Both the position numbers and the translations under genes were made by a program. From an uncultured virus (IMG/VR IMGVR_UViG_3300035498_001541) (Duplodnaviria; Heunggongvirae; Uroviricota; Caudoviricetes): a DNA stretch of 64,000 bases. The DNA is taken from the IMG/VR virus record IMGVR_UViG_3300035498_001541. One strand, given 5' to 3'. This document shows, piece after piece, positions 1-64,000 of the stretch; positions within the stretch are counted from its first letter, which is position 1; each line of letters begins with the position of its first letter. A model generated the notes under the pieces. It made no database searches. It was not told where the DNA came from and worked only from the letters and a program-made list of their open reading frames with translations.

Positions 1-3000
1 ATCTAAAGGCTTCTCCGGAAAATCTGGTTGTAGTGTCTTAATTACCTCACCAATTCTGTCCTCAACATACTGAGCCCTTAATGGCTTAATCAAATCATCC
101 CAAGGATGCTCAAATACTGTCTTCTCTCTAAACTCTCCGGCATCATACCTCTTTATCATTCTCTCCACAAAGTACACTGGAGCCTCTCTTGCATCATCCT
201 TGCACTCGCCCCAAGAATCTCCCATATTGATACCCACAAAATACTTAGTGTGACCCTTCATTGTAATCATACAAGCTTTCTTTACAATCTTGTAAATAAG
301 CATAGGGTTTACGTCATTCTTAACACTGCAAAGTAGCTCATCATGAATCAACATATACCACTTTACTTTGTCTTGAATCCCATATTTTTCACACTCTTGA
401 TAAAAGCGTATCAGGATTATTCTAAAGATCTCTGCGGCAGTTGCCTGTATTGGATAGTTACCTGCCTTACGTCTAATACTAGCTTCCTCCGGCGTGTATT
501 CACCCTGCGCCCTTCTTGCAGCACCGGCTGGTGACAAATCCACACCCTCAAGACTAAAGGTACGATAAAAACCAAGAATATTCTCACACTTGCTGATAGG
601 CGAAGGAATCTTCTTACCCTCTGCATCAAGCAAGTACTCCCCATTCTCATCCTTCTTGTAGGCATCCATAAACTCTCTCAAGTCATCACTAATCTTCCAC
701 TCTGTAAGAGCTTCAGCACGTGACTTCTCAAGCAAGTCAATAATAGGTTTGTTCTGTTGACGCCACTTATGCAAGGTAACTCTAGTCTCCACCATATGCT
801 CCTTGCTCCTATCCTTAAACATCGTCTCACACATACTGGCATCACCCAAACCGTAAGGAACGCCGAAAGACACACTCTTTGCTTTCTTTCTCTCTTTCTT
901 AGAAATACGGTATGCAGGCTTACCCTCAACCATAGAAGCTGTCTCTGTATGGTAGTCATTCTCTGGATTGCACATCTTCTTAATCATTGGTTCAAACTTT
1001 GCTAAAGAAAGCATGATACGGTATTCAATCTGAGCCATATCAAAATCCAACAAATAGTCATCATCCGAATAGGGCTTCACAACTGCTTTCAAGCTTCCTT
1101 TCATTGTCTGACCCGGATTAGAGATTCTTCGAGTTTCGATACGAGCCATATTATAGCCCTTAAAAATCTTGCCCTCCAGATTGTTCTCTGCCATTGGTTT
1201 GTAGTACCCTGTGTACTCTTTATTCAGCTCTGTGTACTTCTGAATTATCAGAGCCAGCGGGTATTTAAGACTGTTAAACTGTTTGGCACTAATCAATACC
1301 AAACTATCAGCCTTCTTACCCTTGCCCTCAGCTCTCAGCTTTGCAACCTCGGCATGAGTAGCACCATACACCAAAATATCAGCCTGCAACTTTCTTGGTG
1401 CTATGTCACCCTCTTTCAGCTCATCCCTCAGCAACTTAGAAATAGCGTACTTGTCAATCTTAGGCAACCGTTTCTTTCCCTCAGTGTAAGCCTTTATTGG
1501 GTATTTCATAATATCGTACAGTACAGTTCTCAGCTGAGCCGGTTTAAACTCAAACTCATATCTAGCATTTGGGTCAGGAACTACTGCATCAACTGCAGCT
1601 TTGTATTCTTCCTCACTCTTAAACTTGCCAGACTCCCAAGCCAGCTTCAAAACCTTTAGCTCATTAGAGTATTGAACAAAAACACCAACATAGGAATACA
1701 TAGCATTTTTCAGAATCTCAATATTCTGATAGTTCTGCTCTGCCAACTCCTGCACTTTCTCCTGCACTGTATTCATTCCCCAGTACTCAGACTGATACAG
1801 AATATTATCCATTGGAACATCCTGTCTCTGATACCAGTAATACATCTTGTCAGACATCAAAGACCTCAGCTTATAGAAGCAAGCCAAAGTATAGTCTGCA
1901 TCAGCGCAACCGTATATCTCTGCAACTTCCCTGTCAGCTAAATATCGGTACTTGTCCTCATTACCCTTTCCTAACACATCTTCCAACTCTGGAGTCTCGT
2001 GATGGAAAAACAACCTTGTCAATACCTTCAACTTCTTGCTACCTCTGACAGTAACAGGATTAATATCAAAAGCCATCTGCAAGGTATTGTTGTTAAAGTA
2101 AAACTTCTTACCTAAATCAAAGAAAACACGACCATCGAATGGGCTGTTATGCCCAATAAGATTGATAGTGTCTCTTTCAAAGACGACAGACTTCTTTACA
2201 AGCTTATCGCCACTCTTATTTTCTTCTCCACCAAAAGCTGTCATCTCATTAGTAGAACTCTCACTATAGTCCAAGTATTCCAGAGTTCGCTCACCTTTGA
2301 AATTCTCAAACAGCTCTGCTAAACGCTCGGATACATATTCATTTGGGACATTATCAAAATGCTCCATATCAGTAAAGATTACGTTGGAGTGCCCGACCTC
2401 CCAACAAATAGGAACTGCGACACAGTGGCACTTATCCGGATTATCCTTACTAAGATTGTACACAAGCAAGCCGTCCGTCTCGGTATCGACAGCAACATCA
2501 AGCTGTTTACCTGTCTTCTGGCACTCAATAATCTTCTTAGCCAACGGTCTCATAATCTTCAGCTCAAAGTCCTGCTTAGTGCAAATTGACTTGTAATCTT
2601 TTTGCAGTACACCATCCTTTTTGTACCAAGACATATCGAGCATTCTGTCCAGAATATCAAAACTGATATCCTTAAGCGTAGCAACCATTACTTTCTTTGA
2701 CTGCTCTTTCTGGATAGGACTGTATGTAAGCTTCTTCAGTGGCAACCGGTATTCCATCTTGTTCAGCTCGAACTCAATATTGGAAGTCTTAACCCGGAGA
2801 TAGCTGTATTCGTCATTATGCTTCTCAAAGTTAAACTCCAGATTTTCATCCGCCGCATCGAAAGAAACCACTTCTTCACCCAACTCAATATTTCTCTCGT
2901 TAGTGAAAACGTCTTTCTTGTTAAACCTATAACTCCTAGCAAAACTAATACCATCCAATACTCGGAGAAGTACATTAGGTGTACCATATGCTTCTGTTGT

Positions 3001-3213
3001 GCCAGACTTCTTCAGTCTTTTAATAGCTTCAACAACATAGCCCGGGTCGTAATATTTACTCAGCAGTTTTACTTCCCTAATCACAACGTGCTTTGTCTCA
3101 CCGCCAATCGCAGCCTCAAAAGCATCTTCTTTATGGTATGGTGAAAGCAACGCAAAAAACTCAGAGTCCTTCAAACTATACATGCAAAGAAACATCTCAG
3201 AACCATTAGCCAT
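1..3213 (-). CDS. polA: Family A DNA polymerase with 3'-5' exonuclease, 3'-truncated by the window edge (at least 1071 aa)
   Basis: Manual translation from ATG 3213 (MANGSEMF...) is open to base 1. It shows ExoI VAVDTETDGL, ExoII IGHNSPFD, ExoIII YGCADAD, motif A DFDMAQIEYR, motif B RKKAKSVSFGVPYG, GNYPIQATAAEIF and motif C IHDEL. It is absent from the ORF track because there is no stop codon in the window. Confidence 0.95.
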   Translation of the reverse strand, partial: MANGSEMFLCMYSLKDSEFFALLSPYHKEDAFEAAIGGETKHVVIREVKLLSKYYDPGYVVEAIKRLKKSGTTEAYGTPNVLLRVLDGISFARSYRFNKKDVFTNERNIELGEEVVSFDAADENLEFNFEKHNDEYSYLRVKTSNIEFELNKMEYRLPLKKLTYSPIQKEQSKKVMVATLKDISFDILDRMLDMSWYKKDGVLQKDYKSICTKQDFELKIMRPLAKKIIECQKTGKQLDVAVDTETDGLLVYNLSKDNPDKCHCVAVPICWEVGHSNVIFTDMEHFDNVPNEYVSERLAELFENFKGERTLEYLDYSESSTNEMTAFGGEENKSGDKLVKKSVVFERDTINLIGHNSPFDGRVFFDLGKKFYFNNNTLQMAFDINPVTVRGSKKLKVLTRLFFHHETPELEDVLGKGNEDKYRYLADREVAEIYGCADADYTLACFYKLRSLMSDKMYYWYQRQDVPMDNILYQSEYWGMNTVQEKVQELAEQNYQNIEILKNAMYSYVGVFVQYSNELKVLKLAWESGKFKSEEEYKAAVDAVVPDPNARYEFEFKPAQLRTVLYDIMKYPIKAYTEGKKRLPKIDKYAISKLLRDELKEGDIAPRKLQADILVYGATHAEVAKLRAEGKGKKADSLVLISAKQFNSLKYPLALIIQKYTELNKEYTGYYKPMAENNLEGKIFKGYNMARIETRRISNPGQTMKGSLKAVVKPYSDDDYLLDFDMAQIEYRIMLSLAKFEPMIKKMCNPENDYHTETASMVEGKPAYRISKKERKKAKSVSFGVPYGLGDASMCETMFKDRSKEHMVETRVTLHKWRQQNKPIIDLLEKSRAEALTEWKISDDLREFMDAYKKDENGEYLLDAEGKKIPSPISKCENILGFYRTFSLEGVDLSPAGAARRAQGEYTPEEASIRRKAGNYPIQATAAEIFRIILIRFYQECEKYGIQDKVKWYMLIHDELLCSVKNDVNPMLIYKIVKKACMITMKGHTKYFVGINMGDSWGECKDDAREAPVYFVERMIKRYDAGEFREKTVFEHPWDDLIKPLRAQYVEDRIGEVIKTLQPDFPEKPLD

Positions 3214-4021
3214 AAATTTTCCAGCCAACATCATTTCTAAGCACCTCCCCAACATATTCATAAGTTCTGTAAGTTCTGAAAGCAACACTATAACTAAACC
3301 CATCATTAAACTTCAGCTCAACCATCTCGTTAAAAGATGACTCAACTGTAGCCACAATTGAAGAATAGCTACTACTCCTAATCACACCCTTACCATAACC
3401 GGCACCTTCCATTTCTCTTAGAGCCTGTAATACTGTACACCATTTCATATGGCTCAATGTACCCAACACAGTCTCGTAGAACTGAAACACCACCCAAGGA
3501 AGTCTGTCGTGATAATACATATCCATTTCTTTTGTTCGATTTGACAGCTCAATAAATGACTTCTCCAAATCTTCGCTGGCATCAAGCAGCTTGCCGAAAT
3601 CAGACCCAATAGACTCTTTGAAGTCATAATTCAGAATAGACCTAGATACAACACTATAGTCATCAATCCTGCGAATATCATCTATCTTGCACCCGTATGC
3701 TCTATTTAAAACCAAGTCCAGACAATCACTGAAATCTACAACCATTGAGAGCATCCTGGAGCTTCTTGAAAGATTCAATGCCTCGAGCTCAAACATATTA
3801 TCGCACTCAGCATCCCCAATATAACTAATCTTTCTTCCCTCTGCTAAAAGCAGATTCAAATGCTCCTTGTACCTCCTCAAATCAGATGGACTGGAGAAAA
3901 ACTCATCCAGCCCATTAAATTCTCTGTATGATTTATCAAGAACAAACGGTCTTGTTGCTAAAGCCTTTCGCTGTCTACTAGCTTTGGCAACAACATCTTT
4001 ATTAAATAAATCTACTTGCAA
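3206..4021 (-). CDS. Hypothetical protein (271 aa)
   Basis: TTG start with GGAGG RBS; overlaps both neighbours; no family recognised. Confidence 0.75.
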   Translation of the reverse strand: MQVDLFNKDVVAKASRQRKALATRPFVLDKSYREFNGLDEFFSSPSDLRRYKEHLNLLLAEGRKISYIGDAECDNMFELEALNLSRSSRMLSMVVDFSDCLDLVLNRAYGCKIDDIRRIDDYSVVSRSILNYDFKESIGSDFGKLLDASEDLEKSFIELSNRTKEMDMYYHDRLPWVVFQFYETVLGTLSHMKWCTVLQALREMEGAGYGKGVIRSSSYSSIVATVESSFNEMVELKFNDGFSYSVAFRTYRTYEYVGEVLRNDVGWKIYG

Positions 4022-4253
4022 AGCTCAATACCTCCGAATCAAAAACTGGTTTTTCATCAAAAACCTCGATGTCTTTTGCATCTGTCCTGAAAGGTATAAA
4101 CTTGTTATGTTCCAAATCGTAGAAGTGACTCTCCCTCGGTTCAACAAACAACTGTTTAAACCTTTCTTTGCACAGTGTCGTATGAATACACTGCTTAGTA
4201 CCATCTTCAAAGGTAATTACTACCCATGCATCTCCTTCTAAAAGTCTTTTCAA
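4002..4253 (-). CDS. Small SH3-barrel / WYL_2 (DUF2693)-like protein
   Basis: Pattern LLEG..V.ITFEDGT....TTL...FYDLE.NKFIPFR resembles phage WYL_2 proteins. Confidence 0.5.
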   Translation of the reverse strand: MKRLLEGDAWVVITFEDGTKQCIHTTLCKERFKQLFVEPRESHFYDLEHNKFIPFRTDAKDIEVFDEKPVFDSEVLSFASRFI

Positions 4254-4256
4254 AGT

Positions 4257-7052
4257 TTACCTCCCATTAACTTCGATTCTGTATAAAATGTCTCTAACAT
4301 CGTCAGCCTCCATCTTAATAACATCGCATGACTTAATAATGCTACTATAGACAACCTTGTAACCATACCGATGGATATAAACGCTCTTATTATCTTCCTT
4401 TCTCCGATAGCAATACCTTGAGCCATTAAACATCGCAAATTCAAGATGATCAAAGTTAAGAACCCCCTCAAGTGTCCTTGAAATCTTGACAAGATTCGGG
4501 TCGATAGCCATAGTAGCAATAGACTGACTTGTTTTCATTAGTGCTTCTTCGAGGTCAGAGTCATATGACACTGGGTCGCCTAAAAACTGATAGGCTGAAT
4601 CCACTCTGCTCTGCACAGTCTCAAAAACATCAAAAGTTTCTGAGAGATTAGCAAACAATCTCTGAAAAGTTGTCAACAGCTTCTGTTCTCTCTTCTGCTC
4701 AGCTGCCACATACTCTCTTGCTTCAAGCTCTGACGGCAAATACATCTTAGCCCTATACTTGATAGCTGAATTCTTGTGATTGTTAAGAAACGCTAAATTA
4801 TCTGTGTTCACAACAGTTCTGCTCAGTCTAAGACTGGTCTCCTTTCCAGCCGCAATTGCGAAAAGAAGGCACAAGTCATCCTGAGAAACAGACTCCATTG
4901 TATCAATAAGCTCCCAATACATAGTAAAGAACTGGTAAACAGAACCAGCAACACACCAGAAGCTCCTGTACTCTTCCCATGATGGACTCTGCATAGAATT
5001 TTCATCAAGACCTGCTCCCCAAAAAATATTCATACACTTCTTGATTGCTTTGAACCTAAGCACCAAAATTCCGCTGATAGTCTCTCCGCCAAGACGCTCT
5101 TCAAATTCCCCATTAATCTGAAAATCACTGAGCATATCCTCGCTGTAAAACTGATAGTTCTCATCATCGTCAGTGACAGGGTTTTCTTCAAGAATCATAA
5201 GCTGCTCCATCATCCATGCGAAAACTGCGGCACACGAAAAACCATAGATAGATTTTGACATTTCTGTATTCAACCCGAGCAGCTTCTTTGAGTACGAAAC
5301 AGAAAACTTCTCAAGAGTTGCAATATCTCTATCCTCGCACGCCTGCTTAAACTTCTTTAGTTCTGGATCTTCTAAATTAGGTTTTACCAGATTATACCAA
5401 CTTGAATGCACATGATTGATATCTTTCTTTAATTTAGCATCCAAGTCATTCCCACGCATCTTTGATACTGCAGTCCCAATATAAGAAATTGGCATACTTC
5501 TCAACGACTGCATCACCAAATCGCTCTTTAGTAATTTCTCCTGTGATAAAATATCATATACTGTGTCATTGGACATAATACCATTCAAGTCGGGTTTCTT
5601 CCTAGAGTAGTCCTCATTCACAGCGGTACACAGTGGCTTAATATCGCCATTGTAATTTACATATTCCTCGAAGGTATGCACCCTCCGCAACCTGTCGGGG
5701 TATCTGAAAATATCGACAGGCATAGAGTTCATAGTAACACTCGTTTTGTTACTAGCACTACTTAAAAACTCTAATAAATCCTTCAGAGCCAAGTATCCGT
5801 CCAGAAGAATCTGTAACATCTGACCATTTGTTTCCTTGTGTTTTGTATTTATTCCCTCAAAAGAAAACAATCTAGCACCATTCTTGTCAGGTGTTTCGCA
5901 GGTAACATTCTTTACATTCTGGAACAGCTTTGAGAATACTTCTTCTTTACGAATACCATTCTTTAAAACATCCTCAAAGACAGGGCACAACTTAATCCTA
6001 TGCCGCATCTTCAAACCAATAGTCTCTGAGCTCGTAATGGCATCTGAATTCTCGTAATCCTCGAAGGTCACAGTAATTCCCGCTAAACTTACCTTTGTCC
6101 TAAACTCTTTCTCCTTGGGGCTAAGTGTTTGTGCTCTGTGGAATGAGAAAATATCGTAAGAAGCATACCCCGTATTATTGTGCTCAAACAACAATACTGA
6201 AGCTCTGTTAATCCTACTACATACACCAATAAAGTTAATTGGGTGTTCTTTCCTTTCCACATCGACTTCGTACCGGTCAATAATATCAGCTTCGTCATCA
6301 CTATTAGCCGATGGCACAGAACTATTCAGTCCAACCTTGTACAAAATATTTGTAAACTTCGTGTGGTCTCCATTACCAAAAGACTTATCAACCTCTGATG
6401 CAAACCAATCAAAAGGTCCTTTGGCTTCAGACTTTGCATTTCGAAAGAAGAACGCATCCGGTGTACCAGTTTCTGGAGAGTATGCACCATTAGAACATCT
6501 TCTATCTACAAAATCAGTAAAAGCCGCTAACACCTCTTCTATCTTTGCATCAGTAAGGTCATTTGTTGAAAGACCATCTGCTGACTTTGAGTAGCGACGT
6601 TTCATCCATGACCTAAAGTGAGTTCTAAACATTGAAGTGCTCATATACCTCACAATCAATTTATTTAGATTGAAGTTATAATACAGCTCCATTGCCTCTC
6701 GGTAGACCTTTTTGATAGTTGACTTCTCAAGGTAAGCCGACAATTTTCTTCCTTCACTGGCAGTTGTGATACCTTTGTAGTACTTCAACTCAACAAGAAC
6801 GGCATTGCTGTCAAAGTACATAAGTAAGAATTTAATTGGGTCCATCTTACTCTTTTTCCAACTACCTGTTAGAAGCTTTCTATTTTCAATTATTTTTGCA
6901 CGCTCGTCCTCAGTTTTTACAGTATTAGTCCCCTCGAAACTCAATACCATTTTTGCAGCTCTAATTTCCCCTAAGCTATCTAAAGCTATTGCAATCAAAA
7001 ACTGTGCATAGCTAATATTGAGTTTACTTTCTCTGTAATCATTAAGAAACAT
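4257..7052 (-). CDS. Large hypothetical protein (931 aa), possibly with a sigma-like N-terminal region
   Basis: Long ORF with AGGAGGA-type RBS; weak resemblance to sigma regions 2 and 3.2 (see findings). Confidence 0.8.
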   Translation of the reverse strand: MFLNDYRESKLNISYAQFLIAIALDSLGEIRAAKMVLSFEGTNTVKTEDERAKIIENRKLLTGSWKKSKMDPIKFLLMYFDSNAVLVELKYYKGITTASEGRKLSAYLEKSTIKKVYREAMELYYNFNLNKLIVRYMSTSMFRTHFRSWMKRRYSKSADGLSTNDLTDAKIEEVLAAFTDFVDRRCSNGAYSPETGTPDAFFFRNAKSEAKGPFDWFASEVDKSFGNGDHTKFTNILYKVGLNSSVPSANSDDEADIIDRYEVDVERKEHPINFIGVCSRINRASVLLFEHNNTGYASYDIFSFHRAQTLSPKEKEFRTKVSLAGITVTFEDYENSDAITSSETIGLKMRHRIKLCPVFEDVLKNGIRKEEVFSKLFQNVKNVTCETPDKNGARLFSFEGINTKHKETNGQMLQILLDGYLALKDLLEFLSSASNKTSVTMNSMPVDIFRYPDRLRRVHTFEEYVNYNGDIKPLCTAVNEDYSRKKPDLNGIMSNDTVYDILSQEKLLKSDLVMQSLRSMPISYIGTAVSKMRGNDLDAKLKKDINHVHSSWYNLVKPNLEDPELKKFKQACEDRDIATLEKFSVSYSKKLLGLNTEMSKSIYGFSCAAVFAWMMEQLMILEENPVTDDDENYQFYSEDMLSDFQINGEFEERLGGETISGILVLRFKAIKKCMNIFWGAGLDENSMQSPSWEEYRSFWCVAGSVYQFFTMYWELIDTMESVSQDDLCLLFAIAAGKETSLRLSRTVVNTDNLAFLNNHKNSAIKYRAKMYLPSELEAREYVAAEQKREQKLLTTFQRLFANLSETFDVFETVQSRVDSAYQFLGDPVSYDSDLEEALMKTSQSIATMAIDPNLVKISRTLEGVLNFDHLEFAMFNGSRYCYRRKEDNKSVYIHRYGYKVVYSSIIKSCDVIKMEADDVRDILYRIEVNGR

Positions 7053-7075
7053 TAAAAGTCCTCCATCCTAAAATG

Positions 7076-7594
7076 CTAAAGCATTAAAACTGTTTTCAGA
7101 AAGCCGTATATTATCAACACATACACCACTACGGCAATACATGAAATTAGTGGATTGTGCATCCTAAAGGGAAGCCCCACTATCCAACACACAACATTCC
7201 AAATGGCAACAAACGCAATTACAAAAATTTTCTGTATACTGAAAACTATTGTATCGAAAATCTTTGATGCATACCCCACTGCAACACGTCCATCAAACTT
7301 ATCACTCTTTTCCCTATTGCACCGCTGGCAAGCTGCCACTAAATTATACCTTGCATTTTGCCCCAAAGGATTATTCAGTGGCGTGACATGGTCTACCTCG
7401 ACATTACCCCTGCCGACCAACAACTTACCACAGTATGCACACTTCCAAACACAACCAAAAAGCCCTGGATTATGTTTAAAGTATTCGGTACGGTAATCCA
7501 TCCTATCTCTCTTTGCTTGACTATAACTTCTTGTCTGATTACCACGATAATTCCTTGAACTCCGGTTCCTTGAATTATAATAACCCGAATTCAT
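7076..7594 (-). CDS. HNH endonuclease with C-terminal transmembrane helices
   Basis: CAYCG...VEVDHVTP...NARYNLVAACQRCNREK followed by two hydrophobic segments. Confidence 0.85.
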   Translation of the reverse strand: MNSGYYNSRNRSSRNYRGNQTRSYSQAKRDRMDYRTEYFKHNPGLFGCVWKCAYCGKLLVGRGNVEVDHVTPLNNPLGQNARYNLVAACQRCNREKSDKFDGRVAVGYASKIFDTIVFSIQKIFVIAFVAIWNVVCWIVGLPFRMHNPLISCIAVVVYVLIIYGFLKTVLML

Positions 7595-7610
7595 CTAAAC
7601 ACCCCCAAAC

Positions 7611-7640
7611 AAAAATGTGCAGGGAGTCGAACCCTGCACA
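7611..7640 (-). terminator. Intrinsic terminator after the RNA polymerase gene
   Basis: Perfect 9-bp stem TGTGCAGGG/CCCTGCACA followed by TTTTT on the minus strand. Confidence 0.75.
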
Positions 7641-7650
7641 CCTACAAAAT

Positions 7651-10600
7651 TTAAAAGAAATTCATTGAATCAACTTCACCGCTACTGTTACCTGCAATCT
7701 CTGGATTATCTTCTTTCTCCTCTGAATCCTCTGTACTTGCACTTGCTTCAAAGTCAACATCATCGTCGAAGTCGAAGTCATCCTCAAACTCATCAAAGTC
7801 TTGCTCTGTGAAATCGGTTACATAGTAAAACTCATATTCTGTCTTACCTCTTTCAGCAATTAGAGAATCCACAGTTCCCGGAGACAAGATACACCCACTT
7901 GGCAAAACAGAAACATCCGCAACAACTGGGCTGCCAATACTAATCTCTCTTACCTGTGTACACTCTGTCAAAAGCTCACTATTAAGGAAGTACCTAATGG
8001 TACACTCAACAGTATTACTTTCCTCTACAAGCTCCTCTGCTTCCTCCACAGGCTCTTCTTTCTCTACACTGCTAAAGGCATCCATTGCACCTAAGCCATC
8101 GCTCTGAGCAACAGGCTCCTCAACACTTTCTGGTTCATCAAGAAGAATACTATCATCGAAGAAGTCCATATCAAAGGAGCTATCGCCCCCACCGAAACCT
8201 GCGGACTCAATCATCTGAATATAGTCCTCTTCAGTCTCAGTGTCATCCTCCAAACTAATATCACCAAAAAGTGAATCACTTACTGGATTAGACAAAACCT
8301 TCAACTCACTAGAGCCAACCTCTTGACCAATACTGATATTACCTATTGGTGAGTTATTAGTAGCACAATCACTCTTAAGGTCACTCATAGTGGCCCTTGC
8401 AATAACAGGTGCTTGCTCTGCAAAAGTCAATGCGGCAATCAAACCACTGTTCCTAAGAATAGTATCTTTGTTATCTGCTGTTTTCATCATATATTGTACG
8501 GAATCTCCTGCAGCCATCAAATCACTGATTTTATATACACCACCAATAGCAAATTGGGGGTTATCAGAACTCGTTACAATCGCATGTTGGTTCTGTACAA
8601 TTACGAGAATCTCGAAATGCCTTGCGTTAATATCGATACTACTGTCATGGAAAATATTATAGTAGTTATGAATCCAAATCATCTGCTTACGTCTAAGAAC
8701 AACGTCAACACTCTTGTCGTCCTTCACACTATGGATACCATCTGCCACTAAAGGATACTTTGTAACCGGATACCCGGAATCAACCCATTCTCCATTCTTA
8801 ACAGACAGCATCTCATTAGGCACTTTCTCTGGAACCATACACAGAGGGTCACTACTCTTATTCAAATCCTGCAAAGGACAATGACCTCCTGCTGATGCTA
8901 AACACTTCTGGCACATCTCACAATTTTCTTTATCAACTGGCTCTATACTAATTGTTGCAGCATCATCCATTTTACTGATACGAGCATACCCAGAAAACTC
9001 TGGTATACTTGCAACCTTTGCACTAGAGCCACCAACAACACTACCATTCAAGTATGCATTAAATGTCTGCACACCAGAAGACAGTGATGAACCTGCAGCA
9101 CCACCCTTGTTTACAACGTTCATCGTAAGCTGAGCGGCCGGCTCACCAATAGCCTGTGCTGCTTCTGTACCAACAACCTCTCCAACCTCTGGCAACTGCA
9201 AGTTAGAATACTTCAATCCATAGCAATGAGCACAAACGCCATTCTTTGCTTTACAATCGAGCATCACTCTTGCCTGTATTCTGCTAACTCCGTCCCTCTC
9301 AATATAGTCAAGAGTCTCCGGAGTAATAACATTTACAATCTCTCCAGTAGTATGATTAGTTCTGGCACTCAAGTACTTAATCTCTTTTGCTTCCCTGTAC
9401 AACAACTCACTCCGGCAAGCCTTTGTCATAGTATACCTGCACTCAAGATTACCATAGTTAGTTGCAATATTCATTACCTTGTAATTGTCGAAAGCCTGTA
9501 TAGCATCTGTCGTAAGCTCCTCATTCTCATCAACCAAGAAAGCAAACTTCTTCTTGTTCTCTGTATCAGCAGAAGATACAACAGACCCAAGCAAAATGTC
9601 AGGCTCTGCTACGATACTGTGTTCACCCTTTGAATCACGAATCGTAATCTGGTTAAACCCTTCACTCTGCAAAAGGCTAAAGGCTTCATCACCAAGCACA
9701 CCATTCTCAGTTGGAACCTCAATATCGCAAGAAATCAACTCATTGCCTCTGAGCTTCTCATCAAACCATTCTGAGGATGGCTCAAACCTGGACAACTCAT
9801 CAATCCTGTCATCCCAAACAACGTCATACCACCAATCGGTCTTACCGCAGTCACTTGCAGTAATCTTAAACCCATCGGTCATATAGACAACTTTACGAGT
9901 TGAGAAACCTGCATCTCTTGTCTCACGCTGTGTGGAAGCAACACCGGTTCTTGAAGAATAACTTGCCATATGCACATCGAAAGTATCAAGCCCCTCATAG
10001 TAGTTACTCGTTACAGAGTCAGACATATTCTCGACTTTAGTTTTCTCTAATACACCTATTGCACCACACATATGCATAAGCTGACTCAAATTACCTCTTG
10101 CACCAGAATCCATCATGATAAACAGATTGTTATTTCTGGAAATATTCTCTACAAGAGTATTCTGAATCTTCTGATTAGCTCCAAACTTCTTATCTGTGTA
10201 TAGAGAAAGTATAGCATCCTTAGCATCTTCCTCAGCAATCAAACCATTCTGCTGATCTTGCTCAATCAATGCTCTTTTTGCATTTACCTCCTCTAAAATC
10301 TGTTTCTTGTTGTTCTCAATATCTAAATCATCGATACTGATTGACACACCGAACAAATCTGAAAACTTAAACCCAAACTTCTCAATATCATAGTATGCAG
10401 AAATGCACCCTGATGCTGTCTCGTCTGAATCCAAATACAACTGCTTACAAATCTCCTGCAGATTGTAATACACTAAAGGCTCCTTGCCACCTTTTCCGCT
10501 GGTAATTACACCATCGTACTTCAGCTTGTAGAACTTACTCGTATCAATACCTGCAAGATTCAATGGATTGTCAAAAGGCTCTTCTGTAAAACCGTCCTCA

Positions 10601-13600
10601 AAGATACTGTTAAACAGAATACGACCTGCTGTACTTACATACCTAAATACTTCATCCCGCTCTGGACAGAAAGTAAACACTACAAGGTCGTATGGCTCAA
10701 TCATACCGCTGAACACGTCCAACTCAATCTCTGTGATAGAGTTGTAATAGTACGCATCACTGATACTCTGTGTGCAAACTTCTGCATTATCTTTAAGCAT
10801 AGTTGCACAATAGCACCCAAGCGTAATATCCTGTGTATGCTCAAGCATTACAGAACTGTTCTTAGGATTGATAAAGTCAACTTTTGGACTAAGTTTCTCA
10901 ATAGCCTCGTCCCTAGCCTCCTTAGACATCATACCAGTAAGCCACATCTGGTCACCATCAAAGTCCGCATTATATCCCTTACACACCAGAGAATTAATCT
11001 CTATGGTCTTAGACCAAATAGGTACCGGATAAAAGGCACGAATACTATATTTATGCAGTGAAGGCTGACGACCTGCTAAAACCACCTGTGGCTCCTTTGC
11101 ATTGCCATCAATATCCTTGTCGCCAAAGAAGCACATAATCCACTGCTTCATCTTAACAAATGCAGTCCCCGCATTCATCTCGAAAGCTGATGCAAGGTTA
11201 TTCTTTTTCTTCTGATAAATCTTTGTAAATCTTTCCTGATTATTCAGAGCCAACTGCAAAAACAGCTTAGACCATACACTATTTGGAATATGCTCCTCTG
11301 ATGAAAGCATCTTCTTGAAATACGCAATCAGAGGTACCTCGTAAATCACTACAAGCATCTCTACCGGTACACCAAGTTGCAATGGACTAATCTCATACCT
11401 AGCCGGAGAAATTACAGCACGACCTGCACAGAAAACTCTCTTAGACTGTGTAGCAGACCTAATCTTTCCATGCCCTTTATCGTCCTTACCAACAAAGTAC
11501 TCCATCACACCTTTAAACTTGCTGTCCTTACCTTGATTAGAAGAACCAATTAAGTCTTTAATCCTATCATATAGCATCTTCACATTTACTGTGGAAGGGT
11601 CTGCTTTTACATTCCTTGCCGCAGTCAAAATCTGCTCATAGAAGTGGTCAAAGTCAGAGGTAGCATGTCTTGTGCTTGCCATTTTTATCTCTGGTCTAAA
11701 GGACTGTGGCAATACTGGATAAGTACTCGTCACATAGTCACTTGGAGACTGCCCAGAATCATTGAAGCTCTTCACCATATTATAACCTTTTATCAGACTC
11801 AAGTATGATGGCTTCTCCAAAGCCTTAGGGTCTCCAGCTGCTTTCTCTACAGCCTTGTCAACCTTATCTTTGAGTTTTTGCTCCATCTCTTCAGTATCGC
11901 AATGCTCCACCATATAAACCAGAGCTTCCATACCAGTTCTTAGGTATCCTTTATACTCATCAGACAAAGCATCAACACAAGTGAACCCTTTTTCCTCTTT
12001 GGCACTGTAAACACTATAGTCATTACCAGACATACCATTAGGAATCAATACAAAAATCTCTCCGCTAATAATCCGGTACATCATTGAACTGTTTAATCCA
12101 GAATAACTATCACTACTCTTGCAAAGTGTAATATACTTAAAAATCTGGTCTTTCTCCACCCACTGTGGATGAATTATCTTTGTACCAAGCTCAATATAGC
12201 TCCAATGCCTCTTGGCATCATTCTTATCTAAAGCCGAATTGCTCCTACCGAAAAGTACGGTACTGTGCAAGTTATCCTTAGACTCAACAGGGCTAGAACT
12301 TAGTGCTCTAATCCTACTATCTGTCAATGGCACAAGCTCATAACAGTCTTCGCCACTATTACTAACAAACTCTGCACCCATCAAGCGGATAAAAGCCTGA
12401 AAAGTTACATCGTTATTATTCTGCCCTTCAATACTCTCTGGAAGTTCTCCCTCGTACCCTGCAGTAGTAGCTTTGTACTTCTCTCTAGCTACCACATCAT
12501 CTGATTGAAAACTGTACAAGTCGTGTAGTACATTAAAAGCACCTACACCATGCAGACACCAGTTCTCCATCTCACCGAAACTCTGGCCACCTTTATTCTT
12601 CTTACCTTTCTTTGGCTGTAAAAAGACCGGGTCAACTGGAGCATCCATACCAATAGCATGAATCTTACCAGCAGCAATATGCTCCAGCTTGTTCATATAG
12701 ATAACACCGGTATTGATCTTTCTCTTGAAAGGCAACCCAGTCCTACCATCAATAAGCTCAGTCGGATGCACATTAAACTGTTCGACCTGCTCCTTCACAA
12801 ACTTCAAATCATCTGGATGATATGCCGATACATATGATTGTTTTCCATCCAACAACCGGCACATACCTAAAGCTACCTCAATAAGCTGTGACAAGTTCTG
12901 TCTGGAAGGCACACCCAAAGGATTACAAATAATATCCAATGACCTACCAAGAGTAGGATTGTAAGGCATCTGCTCCTCCGGTACAATCTTTGCGATTACA
13001 CCTTTGTTTCCATGACGTCCTGCAAGCTTATCACCGCACTCAATATCAGCACGCAGTACCAGTACTACCTTGGCAACTTCTTCACCTTTCTCATTTGCAA
13101 TATAGGACTTTACTACCTGCCCGGCCATACTAGACCCAAGTCTTGTGTATTTCACATTGGTAGATGAACTGTCCTTGTGCAGCTTAGAAATAACCTTGTC
13201 GCCTGGCAGTAGCTTTGTGCCAACCTTAGGCAAACCCCTGTAATCAAAGTACCCAGAGTTAGCAACATCCTTTACACCAAACTTTTCAATATATGTCCCA
13301 TTCTCATCAGAGTGGCAAGTCTCCTCAATCAGCATAAAACGCTTATGAGTTAAAGTCTCATCGAATACAAGCCTATCACTGATTACAATAGCATCATCAA
13401 TACTCCTAGATTCATACGTCTTGTAACCACAATATAGATTCTTACCAAGAGCAAGACCTCTGTTCAAATCTTTGTCTTTAATATCCAATCCGCCGTAATC
13501 CAAAAGGTCAACACGCTCAGACCCCTTCAAAGAATACCCTGTATTGTATGCAACAACATCTTCTGGCGAATACCTACGATTCTTTACATGGTTCAGTTTA

Positions 13601-15876
13601 AAAGAAAAACTGCTCTCTTCAAAGTTCCGCATATTATACGGCACTGTCAGAGAAGTCTTATCATTAAGCTTTCCTTTCTCACCATTCCTCAATGCAACAG
13701 CATCAACAACGAAAGTAAATACCCTAGTCTCTCCGACTTCCTTAATTCCAAAGAGAGTCAGAGTACTATTCATAATATCGTCTTTCATTGTCTTAAAGAC
13801 TTCGTTCTCATTCACATGGCTGTTATAGTAATTGAGCAAGATATCCTTCCCCAAATACACACCAAAGTCAACAATGCTCTCGCACCCAGTACCAACTAAA
13901 GGTCTTTCCGGATTCACTGTGTCAACAGTCTGCTTCTGCTGGTTACATGACATGGTAATACGTTTACCATTACTATGCCCCGGAAACGTAACCATTGCAT
14001 GAGTCAAGGACATAGACTGCAAATTGGAGAACTCCTTGTAATGCACCTTATCTACATCAACGACCTTTACGTCTCCATCGCACAGCACACGTATCTTCTG
14101 CTTCTTTGAACCATCCTCATTAAGGAAGGTCTCATTCCACATAGCAATATTCTTTCCTGTCGCTTCAACAGCACTAACCATTACTGGCTCATCAGACACC
14201 ACCTCACCATTACGTACAACAAGGTACGGTGTCGTAATATATCCAGCCTCATCTGTCTCGGCTAAAAGAGTTTTGTGATGCACAATACCAATCTTCGCAG
14301 ACTCTGGTGAATCGTACGGGTCAAGTCTGCCTTCCTGTGTATCCTGTACACTAATCATTTCAACATTGGCATTATTAGCATTTATCTTAGAAGAAATCTT
14401 ACTACTCTTAGACGTGAAAGCAACAATATTACACATCTCACTCATCTGACCATTGCTGAGCTTTGTATCCCGTACGCGGTCAATAAACTCATTCATATTG
14501 AGATTGTAGTTGGTCACAACATGAGTAAGAGATTCCTCCGAATTCGCTACAGAACGCTCAATCTCAGACAGAACCTTTGCCACGTTATTAGAGATAATAT
14601 CACTTGCGATATCTCCAAAAGGAACACACACTCTGTTCGTGAGCTCATACTGTTTATCGAAAACATCAAGACCGTTAAGGTTATCCATCCACATACTAAA
14701 TCCTGTGAAGATATCATCAATGCACAGAACATCAGCAGTGGCTCTTCTCATAATAGTCTCAACTCCGGAGCTGCTCTTTGCTTTTACTTTCAGCTTTGTT
14801 AGCTCGGACCCATTCAGCATAGCCAATTCGTCAAGACCTAAGATAGTGCCGGACTTCAAACCCAAAACATCTTCAGCAAGAATCATCCCGTATGCTCTAA
14901 AGGTCAGTGAGGAAAACTTCTTCAAGTCAAAAACCTTTCCGTCGTGATTAATCTTCAAAGACGAAATAGGTGCAGCATCCAGCACTTCGAGAATTTCATT
15001 CGTTAATACAGTGCCAGCCTCAAAAACTGTCCCGCCAATTCTTACAGTTTCTGCTAACAGCTTACCAACAGCACGATGTTTAAAAGACTGAAGATTCTCA
15101 AATCTATCATGATTGTAAGAACCAAGATTGAGATTATGCTTCTTGTACAAAGCACCCTCAATAGCATCCAATCTCAGCTTTGCAGAATTTGCAGAATCAG
15201 AGGTAGCCTTTCCTAAAATAGCTTCTGCTGTAATCTTAATACACTCACTGCGGCTTACATCCTTCAAGTGGTCTTCGCTACTAAAAGCAGCAATCACAAA
15301 AGGATTAGAATGCCCGAACATTTCCATCAGCTCATAGTTACTCATTCCAGTCAAAGCTCTAAAGAAAACCGATACCGGAATGGAATTCTTTTCGTTTGTC
15401 CCTTTCACCTTAAAGGTCACTAACGGCTTTCTCTTTGTATCGTACGAAAACTCAAATGAACGACCATACTTTCCGGACACCTTAGCAGTGATAGTTGGGT
15501 ACTGCTCTGTATTCCTTTTCTGATAAGCAAACAGCCATCCGGTCATCTTCTCATAAGCATCAAGAACCTGCATATAGTTCCCATTAATCTTGAAACCTAA
15601 TTCCTGAAATGCAGGCATATGAAGGAGGTCAACATTAAACTCGATAGCCTCCTTACTGACTTTATTTGTAAGAACACACTTCATTCTGACAGGATAATAT
15701 TCCGTCCCTCTATCCTGCTTAATATCCTCCAAGTTAATGGGGAACATCTCACATGAAATATTATAGGTATCCGAAATATCTTTACTCCCGGCAGAAATAA
15801 TCTCTGGAAATCTTCTTTTTATCAAATCATTAAAGGCAACACGCTGGTTGTCCCTCAACTCATTTGCGCTTTTCAT
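7651..15876 (-). CDS. rpoBC: Fused beta-beta' multisubunit-type DNA-directed RNA polymerase (about 2741 aa)
   Basis: Beta motifs GDKLAGRHGNKGV, NPLGVPSRQN and GGQSFGEME; beta' motifs PVLPQSFRP, RQPSLHK, catalytic YNADFDGDQM (10951-10971), SGARG and AAQAIGEP, all in one uninterrupted ORF. Start placed at ATG 15876 behind GGAGG. Confidence 0.95.
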   Translation of the reverse strand: MKSANELRDNQRVAFNDLIKRRFPEIISAGSKDISDTYNISCEMFPINLEDIKQDRGTEYYPVRMKCVLTNKVSKEAIEFNVDLLHMPAFQELGFKINGNYMQVLDAYEKMTGWLFAYQKRNTEQYPTITAKVSGKYGRSFEFSYDTKRKPLVTFKVKGTNEKNSIPVSVFFRALTGMSNYELMEMFGHSNPFVIAAFSSEDHLKDVSRSECIKITAEAILGKATSDSANSAKLRLDAIEGALYKKHNLNLGSYNHDRFENLQSFKHRAVGKLLAETVRIGGTVFEAGTVLTNEILEVLDAAPISSLKINHDGKVFDLKKFSSLTFRAYGMILAEDVLGLKSGTILGLDELAMLNGSELTKLKVKAKSSSGVETIMRRATADVLCIDDIFTGFSMWMDNLNGLDVFDKQYELTNRVCVPFGDIASDIISNNVAKVLSEIERSVANSEESLTHVVTNYNLNMNEFIDRVRDTKLSNGQMSEMCNIVAFTSKSSKISSKINANNANVEMISVQDTQEGRLDPYDSPESAKIGIVHHKTLLAETDEAGYITTPYLVVRNGEVVSDEPVMVSAVEATGKNIAMWNETFLNEDGSKKQKIRVLCDGDVKVVDVDKVHYKEFSNLQSMSLTHAMVTFPGHSNGKRITMSCNQQKQTVDTVNPERPLVGTGCESIVDFGVYLGKDILLNYYNSHVNENEVFKTMKDDIMNSTLTLFGIKEVGETRVFTFVVDAVALRNGEKGKLNDKTSLTVPYNMRNFEESSFSFKLNHVKNRRYSPEDVVAYNTGYSLKGSERVDLLDYGGLDIKDKDLNRGLALGKNLYCGYKTYESRSIDDAIVISDRLVFDETLTHKRFMLIEETCHSDENGTYIEKFGVKDVANSGYFDYRGLPKVGTKLLPGDKVISKLHKDSSSTNVKYTRLGSSMAGQVVKSYIANEKGEEVAKVVLVLRADIECGDKLAGRHGNKGVIAKIVPEEQMPYNPTLGRSLDIICNPLGVPSRQNLSQLIEVALGMCRLLDGKQSYVSAYHPDDLKFVKEQVEQFNVHPTELIDGRTGLPFKRKINTGVIYMNKLEHIAAGKIHAIGMDAPVDPVFLQPKKGKKNKGGQSFGEMENWCLHGVGAFNVLHDLYSFQSDDVVAREKYKATTAGYEGELPESIEGQNNNDVTFQAFIRLMGAEFVSNSGEDCYELVPLTDSRIRALSSSPVESKDNLHSTVLFGRSNSALDKNDAKRHWSYIELGTKIIHPQWVEKDQIFKYITLCKSSDSYSGLNSSMMYRIISGEIFVLIPNGMSGNDYSVYSAKEEKGFTCVDALSDEYKGYLRTGMEALVYMVEHCDTEEMEQKLKDKVDKAVEKAAGDPKALEKPSYLSLIKGYNMVKSFNDSGQSPSDYVTSTYPVLPQSFRPEIKMASTRHATSDFDHFYEQILTAARNVKADPSTVNVKMLYDRIKDLIGSSNQGKDSKFKGVMEYFVGKDDKGHGKIRSATQSKRVFCAGRAVISPARYEISPLQLGVPVEMLVVIYEVPLIAYFKKMLSSEEHIPNSVWSKLFLQLALNNQERFTKIYQKKKNNLASAFEMNAGTAFVKMKQWIMCFFGDKDIDGNAKEPQVVLAGRQPSLHKYSIRAFYPVPIWSKTIEINSLVCKGYNADFDGDQMWLTGMMSKEARDEAIEKLSPKVDFINPKNSSVMLEHTQDITLGCYCATMLKDNAEVCTQSISDAYYYNSITEIELDVFSGMIEPYDLVVFTFCPERDEVFRYVSTAGRILFNSIFEDGFTEEPFDNPLNLAGIDTSKFYKLKYDGVITSGKGGKEPLVYYNLQEICKQLYLDSDETASGCISAYYDIEKFGFKFSDLFGVSISIDDLDIENNKKQILEEVNAKRALIEQDQQNGLIAEEDAKDAILSLYTDKKFGANQKIQNTLVENISRNNNLFIMMDSGARGNLSQLMHMCGAIGVLEKTKVENMSDSVTSNYYEGLDTFDVHMASYSSRTGVASTQRETRDAGFSTRKVVYMTDGFKITASDCGKTDWWYDVVWDDRIDELSRFEPSSEWFDEKLRGNELISCDIEVPTENGVLGDEAFSLLQSEGFNQITIRDSKGEHSIVAEPDILLGSVVSSADTENKKKFAFLVDENEELTTDAIQAFDNYKVMNIATNYGNLECRYTMTKACRSELLYREAKEIKYLSARTNHTTGEIVNVITPETLDYIERDGVSRIQARVMLDCKAKNGVCAHCYGLKYSNLQLPEVGEVVGTEAAQAIGEPAAQLTMNVVNKGGAAGSSLSSGVQTFNAYLNGSVVGGSSAKVASIPEFSGYARISKMDDAATISIEPVDKENCEMCQKCLASAGGHCPLQDLNKSSDPLCMVPEKVPNEMLSVKNGEWVDSGYPVTKYPLVADGIHSVKDDKSVDVVLRRKQMIWIHNYYNIFHDSSIDINARHFEILVIVQNQHAIVTSSDNPQFAIGGVYKISDLMAAGDSVQYMMKTADNKDTILRNSGLIAALTFAEQAPVIARATMSDLKSDCATNNSPIGNISIGQEVGSSELKVLSNPVSDSLFGDISLEDDTETEEDYIQMIESAGFGGGDSSFDMDFFDDSILLDEPESVEEPVAQSDGLGAMDAFSSVEKEEPVEEAEELVEESNTVECTIRYFLNSELLTECTQVREISIGSPVVADVSVLPSGCILSPGTVDSLIAERGKTEYEFYYVTDFTEQDFDEFEDDFDFDDDVDFEASASTEDSEEKEDNPEIAGNSSGEVDSMNFF

Positions 15877-16102
15877 ATTGTCCCTCCAAATTCTTAATTT
15901 CCTGCTCAGACGTAGCATCAACTAAGATACTCCGCAGCAACTTACTGTATTCATTACCCTGTGCATTCAACAATGTCCATTTGTATGCTGAAATCACACT
16001 CTGTAGGGGTACAAAAGACGGGTAATCATATAGCATGGCTATCATACACTGGTCTGGCATTACAGCCTCAGTGTTCACAAATAAATCCACGAATTTTTTC
16101 AT
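15860..16102 (-). CDS. Hypothetical protein overlapping the RNAP start
   Basis: Likely start MKKFVDLF; tightly packed with neighbours. Confidence 0.6.
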   Translation of the reverse strand: MKKFVDLFVNTEAVMPDQCMIAMLYDYPSFVPLQSVISAYKWTLLNAQGNEYSKLLRSILVDATSEQEIKNLEGQYEKRK

Positions 16103-16106
16103 ATTC

Positions 16107-16370
16107 TCACTTAACCTTTTCGTAATAGCATAAACCTTCTTGCTCCGGAACAACATCCTGCTGTTCAAAAACCCTCTCAACGTACGCATCTGTCGTGGAA
16201 TCTTTTACCCCTAATCTTCCAAGACATACCCTAGTGCCAAAATACTCATAAAGCTGTTTGGCAAAATCCTCGTCATTAAACACTCTGACAAAATCATCAT
16301 CCCCAAGATAATAGTCAGGAGCTCCTGGTGCGTTAATTGCACCATTTTCCGTTAAAATCACATTTGTCAT
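16107..16370 (-). CDS. Hypothetical protein
   Basis: 87 aa with GAGGTG RBS. Confidence 0.7.
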   Translation of the reverse strand: MTNVILTENGAINAPGAPDYYLGDDDFVRVFNDEDFAKQLYEYFGTRVCLGRLGVKDSTTDAYVERVFEQQDVVPEQEGLCYYEKVK

Positions 16371-16380
16371 ATCTCACACC

Positions 16381-16614
16381 TCAAAATAAGTCTAAACTGG
16401 CTGTGGCAACCGCTAAGTTCTTTGAGTTACTTGCCATACCACCATTCGCACCAACTGACATTCCGTCATCCACAAGGTCAGTATTCAGCTCACTGATTAA
16501 ATCATCATGGCTTTCCTGACTGTCTTCCTGTGTGTTTACTTGCCAAAGTGATGTTGGTGCACCAGACACTTCATGCATAGATACAACTTCGCTGTCTATT
16601 AGTTTCTTAGTCAT
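16381..16614 (-). CDS. Small acidic, probably disordered protein ending SLDLF
   Basis: 77 aa; overlaps the upstream gene. Confidence 0.65.
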   Translation of the reverse strand: MTKKLIDSEVVSMHEVSGAPTSLWQVNTQEDSQESHDDLISELNTDLVDDGMSVGANGGMASNSKNLAVATASLDLF

Positions 16615-17467
16615 AATTCATCATCTCCTTACACTGACCTAATGCAAAATTTACAAAATCCAAATCGGTTATCTTTACTCCGTAATTCCCGAACTCACTA
16701 ATCTTTTCCTGTACAAACTTCACAAGTTCATCCATTGTCATACTCTTGCATTTGTTTGGCAAAACATTCACCAAATACCTTGTGGCAATCATAGACAAAT
16801 TATCGTCCGAATAGTCTTCAAAGTACTTCGCAGCCTCATCCGCAATTCTCTCTGCTGTACTATTATCCACGTACTGCAGAACAGTCTCATCTTCTAGCCA
16901 CATACTAAACAGGTCAACAACACTAAGAGAATTGAAAATCCATACATAGTAATTTATCAAATCCTCAAAATACCTGTACTCGTAGTTACTTACAATAAAA
17001 TCTGTTATAGCAGAATTCTTCTCTACTGAGGCTCGCATAATAGTCATTAGCTTAATAGCGTATTCCTTTACAGTCTCGCTATCACTAAAGGCTTTCATCT
17101 CTTTTACATCCTCAAAGCTTGCAAGCTTGTTTACAGCCCTAAACTTTATCTTGTAGCACTCATCCTGTTCCTCTTTGCTAAACTCCCTACCGCTTTTAAT
17201 CAGCAGCTCAAGATAGAAAAGATTATCCCAAAACTGCACATCGTCTTCCTGTAATCTCTGAATTATCTCCTGATTACTTACCGGATTAGTAGCCACCAGC
17301 TTACTTACAAACCTGTCAAAGTCTCTCCTAAGCTCCAGCTCCTCCGTAGAAACAGAAACATGGGCCTCTGTACCAAGATTCACTATCTTGTAAAACCAAA
17401 GCTTTATCAATCTGTCAGAATACACTCGTTTATTTCTTGGGTCATAGTACGTTAATTCCTCATCCAT
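16607..17467 (-). CDS. Hypothetical acidic protein (286 aa)
   Basis: ORF coupled to the ligase gene. Confidence 0.75.
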   Translation of the reverse strand: MDEELTYYDPRNKRVYSDRLIKLWFYKIVNLGTEAHVSVSTEELELRRDFDRFVSKLVATNPVSNQEIIQRLQEDDVQFWDNLFYLELLIKSGREFSKEEQDECYKIKFRAVNKLASFEDVKEMKAFSDSETVKEYAIKLMTIMRASVEKNSAITDFIVSNYEYRYFEDLINYYVWIFNSLSVVDLFSMWLEDETVLQYVDNSTAERIADEAAKYFEDYSDDNLSMIATRYLVNVLPNKCKSMTMDELVKFVQEKISEFGNYGVKITDLDFVNFALGQCKEMMNYD

Positions 17468-18701
17468 CTATTTCACCCTCCAATACAGCTTTTAGCTTAT
17501 CACCGTATAACAAAACATTGATTGCATTACTGTTTCTTTCAAAGTACACTGTATTACCAATCTGTGCATTACTCTGAAACAAAATATCCGGATTAAAGCA
17601 GTTGATAAACTCTGCCTTAGCTCCATCATGAGTTCTTACAGTTTCTATCTCAACTCTGATAGACTGAAAAACCCTCTGCTGTTTCACCTTGATATCTTTG
17701 ACAACTCCCTTGTAGTACTTGTTACCCCAATACTCAAACTTTAGAGCAAGCTGTCGGCTCACATATTGATTCTTTTCTTCTCCAAGCCAACTATAGTCAT
17801 TCACCTCGATTACTACACCGTCTGACGGAATCCCTTTACCTTGCTCCCAAATCACATCCAGTATCTCTTTCTTCACCCATACTTTAAAGCTATCAAAATC
17901 AGCAGGAATTTCTTTCCAGCTAAACTTCTTGTATGGTGGAACATCAATACCAACCTGTTGCAACTTCTCGAACAATTCAGCATGAGTATCAGTAAAACCC
18001 TCCACGCTAAACACTCTAGTCTTAAGCCACTTGTAATCTTCCCGGTCATGTGCAACACGTAGCATACTGATAGCCGCGGACTTACTCGTCACATACCCAT
18101 TCGGCTTCTTGTACTTCTCACGTAAGTAAGGAAGTGCTTCCTCTAACACATAGCTCTCTCCAACTACTTTCTGTGTCTTAGCACCGGTATCAAAATGGAA
18201 AGGCATTACCTTAGCAGAATTCTCAGTATAGTCAAAAGAGTTTCCGGCATTTCTACCTCTACTCAGACTAATCTTAAATTCTCCATCCACATAGAGCATC
18301 TTGGTATTTACACCATCCATTTTCAAAGATGCTACAAAGTCCTGCTTTGCACTACGCAACATCCTGAAAAACTCAAATGCAGTCTCATAGTCATGAGCAG
18401 ACTTAATACTCAGAGACTTATCCTCATTAAGATAGCTATAGTATTCAGAGCCAATTCCACTACTCACTGTTTGGATTGGTTTTACTCCAATTTCTTTTAG
18501 CAACTCGTATGGGACCGGGTCATCATCATAGGTTCTGTCCAGATACTCTTTATACCTATCGTAACAATTCTCTCGAAAGTATTTCTCGATAGTGTCGTAT
18601 TGTGCATCAGTAATAATAGGCTCACCATTACGATAGAAGTATCGTGCTAAAATAAACAAAGCACCGTATATCCGATTATCAATCAAATCCTGTATTGACA
18701 T
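17460..18701 (-). CDS. ligA: NAD-dependent DNA ligase, minimal form (adenylation + OB domains)
   Basis: Ia-domain YRNGEPIITDAQYD, motif I LKMDG, SRG, SDGVV and ALKF; only 413 aa. Confidence 0.85.
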   Translation of the reverse strand: MSIQDLIDNRIYGALFILARYFYRNGEPIITDAQYDTIEKYFRENCYDRYKEYLDRTYDDDPVPYELLKEIGVKPIQTVSSGIGSEYYSYLNEDKSLSIKSAHDYETAFEFFRMLRSAKQDFVASLKMDGVNTKMLYVDGEFKISLSRGRNAGNSFDYTENSAKVMPFHFDTGAKTQKVVGESYVLEEALPYLREKYKKPNGYVTSKSAAISMLRVAHDREDYKWLKTRVFSVEGFTDTHAELFEKLQQVGIDVPPYKKFSWKEIPADFDSFKVWVKKEILDVIWEQGKGIPSDGVVIEVNDYSWLGEEKNQYVSRQLALKFEYWGNKYYKGVVKDIKVKQQRVFQSIRVEIETVRTHDGAKAEFINCFNPDILFQSNAQIGNTVYFERNSNAINVLLYGDKLKAVLEGEIDG

Positions 18702-18704
18702 TTC

Positions 18705-19127
18705 TTACCTCCTAGCAATCCTGCTCTCATACTTTTCTAAATCTTCGTACTCCGACAGTTCATCAGACTCCTCTTCAACACTGTCGAAATCAAAGCTACT
18801 CATCACAAGCACTTTAGCTGGCTGCTCAGCTTCTTTCTTCTTTTCCCAAACACCTTGGCACTTACCTGCTTTCTTAATAAAAACGTGCTTCGATGCAATA
18901 ACCTTAACATCCAGAAATCTAAACCTCTTTGAGGTAAAGACATCGTAATCAACCCACCCATAGGACTCAATCACTATACTTACACTATCGTGCTCAGAGC
19001 CACCACCACGCTGAATACACTTATACTGCTCTGAGAACTCAATACTAATTGCACTACCATACAAAGGTATTAGTTGCTCAATCAGCTTATCTACAGTAGA
19101 CTTTCTCCCAGTAATTACAATTTTCAT
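18705..19127 (-). CDS. Hypothetical protein
   Basis: 140 aa with RBS. Confidence 0.7.
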   Translation of the reverse strand: MKIVITGRKSTVDKLIEQLIPLYGSAISIEFSEQYKCIQRGGGSEHDSVSIVIESYGWVDYDVFTSKRFRFLDVKVIASKHVFIKKAGKCQGVWEKKKEAEQPAKVLVMSSFDFDSVEEESDELSEYEDLEKYESRIARR

Positions 19128-19156
19128 ACCAGCACCCCTCCCTGCATTTTCTTCAC

Positions 19157-19187
19157 AAAAATAGAGGAAGGTTTTATCCTTCCTCTA
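19157..19187 (-). terminator. Intrinsic terminator after the PBP gene
   Basis: TAGAGGAAGG/CCTTCCTCTA stem plus T-run on the minus strand. Confidence 0.7.
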
Positions 19188-21539
19188 CTCAATAATCACA
19201 TCGTCAGAGACATCAACGTCATCAGAACCACCCGACGAGTCTCCACCAACGTCTTCTATTTCTACATCAGAACCTGAGTCATCTGAACTTGGTTCATCAT
19301 CCTCGATCTCCTCAACAACTACATCATCATTTGACTTTGTATCATTTTTCTTTGTGCTATTGTCTTTGCTTTCAGGCTTTGGATCAACACTAGTATTGGA
19401 AGTAGTGTCTTCCTCTGTCTGCACAGTAGTCCCACTATCACTGCTACTGTTATCGCTACTGTATGAATAATCATAGTTGCTGTTGCCATCGTCAGAATCC
19501 TCAGAGTAGTTTCCTGCCGGTTTAGAAGTTGCCTGCACTGTCACTTTTCTTACACGCTTCTTCTTAAACTTCACTATCTTCTTGTTTCTACACAGATAGT
19601 TCTGAATATCCCTCCAAATGCTCATGGGGTATGTTGAACCCCACAAGTTACTGACGCTCTTACTCTCGTCATACCCAACATAACAAGCAACACTATAGTA
19701 AGGTGTGTAGCCACAGAACCAACCATTAGTCTGATTATTCGTAGTACCAGTCTTACACGCAACTGGCATACCCTTCCCGACTACCAAACCTTTGGCAGTT
19801 CCATTCTTAGCAACACCCTGCAAAATATCGGTCATAACTCTGGCAGCATCCTCAGAGTACACTCTCTTTTCTTCAAAGTTCAAATCCAAATCCAAACCCG
19901 AAGCCATTCGTACTCTGGTAATACATGTAGGCTCTGTAAACTTACCGTCATTGGCTAATGTTCTGTATGCACTCGCCATTTCGACAGTAGTTACTCCGTA
20001 TGTTAAACCACCAAGTGCACTGGACAAATAATAATCAGATGGTACAATCTTACTAAATCCCATAGCCTGCACATAGCTCAAGCCTTTCTGTGGCCCAATC
20101 GCATTAAATAGATTCCATGCAACAACATTCTTACTTTTTTCAACTGCTGTCCGCATGGTAATCCATCCTAAGTAAGTCCCATCAGAGTTCCTTGGTCCAT
20201 CCGAGCTGTATGAGTCATTCACCAGAGAATTAGGTGTATACCCTTGCTCAATAGCCGGCGTGTAAACTATCAAAGGTTTAATAGTACTTCCCGGCTGTCT
20301 ATAGCTTTGATACGCACGATTCAAAGTCAAAACTCCATTGAAGTTCTGGCTCCTACCACCAACAATCGCAATCACCTTACCAGTTTTGTTATTCACAACA
20401 GTAGCAGCACCTTGCAACTCGTAAATGCCATCCTTCGACTTAGAAGTAAATCCCCTCAGATTCTTGTTCACGATTTTCTGCAACTTCTTCTGCACTTTCT
20501 GATTGATAGAAGTGTTAATCCTATATCCTCCAGTGTACAGCTTTTCCTTAGCTGAATCGTAAGCCTCCAAATACTTCTTCCGATATTTCGTATACTCCTT
20601 CTCAGATTTAAAGGAATACTGAAACTTGAAATCGCTCTGCTCCATCAGAAACCTTACAGAGCAATCAATGGCATAACTCGTCACATAGTTATAGTTCTTT
20701 GCCTTCACTTCATTAAAATGAATAGGCGAGTTGCACGCTACTAAGTATTCTTCTTCACTCACGTATTCCTGTGAGTACATTTCAGAAAGAATTAAGTTTC
20801 GTCTCTTAGTCGTATTTTTGATATTGGTCAATGGGTCATAGTACGTAGGATTGTTAGGAATTGCACACAGGAAAGCTATCTCGTTCAGAGTAAGTTTATC
20901 AACACTCTTATTGAAATACCCCTTTGCTGCAGCACCTATCCCGTAATACCCGTTGGCGTAGTTAATATTATTCAAATAAAATTCGATTATCTGTTTCTTT
21001 GAATACTTCTCTTCCAGACCTAGAGCAATAAAGATTTCTTTCACCTTACGCTCAATACTCTTCTCATTACTCAAATAAATATTCTTCACCAACTGCTGTG
21101 TGATGGTACTTCCACCTCTGGTAATATCATTCGGATTCTTGAGATACAAATAGCTGGCTAAAGCTGTACTTTGCCAATCAACGCCCTCATGCTCCCAGAA
21201 TCTTTTATCCTCAATAGCAACAACTGCATTCACAAGGTCTTCCGGAAACTCGTCGTATGACAAATAGTTAATATCCTTATCAGTCTTCAGCTTCGCAATC
21301 TGCTTACCATCGCAATCATAGATGTAGCTAGTCTGCACAGCCTTAAAGTCCTTGATAGAGCTGTTTGCTACAATCTCATCAGCTTCTGCCCTGTACTCAT
21401 CCACAATAGGCCTGTACTTCTTATACGCCCCATACCCAAAAAATATCGCAACTGCAATAGCACACCAAATTATAATTCTGAAAATCCACCGAATAGATTT
21501 CCACAAACTAAATTTTGCTACTTTGTTACGAGACGACAC
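19185..21539 (-). CDS. Class A penicillin-binding protein (PBP1A-like transglycosylase/transpeptidase)
   Basis: N-terminal TM; EDKRFWEHEGVD, GGSTITQQLVKN, RKVKE; SxxK (STIK), SKN and KTG; acidic S/D-rich tail. Confidence 0.95.
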   Translation of the reverse strand: MSSRNKVAKFSLWKSIRWIFRIIIWCAIAVAIFFGYGAYKKYRPIVDEYRAEADEIVANSSIKDFKAVQTSYIYDCDGKQIAKLKTDKDINYLSYDEFPEDLVNAVVAIEDKRFWEHEGVDWQSTALASYLYLKNPNDITRGGSTITQQLVKNIYLSNEKSIERKVKEIFIALGLEEKYSKKQIIEFYLNNINYANGYYGIGAAAKGYFNKSVDKLTLNEIAFLCAIPNNPTYYDPLTNIKNTTKRRNLILSEMYSQEYVSEEEYLVACNSPIHFNEVKAKNYNYVTSYAIDCSVRFLMEQSDFKFQYSFKSEKEYTKYRKKYLEAYDSAKEKLYTGGYRINTSINQKVQKKLQKIVNKNLRGFTSKSKDGIYELQGAATVVNNKTGKVIAIVGGRSQNFNGVLTLNRAYQSYRQPGSTIKPLIVYTPAIEQGYTPNSLVNDSYSSDGPRNSDGTYLGWITMRTAVEKSKNVVAWNLFNAIGPQKGLSYVQAMGFSKIVPSDYYLSSALGGLTYGVTTVEMASAYRTLANDGKFTEPTCITRVRMASGLDLDLNFEEKRVYSEDAARVMTDILQGVAKNGTAKGLVVGKGMPVACKTGTTNNQTNGWFCGYTPYYSVACYVGYDESKSVSNLWGSTYPMSIWRDIQNYLCRNKKIVKFKKKRVRKVTVQATSKPAGNYSEDSDDGNSNYDYSYSSDNSSSDSGTTVQTEEDTTSNTSVDPKPESKDNSTKKNDTKSNDDVVVEEIEDDEPSSDDSGSDVEIEDVGGDSSGGSDDVDVSDDVIIE

Positions 21540-22513
21540 TCAATCACCCTCCCAATACGAGAAAGGTATGCTCCTTCCTCAGCTTTCACATTTAAGATTA
21601 TTGGCTTAGCCGCTTCTACGTTATCCAGAACTACAGTATCGAAGTCAATAGAATACTTCTCTTTACTATACTTGGATACACTAATCTCCAGTAAATACCC
21701 CTCTGGAATTATCAGTGCTACACCAGTCTCGACCTCAAAGAAATCCCCTTTGCGAGCCTTCACTTCAAAAAGCTCATCCCAGTTCTCCTTAACATCGTGC
21801 GTATAGATACGATAGTTAGCAAGACTCAAATACCCATCGCCTTTAAAAACAGATGGTACCGCGGTATTATCATAGACAATTTCCACACCATCTGTCTTAG
21901 CAATCCGTTTTGTCACCCGGTCATAGATAGTCTCTGTTGCAATCTTGAGAGCACCTACAACATTATCAGCATCAATCTTAAATGGCTCTGGCTCCGGTTC
22001 CTCTTCCGGCTCCGGCTCTGGCTCAGGCTCTTCTTCCTTCTCTTGATGAATAACATCCATATGCTGTTTGTCATTATCAATCTTAAACAAGTCGAGAATC
22101 TCCATCTCAGCATTGTTCTCTATGGCTTTGGTCTCATCGTCCATCTCGTCATCATTGGCGAACACATCCAGAGCCATATCACCAAAATCCCCGAAAGACA
22201 TACTATCGTCATCTGCAAAATCTCCGCCGAAGAAGTTCATTTCTTCTTTCTGCTCTGCCTTGCTTTCTTCTGCAGCCTTAGCTTCTTCCTCCGCTTCCTG
22301 CTCCTCTTTTCTCCGACGTCTACGTCTACCAGAACTCTTACTGCCACCGGCATCCTCCTGCTCGGCACCTACTATCTCGTCAACAGAAGGTACTGTACTC
22401 CCTCCAGCTAAATCCTCAACTACAGTCTCACCGTAGCTTTCCTCGGATGCTACACTTGCCGCTTCAGCAACTGCACCCATTTTCTTTGCGTCTTTAGACT
22501 TTCTCCTAATCAT
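21518..22513 (-). CDS. Acidic disordered protein with a degenerate dUTPase-like C-terminal domain
   Basis: ETGVALIIPEGYLLEI...VVLD...IGRVIECRLV follows the trimeric dUTPase scaffold but lacks the catalytic motifs. Confidence 0.6.
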   Translation of the reverse strand: MIRRKSKDAKKMGAVAEAASVASEESYGETVVEDLAGGSTVPSVDEIVGAEQEDAGGSKSSGRRRRRRKEEQEAEEEAKAAEESKAEQKEEMNFFGGDFADDDSMSFGDFGDMALDVFANDDEMDDETKAIENNAEMEILDLFKIDNDKQHMDVIHQEKEEEPEPEPEPEEEPEPEPFKIDADNVVGALKIATETIYDRVTKRIAKTDGVEIVYDNTAVPSVFKGDGYLSLANYRIYTHDVKENWDELFEVKARKGDFFEVETGVALIIPEGYLLEISVSKYSKEKYSIDFDTVVLDNVEAAKPIILNVKAEEGAYLSRIGRVIECRLVTK

Positions 22514-22529
22514 CAGTCTCCTCCTCTAT

Positions 22530-23909
22530 TTAACTCTGTGGTTTCTGCCCACAATATTTACAACTTCCGTCACTGTTAGTATAACTATGTCCTGAAGCAG
22601 GTATTGCTACATATTGCTCTGTGTTACAATAGGTACACCGATAGATTATCTTACCATCATCTTCGCACGTAGCTGCTTCAGTATCATAGTACTTATAGCT
22701 ATGCTCACTTCCGGTATGCTTTGTTACTCTGCTCTCAATATATCCACACTTAGAACACTTATAAAGATCAACTTTATCATGCTGACATGTTAGCTCTTGG
22801 AATGTGCGATAGAACTCAAAAGTATGTTCTTCCTCTGCAGCATACCAAATTTTCTCGTCACAGTTATAACAGTGGTTCCACGCATGATGCGTAGTTGACG
22901 TTCTTTCAAAATCTAAAACTGTATAATTAACTACATGATGAGCAGCTTCCCCATAAACCACCTTTGTCTTACTACACCTTGAGCAAACATAATCTGTCTC
23001 CTCATCAGTAGTACAAGTAAAATCCTTATGGTCGTATTGCACCCAATCATGCCCTAAAGCTCCTACTGTTTTCTGCTGATAATCTCCGCAGTTAATGCAA
23101 ACGCTTACAACTTTACCAACATCCGTACACGTTGCTGAAATAGAGCTCTGTTTTACATAATTATGCTCCTCTACCTCTGGCTCCTCTGTTGGGTCAGGCT
23201 CCTCTGTTACCACTACGTCATCAGCAGCTGCAACGCCATCATACTTTGGTGCATCGGACTCATCTTCACCGGGTAAAGGCTTTGCAGTATTCTCTACAAT
23301 CTCCTCAATACCCTTTGGCTCATCAGTCTGCACACCTAAAATCGGAACCTCTGTTGGCTTCTCTGTTGGCGTAATAGTTGCTACACTCATAGGAGCCACA
23401 GTTGGTTTAACAGTAGGCTTTACAGTCGGAGCCATTGTAGGACTTGCTGTAGGGCTCGCAGTTGGACTTGCCGTAGGACTTGCTGTTGGACTTGCAGTGG
23501 GACTCACCACTGGACTTGCTGAAACATCTGAAGTCAAGCCCGGACTCTTAGTTACTTCTGTCTCCTGCTTAGTCACATACACTTCATTCGTAACCCGTAC
23601 CCTAAAGACTTTCATACCTTTAGTCTTCACAGTCACGTATACTGTTGTACTGCCTGCCTTAGTTCCAGAAGTCACAGTTACTTTCTTCTTACTTACCTTA
23701 ACAGTCGCAATCTTCTTATTAGCAATAGAAGCACTAACCTTTTTAATCCCACTACCCGAAACCTTGATGGTTTTCTTCTGCTTCTGTCCATCTGTCGTCT
23801 CGAGAGAAAGCTTAGTTTTGCTAATACTTACTTTGCTTGCTGCACTTACACTAATACCAGATACAACCATGGTACCAATCAGCAGCAAAGCCAAAAGTCT
23901 TTGCTTCAT
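22530..23909 (-). CDS. Secreted protein: Ig-like domain, PT-rich linker, His/Cys-rich repeats
   Basis: Signal peptide; ASPT/VKPT repeats; several H...ATC....CxxC units. Confidence 0.85.
   Translation of the reverse strand: MKQRLLALLLIGTMVVSGISVSAASKVSISKTKLSLETTDGQKQKKTIKVSGSGIKKVSASIANKKIATVKVSKKKVTVTSGTKAGSTTVYVTVKTKGMKVFRVRVTNEVYVTKQETEVTKSPGLTSDVSASPVVSPTASPTASPTASPTASPTASPTMAPTVKPTVKPTVAPMSVATITPTEKPTEVPILGVQTDEPKGIEEIVENTAKPLPGEDESDAPKYDGVAAADDVVVTEEPDPTEEPEVEEHNYVKQSSISATCTDVGKVVSVCINCGDYQQKTVGALGHDWVQYDHKDFTCTTDEETDYVCSRCSKTKVVYGEAAHHVVNYTVLDFERTSTTHHAWNHCYNCDEKIWYAAEEEHTFEFYRTFQELTCQHDKVDLYKCSKCGYIESRVTKHTGSEHSYKYYDTEAATCEDDGKIIYRCTYCNTEQYVAIPASGHSYTNSDGSCKYCGQKPQS
23385..23515. repeat. 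Coding 12-nt tandem repeats (ASPT / VKPT linker)
   Basis: Imperfect gttggacttgc-type units. Confidence 0.7.
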
Positions 23910-23924
23910 TTGATTACCTCCTAC

Positions 23925-24314
23925 TTACTCTTTCTCTGTTACTTCTTTAAGCAACTTAATTACATCACTATCTGTTACTTTAGTCTTTTTACCATCTTTG
24001 GTAGTTACCCAGTACCCTAAATACTCAAAGTCAAACTCCTCAACCTGTGACACCTTATACCAAGTATCATCCAAGAAAATCTCAACATTCCCATCAGACC
24101 TCCGAACATTATCTGTCTCTTCAATCTGAATCTCATTAATCTTTGAATACCACTCTCTCATCAGCACTCTGTCAGCTCTCACACCAAAAACAGCAAAAAG
24201 ATAGACTAAAATAATCGCTGTAAAAACTATAGTTACATTCCACCATTTCTTAATCAGCATGGCGGTATAGATACACACCACGCCGATTACAATAGCCACA
24301 TATTCCATACTCAC
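23925..24314 (-). CDS. Membrane protein
   Basis: Two N-terminal hydrophobic helices. Confidence 0.7.
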   Translation of the reverse strand: MSMEYVAIVIGVVCIYTAMLIKKWWNVTIVFTAIILVYLFAVFGVRADRVLMREWYSKINEIQIEETDNVRRSDGNVEIFLDDTWYKVSQVEEFDFEYLGYWVTTKDGKKTKVTDSDVIKLLKEVTEKE

Positions 24315-24324
24315 TCCTTATCTG

Positions 24325-24525
24325 TTAGATGCCATCATTCCGAATATACATCTTATCATACGTAAAAGACTCCCCCACCTTAGACCTCTTTGCCCAGCTT
24401 TCAACTTTGCTACGCACTATTTTGCCATATTCATTTTCAACATCTGTAAGAAGTTCATCAAAACCATCGTAGAAGCAATACCCTCCAAAACCAGTAGCTA
24501 CCTCTAATCTAAAAGTTTCATCCAT
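24325..24525 (-). CDS. Hypothetical protein
   Basis: 66 aa with GGAGG RBS. Confidence 0.6.
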   Translation of the reverse strand: MDETFRLEVATGFGGYCFYDGFDELLTDVENEYGKIVRSKVESWAKRSKVGESFTYDKMYIRNDGI

Positions 24526-24535
24526 AAACTACCTC

Positions 24536-26710
24536 CTACAAATGCAATGTCCTGTTCTTCATCTCTTTGGTCTTCCCTTCATTCCAGAAGTTCTCACCAA
24601 GATACCCACAGGTTCTGCGTGGCACATTCATCTTGCTGTGGTCTTTGTTGCCACACTGAGGGCATTCCCACTGGTTATCATCGTTAATCAGAATCTCTCC
24701 AGTGAAACCGCACACATGACAGTAATCAGACCGCGTGTTAAACTCAGCATACTGAATCGTGTCATAGATAAACCCGACTAAAGACCGGAGTGCATCAAGA
24801 TTCTTCTCCATATTTGGAATCTCAATATAAGAGATACACCCACCGGGAGACAGCCTCTGAAACTCACTCTCAAACTTCAGCTTATCAAAAGCATTTATCT
24901 TCTCGCGCACGTCAACGTGGTATGAGTTGGTGTAATACCCCTTATCAGTGATATCCTTAATCTCACCAAACTGCTCTGCATCAATACTAGCAAAGCGATA
25001 GCACAGACTTTCTGCAGGAGTCCCATACAAAGCAAAACCAAGACCAGTTGAAGCTTTCCAGCTATCCACTGTATCTTTTAACCTCTTCATTACTCGCAGA
25101 GCAAACTCTTTCCCCTCAGGCTCTGTATGGCTGACACCTTTCATAGCCATTGTCATTTCATATACACCAATATAGCCCAGTGACAAAGTAGAGTACCCAT
25201 CATGTAGCAACTTATCAATCTTCTCGCCTTTCTCTAAACGTGAGATTGCTCCATACTGCCAATGCAAAGGACTCACATCACTTGGAGTACCCTCTAAAGC
25301 TCTATGCCGATACATAAGAGCTTCTCTGCACAATAGCAGTCTCTCTTCCAGCAGCCGCCAGAACACATCCTCATCGCCATTAGCAATAATGCCAATCTGT
25401 GGCAGGTTAATACTCACAACACCCTGGTTAAAACGACCATAAAACTTCCAGTTCCCATTCTCATCTTTCCAAGGACTCAAAAAGCTCCGACAACCCATTG
25501 GTGTAAATACATTACCCTTGTACGCCTCACGCATCTTCTTAGCCGAAATATAATCCGGATACATTCTCTTTGCACTACACTCAACAGCCAGTTCAGTAAG
25601 GTAGGAAAACTCCCCACTGTCAAGCTTGTTGTTCTCATCCAGCACGTATACCAACTTCGGGAAAGCAGGTGTAATCTTTACACCTTTCTCATTCTTAATA
25701 CCATCAATCCTCTGTCGCAGAACCTCCTCGACTACCATAGCAACATTGTGCTTGTACGGGTCATCATCCCTTACATACATAAACAGTGTTACGAAAGGAC
25801 TCTGCCCATTGGTAGTCATAAGAGTATTTATCTGATACTGAATGGTCTGAACACCATCCCTAATCTCATACTGTAAGTGCATTTCTGCAATCTCATTGAC
25901 ATGCCTAGTTAAATCTTCCTCTGATACAAAGCAGGAAGTTAGCCCGGCATTGTCAAGCTCCCGTCTTACACGCTGACGCTGTTTTTCTCTCGATACTTCC
26001 ACGTACTTTCCTAAACATGACAAATCAACAGACTGCCCGCCGTACTGGTTACTTGCAACATTGGCAATTACCTGTGTCATAACAGTGCAGGCAACACGAA
26101 AACTCTTTGGGCTTTCTATCAACTTACCATTGATACACGTTCCGTTATCGAGAACATCCTCCATGTTAATCAAACAGCAATTAAACATATGCTGCATAAA
26201 ATAATCTGCATCATGGAAATGCAGAATCCCCTTTGCATGAGCATCAGCAATCTCTTTAGGAAGCAACCGCCTAAAAGTTAAATCCTTTGAAATCTCACCA
26301 GCGGCATAGTCCCTCTGCGTACTACAAGTAAACGTGTTCTTGTTAGAATTCTCCTCATTGCTGAACTTATCAGTCCCAGCAATAATAGACAGAATCTTAT
26401 CATCAAGATTATGTACCTCACGAACACTTGCGTGCTCATACCGGTAAATAATATAAGCCTTAGCCAGCCTATACAATCCACGCTTTACTAAGCCTTCCTC
26501 TACCAAATCCTGAATCTGCTCGACTGTTACTTTTCTCTCCGGCTCATTATCAATAAAGTCCTCAATAGTAGCAACGATTTCGTCAATCTGTTCATTGTCT
26601 GCAATCTCTGCTTCACTCACATCCCTATTAGCATTCTTAATGGCAGCAGCCACTTTCCTTGAATTGTATGGAACTTCTTTCTGGTTCCGCTTTACAACTG
26701 TACGTTCCAT
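24536..26710 (-). CDS. nrdD: Anaerobic (class III) ribonucleoside-triphosphate reductase with ATP-cone
   Basis: VVKRN ATP-cone, HFHDADY, NCC, MGCRS, GTPAE, CxxC...CxxC and glycyl-radical loop RRTCGYLG. Confidence 0.97.
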   Translation of the reverse strand: MERTVVKRNQKEVPYNSRKVAAAIKNANRDVSEAEIADNEQIDEIVATIEDFIDNEPERKVTVEQIQDLVEEGLVKRGLYRLAKAYIIYRYEHASVREVHNLDDKILSIIAGTDKFSNEENSNKNTFTCSTQRDYAAGEISKDLTFRRLLPKEIADAHAKGILHFHDADYFMQHMFNCCLINMEDVLDNGTCINGKLIESPKSFRVACTVMTQVIANVASNQYGGQSVDLSCLGKYVEVSREKQRQRVRRELDNAGLTSCFVSEEDLTRHVNEIAEMHLQYEIRDGVQTIQYQINTLMTTNGQSPFVTLFMYVRDDDPYKHNVAMVVEEVLRQRIDGIKNEKGVKITPAFPKLVYVLDENNKLDSGEFSYLTELAVECSAKRMYPDYISAKKMREAYKGNVFTPMGCRSFLSPWKDENGNWKFYGRFNQGVVSINLPQIGIIANGDEDVFWRLLEERLLLCREALMYRHRALEGTPSDVSPLHWQYGAISRLEKGEKIDKLLHDGYSTLSLGYIGVYEMTMAMKGVSHTEPEGKEFALRVMKRLKDTVDSWKASTGLGFALYGTPAESLCYRFASIDAEQFGEIKDITDKGYYTNSYHVDVREKINAFDKLKFESEFQRLSPGGCISYIEIPNMEKNLDALRSLVGFIYDTIQYAEFNTRSDYCHVCGFTGEILINDDNQWECPQCGNKDHSKMNVPRRTCGYLGENFWNEGKTKEMKNRTLHL

Positions 26711-26726
26711 CTTAGAAACCTCCTCA

Positions 26727-27260
26727 CTATTTCTTACTATCGCTAAAATTTATCTGGGTTATCCTCTGCCCCTTAGCATTTTCATTAGAAAGCTTATTTA
26801 TTGAAATTAGTGTACTAACTAAAATCACCAAATCAGCTATTGCTATTGGATAAGACCTAAGAATCAAATCATAGAACAGCCACAACAACAGATTAATTGC
26901 TAAAGCCACCTTGCTTTTCAGTAGATCAAACTTACCAACTGCAAAGGTATATTCCATTTCAGCTATCAGTGGAAGGAACCCCGACTTATTAGCACACACT
27001 GAAATTATTGCAGTAAGTGCTAGCAATCCAATCAAAATAGCATTGTTAATCTTTTCCTTAATTGTTGTGATATTCCTAAAAATGGCTACAATATTCAGCA
27101 TTACACCTGCCCAGCCACCAAGCAATGCATCCGCAATAGCATTAGCTGATGCGTCAAAAATCTGAATCCTAAGCATTTCCTCCTTAGTATCACTAAAGGT
27201 ACTGTATAGCAACAAAACTGCACCAATTGCTGAAAACACCTGTGCCAGCATAAACATCAA
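26727..27260 (-). CDS. YgjV-like inner membrane protein
   Basis: Multi-TM; LLGGWAG..LN...IFRN and LWLFYD patterns. Confidence 0.65.
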   Translation of the reverse strand: MMFMLAQVFSAIGAVLLLYSTFSDTKEEMLRIQIFDASANAIADALLGGWAGVMLNIVAIFRNITTIKEKINNAILIGLLALTAIISVCANKSGFLPLIAEMEYTFAVGKFDLLKSKVALAINLLLWLFYDLILRSYPIAIADLVILVSTLISINKLSNENAKGQRITQINFSDSKK

Positions 27261-27263
27261 TTA

Positions 27264-27992
27264 TCATCCCCTATTCTTTTCTAAAATAAATTCAGGACCA
27301 TGCACTCTGTGAAAGTTCTCAACAAAGTCATCCCGCTCAAGCCTGTAAATTCTATTTCCTCTCTTTGATACAAACTCAGAACCCTGAATTCTTCTAAACA
27401 TAGCATTGGCTTCAACCTTGTTATCAAACCTTGCTTCAAAGTCCGACTTATAACAAACTTTCATCCCCTTGTCATAGAAAGCACGAGAACTAACCAATGC
27501 AATTACAAACTGCTCATTTGCCCACCCGAAAAAAGCCATAGAAAACACTTTGGTAAAGCCTACATCAACAAGAACGCTGTCAAACTTAAAAATCTTGTTG
27601 TTTGTGTGTTCATTGCAAACATCAGCATAACCCCTAATACTTGCTTCAGTCTCTCCTGCAAACATAATATCAACCCAGGCTTTACACCCAATTGTATTAT
27701 CCTGACTAACATCCAACACAAGCTCGGTAAGCACACTATCAAGTTCATCTAAAAACTTCTCGTGAAGAAACTCCTTCTTGTGCAGTTCATCCCCTGCGTA
27801 ATACCCATACCCAATAATTCCACCGTTCCGAACTATCAACCCTGCGTATACTTGTTTCTTCTCTCTGCCCTTGTAAATACCGGTAAGCTCGTATCCGAGA
27901 AATTCTCCCTCAGACCTCTCAACCATGCACTTTACTTCTTTCATCCGGTCTATCTCACGTAGCTTTGTCTCAAGTGCTAGAGCAAAATTCAT
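27264..27992 (-). CDS. Hypothetical protein (242 aa)
   Basis: GGAGGAG RBS. Confidence 0.7.
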   Translation of the reverse strand: MNFALALETKLREIDRMKEVKCMVERSEGEFLGYELTGIYKGREKKQVYAGLIVRNGGIIGYGYYAGDELHKKEFLHEKFLDELDSVLTELVLDVSQDNTIGCKAWVDIMFAGETEASIRGYADVCNEHTNNKIFKFDSVLVDVGFTKVFSMAFFGWANEQFVIALVSSRAFYDKGMKVCYKSDFEARFDNKVEANAMFRRIQGSEFVSKRGNRIYRLERDDFVENFHRVHGPEFILEKNRG

Positions 27993-28008
27993 TTGTACTC
28001 CTCCAATC

Positions 28009-28040
28009 TAAAAACTCCAGTGACTTGTCATCACTGGAGT
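28009..28040 (-). terminator. Intrinsic terminator
   Basis: ACTCCAGTGA/TCACTGGAGT 10-bp stem plus T-run. Confidence 0.75.
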
Positions 28041-28044
28041 CCAA

Positions 28045-29862
28045 TCAACTACCCTTTTTCTGCACATGCACTACAACCTTTGCTGTAGTACCATTATAGG
28101 TTTTCACCTTTATTTTACACTTACCGACTTTCTTAGCATGTATCTGCCCGCCTGCTGAAACAGTGGCAACTTTCTTGTTAGTGGACTTATAGGTAACACT
28201 GCTACTTGCAGTACTTGACTTTATTTTATAGGTCAACCGATAGTATTGTCCTTTAACAAGGTATAAATCACTACCGGAGTTAAGATTGATTTGTGTTGGT
28301 GCACTCTTCACCTTCACAGTAATCTTCTCGTAAGCACCGTCAGACTTTGTTACCTTAATCACTGAACTACTAACCTTTTTACCGGTAACAGTAAGAGTTG
28401 TAGTTCCCTTCCCTGTCACTTCAAGCCTGTTCTCATTATAGTCAACAGCTGTAAACGTAGAATCACCGGTAATTGTAATTGTCTCATTGAGACCTATGGT
28501 GTAGCTAGTCTCTGATGTAGTAGTGCCTAAAACCCATAGTGGGTACAAGTCAACGCTACCATTTGCAACAACGTCGCACGTAGTTGCACCAGTCCCATCT
28601 GCATTGTAACATCTTGTACCTAAACCATTTCGCCCAGTGTAATATCCTTCAAGAACATACCCAATCTCAGGAGCTGTAGGTACAACAATCGTAGGATAAG
28701 TAGTTCCGCCCTGTACCTTAATAGTATTTGTTACCTTCGCATTCTCATCCGATGAGTCATAAAAGTTCACCGTCACCGGCTGCCTAATATAATTGGCAAC
28801 GAAGGTTACATCACTTTTTACAACATAGTTAGAAATATCTGTAATCAACGCACCATTCTCTGTCGTAGACCAACCAGAAAATGTCCAAGTGTATCCAGTC
28901 TTAGCAACATACAATGACTCCGGATTAGCAACAGTTATTGGAGAATCTTCCCATCTTGCGTATAGTGTTGTATCCTCTGCAATATCCCATTTCTTTACGC
29001 CAGTACCAGAAGAATCAAAATACTTATCACCACTCGCTGTATAATACCCAGTAAACTGTCTCTCTACAACAATATCTGAATAATCTTTGTAATCGTCCTC
29101 TGGCCTATTCTCCACGTTAGCATAGAAATCGGTATGCGTGAACTTCACAGTATACTTCTGTTCCGGAATGGAAACCTTTGCTAAATCATTTCCGTAAACT
29201 ACGTTAAATGATCCAGTCGTAGAGCCTTCATCAACCAAAGTAACATGATAAGTATTACCTGAGTAGTTAGCATAAAAGGTTTCATCTTCATTTGGATTCT
29301 CTATATCAGTATCCCCAGTGTAAACCTTATTTGCAGCAGCATCATATGACCAACCCTGGAAAGTGTACCCCTCTTTTACAAGAGCATCCAGTGTAACACT
29401 CTCATTGCTCCATACTGCATACAAGGTCTCATCAGCAGCGTAACTCCACTTCTCACCAGTAGGATTTCCACTTCCATCAAAATACTGAACATTGTTATTG
29501 TAATACCCTAAAAAGGTGTAGTTTACAGATGTAATACTGGAATCCCAACCATCCACAAGAGTGTAATAGATGGTTCTTGTCGGCACCTCAACACTGCTTT
29601 CAAAGACACCATCTTCCCCGGTTGTTACGCTTGTCTGTGTGCTTTTTCCACCCTCTGTACCATCGTATGAAAAAGCAAGCTTCAAAGAAACCTTAGGCTT
29701 TGGCGTAGGAGTTGGTGTAGGTGCAACAGTAGGCTTAGGTGCAGTTGTCGGTAAATTTCCTGCATTACTTGTTGCTTTTGCTTCAGCACGCTTCCACTGC
29801 ACACCTGAGTAGCTAGTACACAGCAAAGCAAGCACTAGCAAACAACTTAAGCATTTTTTCAT
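28045..29862 (-). CDS. Secreted protein with InlB B-type (Listeria-Bacteroides) repeats and C-terminal Ig-like (Big_2) domain
   Basis: Signal peptide, PT linker, repeated GYTF.GW...TLYA.W units, K-rich SSN.KVATVS..G.I.AKKVG C-terminus. Confidence 0.85.
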   Translation of the reverse strand: MKKCLSCLLVLALLCTSYSGVQWKRAEAKATSNAGNLPTTAPKPTVAPTPTPTPKPKVSLKLAFSYDGTEGGKSTQTSVTTGEDGVFESSVEVPTRTIYYTLVDGWDSSITSVNYTFLGYYNNNVQYFDGSGNPTGEKWSYAADETLYAVWSNESVTLDALVKEGYTFQGWSYDAAANKVYTGDTDIENPNEDETFYANYSGNTYHVTLVDEGSTTGSFNVVYGNDLAKVSIPEQKYTVKFTHTDFYANVENRPEDDYKDYSDIVVERQFTGYYTASGDKYFDSSGTGVKKWDIAEDTTLYARWEDSPITVANPESLYVAKTGYTWTFSGWSTTENGALITDISNYVVKSDVTFVANYIRQPVTVNFYDSSDENAKVTNTIKVQGGTTYPTIVVPTAPEIGYVLEGYYTGRNGLGTRCYNADGTGATTCDVVANGSVDLYPLWVLGTTTSETSYTIGLNETITITGDSTFTAVDYNENRLEVTGKGTTTLTVTGKKVSSSVIKVTKSDGAYEKITVKVKSAPTQINLNSGSDLYLVKGQYYRLTYKIKSSTASSSVTYKSTNKKVATVSAGGQIHAKKVGKCKIKVKTYNGTTAKVVVHVQKKGS

Positions 29863-29888
29863 TCTATCACCTACTTTCTATAAACGCT

Positions 29889-29922
29889 AAAAAGGGAACA
29901 GCAGCTTACCGCCACTATTCCC
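29889..29922 (-). terminator. Terminator or attenuator hairpin in the leader of the surface-protein gene
   Basis: GGGAAUAGUGGC/GCUGCUGUUCCC + UUUUU; the G-U pairs form only on the minus strand. Confidence 0.7.
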
Positions 29923-29956
29923 CAACTCTTAAAAGGGTTTACCCCTTCCAATTCAC

Positions 29957-29993
29957 CTAATTATTTATAGTAACTTCATGGTATCTCTAATGG
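29957..29993 (-). promoter_or_regulatory. Putative element-specific promoter, copy 1
   Basis: CCATTA-N18-TATAAATAATTAG. Confidence 0.5.
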
Positions 29994-30013
29994 CTGTTAA
30001 AAATCCATTTCAA

Positions 30014-30637
30014 CTACTGTTTAGAAGCTGCAGACCATGGCTTAGGAGTGCTGTATGAATAATACCCATACAAATAGTCATACTTAGGTTTCCTATCCTC
30101 ACAAACCTCATCAGTAGCTGAAAGAATCCCATCGCAAAAACTAATAACTACCTTTGAATAGTTAGCGTCACCAGAATTATGCAGCACAAAATCAAAATCG
30201 TAGTTATCCAATGCAACCTCAGATGGATGACTTGCCTGCTCTGCTGTCAGACTGTTTTGAAATCCGTCACGCACCACACGTACAGCTACACCGCCTAAAT
30301 CTTTCATGCACTCAATCTCATTAGGAAATCTTACATCCGGGATTATTACATAGTCCCATTCGCCGTCAAACATCTTAAGCAAATTAACCATGAAATCTGT
30401 GAAGTAATTAGGATTCTTCTTGCGGACAACATCCGTCCCTACATACTGCAGAAGACTACGTCCCGCTTTATTCTTTTCTCCATCCCACTCAAAAAGATTA
30501 CTTGCCATCCACTTAAGAATATCTGCGTAATGAGTAATCAATACCCGTTTTCCTTTGCTCTTCAAATACACCTTCATTATGCGTGCTGTAAAATCCTTCC
30601 CATGCTGTGCCTTCGCCGAAATTAAAATGACTTTCAT
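30014..30637 (-). CDS. Deoxynucleoside monophosphate kinase-like P-loop protein
   Basis: ISAKAQHGKD, RSLLQYVGTD, IPDVRFPNE and HPSE motifs as in phage dNMP kinases. Confidence 0.8.
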   Translation of the reverse strand: MKVILISAKAQHGKDFTARIMKVYLKSKGKRVLITHYADILKWMASNLFEWDGEKNKAGRSLLQYVGTDVVRKKNPNYFTDFMVNLLKMFDGEWDYVIIPDVRFPNEIECMKDLGGVAVRVVRDGFQNSLTAEQASHPSEVALDNYDFDFVLHNSGDANYSKVVISFCDGILSATDEVCEDRKPKYDYLYGYYSYSTPKPWSAASKQ

Positions 30638-30655
30638 TATTGTGCCTCCTAGATT

Positions 30656-31504
30656 CTACTTTACTTTTACCTTTACAGAGCAAGTCCCACCTGTCTTACT
30701 CTTAATTGTTACTTTACACGTACCAGCTTTCTTACCAGTAATCATGAACTTACTTCCAGAAAATGCCACCTTAGCAATCTTCTTATTGGAGCTTTTTACA
30801 CTCTTAATCTTAACAGACTTCCCTGTACTAACACTGGCAATAGTTCCACTTACTTTCTTTCCCTTCTTAACAGTAAACGAACTCTTGCTTGCTTTAATAG
30901 CATTTGAGGAGGTAGTTGCAACGCTCTCTGCCTGCTTGGTCAACTTATCAAGCTCACCAGAGAAGTATGTTGCTAAATCTGAATTGCTGACAATCTCACT
31001 ATCTGCACTTTCTGTAACTGCATAGTCAACAGAATTACTAAGTGAAGTGATATTACTGCTATCTGCAATAAACTCAACTGTGTAATCATTCACTTTAGTT
31101 CCATTGGTACTTACAATCTTGTCAGCAAATGTAAACCGCATTGTACTGCTCATACCAATTGCTGCGTATGCGTTTAAAGTTGCTGCGTTGAAGAACACAT
31201 AGCTGCTCGTGCACTTCCCTACTCCTGTGCTCGAGCCGAAAACCTCTGAATTATATTCATCAACATTATTGTATACGTTAGATTCCTCAGAGACATAGCA
31301 CTCTTTACCGTCAACAACCTGTATTGGGTATGAAGTAACACTCTTACCGTTCATAGTCATATCTGATGTTGCTTCATCCTTTGAAACAACGCACTTCTCA
31401 GTCATTACAACAGTACCATCACTGTTCAATACAGTATCACTCTCAACACTGCACCCTGTCAGTGCTAAAACACCGACCATCATTATAGCAATCATTTTCT
31501 TCAT
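30656..31504 (-). CDS. Lipoprotein with C-terminal Ig-like domain
   Basis: Lipobox LALTGC; K-rich SSNKKIAKV...GKKAGTCKVT. Confidence 0.8.
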   Translation of the reverse strand: MKKMIAIMMVGVLALTGCSVESDTVLNSDGTVVMTEKCVVSKDEATSDMTMNGKSVTSYPIQVVDGKECYVSEESNVYNNVDEYNSEVFGSSTGVGKCTSSYVFFNAATLNAYAAIGMSSTMRFTFADKIVSTNGTKVNDYTVEFIADSSNITSLSNSVDYAVTESADSEIVSNSDLATYFSGELDKLTKQAESVATTSSNAIKASKSSFTVKKGKKVSGTIASVSTGKSVKIKSVKSSNKKIAKVAFSGSKFMITGKKAGTCKVTIKSKTGGTCSVKVKVK

Positions 31505-31519
31505 AGTCTTAGTTACCTC

Positions 31520-31885
31520 CTAAAACTTTATTTCACACAAATCTGGATCAAGACCTAACCATTTGGCAATCAAATGCCTATGACAATAATCAGACGGTCT
31601 TTCAAAACAAATTAGTGCTACATCTTTTCCACCAGACAAATGCTCAAGGTCCTCCAAAATATTCTCCTTATTAAGAAGACTAAGTACCTGTCTCACGTAT
31701 CTCATACTGTAATGCACTCTTGAGCTACTATCTTTCATCCCATTTATCATCTCGTAGTCAGGAGCCAGCTCTTTGTAAGTCAACCCCTGATACCACCTTG
31801 GTGGATATTGGCAAACAGCAATTGGGACTATCCCCATTTTCTCGATAGCCTTCAGTCTGGCAAAATAACTCGTATATATCTTCAA
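31520..31885 (-). CDS. DUF488-family protein (phage-type)
   Basis: IYTSYFA...LAP...ALICFE...CHRHLIAKWL. Confidence 0.7.
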   Translation of the reverse strand: MKIYTSYFARLKAIEKMGIVPIAVCQYPPRWYQGLTYKELAPDYEMINGMKDSSSRVHYSMRYVRQVLSLLNKENILEDLEHLSGGKDVALICFERPSDYCHRHLIAKWLGLDPDLCEIKF

Positions 31886-31902
31886 AATTCTACCCCCAAT
31901 TC

Positions 31903-32145
31903 CTATTGCCCATCATTCTCTTCAACCCTATAGTTCACTACTCTTACAAAACAAAGTAAACCATTTACAAAGTCATTACACTCTTTAGCTGTTCCATTAA
32001 AGAGTGCACTTTCTACTAAACTGTCTTGTCTGCACAAGGTCACTGTGCATCTCTTATCTCGTAGCAGAACCAGTTTTGCAGAAACACCATCCTTCATTCT
32101 GCTATTGAGTATTTCAAGCCTCGTCTTAAGCAAGTAAGTATCCAT
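31903..32145 (-). CDS. Hypothetical protein
   Basis: 80 aa with RBS. Confidence 0.6.
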   Translation of the reverse strand: MDTYLLKTRLEILNSRMKDGVSAKLVLLRDKRCTVTLCRQDSLVESALFNGTAKECNDFVNGLLCFVRVVNYRVEENDGQ

Positions 32146-32156
32146 TTAAGTCTCTC

Positions 32157-32618
32157 CTAAGCTGTCAAAAATTTAATTACCCAAATGATAGGAAAGAAAG
32201 CTGATACAAAAGCAAAAGCAGTCACATCACTCTCTGACTTATCATCTATAGTTGCATAAATTGGTATTAAACAACTCCCCATGCAAATCACCTGCATCGC
32301 TAAACTCAGCAACGGACCAATGCCCGGAACCATTGCTACAAAAAATGCAATAAGCCACCAGAAGTTAAAGAGCATCCCGGGAACCTGCTTATTAAAAACA
32401 TAAGCAAATCCATCTTCATCTCTTGTCACATCTGCTAAGGCATACATCTGCAACAATGGAAGCCACGCCATCCAACTGTTCTGATACTCAAGAATCTTCA
32501 AAACCTTAAAGATTGCAAAGCACGTTACCACATAGCACACAATGCTGATTATAAGCAACACGCAAAGTATAGCGAACAATCCGCTAAAATACCCCATCAA
32601 AATATCTAGCCCGTCCAT
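32157..32618 (-). CDS. Multi-pass membrane protein
   Basis: Four or more TM segments; WMAWLP motif. Confidence 0.75.
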   Translation of the reverse strand: MDGLDILMGYFSGLFAILCVLLIISIVCYVVTCFAIFKVLKILEYQNSWMAWLPLLQMYALADVTRDEDGFAYVFNKQVPGMLFNFWWLIAFFVAMVPGIGPLLSLAMQVICMGSCLIPIYATIDDKSESDVTAFAFVSAFFPIIWVIKFLTA

Positions 32619-32626
32619 AGTACCTC

Positions 32627-33814
32627 CTATACTGCTTTCACTGACTTAGTTAAAGTTCGTATTGTTCTGCCTTTCTTATTCACAGACTTAATACGAAACT
32701 TGTAGCTTTTGCCTTTGATAAACTTGCCGGAAGCACCTGAACTGAAAGTGTATTTACTCTTTGTAGTTGTTGTAAGAAGCACCCAACCGTTGCTGCCCTT
32801 CTGATAGATTCTGTAATACTTAGCCTTTTTCTGTTTACCCCATGTAACTTTGCACTTACCGTATGAAACTGTAACTTTCTCATCATCGCTATTAGAAGTA
32901 GTATCCTTCTTCGTCGTAGTTGTGGTTGTCTTAGTTGGAGCAGCTGTTGTCTTTGGAGCAGCTGTAGCTGTAGCACTGGACTCTGCACTTGATGATACTG
33001 TAATACTACCCCATCCGCATCTGTATGCTTTGTATCTCAGATAATAAGTACCAGCTGAAAGACTCACGCTATCCGTAAGACTCTCCCCAGAACTTGGCTC
33101 CCATTTTTTGGTCTCTTTGAATGTTTGACCATTTGCATCAATAACATAGACGTAATCATAATAACCATCATATCCGTTCTTCTTAGCAAAACCATAGTCA
33201 TTGTAGCAGTTGTAGCTTATGGTCGCATCCTTGGTTAAAACAAACTTGTAAACCTGTTCCTTAACGGTATTAGAGAAAAAGCATCTCTGCTGTGTACCTA
33301 ATGAAAGAGTACCTGCCTCGGAAACGGAACTACACAGACCTGTTCCTCTGTCAACTGACTGGGCTTTTACAGAAATGCTAAAACAAGCGTTGGAAGCAAG
33401 AGTATTATCTGAACTGTATTCATCCCATACAAAAGTATAATAGTATGTTCCAGCCTCCAAGTACTCCTGATACTGCCTTGTCCCAAACTTTGCGTAAGTA
33501 GAACTTTGCTGCTCAATGATATTTGTTGCATTCTCGTCAGAACTCAGCATATCAGATATCTTGCAACTGTACTTGTCCGAAAGAGTATATGCAGCATCAA
33601 CCTGCACCATACTTGGGCTGTCCAAAGTAAACTGGTAAACCTCTCTCCCATTCAGAGATGTCACCTGCATAGTCGTAGCCTCTACTGTCTCTGATGAACT
33701 CTTGATATCGCTTACTACTGTTGGTGTAATTACCGTAGCAGCTTGTGCTTTACCGCTAATACTAAAGAGTAACCCTATCATTGCAGGTATCAATAACTTA
33801 CTAATCTTTTTCAT
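32627..33814 (-). CDS. Secreted protein (PPC-like beta domains, T-rich linker, FN3-like C-terminus)
   Basis: Signal peptide ending AQA; repeated L.AGTYY; paralog of the upstream gene. Confidence 0.85.
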   Translation of the reverse strand: MKKISKLLIPAMIGLLFSISGKAQAATVITPTVVSDIKSSSETVEATTMQVTSLNGREVYQFTLDSPSMVQVDAAYTLSDKYSCKISDMLSSDENATNIIEQQSSTYAKFGTRQYQEYLEAGTYYYTFVWDEYSSDNTLASNACFSISVKAQSVDRGTGLCSSVSEAGTLSLGTQQRCFFSNTVKEQVYKFVLTKDATISYNCYNDYGFAKKNGYDGYYDYVYVIDANGQTFKETKKWEPSSGESLTDSVSLSAGTYYLRYKAYRCGWGSITVSSSAESSATATAAPKTTAAPTKTTTTTTKKDTTSNSDDEKVTVSYGKCKVTWGKQKKAKYYRIYQKGSNGWVLLTTTTKSKYTFSSGASGKFIKGKSYKFRIKSVNKKGRTIRTLTKSVKAV

Positions 33815-33824
33815 CCTAAACCTC

Positions 33825-35072
33825 CTAGATTGCTTTTACTGATTTTGTTAAAGTCTTAATTACTTTACCTTTCTTGTTCACATACTTAATACGGAACTTG
33901 TAGCTCTTACCTCTTACAAATTTATCAGATACACCAGAACTAAGAACACAGCCATTCTTTTTGACAGTTTTAAGTAATACCCAACCATTACTTCCTTTCT
34001 GATAAACCTTGTAACCTTTTGCCTTCTTGCTCTTACCCCATGTGACCTTGCACTTACCGTATGAAACCTTGTTACTTATAGTCTCACTACTTGGTGCTGC
34101 ACTCGGAGTAGCACTTACCTTCGGTGTTGCACTCGGAGTAGCACTTACCTTCGGTGTTGCACTTGATGTTGCACTTGGTGTTGCACTCGGCATCGTACTC
34201 GGAGTAGCACTAGCTTCGTCATCCACTGATACTAAAACTGAACCAACGCCTACACTATCTGGTAAATACTGCAAATAGTACGTTCCGGCAGTTAAGCTCA
34301 TTGTGCCTGTAAAATCTTGGTCATCTGCCTTGTCAATATCATCGACCTTACTTAGCAACTTGCCATTTGAATCATAGATACACACATAGCAGTAAGTTAC
34401 CATACCAAAAGAGTTACCTCTCCACCCATCATCAGTATAATCAGTATGGGTTACATATGGGTCACAATCGATAGAACAGTCAAAGCTGAGCGTTGAATCC
34501 TTAGTGAGCTCAAATTTAAAATACTGTTCGCTACTATCTACAGTAAACAGACATTGATGAGGCACACCAAGAGTAAGCGACTCAGCATTTGAAATAGAGT
34601 CTGGTTTTTCACCAACCCTATTGATTGGTACCTCTTTTACAGAAATATTGTATGCTGCACCATAAGCAAGTTCACTAACATACAGCTCATTCTCGTCCCA
34701 CTTAAATGTGTAGAAGTAAGTTCCTGCTTCAAGATACACCCTAAATCTACTCTCACCGGAAGTGCCAAAGTGAGTAGTACCGGTCTCCAAGACATCATTG
34801 GCTTCAGCATCATAGCTAATGCAATCATGTACCCATCCAGATGCACCAGACCAAATCTCGTATGACACATTCAGCTCTACTAGACCAGGACTGTCTAAAG
34901 TAAACTGATAGACATTCTCCCCGTTAATACTGTCAACTGATACAGTCTTAGCTACTACATCTTCATTAATATCACTAACCATAACTGGTGTGATTACAGT
35001 AGCTGCTTGGCTTTTTACACCAAGCAACATACTGAAAGCTGCAACAACTAAAGACAAACTAATCTTTTTCAT
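33825..35072 (-). CDS. Secreted protein, paralog of 32627-33814
   Basis: Shared AATVITP, YQFTLDSP, SYGKCKVTWGK and TLTKSVKA. Confidence 0.85.
   Translation of the reverse strand: MKKISLSLVVAAFSMLLGVKSQAATVITPVMVSDINEDVVAKTVSVDSINGENVYQFTLDSPGLVELNVSYEIWSGASGWVHDCISYDAEANDVLETGTTHFGTSGESRFRVYLEAGTYFYTFKWDENELYVSELAYGAAYNISVKEVPINRVGEKPDSISNAESLTLGVPHQCLFTVDSSEQYFKFELTKDSTLSFDCSIDCDPYVTHTDYTDDGWRGNSFGMVTYCYVCIYDSNGKLLSKVDDIDKADDQDFTGTMSLTAGTYYLQYLPDSVGVGSVLVSVDDEASATPSTMPSATPSATSSATPKVSATPSATPKVSATPSAAPSSETISNKVSYGKCKVTWGKSKKAKGYKVYQKGSNGWVLLKTVKKNGCVLSSGVSDKFVRGKSYKFRIKYVNKKGKVIKTLTKSVKAI
34090..34210. repeat. Coding tandem repeat (SATP / SATPKV), including an exact 30-nt duplication
   Basis: tgcactcggagtagcacttaccttcggtgt occurs twice in tandem. 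Confidence 0.8.
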
Positions 35073-35159
35073 TTAAACCTCCATTGAAAAATCTTTGTAA
35101 CTGTGTTACACTGTCACTGTCGTAAAACTTACATTGGCTTTTAAGCCAATAACTTCCCT

Positions 35160-35203
35160 AATGCTTTGTGGTTCTCCCTCTTTACATTGAACCACAAAGC
35201 ATT
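35160..35203. terminator. Long inverted repeat, probable terminator
   Basis: AATGCTTTGTGGTTC / GAACCACAAAGCATT 15-bp arms. Confidence 0.6.
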
Positions 35204-35212
35204 TTTAGGTTG

Positions 35213-35611
35213 CTACTCAGAATACTGAAAATCATCATCAGTCAAAGCTTCTTTACTTCCTTCCAAGAAAGCATCTAAATCCATCTTTGCATACCGGTCA
35301 TGACTTACAAGAATCTGAGAAATCATTGCATCAAACTCTGCGTATCGCATAAGCTGTAATACACCTCTCAAGTCAAAGGTCTCATCATCACTTGCGTGTA
35401 AAACTATCTCCTCCAAACTAGCCAGGCCAACTTCCTCATCCTCGTATGCACACACGTATTTCTGCTCACCGAAAATAAGCTCGATTGCAAAAACATCGGT
35501 ACCAAGAACTCTTACTGAATTAAGGTCCTTACAGAAAACTGCATTCTTGCATCTGTCATCCTTAAACTCAATACCAGTTCTTTTTGAAACTAAATTTGCG
35601 ATTACATTCAT
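35213..35611 (-). CDS. Hypothetical protein
   Basis: Start reassigned to MNVIANL behind AGGAGG. Confidence 0.65.
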   Translation of the reverse strand: MNVIANLVSKRTGIEFKDDRCKNAVFCKDLNSVRVLGTDVFAIELIFGEQKYVCAYEDEEVGLASLEEIVLHASDDETFDLRGVLQLMRYAEFDAMISQILVSHDRYAKMDLDAFLEGSKEALTDDDFQYSE

Positions 35612-35652
35612 TGTTACCTCCTTACCTCCTGTTTTTATTTGTATCAAGTAGC

Positions 35653-35844
35653 TTAAGCTACACTGCTACCAAAAACCTCAACCCCATTACTTTTCAACTC
35701 CTCAAAATCTGAGTCATTCCTTACTCTCTTTGCATACCTAATACTAGATGCACTCTTCTGAGCAGCTATAATACTATCTGAGCTATACAATGCTTTCTTT
35801 CCATTCTCGAACTCAATATAGTACCAGTCCAAAACAATCACCAC
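35653..35844 (-). CDS. Hypothetical small protein
   Basis: 63 aa ORF. Confidence 0.5.
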   Translation of the reverse strand: MVIVLDWYYIEFENGKKALYSSDSIIAAQKSASSIRYAKRVRNDSDFEELKSNGVEVFGSSVA

Positions 35845-36035
35845 CTTTCAAAACAAGTTGTGGTACTGTTAATACCACAACTCAATAGAGGAGACCTGCA
35901 GCCTATGTTTCTCACTCCTACTACAGGCATACGAAAAACCAGGAGATCATAGTTATTAGTCAAAATAAAACCAACAAGTGGAATCAGTGAGACAACAGTC
36001 TCACACAGCACTTAGCTCTTCCCCTACCATACGCT

Positions 36036-36067
36036 AAAAACGTGTAGGCTTTGTTCAAACCTACACG
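36036..36067 (-). terminator. Intrinsic terminator
   Basis: CGTGTAGG/CCTACACG stem plus TTTTT. Confidence 0.7.
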
Positions 36068-36090
36068 CAATTCTTATTGCCGGCCGCACC

Positions 36091-37779
36091 TTACTTCTTG
36101 ATCAGCACTTTGTACACAATCTTCTTACTCCATACAGTTTTCTTACCGGACTTCTTGTAAGACCGAAGCTGTACGTAGTATGTCTTACCGTAAACAAAGT
36201 TCTTCAAAGTAGTTGTCTTACCAGTAATCTTCACCGTCTTAGCACCAGACATATTCTTCTTCAGAGAATAGCTAATCTCAGTACCCTTGGCATCCTTGCC
36301 TTTGGTGAAAGAAATCTTTACTTTGTTCTTTTTCAGTTTCTTAATCTTTACATTGGAAGGAGCTGCTGCAGTAGCTTTCTGCCACTTAGCGTATACAGTC
36401 ACAGCTTCCTTATCAGTAGCAGAGATACCCTTAAACTCGTATCCTTCTTCCATCTCCGGTGAAGTGTACCATCCAACAAAATCATACCCGTCACGAGTAG
36501 GATTCTCCAGACTTACAGTATCACCTAAGAAGAAGAATTCCGGATTATTCTCTGAGTTTGTACCCTTGTTCAGCTCATAAGTAATGCTCTGTACATCATA
36601 GTCAACTCTGAGGTTATACTTTGTGCCACTCAAACCGGAAACGACAACATAGTATGTAGAGCCTACTGCATAATCTGATTTATTCAGCAGTGCAGTACCT
36701 CTAGCCTGTGTACTTGAGCTTGTTACCTGATTGCCGTTGGAATCTAAAAGCATCAGAGACAGAGAATCATTATCAGAGTTATTTGTTAATGAAACTGTGG
36801 CTGAAGTGTGCTCCGGAGTAAACTTAAAAGCATCGGCATCCATATCGCACTGAAGCTCATAGTCATACCCGGTACCAACTGTAATGCCGTATGCAGTAGA
36901 AGCTGTATCATTAATATCATCTGTAAGCTGAGTAATCAACACATTGTAATTTCCGATATCATCATTGTTACTGCTGTCCAGCTTAAAGTAATATGTTGTC
37001 GTAGGATTCAGACTCAGATAAATTGTCTGCGTTGAATTAGCAGAGCAACTCAATCTCTGAAGCTCCTGCAAATTAGCATCATACAGCACAAAGTTCAGTG
37101 AGCTTACTGATACATCAATTACATCGACTTTATAGAACGCTTTGTCCTTTGTCGTAGTAAAGGTATAAAAATCAATATCAGCTGCACCATCTAAAGCTGC
37201 TGAGAGCGTTGTTCCTAAATCAATGGCAGTTGCAGTCTCCTTTGTATCGCCTGCAGCATCTGCTAAGGTCTTTACGCTTACAGAAACATTTGCTTCCTCA
37301 ATGCCATCACTATTTGAAAGTGAAACCACAACATAGTATTTCTGATTAGGATTCAGTTTCAAAGTAAAGGTCTGGCTTGATGACTGACCGACGCTTACAG
37401 AAGCATTCTGAAATGACGTCTTCATCTTATTCTGGTCGTATAGAGTAAAATTCACGCTGTTCTTAAAATAAGGATTGGAATACGTAAATTCGTAATACGT
37501 ATTTCCAGGAGCAGTCGTAAACTCAAAAGCAGTAGCTAAATCACCGGAATAGCTTAAGCTGTCTGACCCCTCAACTTCCTGACCAATCGACTTGATAGTG
37601 GCCTCAACTGTACTGTTAAGCTCCATCTTGTGCGCATTTTCAATTGACGTTACAGGTCCATTACCACCGCACAACTCAACTGAATACACCTTGTTACCAT
37701 CAGCAGCACCAACCTTCACACCACTTAGCGGCTGAAGCACTAATGCCAAAGCTAAAAACAAAACACCAATTTTCTTCAT
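36091..37779 (-). CDS. Secreted protein with PPC-like repeats, InlB B-repeat and FN3 domain
   Basis: Signal peptide; three D..D.A..I...D.D.Y.F units; PTRDGYDFVGWY; YYVQLRSYK. Confidence 0.85.
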   Translation of the reverse strand: MKKIGVLFLALALVLQPLSGVKVGAADGNKVYSVELCGGNGPVTSIENAHKMELNSTVEATIKSIGQEVEGSDSLSYSGDLATAFEFTTAPGNTYYEFTYSNPYFKNSVNFTLYDQNKMKTSFQNASVSVGQSSSQTFTLKLNPNQKYYVVVSLSNSDGIEEANVSVSVKTLADAAGDTKETATAIDLGTTLSAALDGAADIDFYTFTTTKDKAFYKVDVIDVSVSSLNFVLYDANLQELQRLSCSANSTQTIYLSLNPTTTYYFKLDSSNNDDIGNYNVLITQLTDDINDTASTAYGITVGTGYDYELQCDMDADAFKFTPEHTSATVSLTNNSDNDSLSLMLLDSNGNQVTSSSTQARGTALLNKSDYAVGSTYYVVVSGLSGTKYNLRVDYDVQSITYELNKGTNSENNPEFFFLGDTVSLENPTRDGYDFVGWYTSPEMEEGYEFKGISATDKEAVTVYAKWQKATAAAPSNVKIKKLKKNKVKISFTKGKDAKGTEISYSLKKNMSGAKTVKITGKTTTLKNFVYGKTYYVQLRSYKKSGKKTVWSKKIVYKVLIKK

Positions 37780-37958
37780 AATACATTTTCCTTTCTCTTG
37801 AAATAATTTTTGGTAATTACTTACCAGCTCCTCTATTTACAAAACTGCTAAACGCAGTCAGTAAACTAACTTGGTGCATCTCTGCTCAACCCACGAGCTA
37901 CCTCCTCTTTCATAACACAACTCCTCTCTTTACAACCTGTGTTTCCTCTTCAGAAACA

Positions 37959-37995
37959 CTAATTATTTATAAAAAGCGGTAAATTTTCGTAAGGG
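37959..37995 (-). promoter_or_regulatory. Putative element-specific promoter, copy 2
   Basis: CCCTTA-N18-TATAAATAATTAG. Confidence 0.5.
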
Positions 37996-38048
37996 TTGCT
38001 GAAAACCCAAATCACCGCAATTTTTCCTGTAAAACTTATTTTAGGTAT

Positions 38049-38073
38049 TAAAAAAGCAGTGCCATCGCACTGC
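38049..38073 (-). terminator. Intrinsic terminator
   Basis: GCAGTGC/GCACTGC stem plus T-run. Confidence 0.7.
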
Positions 38074-38631
38074 CTAATTCCTTCTATCTTTAACACTCCT
38101 ACGTATAATCTCACTTGTCAGCTCATTAGCAAGCTTTCGTTCTTCACGATTTCTTGTACGTATGCCATGCACTTGCTCCGTACTGAGCTCAACACTCTTT
38201 ACAAACTTTAGATACTCAAGACCTTTAGTTGTTTTAATACAAAATTGCTCTCCAACTTTTATACAATTAAGTGCCTCAACTGCCACATCTTCACTTAAAA
38301 AACCACCTTCATACTGTTCAATAATCTGAAACAATCTGTCATCAGCAATTGCCCCAACCAACAGATCGCACTCATAATCAGCAGCAAAATCACTTCGATT
38401 ACTTACAACAAAATTCAACCACTCGGAGTCTAGCCGAAACCTATAGTGTGTCAACCCATTAGTATCGAGGTCATATTCATTGATAACAGCTTTTGTTTTT
38501 CTACAAGCCCATTTCTCTGCCATCTCTAAATTTGGTGTTACATAGAATCCTAAACCAAAGTCTGTATTGCTCCGCCCCTCATAAATGCTTGGCTCTCTTA
38601 CTTTGCAATAAGAGCCATGATAAACTCTCAT
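38074..38631 (-). CDS. DUF3990-family protein (ADP-ribosyltransferase-like fold)
   Basis: VYHGS...DFGLGFYVT...WLNFV..NR...GAIADD. Confidence 0.8.
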   Translation of the reverse strand: MRVYHGSYCKVREPSIYEGRSNTDFGLGFYVTPNLEMAEKWACRKTKAVINEYDLDTNGLTHYRFRLDSEWLNFVVSNRSDFAADYECDLLVGAIADDRLFQIIEQYEGGFLSEDVAVEALNCIKVGEQFCIKTTKGLEYLKFVKSVELSTEQVHGIRTRNREERKLANELTSEIIRRSVKDRRN

Positions 38632-39047
38632 AATCTATCATCCTCCTTTATCATATCAATGGCAGTTTTTACACTAACTGTGTGCAGAACATCGTATGAA
38701 TCAAGCACACGGTCTAAATCGTAGCTCTTGACAATCTCCTTACCGTTAGTACCATCTAAGAAAAACCAATAAGTAAGTACATACCCTAGCCAATAGGCAT
38801 CTTCTGCATAGAGTGGACTGTCCTCATCAATCTCTGGCAACTTACCTGCAAACTCTTCATCAAAAACCTGCATAATATAGTACTTTGATTGCGAGCATAG
38901 CCATTCCTCAAAATCAAGAATTGATTGAAATGTATCTGACAAACACCACATCTTTACAAACTGGTACCTATTATATTTTCGTTCAGCCATTGCAATGGAA
39001 AACACATTTCCAATCTTCTCAATCAATTTCAATTCTATAAAATTCAT
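38628..39047 (-). CDS. Partner of DUF3990 (putative antitoxin)
   Basis: YWLGY...Y.VLHT motif; coupled to DUF3990; paralog of 40681-41130. Confidence 0.65.
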   Translation of the reverse strand: MNFIELKLIEKIGNVFSIAMAERKYNRYQFVKMWCLSDTFQSILDFEEWLCSQSKYYIMQVFDEEFAGKLPEIDEDSPLYAEDAYWLGYVLTYWFFLDGTNGKEIVKSYDLDRVLDSYDVLHTVSVKTAIDMIKEDDRL

Positions 39048-39945
39048 ACTGTTCACCTCGCTTAGCACCATGCAACTTCTCTAATGAGTTGTCCAGAATC
39101 AGTTCTTTACGGTTTGCAATTACCATCTTGTAATAACTTTTCTGCCTATCATCTATAAAAGATACACTATTGATAATATCATTAATCTTTTCAAGACTAA
39201 TACGTGGTACTATACGCTCTAAAGCATTATTGCACTCTTCAAACTCTAAGCTGGAGATAAGCTTACAATAATTGATTTTCTCCTTTTTGTACCTAATTAC
39301 AGATAACGGTGCATTGTAGACCCAATGCTGCAAACCTTGCTGATAATCTAAATCCTTTTCAGCTATAAGCTCATCTATCTGTAAAAACACATTATTACAA
39401 CAACCAAAAATCGGAGCCAGAGAGATGCTATCATCTTGGCTTTCGTATAAGAATCCCCATCTTTCATTTCCTCTGTCCCAGTTTCCAATTAATGCATCAG
39501 CTATGAACATATCCCAAAAATAATCACTCATCTCATTTGTGCTAAATGGTATTTGCTTTTTAAACACTGGAAGTATATCTTCCAAGTTTGTACTATTTCC
39601 TGTATACTTTAGCTCAACTGCACTGTTTTTCAATGCTAGGAAATCTAGCAACTCAACACCTAAAGCTGCATAGTCTTTACAGGCAACAACAATCTTTTGG
39701 CCACACTCACGTAACGTACAAGTGCCTAACAACACTTCCTGTACTGGCAAACCAATACTCTCAAAAATCTTACACCCTAAATATTCTGAGATACAGTTAT
39801 TATTATAACCTGCATTTGTATTTCCACATACGTACATCGGAAACTTCAGCATATACGGTTTGCCTTCATAAATAATAGAATCTGTAAGTCCGTCCACAGA
39901 CGGATATAATTTCCTTGTCCTTGGTGCTTCAGTAAAATCTATCAT
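39019..39945 (-). CDS. HipA/CtkA-like kinase with degenerate catalytic motifs
   Basis: YMLKFP, SEYLGCKIF, DALIGNWDRG and LAPIFGCC. Confidence 0.75.
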   Translation of the reverse strand: MIDFTEAPRTRKLYPSVDGLTDSIIYEGKPYMLKFPMYVCGNTNAGYNNNCISEYLGCKIFESIGLPVQEVLLGTCTLRECGQKIVVACKDYAALGVELLDFLALKNSAVELKYTGNSTNLEDILPVFKKQIPFSTNEMSDYFWDMFIADALIGNWDRGNERWGFLYESQDDSISLAPIFGCCNNVFLQIDELIAEKDLDYQQGLQHWVYNAPLSVIRYKKEKINYCKLISSLEFEECNNALERIVPRISLEKINDIINSVSFIDDRQKSYYKMVIANRKELILDNSLEKLHGAKRGEQYEFYRIEID

Positions 39946-39973
39946 AATATCCTCACTTCCTGCGAGTTACTCT

Positions 39974-40693
39974 TTACCTTTTTAAGTTACCACTTGCTAT
40001 TTCACTTAGCATCATACAACCAGTAGAGGTATTCAGCTTCTCTCTTTTAGATAGCACAATCTGTTCTTCTAAAATCAGGTCAAGATACTTTCCTTCTCCT
40101 CTAAATCTTCGCTTAATTGCTTTTACCTTTTGTTCACTTTCTTGCCTGAGAGCTTCCCTATACCGATGGTATTCATCTAGCTTCGTTACATCAAGCTTCT
40201 CTTCATGACAAATCTCAATATGCAAGCAAGCTTCCTCTGTTTTAGCAACGTATTGTGTACCATAGTCAATACAGCGAATACACTCTAACATAGCCTTATC
40301 GGTAATATCTCCATTAGCAAACTGTCGCATTATCATACCCATATTATCATCTGCAATTGGGCCAATAATAATCTCTTTTCCATTGCCCATAGCTGCAACA
40401 GATTGATAAAACTTTGTTCCTTTTGCAGACTCTAGTCTCCCTCGATTGTAAAGAACATAATATGCCCAACCCATATCGGACAAAACAAGCACCTTATCAT
40501 CGTCTATCTCTGAAAGCCTTAGATTTAAAACATAAACCTTTGGGGAGACCTCTTTATAAATAAGAGTCTTTACCTGCTCAGACCTGGTTCCCATATAAAA
40601 ACCTTTACCAAAGTCACAACGGGCTCTACTACATGGCACAATGCTACCAACAATCCCATTTCGCGAACCATGGTATAACTTCACATCTTGCAT
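39974..40693 (-). CDS. DUF3990-family protein
   Basis: LYHGS...CDFGKGFYMGT...IGPIADD...GTQYVAKT. Confidence 0.8.
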   Translation of the reverse strand: MQDVKLYHGSRNGIVGSIVPCSRARCDFGKGFYMGTRSEQVKTLIYKEVSPKVYVLNLRLSEIDDDKVLVLSDMGWAYYVLYNRGRLESAKGTKFYQSVAAMGNGKEIIIGPIADDNMGMIMRQFANGDITDKAMLECIRCIDYGTQYVAKTEEACLHIEICHEEKLDVTKLDEYHRYREALRQESEQKVKAIKRRFRGEGKYLDLILEEQIVLSKREKLNTSTGCMMLSEIASGNLKR

Positions 40694-41130
40694 TTCATAA
40701 TCCCCTCTTCTTGTATTACATCCAAAAAGAATTCTTCGTCCTGTGTATGCATACCTACATAGAATATCAGCATATCTTTTAAAGGCAGACTCCTATAGAT
40801 TGTATCACTACTAATTCCTAAACGTAGATGAATATACCGATACATATACCCTACCCAGTACATTGCATCCCCATCATAATGTTTGGAATTCTTAGTTGGC
40901 TGAACCTCTTTCAACACGTAATCCATTGAGTCTTCTGGCTCTGCCATCTGAAAATAGGAATACAATGCATCCATCTCTACATTGCAGAATCTTGAGTTCA
41001 TATACTTCTCTACAAAATCATCATCATCAAAACCCATATCAATGGCTAATGTGAAAATAAGACCTTGTGTTTCACAAATAAAAGTGTCAACACCAGACCA
41101 CACTTCAAAAGATTTTGGTTCTGAATCCAT
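40681..41130 (-). CDS. Partner of DUF3990 (putative antitoxin)
   Basis: CETQGLIF, F..KYMNS, MYWVGYMYRY and HTQD. Confidence 0.65.
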   Translation of the reverse strand: MDSEPKSFEVWSGVDTFICETQGLIFTLAIDMGFDDDDFVEKYMNSRFCNVEMDALYSYFQMAEPEDSMDYVLKEVQPTKNSKHYDGDAMYWVGYMYRYIHLRLGISSDTIYRSLPLKDMLIFYVGMHTQDEEFFLDVIQEEGIMKCKM

Positions 41131-41147
41131 ACTGTTCACCTCGGCCC

Positions 41148-41612
41148 TTAATCTGCATAAATTTCTTCTAACCAAACATCTATATCATCGTCATAGGTGT
41201 CTAAGTCAATTGGTTTCCCATCCTTCCTAGCATCACCTGCATCACTAAGTGCATACTTAGGCAGATACCTGTACGTAAGCACAGTCCTATCAAAACGCCT
41301 ACACATTCTTGTTACACAGGAGAAAGCATCATCCCCACACTGCGTAACATTAAAGATTTTATCCGGAAATAGATAAATAAGAATTGCTGTTTTACAACTT
41401 GTACTGAGATATTCTGGTGGTATAACAGTACCAAGTCTATCCTCCAATACAAAACCATCTATAACCTTGGCACCGTCAATTAGTCTCATGAAAACTTGAA
41501 CAAGTTCGTCCTGAAACCATGACACCTCTTTGTTATCACGAAAGAATGGTCTGCTATCAACCCAAACCTCTTTACCCTCTGCTTTCGTTTTAGTAAATAT
41601 CAAATTTATCAT
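41148..41612 (-). CDS. Divergent DUF4869-family protein
   Basis: WFQDELVQ..ID.A.V....G.VIPPEYLSTSCKTAIL...TQCGDD. Confidence 0.65.
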   Translation of the reverse strand: MINLIFTKTKAEGKEVWVDSRPFFRDNKEVSWFQDELVQVFMRLIDGAKVIDGFVLEDRLGTVIPPEYLSTSCKTAILIYLFPDKIFNVTQCGDDAFSCVTRMCRRFDRTVLTYRYLPKYALSDAGDARKDGKPIDLDTYDDDIDVWLEEIYAD

Positions 41613-41624
41613 AATAACCTCCAA

Positions 41625-42158
41625 CTACACACCTAAAGCTGTGTCAATCAAATCTAAATCCAATTCTCTTCTAAAACTCTCAATATCAGGAGCTGCTTCT
41701 CTAAACTGCCTTGTAATACTTTTCTCTTTATCGAAATTACCACCGAACTTAAATACTCTGCGAAGCTTAAATGGATATCTGTCATTCTCAATAGAGTAAA
41801 CGGTATTCTCCAAATAGCACATCTGCTTTACAAGAAGTCGACCAATTACTATCAGATACCAGTTATTTTCTCTTGCTTTCTGAAACAGCCATTCAACCTC
41901 AGTTGGTTTGAAATTTGTATCGTCAAGCACTATGCAAACATCAGGCTCAAACACAACCCCATTCAGATTGCTTGGCACATCAGCAAAGAAAAGCTTCATG
42001 TTACAAGATACTTCACCAACACCATCACGCTCAAGCAACCTTTCATACAATGTTGTTTTAAATCCGGCACTATTGAGCCCAATATCTTTGTAACCACCAA
42101 TAAAGTTCACACGATTATAGAAGTCATAGTTTAGAACCTTAGACCTAATACTAACCAT
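41625..42158 (-). CDS. Degenerate mini P-loop ATPase (DUF4869 partner type)
   Basis: NSAGFKTTL (altered Walker A), CIVLDD and YLIVIGR. Confidence 0.55.
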   Translation of the reverse strand: MVSIRSKVLNYDFYNRVNFIGGYKDIGLNSAGFKTTLYERLLERDGVGEVSCNMKLFFADVPSNLNGVVFEPDVCIVLDDTNFKPTEVEWLFQKARENNWYLIVIGRLLVKQMCYLENTVYSIENDRYPFKLRRVFKFGGNFDKEKSITRQFREAAPDIESFRRELDLDLIDTALGV

Positions 42159-42191
42159 ACGCTTCCTCGCTTTCTTACTTCTAACACCTAG

Positions 42192-42220
42192 ATTTTACCA
42201 CCACTACACAATCCTGTAAA
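42192..42220 (-). promoter_or_regulatory. Host sigma70/sigmaA-type promoter
   Basis: TTTACA-N17-TAAAAT with extended -10 TG. Confidence 0.6.
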
Positions 42221-42223
42221 TAC

Positions 42224-42252
42224 AAAAAGGTGGCAGGTTTTACCCTGTCACC
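42224..42252 (-). terminator. Intrinsic terminator
   Basis: GGTGACAGG/CCTGCCACC imperfect stem plus TTTTT. Confidence 0.65.
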
Positions 42253-42273
42253 CCTAACCATATGCCTTTAAAT

Positions 42274-44283
42274 CTAAAGGACTCCTCTTGACGCCAGTAC
42301 CTGTCTAAGACTCTTATAAACTGATTTCCCTTTCTGTTCAATGCCGTGGTCTATAGACGTACCCTCTTTTACAATATCCACATTTTCGACCCACTCAAAA
42401 TCATCACCAAATGGGTCATCTGACTCATCACCAGTATACATAATTCCGTATAGTGGGCATCCTTTTAGTGGCTTTGCAATACTTGAAGAACACAGTACAG
42501 TCGGTAAATCATGCTTCAGCGAATATGCAACAATCTTTGCTAAATCAGCCTGCTCCAGTTTATCAGCATTGATTAAAAACTCAGCATCCTCACCCCCAGC
42601 TACCATAGCACCAGGAACTTCAGTGATATCTGCTGTATCTATAAACACAGGAGACTTAGGAAATTTCATAGAACCTTCATTGTACAAGCTCAGAATAAAC
42701 TGATACATATTGCACTCCGGGTACCTTACACTGCTAAGAATGCTACACATTGAAAGCATTCTGCCTCTTACCGGCCAGCAATCAATTATTACGCCAGGTT
42801 TATAACTTAAGCCTTTTCGTGCAAACTCAATCTCATAGCCATTGATATCTACCTGGTCTTCATAGCCACCTATCTCTGTAAAATCATACGGTGCTCCTAC
42901 ACCATTATCCTCAAGGTAATAACATGTGCAGCTTGCAAGCTCGTTACAATCCCATTCATTCTGAGAGATAAACATCGTAAGATAAGACTTTTTACAAAGC
43001 TCCTTAATATCATCCACAGTAAGCTTATCTGCATTTACAATTAAAACGCCTGTCCAGCTATAGGAGTCATCACCTTCAAATAAGCCCGACTCCTTCACAC
43101 CTGCTAAAATCTCATCAAGACTACTTGTATCAAAGAACAGCGGGTGCTTAGGCTCATGCATCTTTCCACCCTCATAGCTTTTCTTCAAAGCATCAAATAA
43201 TGGAAACTCTGGATTAGGGAAAGCAGCTGTACTAATTAAAGAACAGCTATCTCCACACTCACCAAAAAGCACGTTTGAACGAAATCTTATACCAGTCTGA
43301 TGCCTTGGCTTTTCAGACTTTGTATTACCATTGAGAGGTGCATTAGGTCCAAACAGGCCATTAGCATCAAACAGAATATCATCATCAAAGACATCTAATG
43401 ACATAGTCTCCAAATTAGAAACACCGGAACTCTTTACAGATTCCTCTGGAATGGTACTCTTTACACTTGCTGGATATTCGTATAAATGTCCTAACTCAAT
43501 ATCCTCCGGAATTTCAGCAATTCGCTCTAATGAAGTACAACCTTCAAAAATTCTGTTACAGTTGCCAACACTACTTGGTATCACCGGTGCAACTTTTAAA
43601 GATACACAGTTTTTAAACATATCATTACAACTTTGTACATTATTTGGTATTGCAGGTGCTTCCTTCAACAAACCGCAACCCTCAAACATACTAGTGCAAT
43701 CTTCAACACCTTCTGGTATAGTTGATGCCTTCTCCAGCGAGCTACAACGATGAAACATATGTCTACAATTCTCTACACTATCTGGAATCACAGGTGCCTC
43801 CTTTAATGAAGTACACTTACAAAACATGAACTCGCAATCTTTTACACCTTTTGATATAACAGGTGCTTTCTTTAAAGTTCTGCAATTATGGAACATTTCT
43901 CTGCAGAACATTGCACTTTCTGGAATATTTGGTACCTCTTTTAAAGCTCCACAACCTTTAAACATAGCATTGCAATTTAGAATATTGTTTGGTATCTTAG
44001 GTACTTTCTCTAAATGGATGCAATCTATGAATATTTCGCTGCAATCCACGACTCCTTCCGGAATTGCGGGAGCTATCCTTAAATTCTCTTGCCTTTTAAA
44101 CAACTCTCTACAACTAGTAAGCCCTTCCGGTATCTCCAAGCTTGACAAGTCTCCATCCTCTGGGATCTTACCGATAAACCGTATACAGTCGTAGGTTCCT
44201 CTCCAATTTTTTACGGTCTCTATCTCAAACACTTCGTCATCGTAACCAAAGGCTCCTATTTCGCCATCGTAATGCTTAATCAT
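42274..44283 (-). CDS. Cytoplasmic 22-aa LRR-like (BspA/DUF285-like) repeat protein with duplicated C-terminal domain
   Basis: About 10 C..MF..C.SL..AP.IP..V repeats; two copies of S..S...P...Y..G.M..PK.P.F.DT...NADKL. Confidence 0.85.
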   Translation of the reverse strand: MIKHYDGEIGAFGYDDEVFEIETVKNWRGTYDCIRFIGKIPEDGDLSSLEIPEGLTSCRELFKRQENLRIAPAIPEGVVDCSEIFIDCIHLEKVPKIPNNILNCNAMFKGCGALKEVPNIPESAMFCREMFHNCRTLKKAPVISKGVKDCEFMFCKCTSLKEAPVIPDSVENCRHMFHRCSSLEKASTIPEGVEDCTSMFEGCGLLKEAPAIPNNVQSCNDMFKNCVSLKVAPVIPSSVGNCNRIFEGCTSLERIAEIPEDIELGHLYEYPASVKSTIPEESVKSSGVSNLETMSLDVFDDDILFDANGLFGPNAPLNGNTKSEKPRHQTGIRFRSNVLFGECGDSCSLISTAAFPNPEFPLFDALKKSYEGGKMHEPKHPLFFDTSSLDEILAGVKESGLFEGDDSYSWTGVLIVNADKLTVDDIKELCKKSYLTMFISQNEWDCNELASCTCYYLEDNGVGAPYDFTEIGGYEDQVDINGYEIEFARKGLSYKPGVIIDCWPVRGRMLSMCSILSSVRYPECNMYQFILSLYNEGSMKFPKSPVFIDTADITEVPGAMVAGGEDAEFLINADKLEQADLAKIVAYSLKHDLPTVLCSSSIAKPLKGCPLYGIMYTGDESDDPFGDDFEWVENVDIVKEGTSIDHGIEQKGKSVYKSLRQVLASRGVL

Positions 44284-44298
44284 GAATACACCCCTTTC

Positions 44299-45297
44299 CT
44301 AAAACAAATCCATTGGCATAGCCTCCATGGGCGGTAAATCTCTTATATCCACCTTTTTCTCCTTTTGCTTAGCACTCTCTGGTATTACTGGTTCCTCCTC
44401 CAAAGATACACAACCATCAAACATTTGCACACATTTTTCTACACCCTCAGGGATAACAGGTGCCTTCTTTAGAGAACTGCAACCCTCAAACATACCATCA
44501 CAATTGTAAACACCATCCGGTAAATCAGGAACAACCTCTAATGATTTGCAATCTTCAAACATTGAATCACATCTACCCAGATTACTAGGTAGCATAGGTA
44601 CACTCTTCAAAGATGTACAACCCCTAAACATAAGCATACAATTATTTACACTGTCAGCAATAATAGGCGCGACTTCTAATGAAGTACAACCTTCAAACAA
44701 ACAAGAGCAATTATCTACACCGTCAGGAATTGCAGGTACTTTCTTCAATGACGTGCAATCCCGAAACATACTTCCACAATACTCGAAGCTACTTGGTATA
44801 GCTGGTGCCTCTTCTAAAGCTTCGCAACCCTCAAACATACCATAACAATCCTTTATTCCTCCTGGTATAACAGGTGCTTTCTTTAAAGACTTGCAACCTG
44901 CAAACATATATTTACACTCAATCGCACTATTTGGAATAGCAGGTACCACTTTTAAAGAGAAACAATTGTGGAACATACCATTGCAATATTTTACCCCTTC
45001 TGGTATAATAGGCACCTCTTCTAAAGCCTCGCATTCGATAAACATATCTAAACAGTCTGTGACACCCTCCGGAATAATCGGTGCTTTCTTCATAGCTTTG
45101 CATTTTTCAAACATCCTGTGGCAATTTATTATACCTTCCGGTATTTTTAAGCCTGACAGGTCGCCATCTGCACCCACCTCGCCAATAAACGTAAGTACAT
45201 CCTGCCCCCAATTTGCATAGTCTTTTGGATTTGTTACCTCAAATACTTCATCATCGTAGTCGAAAACTCCTAACCTACCTTCGTAATGCTTAATCAT
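44299..45297 (-). CDS. 22-aa LRR-like repeat protein, paralog of the downstream gene
   Basis: Same MIKHY.G..G.F.YDDEVFE N-terminus; about 12 repeats; ends MPMDLF. Confidence 0.85.
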   Translation of the reverse strand: MIKHYEGRLGVFDYDDEVFEVTNPKDYANWGQDVLTFIGEVGADGDLSGLKIPEGIINCHRMFEKCKAMKKAPIIPEGVTDCLDMFIECEALEEVPIIPEGVKYCNGMFHNCFSLKVVPAIPNSAIECKYMFAGCKSLKKAPVIPGGIKDCYGMFEGCEALEEAPAIPSSFEYCGSMFRDCTSLKKVPAIPDGVDNCSCLFEGCTSLEVAPIIADSVNNCMLMFRGCTSLKSVPMLPSNLGRCDSMFEDCKSLEVVPDLPDGVYNCDGMFEGCSSLKKAPVIPEGVEKCVQMFDGCVSLEEEPVIPESAKQKEKKVDIRDLPPMEAMPMDLF

Positions 45298-45312
45298 AGT
45301 CTCTACTCCTTT

Positions 45313-45480
45313 CTAGGCTGTATAACCTCCTTCAATACAAAAACCGAAATGACAGTGCCCAGTAAATCCAGACAAATATTCTGAAATTGCTTCACTGTCA
45401 TCCGGTAAATCTTCTGGTATTACAATCTCTTCTGGTAAATCTTCATCATCAACATCCCACAAAATATTTGTAGCCTTCAT
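45313..45480 (-). CDS. Small acidic protein (55 aa), not in the ORF track
   Basis: MKATNILWDVDDEDLPEEIVIPEDLPDDSEAISEYLSGFTGHCHFGFCIEGGYTA with GGAGG RBS; fills the gap between neighbours. Confidence 0.65.
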   Translation of the reverse strand: MKATNILWDVDDEDLPEEIVIPEDLPDDSEAISEYLSGFTGHCHFGFCIEGGYTA

Positions 45481-45493
45481 CTCTCATACCTCC

Positions 45494-46177
45494 CTATACT
45501 GCCTCCTCGAAGCAGAAAGAATTTTCTCCTTCAGGTACAGTAAACCATATTGGGTATTCGTAAATCTCACCGTCACTACTCACTACTGTCACTAAACCCT
45601 CATACTCTATATTGTCATTTGGTGTATACTCAAAAAGACTATAGTTGGCTTCAACAATAGCGTAGTTACCATCTGCCAACCATTTCCGTCCATCTATACA
45701 CAACCCATCAGCACTAACTATAGAGCCAACCTTAAACGGTGCATCTGCCTTAAACCTCTTGTTACTCAACTTGGTTAACTCATTGCACATCTTGTCATAA
45801 TGCACTCCATCATAATTCTCGAAAGCAATAAGTTTATCATCTTCGTCTGCGACAGTTCTCCATTTCTCGAAAATCTCTCTGTACTTAGGTAAATCCTTTA
45901 TCATAGTCTCTTCATCCTTCACAACAAGAACAGGTCCTTGCCAAAAGACTGAAGGGCTACAATCACACTCAATGCTCTTGCCAACTCTCTTATTCTGAAA
46001 GATTTTCTCTCCTGCCTGCTTAAGAGCTTTTATCTTCTCCACACCTGTTTTTCCTTTAGCTGAGCTTACAATCTCACTAAAACAAATGGGACCGGTCATG
46101 CCGGTCCCATAATCAGAAATACCCAAAAGTTCTTTCTGCAAATAACAAATTTTTACTTTTTTGTTAGGTATCTTCAT
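45494..46177 (-). CDS. Hypothetical protein, paralog of 46519-47208
   Basis: Shared M.IPN..VK, KWR..A..DD, KMCNE/KCMNE and APFKVG. Confidence 0.75.
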   Translation of the reverse strand: MKIPNKKVKICYLQKELLGISDYGTGMTGPICFSEIVSSAKGKTGVEKIKALKQAGEKIFQNKRVGKSIECDCSPSVFWQGPVLVVKDEETMIKDLPKYREIFEKWRTVADEDDKLIAFENYDGVHYDKMCNELTKLSNKRFKADAPFKVGSIVSADGLCIDGRKWLADGNYAIVEANYSLFEYTPNDNIEYEGLVTVVSSDGEIYEYPIWFTVPEGENSFCFEEAV

Positions 46178-46189
46178 TTAGTCTTCCTC

Positions 46190-46498
46190 CTAGAAAGCTT
46201 TCATCTCACCTGTAGCCTCTGAGCCAAAATACTTATCATAATCCTTAAGAGCAGACTCTGTTGCTACACCAAGGAAATCCGACAACGGTCTCATGTATAC
46301 ATCCTCATCACCAAGGTGATAGCCTTTTAGTATCACTTCATCTTTTGCTTCCTCAATCTGCTCGACAACTTTATACAGTTGCCAACGTGCGGAATGACTA
46401 TAAGTATCCAAGCACTCTGGCTTAACCACTAAAATCAAGCCTGTGAAATCGTTAATTGTACACTTCTTGTAATCAGACTCATCACAAATAATCTTCAT
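46190..46498 (-). CDS. Hypothetical protein ending GEMKAF
   Basis: 102 aa with GGAGG RBS. Confidence 0.7.
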   Translation of the reverse strand: MKIICDESDYKKCTINDFTGLILVVKPECLDTYSHSARWQLYKVVEQIEEAKDEVILKGYHLGDEDVYMRPLSDFLGVATESALKDYDKYFGSEATGEMKAF

Positions 46499-46518
46499 AT
46501 AATTCCTCCATTCAACTA

Positions 46519-47208
46519 TTATGCGTATGCCTCCTGTATCCTGCCAATCTCAGCTCTACTCAAATCAAGAGTTGCCCCACCACCATACTCAACAGCAAAC
46601 CAGAACATTGTTGAGAAAGCATCTCCCTCAGTTCCCATTAAACCAAGTGTACACCTGCACAGAAACCTCGGGTCAATCCTTGCTATCACATTATCATAGT
46701 TCACTATTGCACACGATGAGCTAAAGATGGCAAACTTCTCATCATTCCTAAACCTTTCAACCTCGTCAAGCAAACTTCCATACTTCACGCATTTCAGTTC
46801 CTCTGCTCTCACCATCTTACCAACCTTAAAAGGAGCTTTGGCACCGAATCCTACATCGATCATGCACCCAATCTCATTCATGCACTTAACATAGTATTCG
46901 CCCTCACCACCCTCAAATTTCTTCAAGGCTTTTCTGTCATCATCCTCAGCAGCCTGTCTCCACTTCCTGTACACACCGCTGAGCTCCTTCAATTCTTTCC
47001 CGGCGCTGCTGTCAACCATCAATGCACCCATTAAGTCGTAGCGTTTCGCTAAACGAACTTCCTCGGACCTCAGCACTTTCTCAGCATCTTTCTTATTCTC
47101 CAGATTCTGCCTTACCACTAAGTGGTCAATTGGATTCTTACATGCAACAAGTCTTGCCCCATCATCAGTAAACCTGTAAAACTTTACCTCTCTGTTCGGA
47201 ATTCTCAT
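46519..47208 (-). CDS. Hypothetical protein, paralog of 45494-46177
   Basis: See paralog. Confidence 0.75.
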   Translation of the reverse strand: MRIPNREVKFYRFTDDGARLVACKNPIDHLVVRQNLENKKDAEKVLRSEEVRLAKRYDLMGALMVDSSAGKELKELSGVYRKWRQAAEDDDRKALKKFEGGEGEYYVKCMNEIGCMIDVGFGAKAPFKVGKMVRAEELKCVKYGSLLDEVERFRNDEKFAIFSSSCAIVNYDNVIARIDPRFLCRCTLGLMGTEGDAFSTMFWFAVEYGGGATLDLSRAEIGRIQEAYA

Positions 47209-47224
47209 ACCCCTTTATTCCTCC

Positions 47225-48562
47225 TTACTTAATCTGTACATTGAAGCTCCCATCATCATTCACTGTTATTTTGGTTGGCTTCATCAAGTGCTTAAACAGC
47301 TCTTCTTGCTCACTGTCAGTTACATCAATTCTTAATTCCTTGCACAAGTCCGCCACGAGGTCTTTACTGTTGAAGTCTAAAACTTGTTCAATTCTTTCCG
47401 AAATTGCACTCTTCAGTACAACTCTCTTAAACTCGTATGCACCATTACCACTGAATCCATCAAGAGAACAATTCTGAATCTCATGCTCATACATTGTCTC
47501 CTTAATAGGTAATCCGCACTTAGAGTCTTCGTATACTACAAAGAATCCGGCATCATTTACAGCACTGATTAATCCCCAATAATCAGAATCGCTAGACAGC
47601 AGAATAAAACCATCTACCCCATCTTTGTAGCAAGCCTTTGTTACCTCTGCAGTCATCCTGATATCAACTAAAGACTTAGCATCTGTCACCCTGTTAATGG
47701 CAACATACTCGATTGGTACACCAGTAAACTTTGACAGAAGCTTCCAGCTATCTGTCGTATGTACATCATCAAAGAGTACAATCTTGCTAATCTTTTCGCA
47801 CAGCTCTGACCCAAAACTATTCAGCATACTGCACATTTTGTACACATCAGAATTCTCGCAGTCAACAACAATCTCCACGTTACTATGTTCCTTAATAAAG
47901 TTTTCAATATTCTCTCTTGTGTTCTTGCTTATATCCTGCACTTTGTCTTTTCCGTTAAATCGTTCATTATGTTTCCTGTATAGTGCCTCAAGAAAGAAAT
48001 AGTCATTGCTTAAGAAATACTCATCAGTCATCTGGACTCCACCAACATAGGCTTGGCATGGGTATCTCCTAATATTGTTATTGTACCCGTTGAGCTCCAT
48101 CAGAAAATCATGCTTTGTCTTGCAGCTCGGTAGCACAAAAATTTCTTTTAAATACTGCCAGTTTATCCAACATGGAAACAGATGCCCGCACTTTCCCACT
48201 GCATCTTTAATACTGTCATTCAATCCGGTTAAAACATCGACCAAGGTCTTGTTTAAATACCCAAGCTGATATTCTGATTCCATCACCAACCTAGCATCTT
48301 CCATTTCAACATAGCTGACATGAAGAACATCTTTAAATTCATACAACATTTCGTCTAAACACGCTTCATAGTTCTTCATAAAAGCATTCCGGACTCTGCA
48401 CAACGCTCTAACCATACACGCGTGTTCGTCTGTTTTCACTTTCTGCACAGTATCTGGGCAAGCTTCACCATACCGCCTGTCCACCTGTACTTCATCAATT
48501 CCTATCATCCATGCAACTTTTGCTACCTCATTCTTGGTAACTTCATTTTTCCTTTGTTCCAT
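47225..48562 (-). CDS. NYN (PIN-like) domain protein
   Basis: IVVDCENSD, KSLVDI and LLSSDSDY; start moved to MEQRK behind AGGAGG. Confidence 0.8.
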   Translation of the reverse strand: MEQRKNEVTKNEVAKVAWMIGIDEVQVDRRYGEACPDTVQKVKTDEHACMVRALCRVRNAFMKNYEACLDEMLYEFKDVLHVSYVEMEDARLVMESEYQLGYLNKTLVDVLTGLNDSIKDAVGKCGHLFPCWINWQYLKEIFVLPSCKTKHDFLMELNGYNNNIRRYPCQAYVGGVQMTDEYFLSNDYFFLEALYRKHNERFNGKDKVQDISKNTRENIENFIKEHSNVEIVVDCENSDVYKMCSMLNSFGSELCEKISKIVLFDDVHTTDSWKLLSKFTGVPIEYVAINRVTDAKSLVDIRMTAEVTKACYKDGVDGFILLSSDSDYWGLISAVNDAGFFVVYEDSKCGLPIKETMYEHEIQNCSLDGFSGNGAYEFKRVVLKSAISERIEQVLDFNSKDLVADLCKELRIDVTDSEQEELFKHLMKPTKITVNDDGSFNVQIK

Positions 48563-48610
48563 AGACTTTGCACCTCCTTGATTTTTATTATTGATATTTA
48601 CCACCCTTTA

Positions 48611-48648
48611 CTACACTTATGTATAATAATTTCACTGGAATCACAGGG
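48611..48648 (-). promoter_or_regulatory. Putative element-specific promoter, copy 3 (variant)
   Basis: CCCTGT-N17-TATACATAAG. Confidence 0.4.
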
Positions 48649-48690
48649 TTGCATAATTTTCAATATTTCAAGGCAATTACCTAAGAATGC

Positions 48691-48719
48691 AAAAAAGAGA
48701 GACCAAAAAGGCCTCTCTT
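48691..48719 (-). terminator. Intrinsic terminator
   Basis: AAGAGAGGCC/GGTCTCTCTT stem plus T-run. Confidence 0.65.
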
Positions 48720-48720
48720 C

Positions 48721-49185
48721 TTACCAAACCCACCAATTATCATCATCGTCATCTACTTCTGGTTCTGGGGTAGCTGTTGATACTACTGGTACTGCTTCAT
48801 CCCCCAAGTTCTCTCCTCGTATCACAGTCCCTTCATCATCACCATCATCAGTTACTGCTGGTGTAGTAGTTGGCTGCTCAGTAGCTGGCACATCCGCAGT
48901 TCTTGCAGGCATACTCACAACTACTCGCACAACTGTTTTCTTCCCATTCTTCAATCGTACAACAATCTTAGTCTTTCCGACTTTCTTACCTTTCACCACT
49001 ATCTTCTTCTTAGAAATCTTAGCACTACAAATGCTTTTATTTTTCACCTTTGCAGAAAGAATCTTACTACCAACTCTAACGCTTACTTTCTTGTCAACAA
49101 CTACGCTACACTTGCTCTTAGCCATTGCACACACTGGAGCAAGCACCATAGCAGCCAACAAAACTAAAGCTAGTCTAAACTTCAT
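48721..49185 (-). CDS. Small secreted Ig-like protein with PT/acidic tail
   Basis: Signal peptide; K-rich GKKVGKTKIVV. Confidence 0.75.
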   Translation of the reverse strand: MKFRLALVLLAAMVLAPVCAMAKSKCSVVVDKKVSVRVGSKILSAKVKNKSICSAKISKKKIVVKGKKVGKTKIVVRLKNGKKTVVRVVVSMPARTADVPATEQPTTTPAVTDDGDDEGTVIRGENLGDEAVPVVSTATPEPEVDDDDDNWWVW

Positions 49186-49203
49186 AGCATCACCCCATCA
49201 GTC

Positions 49204-50154
49204 CTAAAAGACCTGCATCTCGCCTGTCCCAGTCATTTGGCTACACTTGTATTGCAGTATTGCTTTAAGCTGCTTAAGTGGATTGTACTCAGCAATTACT
49301 TCTTCCGACAATCCATTACGTTCACCTAAGAAGCAAGGTATAGCCTCAACCCTATCACTGTTCACATCAGCCATAGAACAGAACGCCTCTTTGTGCTCTT
49401 TGGACCTGCTCGCTATGCTGCCACAATCCTCTACTAAATCAACTTTGTTTTGTACCAAAACTGTTGGCTTAGTCGGTTCCATCTTAAACATCTCCTGCAG
49501 TGGTTTGCTAATGCGCTCACCGTATGCACTAGGATAATCAGCCAAAGGAGAAATCACAGCAACAGTATCTGCCACCTTAGCAAGAAGCTTAGCATAGTTC
49601 ACATCCCTTTCCAAATCCCCAAAATCGTGATTAAGGCCGACACCATCAATCATGCTAAACTCCACAAAGCCGTTCTCATTGGTAAATCTCTTGCTTACCT
49701 CCGTGTCATCTAAACACATCTTCTCAAATTCAGTGGACATTGGCACGTATACTATTAAAGTGGCAAGCGTCTCCAACACTGCATTTGCAAAAGATTGTAG
49801 AATGGTCTTGATAAACTCTTTATCCGGATTCTTCAAATCAATCTCTTTGTAATAAAAACCATCTGACGACTTGTTCTCCTTAGGAAACAGCTCATCAAAC
49901 ATTAAGTCCACCATTACTGAAGCCTTAGCATTGTGCCTCTTGTATACAGCAACAACAATCTTATCTTTCAGTTCAGATGTGTAAGTTACAAACTTCATTT
50001 CTGGTGAAAAACAGTTGCATTTTAAGCACTCCTGAAGTACCCCTTTGGCCTCATCGGCGGCAGGCGTCATAATAAACTCTGTCCTTCCTGCACCTGTAGC
50101 GCCTAAAACTGCAATCCCCTCATAATACAAATCAAGCTTGTCAGTAAATGCCAT
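49204..50154 (-). CDS. Degenerate TRAFAC/dynamin-like GTPase
   Basis: AVLGATGAGRT (K replaced by R), IDGVG and NKVD; ends GEMQVF. Confidence 0.6.
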   Translation of the reverse strand: MAFTDKLDLYYEGIAVLGATGAGRTEFIMTPAADEAKGVLQECLKCNCFSPEMKFVTYTSELKDKIVVAVYKRHNAKASVMVDLMFDELFPKENKSSDGFYYKEIDLKNPDKEFIKTILQSFANAVLETLATLIVYVPMSTEFEKMCLDDTEVSKRFTNENGFVEFSMIDGVGLNHDFGDLERDVNYAKLLAKVADTVAVISPLADYPSAYGERISKPLQEMFKMEPTKPTVLVQNKVDLVEDCGSIASRSKEHKEAFCSMADVNSDRVEAIPCFLGERNGLSEEVIAEYNPLKQLKAILQYKCSQMTGTGEMQVF

Positions 50155-50173
50155 ACCTTTCTACCTCCTAACT

Positions 50174-50398
50174 TTACTCTTCCCAGTGAATATCTTCCAT
50201 CTCAAAATTATCTGAGCCAGGAATATAAACTGCGTCACTTGCGACCGGAATTTCATCTATCTGGCTCTGTGCATAGTCATAAGCAATTTGCATTTGCTCA
50301 TCTTCTGATTTTCCTTTCAATAGCTCCAGCGGCACATCAACATCCACGTTCCCTACAAAAGTGTAAGCTACTGAAACACTTAATCTCTTAGTTTCCAT
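50174..50398 (-). CDS. Small acidic protein
   Basis: 74 aa with AAGGAG RBS. Confidence 0.65.
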   Translation of the reverse strand: METKRLSVSVAYTFVGNVDVDVPLELLKGKSEDEQMQIAYDYAQSQIDEIPVASDAVYIPGSDNFEMEDIHWEE

Positions 50399-50490
50399 AA
50401 TGTTATCTCCTTTACTTAGTCAACCAATAGCACTTCTTGCTCCTAAAAATCTCCTAGAGAGTTCCCATTGCTAAAGCTTTTCCCGTTTAC

Positions 50491-50694
50491 TCATGGTGCC
50501 ACCTCGTCTTCTACAGCTTCTACATAGTCAACGCTGTCTATATCTACATCATTTTCTTTGCAGAACCCAATCCAAAGTTCAAACAGCTCCATGTAGTTTG
50601 CAACATCAAATTGTGTTTCATCTCCATCATTAAATCCAATATTATATGTTCCCTTTACTACTGAGAGTCCATAAGATGCTTTTCCCAGTGTCAT
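50491..50694 (-). CDS. Small acidic protein
   Basis: 67 aa with AGGAGG RBS. Confidence 0.65.
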   Translation of the reverse strand: MTLGKASYGLSVVKGTYNIGFNDGDETQFDVANYMELFELWIGFCKENDVDIDSVDYVEAVEDEVAP

Positions 50695-50709
50695 AGCTAC
50701 TCCTCCTTA

Positions 50710-51531
50710 TCAAAAGCATTTCATTGCCTCATTCTTCTTAGGATTGGTGAAAACCATCCTGTATCCACTATTTACATCCTCTACCTTCACAGTGTCAACA
50801 TAATCAAGAAAATCCCAACTAGCCAATAGACTCTCAAACTTCTCGTAAACACTATTCATTGAAAAGAAAGGTTTAGAATACCCAAGCACCACATGAGTTC
50901 TATCAGACGCATACCTAGCATTCACCCAGATAGGTACAATTGTACCTATCTCGCTATTAAAACGGAAACTGAAATCCTTGGAATAAACACTTACTACAAC
51001 TCTTTCTGCATCTGCAGCAAAAACAGACTTAAAACCAGTTCCTCTCTTATTCTCATACAACTTGTTGCTAACGAAAAATGAGCTGATTGCCCAAACATCT
51101 CTCCGGGTAAAACCAGCTTCATCATAAACAAACTCAATTGATGAATTTTCGTCATCAATCAACACATCAACTTCTTGTGTTCCGTCAAACTTTCCTTCAT
51201 TTACTAAAGCTTCCTGGTGCCTGCAGTCATCCGCATTTTTCAGTATCTCTTTAACGAACTGCAATCTATCATCAGCAAACTGCATATCTATCTTGTTCTC
51301 AAAGAACTTCGCATTTCTCTCAATAGCTGAATCGTATGCTCTAATTCTGAGCAATGCTACTAAGTTCACAAACTGCTCATTAGTCAACATTCCCTTGGTA
51401 AACAGGATTTCAAAATTCCTATCACCCTCAGTAAGCCTTTGGTACAAATCTCTAACTTCGTCATCGTTAGACAAAACCTCGTTACTCAAAAACTCCTCAT
51501 AATCAGCTAAAGTACTGCCTCTAAACTCCAT
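50710..51531 (-). CDS. Stand-alone GHKL (sacsin-like) ATPase domain protein
   Basis: FVKEILKNADD, GFT..DV.AI and GTGFKSVF; ends EAMKCF. Confidence 0.7.
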   Translation of the reverse strand: MEFRGSTLADYEEFLSNEVLSNDDEVRDLYQRLTEGDRNFEILFTKGMLTNEQFVNLVALLRIRAYDSAIERNAKFFENKIDMQFADDRLQFVKEILKNADDCRHQEALVNEGKFDGTQEVDVLIDDENSSIEFVYDEAGFTRRDVWAISSFFVSNKLYENKRGTGFKSVFAADAERVVVSVYSKDFSFRFNSEIGTIVPIWVNARYASDRTHVVLGYSKPFFSMNSVYEKFESLLASWDFLDYVDTVKVEDVNSGYRMVFTNPKKNEAMKCF

Positions 51532-51823
51532 TGCCAATCCTCCTCAAACGCTTAGCTTCTTGTAGAAAATCTTCCAAATCAAGTCGTATTCTTTGATTCT
51601 CAATATCCGGAATAATTAAATCTAAAAACTCGATATCTTCATCTTTCAAATAGCCAGCTTGTAAAATCTTTTCTACCTTATCCCTCGTAAGCTGTATATC
51701 TAAATCATATTCTGCAAAATTACCACAGTCTGCATAGTCAAGCAGATATCTTCGATAGAACCTCTCTAATGCATCCATACCTAAACGTTGCCACTTGGCT
51801 AAAGCAACACCTTCGAATTCCAT
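51521..51823 (-). CDS. Hypothetical protein
   Basis: 100 aa; coupled to neighbours. Confidence 0.65.
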   Translation of the reverse strand: MEFEGVALAKWQRLGMDALERFYRRYLLDYADCGNFAEYDLDIQLTRDKVEKILQAGYLKDEDIEFLDLIIPDIENQRIRLDLEDFLQEAKRLRRIGNGV

Positions 51824-51825
51824 GC

Positions 51826-52290
51826 CTAACCCTCCTTCATTACCTCTGTAATCACAGCATCAATCCCGGCAATACAATCAAAGTCGCAATGCCTTGTTGC
51901 AAGCTCCTCAACATAGTCCAATCTATTAGGATTTAGACCCTTTGTAGCTACAATAATATCAAACTTGTCGTACTTCTCTAAACCAAAACCTTTCAGCCAC
52001 CCATCAATTCCTTCTCTGCTCTCTGGAGGAATTCTTGTATTCAAACACGCAGGAAACTCAAAACTTGCTCTCGCATCGTTCTCGTAAAAACCACCACGCA
52101 GAACCAATGCCCTATTCTCCTGCTCTGGATTTTTCCAAGTACACCACCACTTTGTAGTCCCATCCCCAACTTTCATTTCGTATTGTGTAACATAGTATTC
52201 AACCCCATCGGTAACACTATCACAAACGGCAAGACTTCTGGCCTCAACCAAACTCCCTGTATTCAATAAATACTCAAGCTTCTTGTTCAT
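51826..52290 (-). CDS. HipA-kinase partner (HipA N-terminal-like)
   Basis: RIPPESR..I...L..FGL..YD.FD....TKG...D, directly after the kinase. Confidence 0.6.
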   Translation of the reverse strand: MNKKLEYLLNTGSLVEARSLAVCDSVTDGVEYYVTQYEMKVGDGTTKWWCTWKNPEQENRALVLRGGFYENDARASFEFPACLNTRIPPESREGIDGWLKGFGLEKYDKFDIIVATKGLNPNRLDYVEELATRHCDFDCIAGIDAVITEVMKEG

Positions 52291-52297
52291 AGCTACC

Positions 52298-53023
52298 TCA
52301 CTGTCTAAACCATTCAGCCCTTTCGCTGACAAACCTTTTCAGCAACTCCACCCTCTGCTCTGACAAACCGACTGTCTCAAGAATACTAGTATCCAAACCA
52401 TCCATTCTTTCACAGAAATCTTGAAACTGCTTTGGCATCATTTCTCTCAAGTCATTCACCAATTTACAATGTGTAATCTTTCTGCCAAACCTAAGTACTG
52501 GTCTTGACTTCGTCCATACCAAAGCACTAAATCTCAGTCTATCCTTCAAAAAACATTCAATCTTTTCTTCCTCGACATAGCAGCACAAAGAGCTTCCATT
52601 ATCAAACAATGGATAGAAACCTCTCTCCTCGTTAAACAGAACATTGCCTAGATGCCTGTCTGAGTTTCCAATCAGAGCATCAAAGAGCAATATCTGAACA
52701 AACTCATCGCAGAATCTCTCCTTAATCATCTCGGAATTCTCAAATTCTAAGAAACTTTTCAGTTCCCCATCCCAGACTTTCTTGCTAAGAATTGCATCCC
52801 TGTCCATCACGATATCCACACACGGAATCTCCAACTGGTCACACAATGCCTTTGCTAAAAACTCTGAGTAGCTCTCGTATGTACACTCACCAGTAGGAAA
52901 CATCCTGCTCTTCTTGTACAAAAACAGTGAACCATCAGCATCCTCCACCCAAATCTTTGGTCTTGCACCATCAGCTACACTAGATACAACAGAATACTTT
53001 GCTAAAACAATTCCTTGGTTCAT
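52298..53023 (-). CDS. HipA-like Ser/Thr kinase
   Basis: GARPK, LYK, SEFLA, DALIGNSDRHLGN and PLFDNGSSL. Confidence 0.85.
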   Translation of the reverse strand: MNQGIVLAKYSVVSSVADGARPKIWVEDADGSLFLYKKSRMFPTGECTYESYSEFLAKALCDQLEIPCVDIVMDRDAILSKKVWDGELKSFLEFENSEMIKERFCDEFVQILLFDALIGNSDRHLGNVLFNEERGFYPLFDNGSSLCCYVEEEKIECFLKDRLRFSALVWTKSRPVLRFGRKITHCKLVNDLREMMPKQFQDFCERMDGLDTSILETVGLSEQRVELLKRFVSERAEWFRQ

Positions 53024-53034
53024 TCTGCACTCCT

Positions 53035-53526
53035 CTACCAAACCATCATATCGCCAGTACACCCTACAAGCTCTTCGTATAGCTCTGCAGGATTCTCTGA
53101 ACTCTTTATCTCTTTGAAAACACTTACATCATTCTCTCTAACTATCTCAAAAGTGCTGTGCTGTAAGTCCTTAATTGAAGCCCTGTTCACAATAACAAAA
53201 GAGTTCCCTGACTTCTTCACAAAATCAAGAAACTCACTGCTGAAAACAAAATCATTATTTTCTTCGATAAAGACTACTGTATCATGCAAGCCTAAAAGCT
53301 CATCTTTCCAATCATGCCCAACTTCTTTTCGCAAGTATACAAAGTAATCAGCATCAGTCTCGACTGAATACCCAGACCTTCTACCAACTCGCAGAAATTC
53401 ATACAGCATTCTAAGCAGTACAGTCTTACCGGTTGCACTATCACCTTTTAGCATTACAACCGGTTGCTCAACACTAAACTCAAATACAATCCTCTTACTC
53501 CTTACTCTAAAATGTTTGCCTTTCAT
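53035..53526 (-). CDS. Mini P-loop ATPase (DUF4869 partner)
   Basis: Walker A GDSATGKT and Walker B VVFIEE. Confidence 0.75.
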   Translation of the reverse strand: MKGKHFRVRSKRIVFEFSVEQPVVMLKGDSATGKTVLLRMLYEFLRVGRRSGYSVETDADYFVYLRKEVGHDWKDELLGLHDTVVFIEENNDFVFSSEFLDFVKKSGNSFVIVNRASIKDLQHSTFEIVRENDVSVFKEIKSSENPAELYEELVGCTGDMMVW

Positions 53527-53968
53527 CAAGAACACCCTCCACAAAAAGTAGCTCATCAACAAACTCTTTTGGGCTATGTACAATCTTTCCTGTATTCATT
53601 ATCTCAATTGTAAACTTACCTTCAAAATTCAGAAGATGCTGCAGATACACAGTCAAATCTTTTCTCTTTGCAATCTCTAAAATCCACTTTGCACAGTTAT
53701 CACCGCAATTGGATGCGTTGTAAATAAAGGAATCATCTTTCAACACCAGAATCAAAACCTTTACTCCTCCGGATAGCTCTCTTGGTGTAATTGCTCCCAA
53801 AACTGGACTCTCTATTACACGAGCACTCCTTACCTCTGACCTATCCACATCTTTAATCATCTGCTTTACTAAACTATCTTCTATCCACTCGTCCTCGAAT
53901 ACATTATCAAAATAGCTCTGTGCATCTTCTAAATAATCAATGCCATCCCAATACCAAATCTTTAGCAT
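53507..53968 (-). CDS. DUF4869-family protein
   Basis: YFDN..EDEW..D.LVKQMIKDVD.S...IESPVLGAI.P.ELSGGVK...CGDNCAKW. Confidence 0.85.
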   Translation of the reverse strand: MLKIWYWDGIDYLEDAQSYFDNVFEDEWIEDSLVKQMIKDVDRSEVRSARVIESPVLGAITPRELSGGVKVLILVLKDDSFIYNASNCGDNCAKWILEIAKRKDLTVYLQHLLNFEGKFTIEIMNTGKIVHSPKEFVDELLFVEGVLDERQTF

Positions 53969-53979
53969 ACTGCACTCCT

Positions 53980-54402
53980 CTACCAGTCTTCAGAATACTG
54001 CTTCAATGTATGAAACCCGTTATCATTTACCATCTCAAACACATCATGCTCTTCACGTATCACACCATCTTTCCTACTCATAATCAGAAAGTAATTGTCT
54101 GACTCATTAAGTAAACTCCTGTATCCCTTAAGCCTAAGAAGATAGCTATCATCATCAATCACAAATACATAATCAGAATCCTTTAACACAGCCTCGTAAG
54201 CCTTTAATGATGTACGTAGTGGCATTACTCGCAGCTTCTCGTACCCCAAGCACTCAATAAGCTCTGGCTCCATCTCGTATGCTGCTACCCTGTTACAAAA
54301 TGTTGTTTTTCCTGTACCAGACTTTCCCACCAGCACAGTGTATTTACTTGTAAGTATAAAATCAAACTCAACTTTCTTGTCTCTCAAATGAATTTCAATC
54401 AC
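53980..54402 (-). CDS. Mini P-loop ATPase (DUF4869 partner)
   Basis: GKSGTGKTT, FVIDDD and NYFLIMSR. Confidence 0.75.
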   Translation of the reverse strand: MIEIHLRDKKVEFDFILTSKYTVLVGKSGTGKTTFCNRVAAYEMEPELIECLGYEKLRVMPLRTSLKAYEAVLKDSDYVFVIDDDSYLLRLKGYRSLLNESDNYFLIMSRKDGVIREEHDVFEMVNDNGFHTLKQYSEDW

Positions 54403-54848
54403 TTTTTATTCCTCCGTTTAAAATTATCTAGCATTAGTCTTGTCCATTCATTTACATTGTGAATCTCCCTGTCATCATCCAAGCATACTGCATCAAAGTT
54501 CTTGAAGAAATGCAAATGATGCTCCACATAAACAGTACAGTCACGCATCTTTCCTATCTCTGCTAAAAACTCTGTACAATTATCCCCAAAGAATGCAGAG
54601 CCTATCACAACATCCTCCTTCAACAACAGTATCAATGCCTTAGCACCTGCTGAAATTTGAGTAATTGGGATACTGCCCAACACTGGACTCATTGCAAGTT
54701 CTGGTCCGAGAATCTCTGTGTTGTCAACACCTTTCACTATCTCTTTAACAAAGGGATCATCAAACCACTCATCCTCTCTGTTATGGGCAAAGTAAGCATT
54801 TACGCTATGAAGTATTTTGTCTGGTTCTTTAAAAGTCACATATAACAT
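54399..54848 (-). CDS. DUF4869-family protein
   Basis: MLYVTF...DEWFDDPFVKE...SPVLG.IP...ISAGAK...GDNC. Confidence 0.8.
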   Translation of the reverse strand: MLYVTFKEPDKILHSVNAYFAHNREDEWFDDPFVKEIVKGVDNTEILGPELAMSPVLGSIPITQISAGAKALILLLKEDVVIGSAFFGDNCTEFLAEIGKMRDCTVYVEHHLHFFKNFDAVCLDDDREIHNVNEWTRLMLDNFKRRNKK

Positions 54849-54867
54849 AGTCTTTCCTCCTAAAATG

Positions 54868-54904
54868 CTAAACAACGTAGAGAACTCTTAATCCTCTACG
54901 CCAA
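54868..54904. repeat. 37-bp direct repeat / terminator hairpin, copy A
   Basis: ctaaacaacgtagagaactcttaatcctctacgccaa; 35/37 identical to 59601-59637. Confidence 0.85.
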
Positions 54905-54927
54905 GTATAATCTTCATTCATTAAAAC

Positions 54928-55110
54928 CTAAATCGTTCTGATAGGGCTAGGCTCATAACACGCGTAAGCACCATCTGCGCATAATTGTCCACACTTTACG
55001 CAGTCACCCTTCCTAAGCTCTCGTGTCCCAATGCTCCGCTTTTCGCAAAAAGGACACACATCTTTAAGAAAGTAATGCCTCTTCTCGCACTTGTTAATAA
55101 CATAAGTCAT
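54928..55110 (-). CDS. Small Cys-rich (zinc-ribbon-like) protein
   Basis: CPFC...CVKC...C; GAGGTG RBS before MTYV. Confidence 0.5.
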   Translation of the reverse strand: MTYVINKCEKRHYFLKDVCPFCEKRSIGTRELRKGDCVKCGQLCADGAYACYEPSPIRTI

Positions 55111-55123
55111 AGCATGCACCTCA

Positions 55124-55333
55124 CTATCTTGCAATCCTCTCAAAGCCGTATTTAGCAAAATGAGCTACTGCTTTCTTGAAAAACTCTGGAGCATTAGAAC
55201 AACCATCCCCTACTTCACCCAAGCTACTACACGCCTCTGCCCACTTCTGGTCAGCATCGTCAGCATCGTCAATCTGAAATAGGAAATTCTTAATAGAAAA
55301 ATCATACTTCAATCGAATAGAATAACTTTCCAT
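55124..55333 (-). CDS. Small hypothetical protein
   Basis: AAGGAG RBS before MESY. Confidence 0.6.
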   Translation of the reverse strand: MESYSIRLKYDFSIKNFLFQIDDADDADQKWAEACSSLGEVGDGCSNAPEFFKKAVAHFAKYGFERIAR

Positions 55334-55335
55334 CT

Positions 55336-56046
55336 CTATCTCCTTTCCCTGCATTTATCTATAGTTAAAACCTTCTTGGTAAACACTCCCCTGTAAATAG
55401 CAGGCTCACCGCTATAGTACGCCCAAAATCTATCTCCGTAATCGAAGTGCCACCACTCAGAAGGAAGATTTGTAAACCCAGCCTTAGTCATAGCACTGTA
55501 TAGCAATCTCCGATTATCTCTGACCAGCTTATTCTCTCCATTCTCAAAATAGGCAGTGTATGTCCTGTCTGAAAACGCATCAAACTTTGTGCCCATCTCA
55601 AGCTCCCTGCCATCAGAGTCAACAATCGTTACATCTACTGCACCACCAGTTGTGTGAACAGGCGGAACATCCCTATCCTCAATTGGTTCAGATACAAACT
55701 TCTTAATTACACTCTGCTTCTGGTCATCAGTGCAATCCTCAAGACCAAACTCTTTTATCACATCATCAGAGTACCTGTAAAACAACTCCTCTTGAAGCGC
55801 AAACGGCCTCCATGCATCCCATACCTTAAGCCTAAAACCATTGGGTAAATACTGAGCTGCCTTCACCAACCTATCATACACCTCTCTACGTACAAAGCAC
55901 TGGCTCTCGGAATTCTTCATCCCCAACACCGGGTACCTCATCTCGACAGCAAACACATCGCCACTCACCACCTCAACAAAAGGCGAATCAATAAACCTTG
56001 CATCCTCGACTCTTGCAGGCTCTTCTCTGCTAGGAATAAATTCCAT
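55336..56046 (-). CDS. D-Ala-D-Ala dipeptidase (VanX/DdpX, peptidase M15D)
   Basis: WDAWRP, HTTGGAVD, MGTKFD and EWWHF. Confidence 0.9.
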   Translation of the reverse strand: MEFIPSREEPARVEDARFIDSPFVEVVSGDVFAVEMRYPVLGMKNSESQCFVRREVYDRLVKAAQYLPNGFRLKVWDAWRPFALQEELFYRYSDDVIKEFGLEDCTDDQKQSVIKKFVSEPIEDRDVPPVHTTGGAVDVTIVDSDGRELEMGTKFDAFSDRTYTAYFENGENKLVRDNRRLLYSAMTKAGFTNLPSEWWHFDYGDRFWAYYSGEPAIYRGVFTKKVLTIDKCRERR

Positions 56047-57233
56047 TACAATTTCGCCCCCTTAGCTCCACCAAGGCTTGCTGAGTCCAGAATATTTGTA
56101 TCAAAGGTAAATGTTAAACTATCTTCCGTCCGTTTTCTCTTCAAAGCTAACTGAATCACCCTATCAAGCAACTCTTTATAGCTTACGCCAAGAGGCTCCC
56201 ACAAATAGAAAGCTAAAGAACCGGGAATAGTGTTTATCTCATTGAAATACAACTTGCCATCTGACCTATCAATCATAAAGTCTATACGAGCAACACCGTT
56301 ACACCCTAAAGCCTTGAAAGCTTTTACTGCCAGCTCTCTTATTTCTTCTCTCTGCTCTAATGACAGTTCGGCCGGTATCTTCCTAGACAGACTAGCCATA
56401 CCCTTTGTGTTTCCTCCCTTTGCACCACCAACGTATTTGTCCTCATAACTCAGAATATCATCTGTATGAAAAGGCTCTTCACACTCAGATGCTGTGGCTT
56501 CAATCTCGTTACCAAGCACTGAACAGTTGATTTCTTTCAAGTCAGAAATTGCCTTCTCGACAAGAACCTTTGTAGCATACTTAAAGGCATCATCAATTGC
56601 ATTCACCAGCTCAATCCTTGTCTTTGCAACATTAATACCTACGCTTGAGCCAAGGTTCACCGGCTTAATTATCACAGGATACCCAAATTGCTGTTCAACA
56701 GAATCAGCTAACGCATCCACATCCTCGTAGTCACCGAGCGTAAACACACTGGCATCTAAAACAGGTACACCAGCCTCTTTCAGCACCTGCTTCATCACAT
56801 ATTTATCCATACCTATTGCAGATGCAGTTACATCACACCCAACAATAGGCACCCCCATCACCTTTAGAAATCCCTGCAATGCCCCATCCTCAAGATTAGT
56901 TCCATGCACAATAGGAAAAGCTAAATCCACATCCAAAGCCATATTCTTTCCTATCTTCTTCATGGGATACTGTACCAACTGGACACTGCCACCATCATTC
57001 ACCATTATCACTCTCATGGACTTACTCAAAAGAGCATCCACATCCTTGTAAGACTCAATCTTTCCGACCCCACTGCCGACATACATCTCGTTTGACTTTG
57101 TCAAGTATACAGGAATAACCTCATACTTATCAGTATCCAAATTCATAATAGCTTGAATACCAGAGATAACAGAAACCTCATGCTCCACACTCTTTCCGCC
57201 AAACAATACAGCTATTTTAGTTTTCACTTTCAT
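56046..57233 (-). CDS. ddl: D-alanine--D-alanine ligase
   Basis: GGKSVEHEVS, HG..EDG.LQG, KP..LGSSVG, SYEDKY, RIDF and NEINTIPG. Confidence 0.95.
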   Translation of the reverse strand: MKVKTKIAVLFGGKSVEHEVSVISGIQAIMNLDTDKYEVIPVYLTKSNEMYVGSGVGKIESYKDVDALLSKSMRVIMVNDGGSVQLVQYPMKKIGKNMALDVDLAFPIVHGTNLEDGALQGFLKVMGVPIVGCDVTASAIGMDKYVMKQVLKEAGVPVLDASVFTLGDYEDVDALADSVEQQFGYPVIIKPVNLGSSVGINVAKTRIELVNAIDDAFKYATKVLVEKAISDLKEINCSVLGNEIEATASECEEPFHTDDILSYEDKYVGGAKGGNTKGMASLSRKIPAELSLEQREEIRELAVKAFKALGCNGVARIDFMIDRSDGKLYFNEINTIPGSLAFYLWEPLGVSYKELLDRVIQLALKRKRTEDSLTFTFDTNILDSASLGGAKGAKL

Positions 57234-57238
57234 TCCTC

Positions 57239-58801
57239 CTAATAGTTATCTGGCAAATCGTTCTCAAGCAGAATATACTTGTGACCTTGCCCTTTTATAG
57301 AATAGGCGTATGAAATTGCTTCATCCAACCTATCAAAGACTAAACATCTTTTACCGGAAAATCCTTTGCTTAATACACCATTCCTAATAGGCTCTGTGCG
57401 ATTCTTCCCAACCAATAGAACATAATCGCAACAGTCTGCAGCGTATTCCCCAAACCTGTAATTAAATTCCTCTTCACTCTCGCCCAGCTCAACCATTCCT
57501 GGCGTAATCAATATCCTGATACCATCAAACATTGCTAAAGTCTCAACCGCTGCTTTAGAGCCAACAGGGTTAGAGTTATAAGCATCGTCAATAATCGTTA
57601 CTGAACCATGCTCTCTCATCTGCATACGATGCTCAACTGGCTGAAGCTTTCTAACCGGAATCCGCAGCTCTCTCAATGTCATACCAAGTGTATGAGCTAC
57701 TGAAATAGCACCAACTACATTAATCACATTATGAGCACCTATCAGTTTTGTCTGGTATCTTTCACTCTCTCCGTCAGGCGTTACTACAGTAAACTCAGTC
57801 CCGTATTGAGAAACCTTAACATCCTTTGCACAGTATCCGTATCCCTCTTTTTCGGAATAATAGAACACTTCATTCCTATACTTCTTTGCTCTCTCCTGCA
57901 CATAGTCATTATCTCCATTTAAAAATAACCTTCCATCGGAAGGTAAGGCATCTGCAAGTTCAAACTTAGTTTTCTGAATATTCTCCATACTGTGAAATGT
58001 TTCTAAATGTTGTGGCCCAATTGATGTAATAATACCTAAATCCGGATGTGCAATATCACACACTTCTTTTATCTCTCCAACTCGTCTTGCACCCATTTCA
58101 CACAAGAAAATCTCATGCGTTGGTTTCAAGTATTTCCTAACCGTAATCGTAATGCCTAATGGCGTGTTGAAATTCCCCGGAGTAGCCAAAACATTAAACT
58201 TGCTCTGCAATAATGTCTGGAGATAAAACTTCATACTCGTCTTACCATAGCTACCGGTAATGCCTATTACCTTTAGATTCTCAGCCTTCTTCAGTTTCTT
58301 CTTTGCATCGTTCACATAGTAATTTCTGATGCAAGCCTCAATTGGTGCGTTAATTACATTCACAACTAAGTCCAAGAATACCTGTGCCGAAACCAGCACC
58401 ACAAAGATACCAGCTAAACCATCCTTACCAACTATGGCAAAACCTGCTCCTACCACAGCACAGCTCACCACTACTATAGTGGCAATCATCCTACACACTC
58501 TAGCAGTAAACACAAGTTTCTTCTTATTATGTAGTCTCCGCATTGCCCTGTATACAAGAATAATAAGCAGCAGAGTTCCGCAAACTACCACATCTAACAC
58601 AAACACTGGAAATAGCATTCTAACCACACCCAGCAACATCCCAAATCCAAGAAGCCATTGCTGTCTCAAATTCTTTCTTATCCATCTGACATGCTCATCA
58701 TTCTTGTAACCATTAAGCTGAAACATATGCACATTGTGTCGCATTGTAAGAAAGAAAGCATATACCGACAGTACACCCACAACAAAAGTTCTAATCCACA
58801 T
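57239..58801 (-). CDS. murF: UDP-MurNAc-tripeptide--D-Ala-D-Ala ligase with N-terminal TM helices
   Basis: GITGSYGKT, NFNTPLG, EMGA, QHLE, DDAYNSNP and TPGMVELG. Confidence 0.92.
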   Translation of the reverse strand: MWIRTFVVGVLSVYAFFLTMRHNVHMFQLNGYKNDEHVRWIRKNLRQQWLLGFGMLLGVVRMLFPVFVLDVVVCGTLLLIILVYRAMRRLHNKKKLVFTARVCRMIATIVVVSCAVVGAGFAIVGKDGLAGIFVVLVSAQVFLDLVVNVINAPIEACIRNYYVNDAKKKLKKAENLKVIGITGSYGKTSMKFYLQTLLQSKFNVLATPGNFNTPLGITITVRKYLKPTHEIFLCEMGARRVGEIKEVCDIAHPDLGIITSIGPQHLETFHSMENIQKTKFELADALPSDGRLFLNGDNDYVQERAKKYRNEVFYYSEKEGYGYCAKDVKVSQYGTEFTVVTPDGESERYQTKLIGAHNVINVVGAISVAHTLGMTLRELRIPVRKLQPVEHRMQMREHGSVTIIDDAYNSNPVGSKAAVETLAMFDGIRILITPGMVELGESEEEFNYRFGEYAADCCDYVLLVGKNRTEPIRNGVLSKGFSGKRCLVFDRLDEAISYAYSIKGQGHKYILLENDLPDNY

Positions 58802-59585
58802 GATTGTTCTCCAATTCTAAAAATGTCCTCATAATACTTCTAAAGATAGCCGGCTTCTCTAAGAAAGAGAAATGCCCAGCACCTTCCAAAACAGCAAGCC
58901 CTGCATTTGGTATCATCTTCTCCATTAGCCTTGCGTCACCTATTGGTGTTGCTGTGTCTAAATCTCCCCAAACCAAAAGAGTCTCCTGCTTAATACCCGG
59001 CAGTAAATCTGTCAAATCCTCATTGATGGCTAAAACCATGCACTGCCTCATCATAGGTGTTGCATTCCTGTAGTCAGCTGAACCCTGCCTACTCCTCCAA
59101 TCATCAATAAGCTCTGGAAAGAGAAAGTAGACAACCTTTAGATTCAAAAACTTCTGCAGTACCTTGTACTTCTTCACTTTAAACTTCTGCACGAAAGTCA
59201 GCTCAGGCTTCACACCTGCACTATCTATCAAAACAATCTTTTCAATCTCAAAAGGATTATCCTGCCTATTTGCAAGCTTTATAATTACCCTGCCACCGTA
59301 AGAGTGCCCTATCAATACAGCCCTCTCCACACCCAGCTCCTTCAAGAAAGCACAAACAAAATCACCGTATGCATCTACATTCCATGCCTCCTCCGGTTCG
59401 TCGCTCTCTCCAAATCCAGGAAAGTCCACCTGAATTACTCTGTACTGGTCATTAATCGTATCTGCAACTAAATCATACAGTTTCAAGCTGGTTCCCCAGC
59501 CCTGCAAGATTACTGCAACATTATTGCCTTCTCCTGTCACCCTATAGTGTACGTTGCACCCATCAATCTCAACATTCATTGTCAA
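58791..59585 (-). CDS. Alpha/beta hydrolase
   Basis: QGWG, DFPGFGES, GHSYGG, WG..D..TP and GAGH. Confidence 0.9.
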   Translation of the reverse strand: MTMNVEIDGCNVHYRVTGEGNNVAVILQGWGTSLKLYDLVADTINDQYRVIQVDFPGFGESDEPEEAWNVDAYGDFVCAFLKELGVERAVLIGHSYGGRVIIKLANRQDNPFEIEKIVLIDSAGVKPELTFVQKFKVKKYKVLQKFLNLKVVYFLFPELIDDWRSRQGSADYRNATPMMRQCMVLAINEDLTDLLPGIKQETLLVWGDLDTATPIGDARLMEKMIPNAGLAVLEGAGHFSFLEKPAIFRSIMRTFLELENNHVD

Positions 59586-59600
59586 GTCTCTCCTCCTAAA

Positions 59601-59637
59601 CTAAAAAACGTAGAGAACTCTTAATTCTCTACGCCAA
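59601..59637. repeat. 37-bp direct repeat / terminator hairpin, copy B
   Basis: ctaaaaaacgtagagaactcttaattctctacgccaa. Confidence 0.85.
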
Positions 59638-59664
59638 CATTTCAACGTTATTCAATTAAAAGAA

Positions 59665-60354
59665 TCATCTAGGGCAAATCTGTTCGAGTAAACTTTCCCC
59701 CTCAACGAACTCATATGGGTTATAAAAATAAAATATGACATCTCTAAACACTATGTCAAGATCATAGCAGCAATCAAACAGCACATACTCGTCCCAAGTT
59801 TCAAAAGGAACCTTAATATTGCATACTCTAAGAACTTCAGCCCTTCGTCGAGCGCAGTGAACACTCTCCTTCAAAAACTCCGTGTTAAGCAACTCCTTTA
59901 AATTATCCCGCCCAGCCTCCGAAAGTATCTCATTACGTATATACATATCATCAATAATATATTTCAACTTTGGACGTAATTCTTTCTGGTGGAAAGCTCT
60001 TCCAACAGCACCAACAGCTTTAGAATAGAAAGCGTCTTTGACAAAGCTACTTAAAGCCCAGTCATTATGAAGATTGATAAACTCACGTATACATACAGCA
60101 TTAAATAAATCTGCGTCTTCCACTTCCGATGTTGCATAAAACGGGAAATCCTGATTACGCAGATAGTCAATCACTTCTTCCCTACTTATTGGGGCTTCTT
60201 TGTTAGGACGAAAAGAAATTGTACGTCTAACATCTTTTACATCACTAATTGTCCTTATTATTCCTTTGTGCTGCATTAGATATCCAACTACTTCCTGATG
60301 AATCTTTGTAACATGATATGTCTTCCTCATAAAATCCTCCAATCTGCATTGCAC
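59665..60354 (-). CDS. Hypothetical protein (about 220 aa)
   Basis: ORF downstream of promoter copy 4. Confidence 0.7.
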   Translation of the reverse strand: MQCRLEDFMRKTYHVTKIHQEVVGYLMQHKGIIRTISDVKDVRRTISFRPNKEAPISREEVIDYLRNQDFPFYATSEVEDADLFNAVCIREFINLHNDWALSSFVKDAFYSKAVGAVGRAFHQKELRPKLKYIIDDMYIRNEILSEAGRDNLKELLNTEFLKESVHCARRRAEVLRVCNIKVPFETWDEYVLFDCCYDLDIVFRDVIFYFYNPYEFVEGESLLEQICPR

Positions 60355-60381
60355 TAAGGCAATACCTCGTTGCTAAGTTTA

Positions 60382-60417
60382 CTATTTATTTATAGCAACA
60401 ATGAAAGTGTTTATGGG
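60382..60417 (-). promoter_or_regulatory. Putative element-specific promoter, copy 4
   Basis: CCCATA-N17-TATAAATAAATAG. Confidence 0.5.
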
Positions 60418-60491
60418 CTATCAACCATGCGTTATTTTGGAACAGATCTAAAAAGATTCAACTTTTTGGTTTTTTAAGTGAACTTCTATCA

Positions 60492-60938
60492 TCATGCAGA
60501 CCTCCGCACAAAATAGTCCAGCAATAGTTCCTCCCAGTCATCAACACTATGAATCTCCCTACCGTCATCTAAACAAACTGCATCAAAATCCTCAAAGAAA
60601 TGTAGAAAGTGACATACATAGACTGTACAATCGCGTTTCTTCCCTATCTCAGCTAAGTATTTTGTGCAATTATCACCATACTGAGAAGATTTCATCACAC
60701 GATCCATCTCCAGTGTAACAATCAATGCTTTTGCTCCACCAGAAATTTTAGTAATAGGTATTGCTCCTAAAATGGGGCTCATTGCAATTTCTGGACCAAG
60801 AATCTCTGTGTTATCTACACCCTTCACCATTTCTTTTACAAACGGATCATCAAACCACTCATCTTCTCTATTAAAGTCAAAGAACGCATTGATACTATTA
60901 ATCGATTTTTCCGGTTCTTTAAAAGTTACATACAACAT
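60492..60938 (-). CDS. DUF4869-family protein
   Basis: Close paralog of 54399-54848; ISGGAK and GDNC. Confidence 0.8.
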   Translation of the reverse strand: MLYVTFKEPEKSINSINAFFDFNREDEWFDDPFVKEMVKGVDNTEILGPEIAMSPILGAIPITKISGGAKALIVTLEMDRVMKSSQYGDNCTKYLAEIGKKRDCTVYVCHFLHFFEDFDAVCLDDGREIHSVDDWEELLLDYFVRRSA

Positions 60939-60952
60939 ACAAACACCTCCAA

Positions 60953-61363
60953 CTAAAAACAATCCATTTCTCCTGAGAATCCTCTAAGCTCATGCTTCCT
61001 GCCATTTGAAACCATCTCGACTTCCACAGTCTGTGTCAAGCCTCTAATACCAAACCTGCTAACAATCACGAAATAATTATCCGAACTATTTAGCAACTCT
61101 GCACAATCATCCCTAAACAGAATTGGATTGCACTCATCCATAAAAAGAATCATACCTTTTGTAGCAAGATCCCTCTCCGACTCAACAACCTTTAAGTCCT
61201 TATCAGCTAAGCAGTCAACAGCTTCTGGATTACTATTAGAGTCTCTAACTAAATCAATCAGTGTAGTCTTCCCTTTACCGGAATCACCTCTAATAATCAG
61301 AAACTTCTGCCTAAACTCAAAGTCGTACTCAACAAAATTATTTCTCAAACTCACACGAGGCAT
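60953..61363 (-). CDS. Mini P-loop ATPase (DUF4869 partner)
   Basis: RGDSGKGKTT, ILFMDE and NYFVIVSR; ends GEMDCF. Confidence 0.75.
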   Translation of the reverse strand: MPRVSLRNNFVEYDFEFRQKFLIIRGDSGKGKTTLIDLVRDSNSNPEAVDCLADKDLKVVESERDLATKGMILFMDECNPILFRDDCAELLNSSDNYFVIVSRFGIRGLTQTVEVEMVSNGRKHELRGFSGEMDCF

Positions 61364-61806
61364 TAGTCAAAATACCCCCTATCTTCTAAATAACAATCCA
61401 TAAAATCCCCATCACTTTTGATTTCCTTACCTGTGTCAATACACACTCCATCAAAATCCTGATTAAATCTCATTGGGTGCTCATAGAAAAGCGTTACGTC
61501 TTTCATCTTGCTTATCTTAACAATCCAGTCTGAGCAGTTATCACCACAAGCAGTTCCCCAAATAATCTTATCAGTCTTTAACATCAAAATCAAAGCCTTT
61601 ACACCACCAGAAATTTTAGTGATTGGTATTGCACCTAAAACGGGACTTATCACTACACCACCATCAACCAACTCAGAACTATCTACATCCTTTATCATCT
61701 GTTTTACTAGTGGGTCTTTCAACCATTCTGTATCGTATCGATTGTTAAAGTAAACATCAACGTCCCTGTTAAAGTCCTTTGGCTCTCTAAAAGTTACATA
61801 CAGCAT
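61363..61806 (-). CDS. DUF4869-family protein
   Basis: SPVLGAIP..KISGGVKALIL...CGDNC. Confidence 0.85.
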   Translation of the reverse strand: MLYVTFREPKDFNRDVDVYFNNRYDTEWLKDPLVKQMIKDVDSSELVDGGVVISPVLGAIPITKISGGVKALILMLKTDKIIWGTACGDNCSDWIVKISKMKDVTLFYEHPMRFNQDFDGVCIDTGKEIKSDGDFMDCYLEDRGYFD

Positions 61807-61817
61807 ACCCTATCTCC

Positions 61818-62087
61818 TTAGAATCCTATAATGCAGAAACCATTATCTAAATCCTGCTTGGTGCAGTCATCTGAAACATACTTAATGGTCACAGATGTTT
61901 CTCTCCCTGTGTACTCATCACCATCACACTCACGAAGCCTAACTGTATCTCCAACTCTATACCCACAATCGTTCTTCTGAATCTTAAACATTCTTTCTCC
62001 ACCAAGAACTGCTTCAAAATATTCATGCAAGATTTTTAGCTCATGAACCATTACTGATTTACAGCTTCCTTTTCTTGCAACACTCAT
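61818..62087 (-). CDS. DUF3850 / ASCH-PUA-like protein
   Basis: HELKI..EYFEAV..G...F.I.KND..Y.VGD...L.E....YTGR. Confidence 0.8.
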   Translation of the reverse strand: MSVARKGSCKSVMVHELKILHEYFEAVLGGERMFKIQKNDCGYRVGDTVRLRECDGDEYTGRETSVTIKYVSDDCTKQDLDNGFCIIGF

Positions 62088-62101
62088 ACAAACACCTCCA
62101 A

Positions 62102-63457
62102 TTAAAAACAGCTCATTGTACCCATCAGTCTCTTAAACACTTTAGCAAAAGTCCTAAAGTCTCTGGTCACGCTATCAATATCGGAATAGCAAACCTCTTT
62201 ACTATTTACGACCTCTGCCTTTTCCTTACCATTGTATATAACAAACCTACCATAAACATCATTATCTGGCATTGAGTCTTCAACAACATCACTTACTAAA
62301 GATGCTCCATCAGGCAGCCTAGTCTGATCACTCAGCTTACACTCGAAAAGGCATGTTGCTCTACTCCGACCTTCATCAACTACAATAAAGTCCAATTCAA
62401 AATCTCTGCCAGCTTTTCTACCTTTTGAATAATACAACTTCTCATCCTTAGTAATCACCTGCTTAAGGGCAACTACGCATGAGCACTCGAACAGATACCC
62501 CATCATAGAATCCGGTAAATCATCCCTACCCCAAATCGCTCTTACAAGCTGATATGACATAGACTGGTTTACAACGTAAACTCGAAACTGATTTCTCACC
62601 CTGTAATTTGCCACTCTAATCACAATTCCTGCTTTCTCCATAACCTCAGAAATTGTACTAAAAGAATGCATGTCAATCACTACACTGCTATCGACACCAA
62701 CCTCTTCTAAAAACTCTTCTTCGCTAACTCTGTCTAAGTTTCCTGCAGCACTCGGCACTGATTCAATCACAGAATCGCAAATCGCCTTATAAAAAATCGT
62801 GTAGACTACAGCCTTCACAATCTTCTCATCAATCTCATTGCCAACGTAGGCAGACACATTGTCAATAATAGCAGTCTTTACGTATTCTCTCAAACTGCTA
62901 AAACTGTCAATCACATAATCCTCAAAAACACCGCCGGTTCTCAAAAACTCAAGGCAACTCTCTTTCGTCTTTTCCTTTCTAAAGAGTCGTCTGTATTCAC
63001 TGTATGAAAAATAATTAGTCTGCACTACAATCACACGATGTATCAGCCGACCATAGTTCAAATACTCAAGCACTATAGACTCTGTACCCGACACAATCAC
63101 TCTTTTTCCATTCTCAACTAAAGTGTAAAGGTATGCATCTAAATTTTCCCGACCTCTAATCCATGGGTATTCATCAATAACAATGACATCTTCTGTTGCA
63201 TCACGAAGAACTTCCAGATAATCCTCATAGTCCTCTGTCTCTCCTGCTTGTGCAGTAAGGTACAACACACTTTCCGCAACCCCCTGTAGAATCCCAACAG
63301 TCTTCCCTGTTCCTCTCAATCCACTAACAACAAGAACTTTCATGCTCTTGCCGGCAACATACGTACTAATACTTTCTACGAAGTCACGTTTCTCCCAATC
63401 GCTCTCGACTAAACTACCTTTTAGTCTTCTAAATTCTTCTCCTCTAGCAACTAGCAT
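62102..63457 (-). CDS. AAA-type ATPase with C-terminal PD-(D/E)xK-like (DUF4143-like) domain
   Basis: GLRGTGKT, IVIDE, SGT and ELDFIV...LFECK; ends TMSCF. Confidence 0.8.
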   Translation of the reverse strand: MLVARGEEFRRLKGSLVESDWEKRDFVESISTYVAGKSMKVLVVSGLRGTGKTVGILQGVAESVLYLTAQAGETEDYEDYLEVLRDATEDVIVIDEYPWIRGRENLDAYLYTLVENGKRVIVSGTESIVLEYLNYGRLIHRVIVVQTNYFSYSEYRRLFRKEKTKESCLEFLRTGGVFEDYVIDSFSSLREYVKTAIIDNVSAYVGNEIDEKIVKAVVYTIFYKAICDSVIESVPSAAGNLDRVSEEEFLEEVGVDSSVVIDMHSFSTISEVMEKAGIVIRVANYRVRNQFRVYVVNQSMSYQLVRAIWGRDDLPDSMMGYLFECSCVVALKQVITKDEKLYYSKGRKAGRDFELDFIVVDEGRSRATCLFECKLSDQTRLPDGASLVSDVVEDSMPDNDVYGRFVIYNGKEKAEVVNSKEVCYSDIDSVTRDFRTFAKVFKRLMGTMSCF

Positions 63458-63476
63458 ACAAAACACCTCCGTCACC

Positions 63477-63505
63477 ATTCTAGCACATCAACTGTGCCAT
63501 TACAA
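63477..63505 (-). promoter_or_regulatory. Host sigma70/sigmaA-type promoter
   Basis: TTGTAA-N17-TAGAAT with extended -10 TG. Confidence 0.55.
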
Positions 63506-63506
63506 T

Positions 63507-63536
63507 AAAACAACATGGGGAGCTGTTAACTCCCCA
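63507..63536 (-). terminator. Intrinsic terminator
   Basis: TGGGGAG/CTCCCCA stem plus T-rich tract. Confidence 0.6.
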
Positions 63537-63544
63537 CGCCTTAA

Positions 63545-64000
63545 TTAGTGCGTTCCAGCACTATCGTAATCATCAGAAGCTGACTTTCCTAAATCGTACA
63601 TTATAAAATCCCCTTGTTTAAACTCAAAGGTCTGTCCTTTAGAATCAGTCTTCTTGTCGACTCTCTGCTCCAAATTCCACATATTGCAGTTGCCACTCAC
63701 ATACTGACTTGCGTCGTAAGCTAAATACTTCTTAACCTCTCCGCTCTCATCGTCAGCAGCATTACCAACACTAGAGTATGCTTCAATCTGGAAATTCACA
63801 ATCAAGTATCCGTCATCCTCGCACCAGTAATCCTCAGTAAAGTCAACACCAGATTTCAAATCTTCTGTCAACTTGCTCTCGTCACTCGTCTTAATTGCGT
63901 GAACCTCATCCGGCAAGTAAAACTCTCCATACCACTGCTGATGTGCTTTGGTCAGAGTTCCTGTTCCAACCTCACTGCTAGAGGGGGCTGTAACACTCGT
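63545..64000 (-). CDS. C-terminus of a larger protein, 5'-truncated by the window edge (DUF5704-type large protein-like)
   Basis: The frame is open to 64000: ...QQWYGEFYLP...GYLIVNF.I...NMW...GDFI.YD..KS..DDY...GTH*. Confidence 0.6.
   Translation of the reverse strand, partial: TSVTAPSSSEVGTGTLTKAHQQWYGEFYLPDEVHAIKTSDESKLTEDLKSGVDFTEDYWCEDDGYLIVNFQIEAYSSVGNAADDESGEVKKYLAYDASQYVSGNCNMWNLEQRVDKKTDSKGQTFEFKQGDFIMYDLGKSASDDYDSAGTH

Follow-up and report, generated by a model that had tools for sequence, protein, structure and literature searches.

An uncultured giant element from the gut carries the same short peptide, M-x-x-F, on its RNA polymerase (RNAP), on its family-A DNA polymerase (PolA) and on several unrelated accessory proteins. 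The motif was recognized in a 64-kb window, that is, the whole stretch of 64,000 nucleotides analysed here, in which the initial annotation had pointed to seven open reading frames ending in M-x-x-F. Retranslation of the coordinates recovered all seven tails, together with the reported near-matches SLDLF (16381) and GDMMVW (53035) and the internal copies in PolA (MTAF), the RNAP (MDAF and MDFF) and a 331-aa protein (MNFF; Table 1). The motif is enriched at protein ends, conserved among relatives, independent of its position in the protein and, on the accessory proteins, gained in a lineage-specific manner. Because of its enrichment, its conservation in RNAP orthologues and the tail-less state of the homologues of one tagged AAA ATPase, the proposal that M-x-x-F is an element-specific docking signal common to the RNAP and a set of unrelated proteins is well supported. 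We infer that the peptide binds a pocket and that this pocket belongs to a sliding clamp; a docking motif with a beta-type clamp as its shared hub has, in our estimate, an even chance of being correct.

Table 1. Sites of the M-x-x-F motif and its variants in the 64-kb window.
Positions	Strand	Motif and setting	Protein (gene)	Remarks
2233..2244	-	MTAF in disordered insertion	Family-A DNA polymerase (1-3306)	PSSM 15.2 bits
7654..7665	-	MNFF, C-terminal (...DSMNFF)	Fused beta-beta' RNAP (7651-15921)	Kept in 30/36 family RNAPs
8074..8169	-	Acidic linker with MDAF (8074-8085) and MDFF (8158-8169)	RNAP, C-terminal region	
16384..16395	-	LDLF, C-terminal (SLDLF)	77-aa acidic protein (16381)	Three genes upstream of RNAP
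17087..17098	-	MKAF, internal	Conserved 286-aa protein (16607-17467)	Aligned in orthologues
18792..18803	-	MSSF in acidic tail	140-aa protein (18705-19127)	VIQAF at this place in the L005 orthologue
22085..22240	-	Acidic linker with MNFF (22229-22240), LDVF and LDLF	331-aa protein	First copy PSSM 15.0 bits
44302..44313	-	MDLF, C-terminal (...PMDLF)	Cytoplasmic BspA-type LRR protein (44299-45297)	
46193..46204	-	MKAF, C-terminal (...EMKAF)	102-aa protein without known family (46190-46498)	
49207..49218	-	MQVF, C-terminal (...EMQVF)	316-aa dynamin-like G-domain protein (49204-50154)	PSSM 11.8 bits
50713..50724	-	MKCF, C-terminal (...AMKCF)	275-aa GHKL/sacsin-type ATPase-like protein (50710-51537)	
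53038..53049	-	MMVW, near-match tail (GDMMVW)	182-aa paralogue of the mini-ATPase (53035)	
60956..60967	-	MDCF, C-terminal (...EMDCF)	136-aa P-loop mini-ATPase (60953-61363)	
62105..62116	-	MSCF, C-terminal (...TMSCF)	AAA_14/DUF4143 ATPase (62102-63478)	

Among 68 minus-strand ORFs of at least 60 aa (nested ORFs removed), 67 have a complete C-terminus, and 7 of these 67 end in M-x-x-F, when 0.08 such ends would be expected from composition and 0.13 from the internal frequency of M..F (binomial p ~8e-11), in agreement with the original claim that well under one was to be expected. No other residue pair at positions -4 and -1 occurs more than twice among the 67 C-termini. Ends of the M..F type are absent from 3,913 ORFs of at least 80 aa in 234 unrelated bacterial and viral loci (0/3,913), where even the relaxed [ML]..F occurs at only 13 ends, and they close 1 of 673 plus-strand stop-to-stop frames of the window. 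The seven tagged proteins show no mutual relatedness (BLASTP, E<0.01), as had been asserted, and a hydrophobic residue at position -6 is present in only two of the seven tails. The host-like genes of the window (nrdD, murF, ddl and PBP) and its secreted Ig/fn3 proteins all lack an M-x-x-F end in the window translations, as first described. The codons of the seven tails differ and no common DNA repeat surrounds their stop codons, on which grounds an origin of the tail at the DNA-repeat or RNA level was rejected; this pattern, given that the proteins are unrelated, indicates that selection on the tail acts at the protein level. Two of the tagged genes share an identical 17-base spacer, located 3' of the stop codon.

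The RNAP, of 2,756 residues in the window, bears the motif as a family trait. A hydrophobic-x-x-F sequence lies at the C-terminus, or at most 5 residues from it, in 30 of 36 fused beta-beta' RNAPs of the family and in none of 15 outgroup RNAPs, so that the expected retention of the tail among orthologues is borne out; the end is exactly M..F in 16 of the 36 and exactly hydrophobic-x-x-F in 25, with some members ending in EAMSLF or TMSLF, and most contain two to five copies within their last 260 residues. One locus (L001) encodes beta and beta' separately, lacks the tails and was therefore discarded as a family member. Conservation extends to small proteins encoded around the RNAP. The tail of the 77-aa acidic protein is conserved in five elements, with orthologues ending in ELDLF, VMSLFS, DMDLFGGDLK or KLEAF followed by 13 residues, and the internal motif of the 286-aa protein aligns with AIHSF, ELQAF and SIKF in its orthologues, its Phe (F127) being one of only four invariant alignment columns. 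In one related element, an NAD-ligase-like protein ends in RLDAFD. Two further candidates were set aside. The N-terminal MQVDLF of a 271-aa protein resembles a canonical clamp motif and was left uncounted because residues 2-4 are predicted to form a beta strand of a polymerase-like fold, and a match of the 331-aa protein to Pol32 (E 0.009) was given no weight, as it falls in a charged low-complexity stretch.

In PolA the motif is internal. Insertions of at least 35 aa holding M..F were found in 56 of 90 relatives, against a mean of 3.8 and a maximum of 9 in 200 shuffles, and they yield the position-specific consensus [Q/E/N]-[K/E]-M-[N/D/T/S]-[L/A]-F-[G/D/S]-[D/E]. Across 70 PolA instances, position 2 is Met in 56, Leu in 10 and Ile in 4; position 3 is mostly Asn (24), Asp (10), Ser (9) or Thr (9); position 4 is mostly Leu (27), Ala (25) or Phe (5); and the Phe at position 5 is present in all 70, followed mostly by Gly (34), Asp (13) or Ser (9). 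Gln is the commonest residue at position -5 (13/70) and occurs in just 6/70 at -4. A position-specific scoring matrix (PSSM) built from 62 PolA instances, all from other elements, returned seven matches of at least 11 bits in the window when 0.8 were expected, including the RNAP C-terminus, an internal RNAP copy, the tail of the dynamin-like protein at 49204 and the 331-aa protein; the remaining window tails score 6-9 bits. The 3' end of the PolA gene (1-3306) lies beyond the window edge. The motif is kept at 30-60% identity in two large families, PolA and RNAP. Its C-terminal, internal and multi-copy instances lie in stretches that vary in length and are acidic or rich in Ser/Gly. PolA keeps EM[TN]AF and the 77-aa protein keeps [LM][DS]LF across elements, so the flavour of the motif tracks the client and not the element. 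The family comprises more than 200 PolA relatives, and its largest contig measures 333 kb. No member was found in IMG/VR by an exact match of 42 bases, with the RNAP as a single protein or with the RNAP and PolA alignments, nor among GTDB species genomes, annotated phages (INPHARED) or plasmids (PLSDB).

The tagged accessory proteins sit in what resembles a defence island of the window, and here the tail is a lineage-specific gain. The suggestion that homologues of the tagged families be examined for the tail was followed for the AAA protein: among the 150 AAA_14 homologues listed, only four have [MLIV]..F at most two residues from the end, and MSCF itself is kept only in a 72-aa fragment at 90% identity. 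Within the window, a 669-aa LRR paralogue (42274-44283) and a mini-ATPase paralogue (53980-54402) are without the tail. The 316-aa dynamin-like protein had no relatives in a search of 5.8 billion proteins, and sequence searches of the PDB with four tagged proteins gave nothing usable.

The family consensus, [Q/E/x]-x-M-[N/D/S]-[L/A/other]-F with G/D/S or a free C-terminus behind it, is displayed on flexible acidic or Gly/Ser/Thr linkers: in an internal loop of PolA, in two to five copies on the RNAP, the last of them terminal, and on small conserved proteins whose genes lie around that of the RNAP. In the lineage sampled here it is also found on accessory proteins, namely the cytoplasmic LRR protein, the dynamin-like GTPase, the GHKL-type ATPase and the P-loop and AAA ATPases. 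In the proposed mechanism, the Met and Phe, three residues apart, would enter a hydrophobic pocket of a common hub side by side. The likeliest hub would be a beta-type sliding clamp, whether the DnaN of the host or one from another part of the element, which would tether the DNA polymerase, connect the RNAP of the element to clamp-marked (replicating or nicked) DNA, much as in the late transcription of T4 and Mu, and recruit the accessory enzymes onto the same DNA. Among the hubs put forward in the initial annotation (a clamp, a virion or compartment, or a conjugative secretion machine), the clamp fits best, since the internal PolA site, the linker site of the 286-aa protein and the multi-copy RNAP sites match the behaviour of clamp-binding motifs.

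The closest published counterparts are ligands of the bacterial beta clamp. Their motif, QL[S/D]LF or QxxLF, can be N-terminal, C-terminal or internal (PMC12309361; PMC2705854) and relies on Q at position 1, L at position 4 and F at position 5 (PMC12309361); in the E. coli delta subunit, residues 69-QAMSLF-74 occupy the beta pocket (PMC2705854). As in the family described here, these motifs span five to six residues ending in Phe, with Leu or Met and then Ser, Asp or Asn before it (PMC9690074), and lie in flexible termini or internal loops of unrelated proteins that include DNA polymerases. The family tails EAMSLF, TMSLF, ELDLF and DMDLF match the beta-clamp core M/L-S/D-L-F. In the seven window tails, the terminal Phe is present throughout and the hydrophobic position 2 is Met in all seven, with N, D, K, Q, K, D and S at position 3. 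The leading Gln, however, is mostly missing (none of the seven tails has Q five residues from the end), and position 4 is Leu only once, being otherwise F, A, V, C, C and C. More generally, Ala, Cys or Val occupy position 4 as often as Leu, and Met far outnumbers Leu at position 2. These departures of the tails at positions 1 and 4 may weigh against a clamp. The present system also differs from known beta-clamp ligands in that the RNAP itself bears the motif, in several copies, and would be a putative clamp ligand.

Phage systems offer a precedent for the coupling of transcription to replication through such peptides. In T4, the C-termini of gp43, gp55 and gp33 are hydrophobic and acidic, sit on flexible linkers and can replace one another (PMC2988020), and these tails couple the two processes (PMC2988020; PMC7892883; PMC9690074). 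As in T4 and RB69, the motif studied here is common to a DNA polymerase and transcription proteins, with the difference that the PolA copy is internal, and the conserved tail of the 77-aa acidic protein encoded near the RNAP is reminiscent of gp33. T4, by contrast, has a known clamp gene and places the tail on proteins that contact the host RNAP, whereas here the RNAP encoded by the element and accessory enzymes bear it; the T4 'LDFL' motif differs in sequence from M-x-x-F, and no gp45-like gene was seen in the window. In Mu, MuC activates transcription via clamp-binding motifs, the MuC and Mor motifs being QHDLF and QPDLF and the family consensus Qx[D/E][L/M]F (PMC12867686). The likeness lies in transcription proteins of a mobile element with terminal motifs, which in Mu act on replicated or nicked DNA (PMC12867686). 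A dynamin-like protein, CrfC, has likewise been described as binding the clamp (PMC6374313). The Mu factors differ from the system described here in their small size, in acting on the RNAP of the host and in retaining the canonical Gln and Leu. Other terminal peptides are less similar. SSB, which ends in DDDIPF, and T7 gp2.5 and gp4 have an acidic disordered linker that finishes in one or more hydrophobic residues and a final Phe, which inserts into a pocket. There, one hub bears the tip and many clients bear the pocket, whereas here many clients bear the tip; the I-P-F of SSB is not seen, and internal motif copies misfit the need for a free carboxylate. The PIP box, Qxx[I/L]xxFF, shares a hydrophobic residue three before the aromatic and is often C-terminal, but the family motif has no Gln at -6, three upstream, and as a rule no second aromatic (PMC9690074), and no PCNA-like gene was seen in the window.

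A search for the hub itself covered ~64 kb of a contig of at least 132 kb. Clamp, clamp loader and PCNA- or gp45-like genes were not detected in the 68 window ORFs (Pfam, PHROGs), nor in 58 ORFs of four related loci (Pfam). With no clamp gene found in this DNA, the clamp is a putative hub. The product of the gene after PolA was rejected as a clamp, being a membrane protein whose shape is not clamp-like; its cytoplasmic N-terminus, M-x-I-G-F, is invariant. Two proteins of 227 and 229 aa were also rejected, as mutual paralogues without clamp features. The complex prediction of the peptides with DnaN that had been recommended was run with two copies of B. subtilis DnaN, as a stand-in clamp, and RNAP residues 2690-2756, alongside three controls. 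Scores were 0.37, 0.35 and 0.07 (best control 0.00), with a partner pLDDT of at least 32 and agreement between runs in at least 18% of contacts; the median of 0.35 falls in a band that the method rates as more often wrong than right. In calibration, 116/157 solved complexes reached the mark, as did 2/215 mismatched pairs, and a pass for such a peptide may reflect likeness to solved clamp-peptide complexes. The prediction weakly suggests that the RNAP tail may bind DnaN.

All the evidence for a docking motif would apply equally to a private hub that is not a clamp, such as a scaffold, a membrane anchor, a compartment protein or the 931-aa protein encoded beside the RNAP, which would gather polymerases and accessory enzymes in one element-specific factory. 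The deviation of positions 1 and 4 from what the beta-clamp canon requires, the faintness of the DnaN prediction and the presence of conserved core proteins without known fold next to the RNAP and PolA (the 931-aa protein, which has no match in Pfam, PHROGs, PDB profiles or the Atlas, and the M-x-I-G-F membrane protein) make such a hub a possibility to be reckoned with, albeit a doubtful one. Two observations weigh against it: a motif flavour that tracks the client is more in keeping with a conserved pocket than with a private partner in rapid co-evolution, and the closest published ligands are all clamp ligands. A specific form, in which a private scaffold or membrane-anchored organiser collects RNAP, PolA and changing defence-like enzymes into a separate factory, with cargo recruited merely by acquiring four C-terminal residues, seems unlikely.

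Conserved internal copies also separate a docking motif from a tag that acts at the C-terminus. The docking part of the earlier proposal of a docking or sorting signal gains from the enrichment, the RNAP conservation and the tail-less AAA homologues, and its sorting part is disfavoured, given that the motif is conserved internally. A C-terminal export or packaging signal, carrying the RNAP and effectors into a new cell through conjugative type IV secretion or in a particle, would fail at the internal PolA, 286-aa and RNAP sites. Many secretion signals are acidic and unstructured, as is the RNAP tail; an element dependent on its own RNAP would profit from taking this enzyme with it, the accessory proteins with the tail are encoded in a defence-like island, and related giant gut elements, the Hodor megaplasmids, are conjugative (PMC12934698). 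Against this, a search of the window (Pfam, PHROGs) revealed no gene for secretion or for a virion, and the RNAP would be a cargo of 2,756 residues, so that we regard export as improbable. Bacterial C-terminal degrons typically end in hydrophobic residues, as the tails do, and some tagged genes open two-gene modules resembling toxin-antitoxin or defence pairs. A degradation tag, through which a protease of the host or the element would keep the tagged proteins short-lived, nevertheless fits poorly with copies that are internal, repeated and deeply conserved on the two polymerases. In the window, the tagged genes have no linked protease gene, and this reading appears very improbable. That the tail is without function, a product of chance, common ancestry or a DNA element repeated at gene ends, as the near-match tails on two paralogues of one tagged mini-ATPase and the shared 17-base spacer might suggest, has negligible probability in view of the p-value, the empty background, the unrelatedness of the seven proteins, their differing codons, the location of the spacer 3' of the stop and the deep conservation in two families.

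Should the hub prove to be a clamp, the element would offer, to our knowledge, the first case of a multisubunit RNAP acting itself as a multivalent client of the clamp, which T4 and Mu contact only via small adaptor proteins; a literature search found no case of an RNAP in this role, which is not proof of absence. Defence-like ATPases, a dynamin-like GTPase and an LRR protein would then be directed to clamp-marked DNA, and no defence system described as aimed at such DNA was found in the literature searched. Against the clamp, we know of no LRR protein or defence-like ATPases that are clamp clients. Whatever the hub, the motif provides a sequence handle to catalogue the working parts of a giant gut element family. 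Part of the window was present in a single sequencing run, at a share of 0.06 of sampled words, which is uninformative on habitat or expression level. A 233-base contig identical to 44173-44405, spanning the LRR tail, comes from an RNA-library run, in which DNA carry-over is possible. In the island, the GHKL/sacsin-type protein of 275 aa has a TmtA-like N-terminus, and the gene of the 136-aa mini-ATPase is followed by a DUF4869 gene.

Seven window proteins, the fused RNA polymerase (RNAP) among them, end in M-x-x-F, and the initial annotation's claims that these proteins are unrelated and that chance would supply well under one such end are both borne out. The tail closes 7 of the 67 complete C-termini, with 0.08 expected from composition and 0.13 from the internal frequency of M..F (binomial p ~8e-11), and no residue pair at positions -4 and -1 other than M/F occurs more than twice. 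Across 234 unrelated background loci, none of 3,913 ORFs ends in M..F and 13 end in [ML]..F, and the plus-strand frames of the window, whose real genes all lie on the minus strand, have one M..F end in 673. The tail is absent from the 669-aa LRR paralogue and from one mini-ATPase paralogue. Since the seven proteins have no mutual BLASTP match at E<0.01, their tail codons vary and, apart from one 17-base spacer that occurs in identical form behind two of the genes, no sequence past the stop codon is shared, the tail is a protein-level signal that arose several times. The window has a G+C content of ~0.40 and a strong GC skew; searches of it for tRNAs and Rfam families were negative. Its genes were named with Pfam and PHROGs, and those of a defence-like island with PADLOC.

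Features of the window and of related metagenomic loci (L002-L008)
Feature	Locus	Coordinates	Strand	Source
Family-A DNA polymerase (PolA)	window	1-3306, runs off window	-	Pfam/PHROGs
271-aa protein, just upstream of PolA; orthologues in L003-L008	window	3206-4021	-
Hairpin and T run after RNAP stop	window	7605-7650	-
Fused beta-beta' RNAP, 2,756 residues	window	7651-15921	-	Pfam/PHROGs
HNH protein	window		-	Pfam/PHROGs
NAD-ligase-like protein	window		-	Pfam/PHROGs
Class A penicillin-binding protein (PBP)	window		-	Pfam/PHROGs
NrdD and dNMP kinase	window		-	Pfam/PHROGs
Secreted Ig/fn3/Listeria-Bacteroides-repeat proteins	window		-	Pfam/PHROGs
MurF, Ddl, D-Ala-D-Ala dipeptidase, hydrolase	window		-	Pfam/PHROGs
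Defence-like island	window	38074-63478	-	PADLOC
Two DUF3990 proteins with small partners (PDC-M13/M10/M42)	window	within island	-	PADLOC
Two HipA-like PDC-M03A proteins	window	within island	-	PADLOC
Five DUF4869 genes, most after a 136-182-aa P-loop mini-ATPase	window	within island	-
TmtA-like GHKL protein and AAA_14/DUF4143 ATPase	window	within island	-
NYN-domain protein	window	within island	-
Two cytoplasmic BspA-type LRR paralogues	window	within island	-
227-aa and 229-aa paralogues	window	45494-46177, 46519-47208	-
17-base spacer, two copies	window	60936-60952, 62085-62101	-
SecY homologue	L003, L002, L004	4646-5935, 4848-6137, 2247-3536
NAD-ligase-like protein	L008	6918-8123
Membrane protein after PolA	L005, L006, L007, L008	26917-27669, 26769-27407, 26760-27398, 25590-26492

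Conservation of the tail among orthologues in related elements, on which the initial annotation had made its reading depend, was found for the RNAP. A search with RNAP residues 2100-2756 gave 36 fused RNAPs of the family (28-55% identity, on metagenomic contigs of up to 333 kb) and an outgroup of 15 more distantly related RNAPs, bacterial or from candidate phyla; a hydrophobic-x-x-F at most five residues from the end is present in 30 of the 36 family members and in 0 of the 15 outgroup sequences. Twenty-five family RNAPs end in hydrophobic-x-x-F and 16 in M..F, while six lack a near-terminal motif (P0014, P0021, P0026, P0027, P0028, and P0036), P0028 retaining internal copies. Most members carry two to five copies of [ML]-[polar]-x-F in their last 260 residues, and the window RNAP adds SLFG, MDFF, and MDAF to the MNFF at its end, the copies being distributed across two acidic linkers. 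Homologues of tagged proteins had been expected to lack the tail, as those of the AAA_14 ATPase mostly do: among the 150 listed of 378 hits at E <=0.001, four have [MLIV]..F at most two residues from the end, and MSCF itself recurs only in one 72-residue fragment (90% identity), a pattern of lineage-specific gain. For the tagged 316-aa protein, a search of 5.8 billion proteins found no sequence relatives, and its predicted model adjoins dynamin-family G domains (Atlas; TM 0.59, a lead only).

PolA carries the motif internally. A query with its exonuclease region returned 208 relatives, 120 of which were aligned with the window PolA (121 rows); the stretch inserted between two conserved anchors varies from 6 to about 200 residues in length, has many acidic and Ser/Thr/Asn residues, and contains M..F in 57 of the 121 rows. 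Among the PolA relatives listed, 56 of 90 insertions of at least 35 residues contain M..F (200 shuffles: mean 3.8, maximum 9) and 73 of 90 contain [ML]..F (shuffle mean 17.2), the pattern over 70 instances being [Q13/E12/N9]-[K17/E13]-[M56/L10/I4]-[N24/D10/T9/S9]-[L27/A25]-F-[G34/D13/S9]-[D18/E9]. A scoring matrix from 62 distinct PolA instances, leaving out the window PolA and the near-identical P0204, gave seven hits of at least 11 bits in the window proteins versus 0.8 expected. Matches at this level include PolA, the 331-aa protein, the C-terminus of the RNAP and one of its internal copies, and the 316-aa protein's tail; NrdD 603 and two DUF4869 proteins also reach it, probably by chance inside folded domains. 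The remaining tails scored lower, at 8.8 (77-aa protein), 8.0 (102-aa protein), 6.6 (mini-ATPase), and 6.3 (AAA protein). Copies of the 286-aa protein from different elements align at the motif (EMKAF, AIHSF, ELQAF, SIKF), whose Phe is among only four invariant columns, and in the 77-aa protein the motif lies at or near the C-terminus in five elements. The motif is not bound to the C-terminus, and this is the key result for its interpretation. Judging by their ends, the SecY homologue of three mutually close loci (KISLF) and the NAD-ligase-like protein of L008 (RLDAFD) may be additional carriers.

A conserved, position-independent, and often multi-copy motif on flexible linkers of PolA, RNAP, and unrelated accessories is the hallmark of a peptide that docks onto a single hub, a shared binding partner, and M-x-x-F is very probably such a docking motif. 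The most likely choice of hub is a DNA sliding clamp (such as the bacterial beta clamp, DnaN), which we hold with about even confidence. By resemblance, the closest-looking published ligands are those of the clamp. The beta-clamp motif, QL[S/D]LF or QxxLF, is N-terminal, C-terminal, or internal (PMC12309361, PMC2705854, PMC9690074), the delta-subunit element 69-QAMSLF-74 occupies the clamp hydrophobic pocket (PMC2705854), and Mu MuC has motifs through which it uses the host clamp in late transcription (PMC12867686). The family-member ends EAMSLF, TMSLF, ELDLF, and DMDLF resemble these ligands, and the flavour of the motif tracks the client protein and not the element, which fits a conserved pocket. 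Structure prediction with DnaN, as had been suggested, was run in one fold for RNAP residues 2690-2756 and two copies of B. subtilis DnaN, and gave scores of 0.37, 0.35, and 0.07 versus 0.00 for the best of three controls; this is the tool's 'weak support', in a low band where, by its own statement, most passes are wrong unless the guess was already likely (in calibration, 116 of 157 solved complexes reached the mark, as did 2 of 215 mismatches). At least 18% of contacts were common to the runs, with a partner pLDDT of 32 or more, and the pass may also reflect memory of solved clamp-peptide complexes.

Binding to a private hub other than the clamp is a serious rival, because the motif departs from the clamp canon and neither a clamp gene nor a precedent was found. 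Positions 1, 4, and 5 are the important ones in the E. coli beta motif (PMC12309361), but Gln is absent from all seven window tails and Leu stands at position 4 in only one; Pfam and PHROGs revealed no clamp or clamp-loader gene in the window, nor was one found in the four related loci scanned, and the literature search found no precedent for an LRR protein or defence-like ATPases that bind a clamp. Of the docking or sorting signal first envisaged, docking is upheld by the conservation on RNAP, PolA, and unrelated proteins, whereas the internal copies are difficult to reconcile with a tag for export, packaging, or degradation.

Scanning of metagenome contigs identified seven true relatives on contigs of 24-324 kb (324 kb for L003, 211 kb for L005, 195 kb for L006; the window's own contig is 132 kb or longer), which share the gene order nrdD, 331-aa, PBP, 140-aa, ligase, 286-aa, 77-aa, two small genes, RNAP, HNH, 931-aa, 271-aa, PolA. 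The family, whose host is probably a Bacillota species, has a fused beta-beta' RNAP of its own and a PolA of 1,300-1,500 aa, and comprises more than 200 PolA relatives and contigs of up to 333 kb, with relatives from human gut assemblies; some relatives additionally encode SecY, TubZ, sortase, and SpaA-type pilins, and various members a class A PBP, MurF, Ddl, and D-Ala-D-Ala dipeptidase. It was not found in IMG/VR, GTDB species genomes, annotated phages (INPHARED), or plasmids (PLSDB), and the literature search found no paper describing it. It is a large, uncultured, and undescribed family of giant gut elements. In lifestyle it resembles the Inocle and Hodor giant elements; the phrase 'RNA polymerase' does not occur in the available text of PMC12340149 or PMC12934698, respectively. 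The gene right after PolA, considered as a clamp gene and rejected, encodes in L005-L008 a membrane protein whose invariant M-x-I-G-F N-terminus is followed by a charged, disordered segment, a single transmembrane helix, a linker rich in Ser/Thr, and a small beta domain that is conserved; the M-x-I-G-F tip, conserved and cytoplasmic, could serve as a second docking peptide.

The 271-aa protein, which belongs to no sequence family, starts with MQVDLF, with similar starts in five orthologues and the same layout as the N-terminal motif of MuC. Its AlphaFold model (six-sequence alignment; pLDDT 85.9, pTM 0.85) makes residues 2-4 part of a beta strand and has a fold like that of the family-A polymerase palm and fingers (Foldseek E 9e-5; with Bst Pol I residues 473-876, VIA-align Z 9.3 and an rmsd of 5.1 for 241 residues). 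Because of this strand and the polymerase-like fold, MQVDLF was dropped as a free clamp motif and is not counted. The protein has no profile similarity to the adjoining PolA and, as modelled, could be either a mini-polymerase that has degenerated or an accessory subunit of a polymerase.

The spacer shared by two tagged genes (TTGGAGGTGTTTGTATG) contains a ribosome-binding site and a start codon; the genes downstream differ (DUF4869 and DUF3850) and the tagged genes upstream are unrelated. The hairpin and T run after the RNAP stop resemble an intrinsic terminator, and the loop and stem resemble a tRNA T-arm (GGTTCGACTCC), with no tRNA detected there by ARAGORN. Lastly, the tagged 102-aa gene is flanked by the 227-aa and 229-aa paralogues, which belong to no known family and start with MKIPNKKVK and MRIPNREVK.
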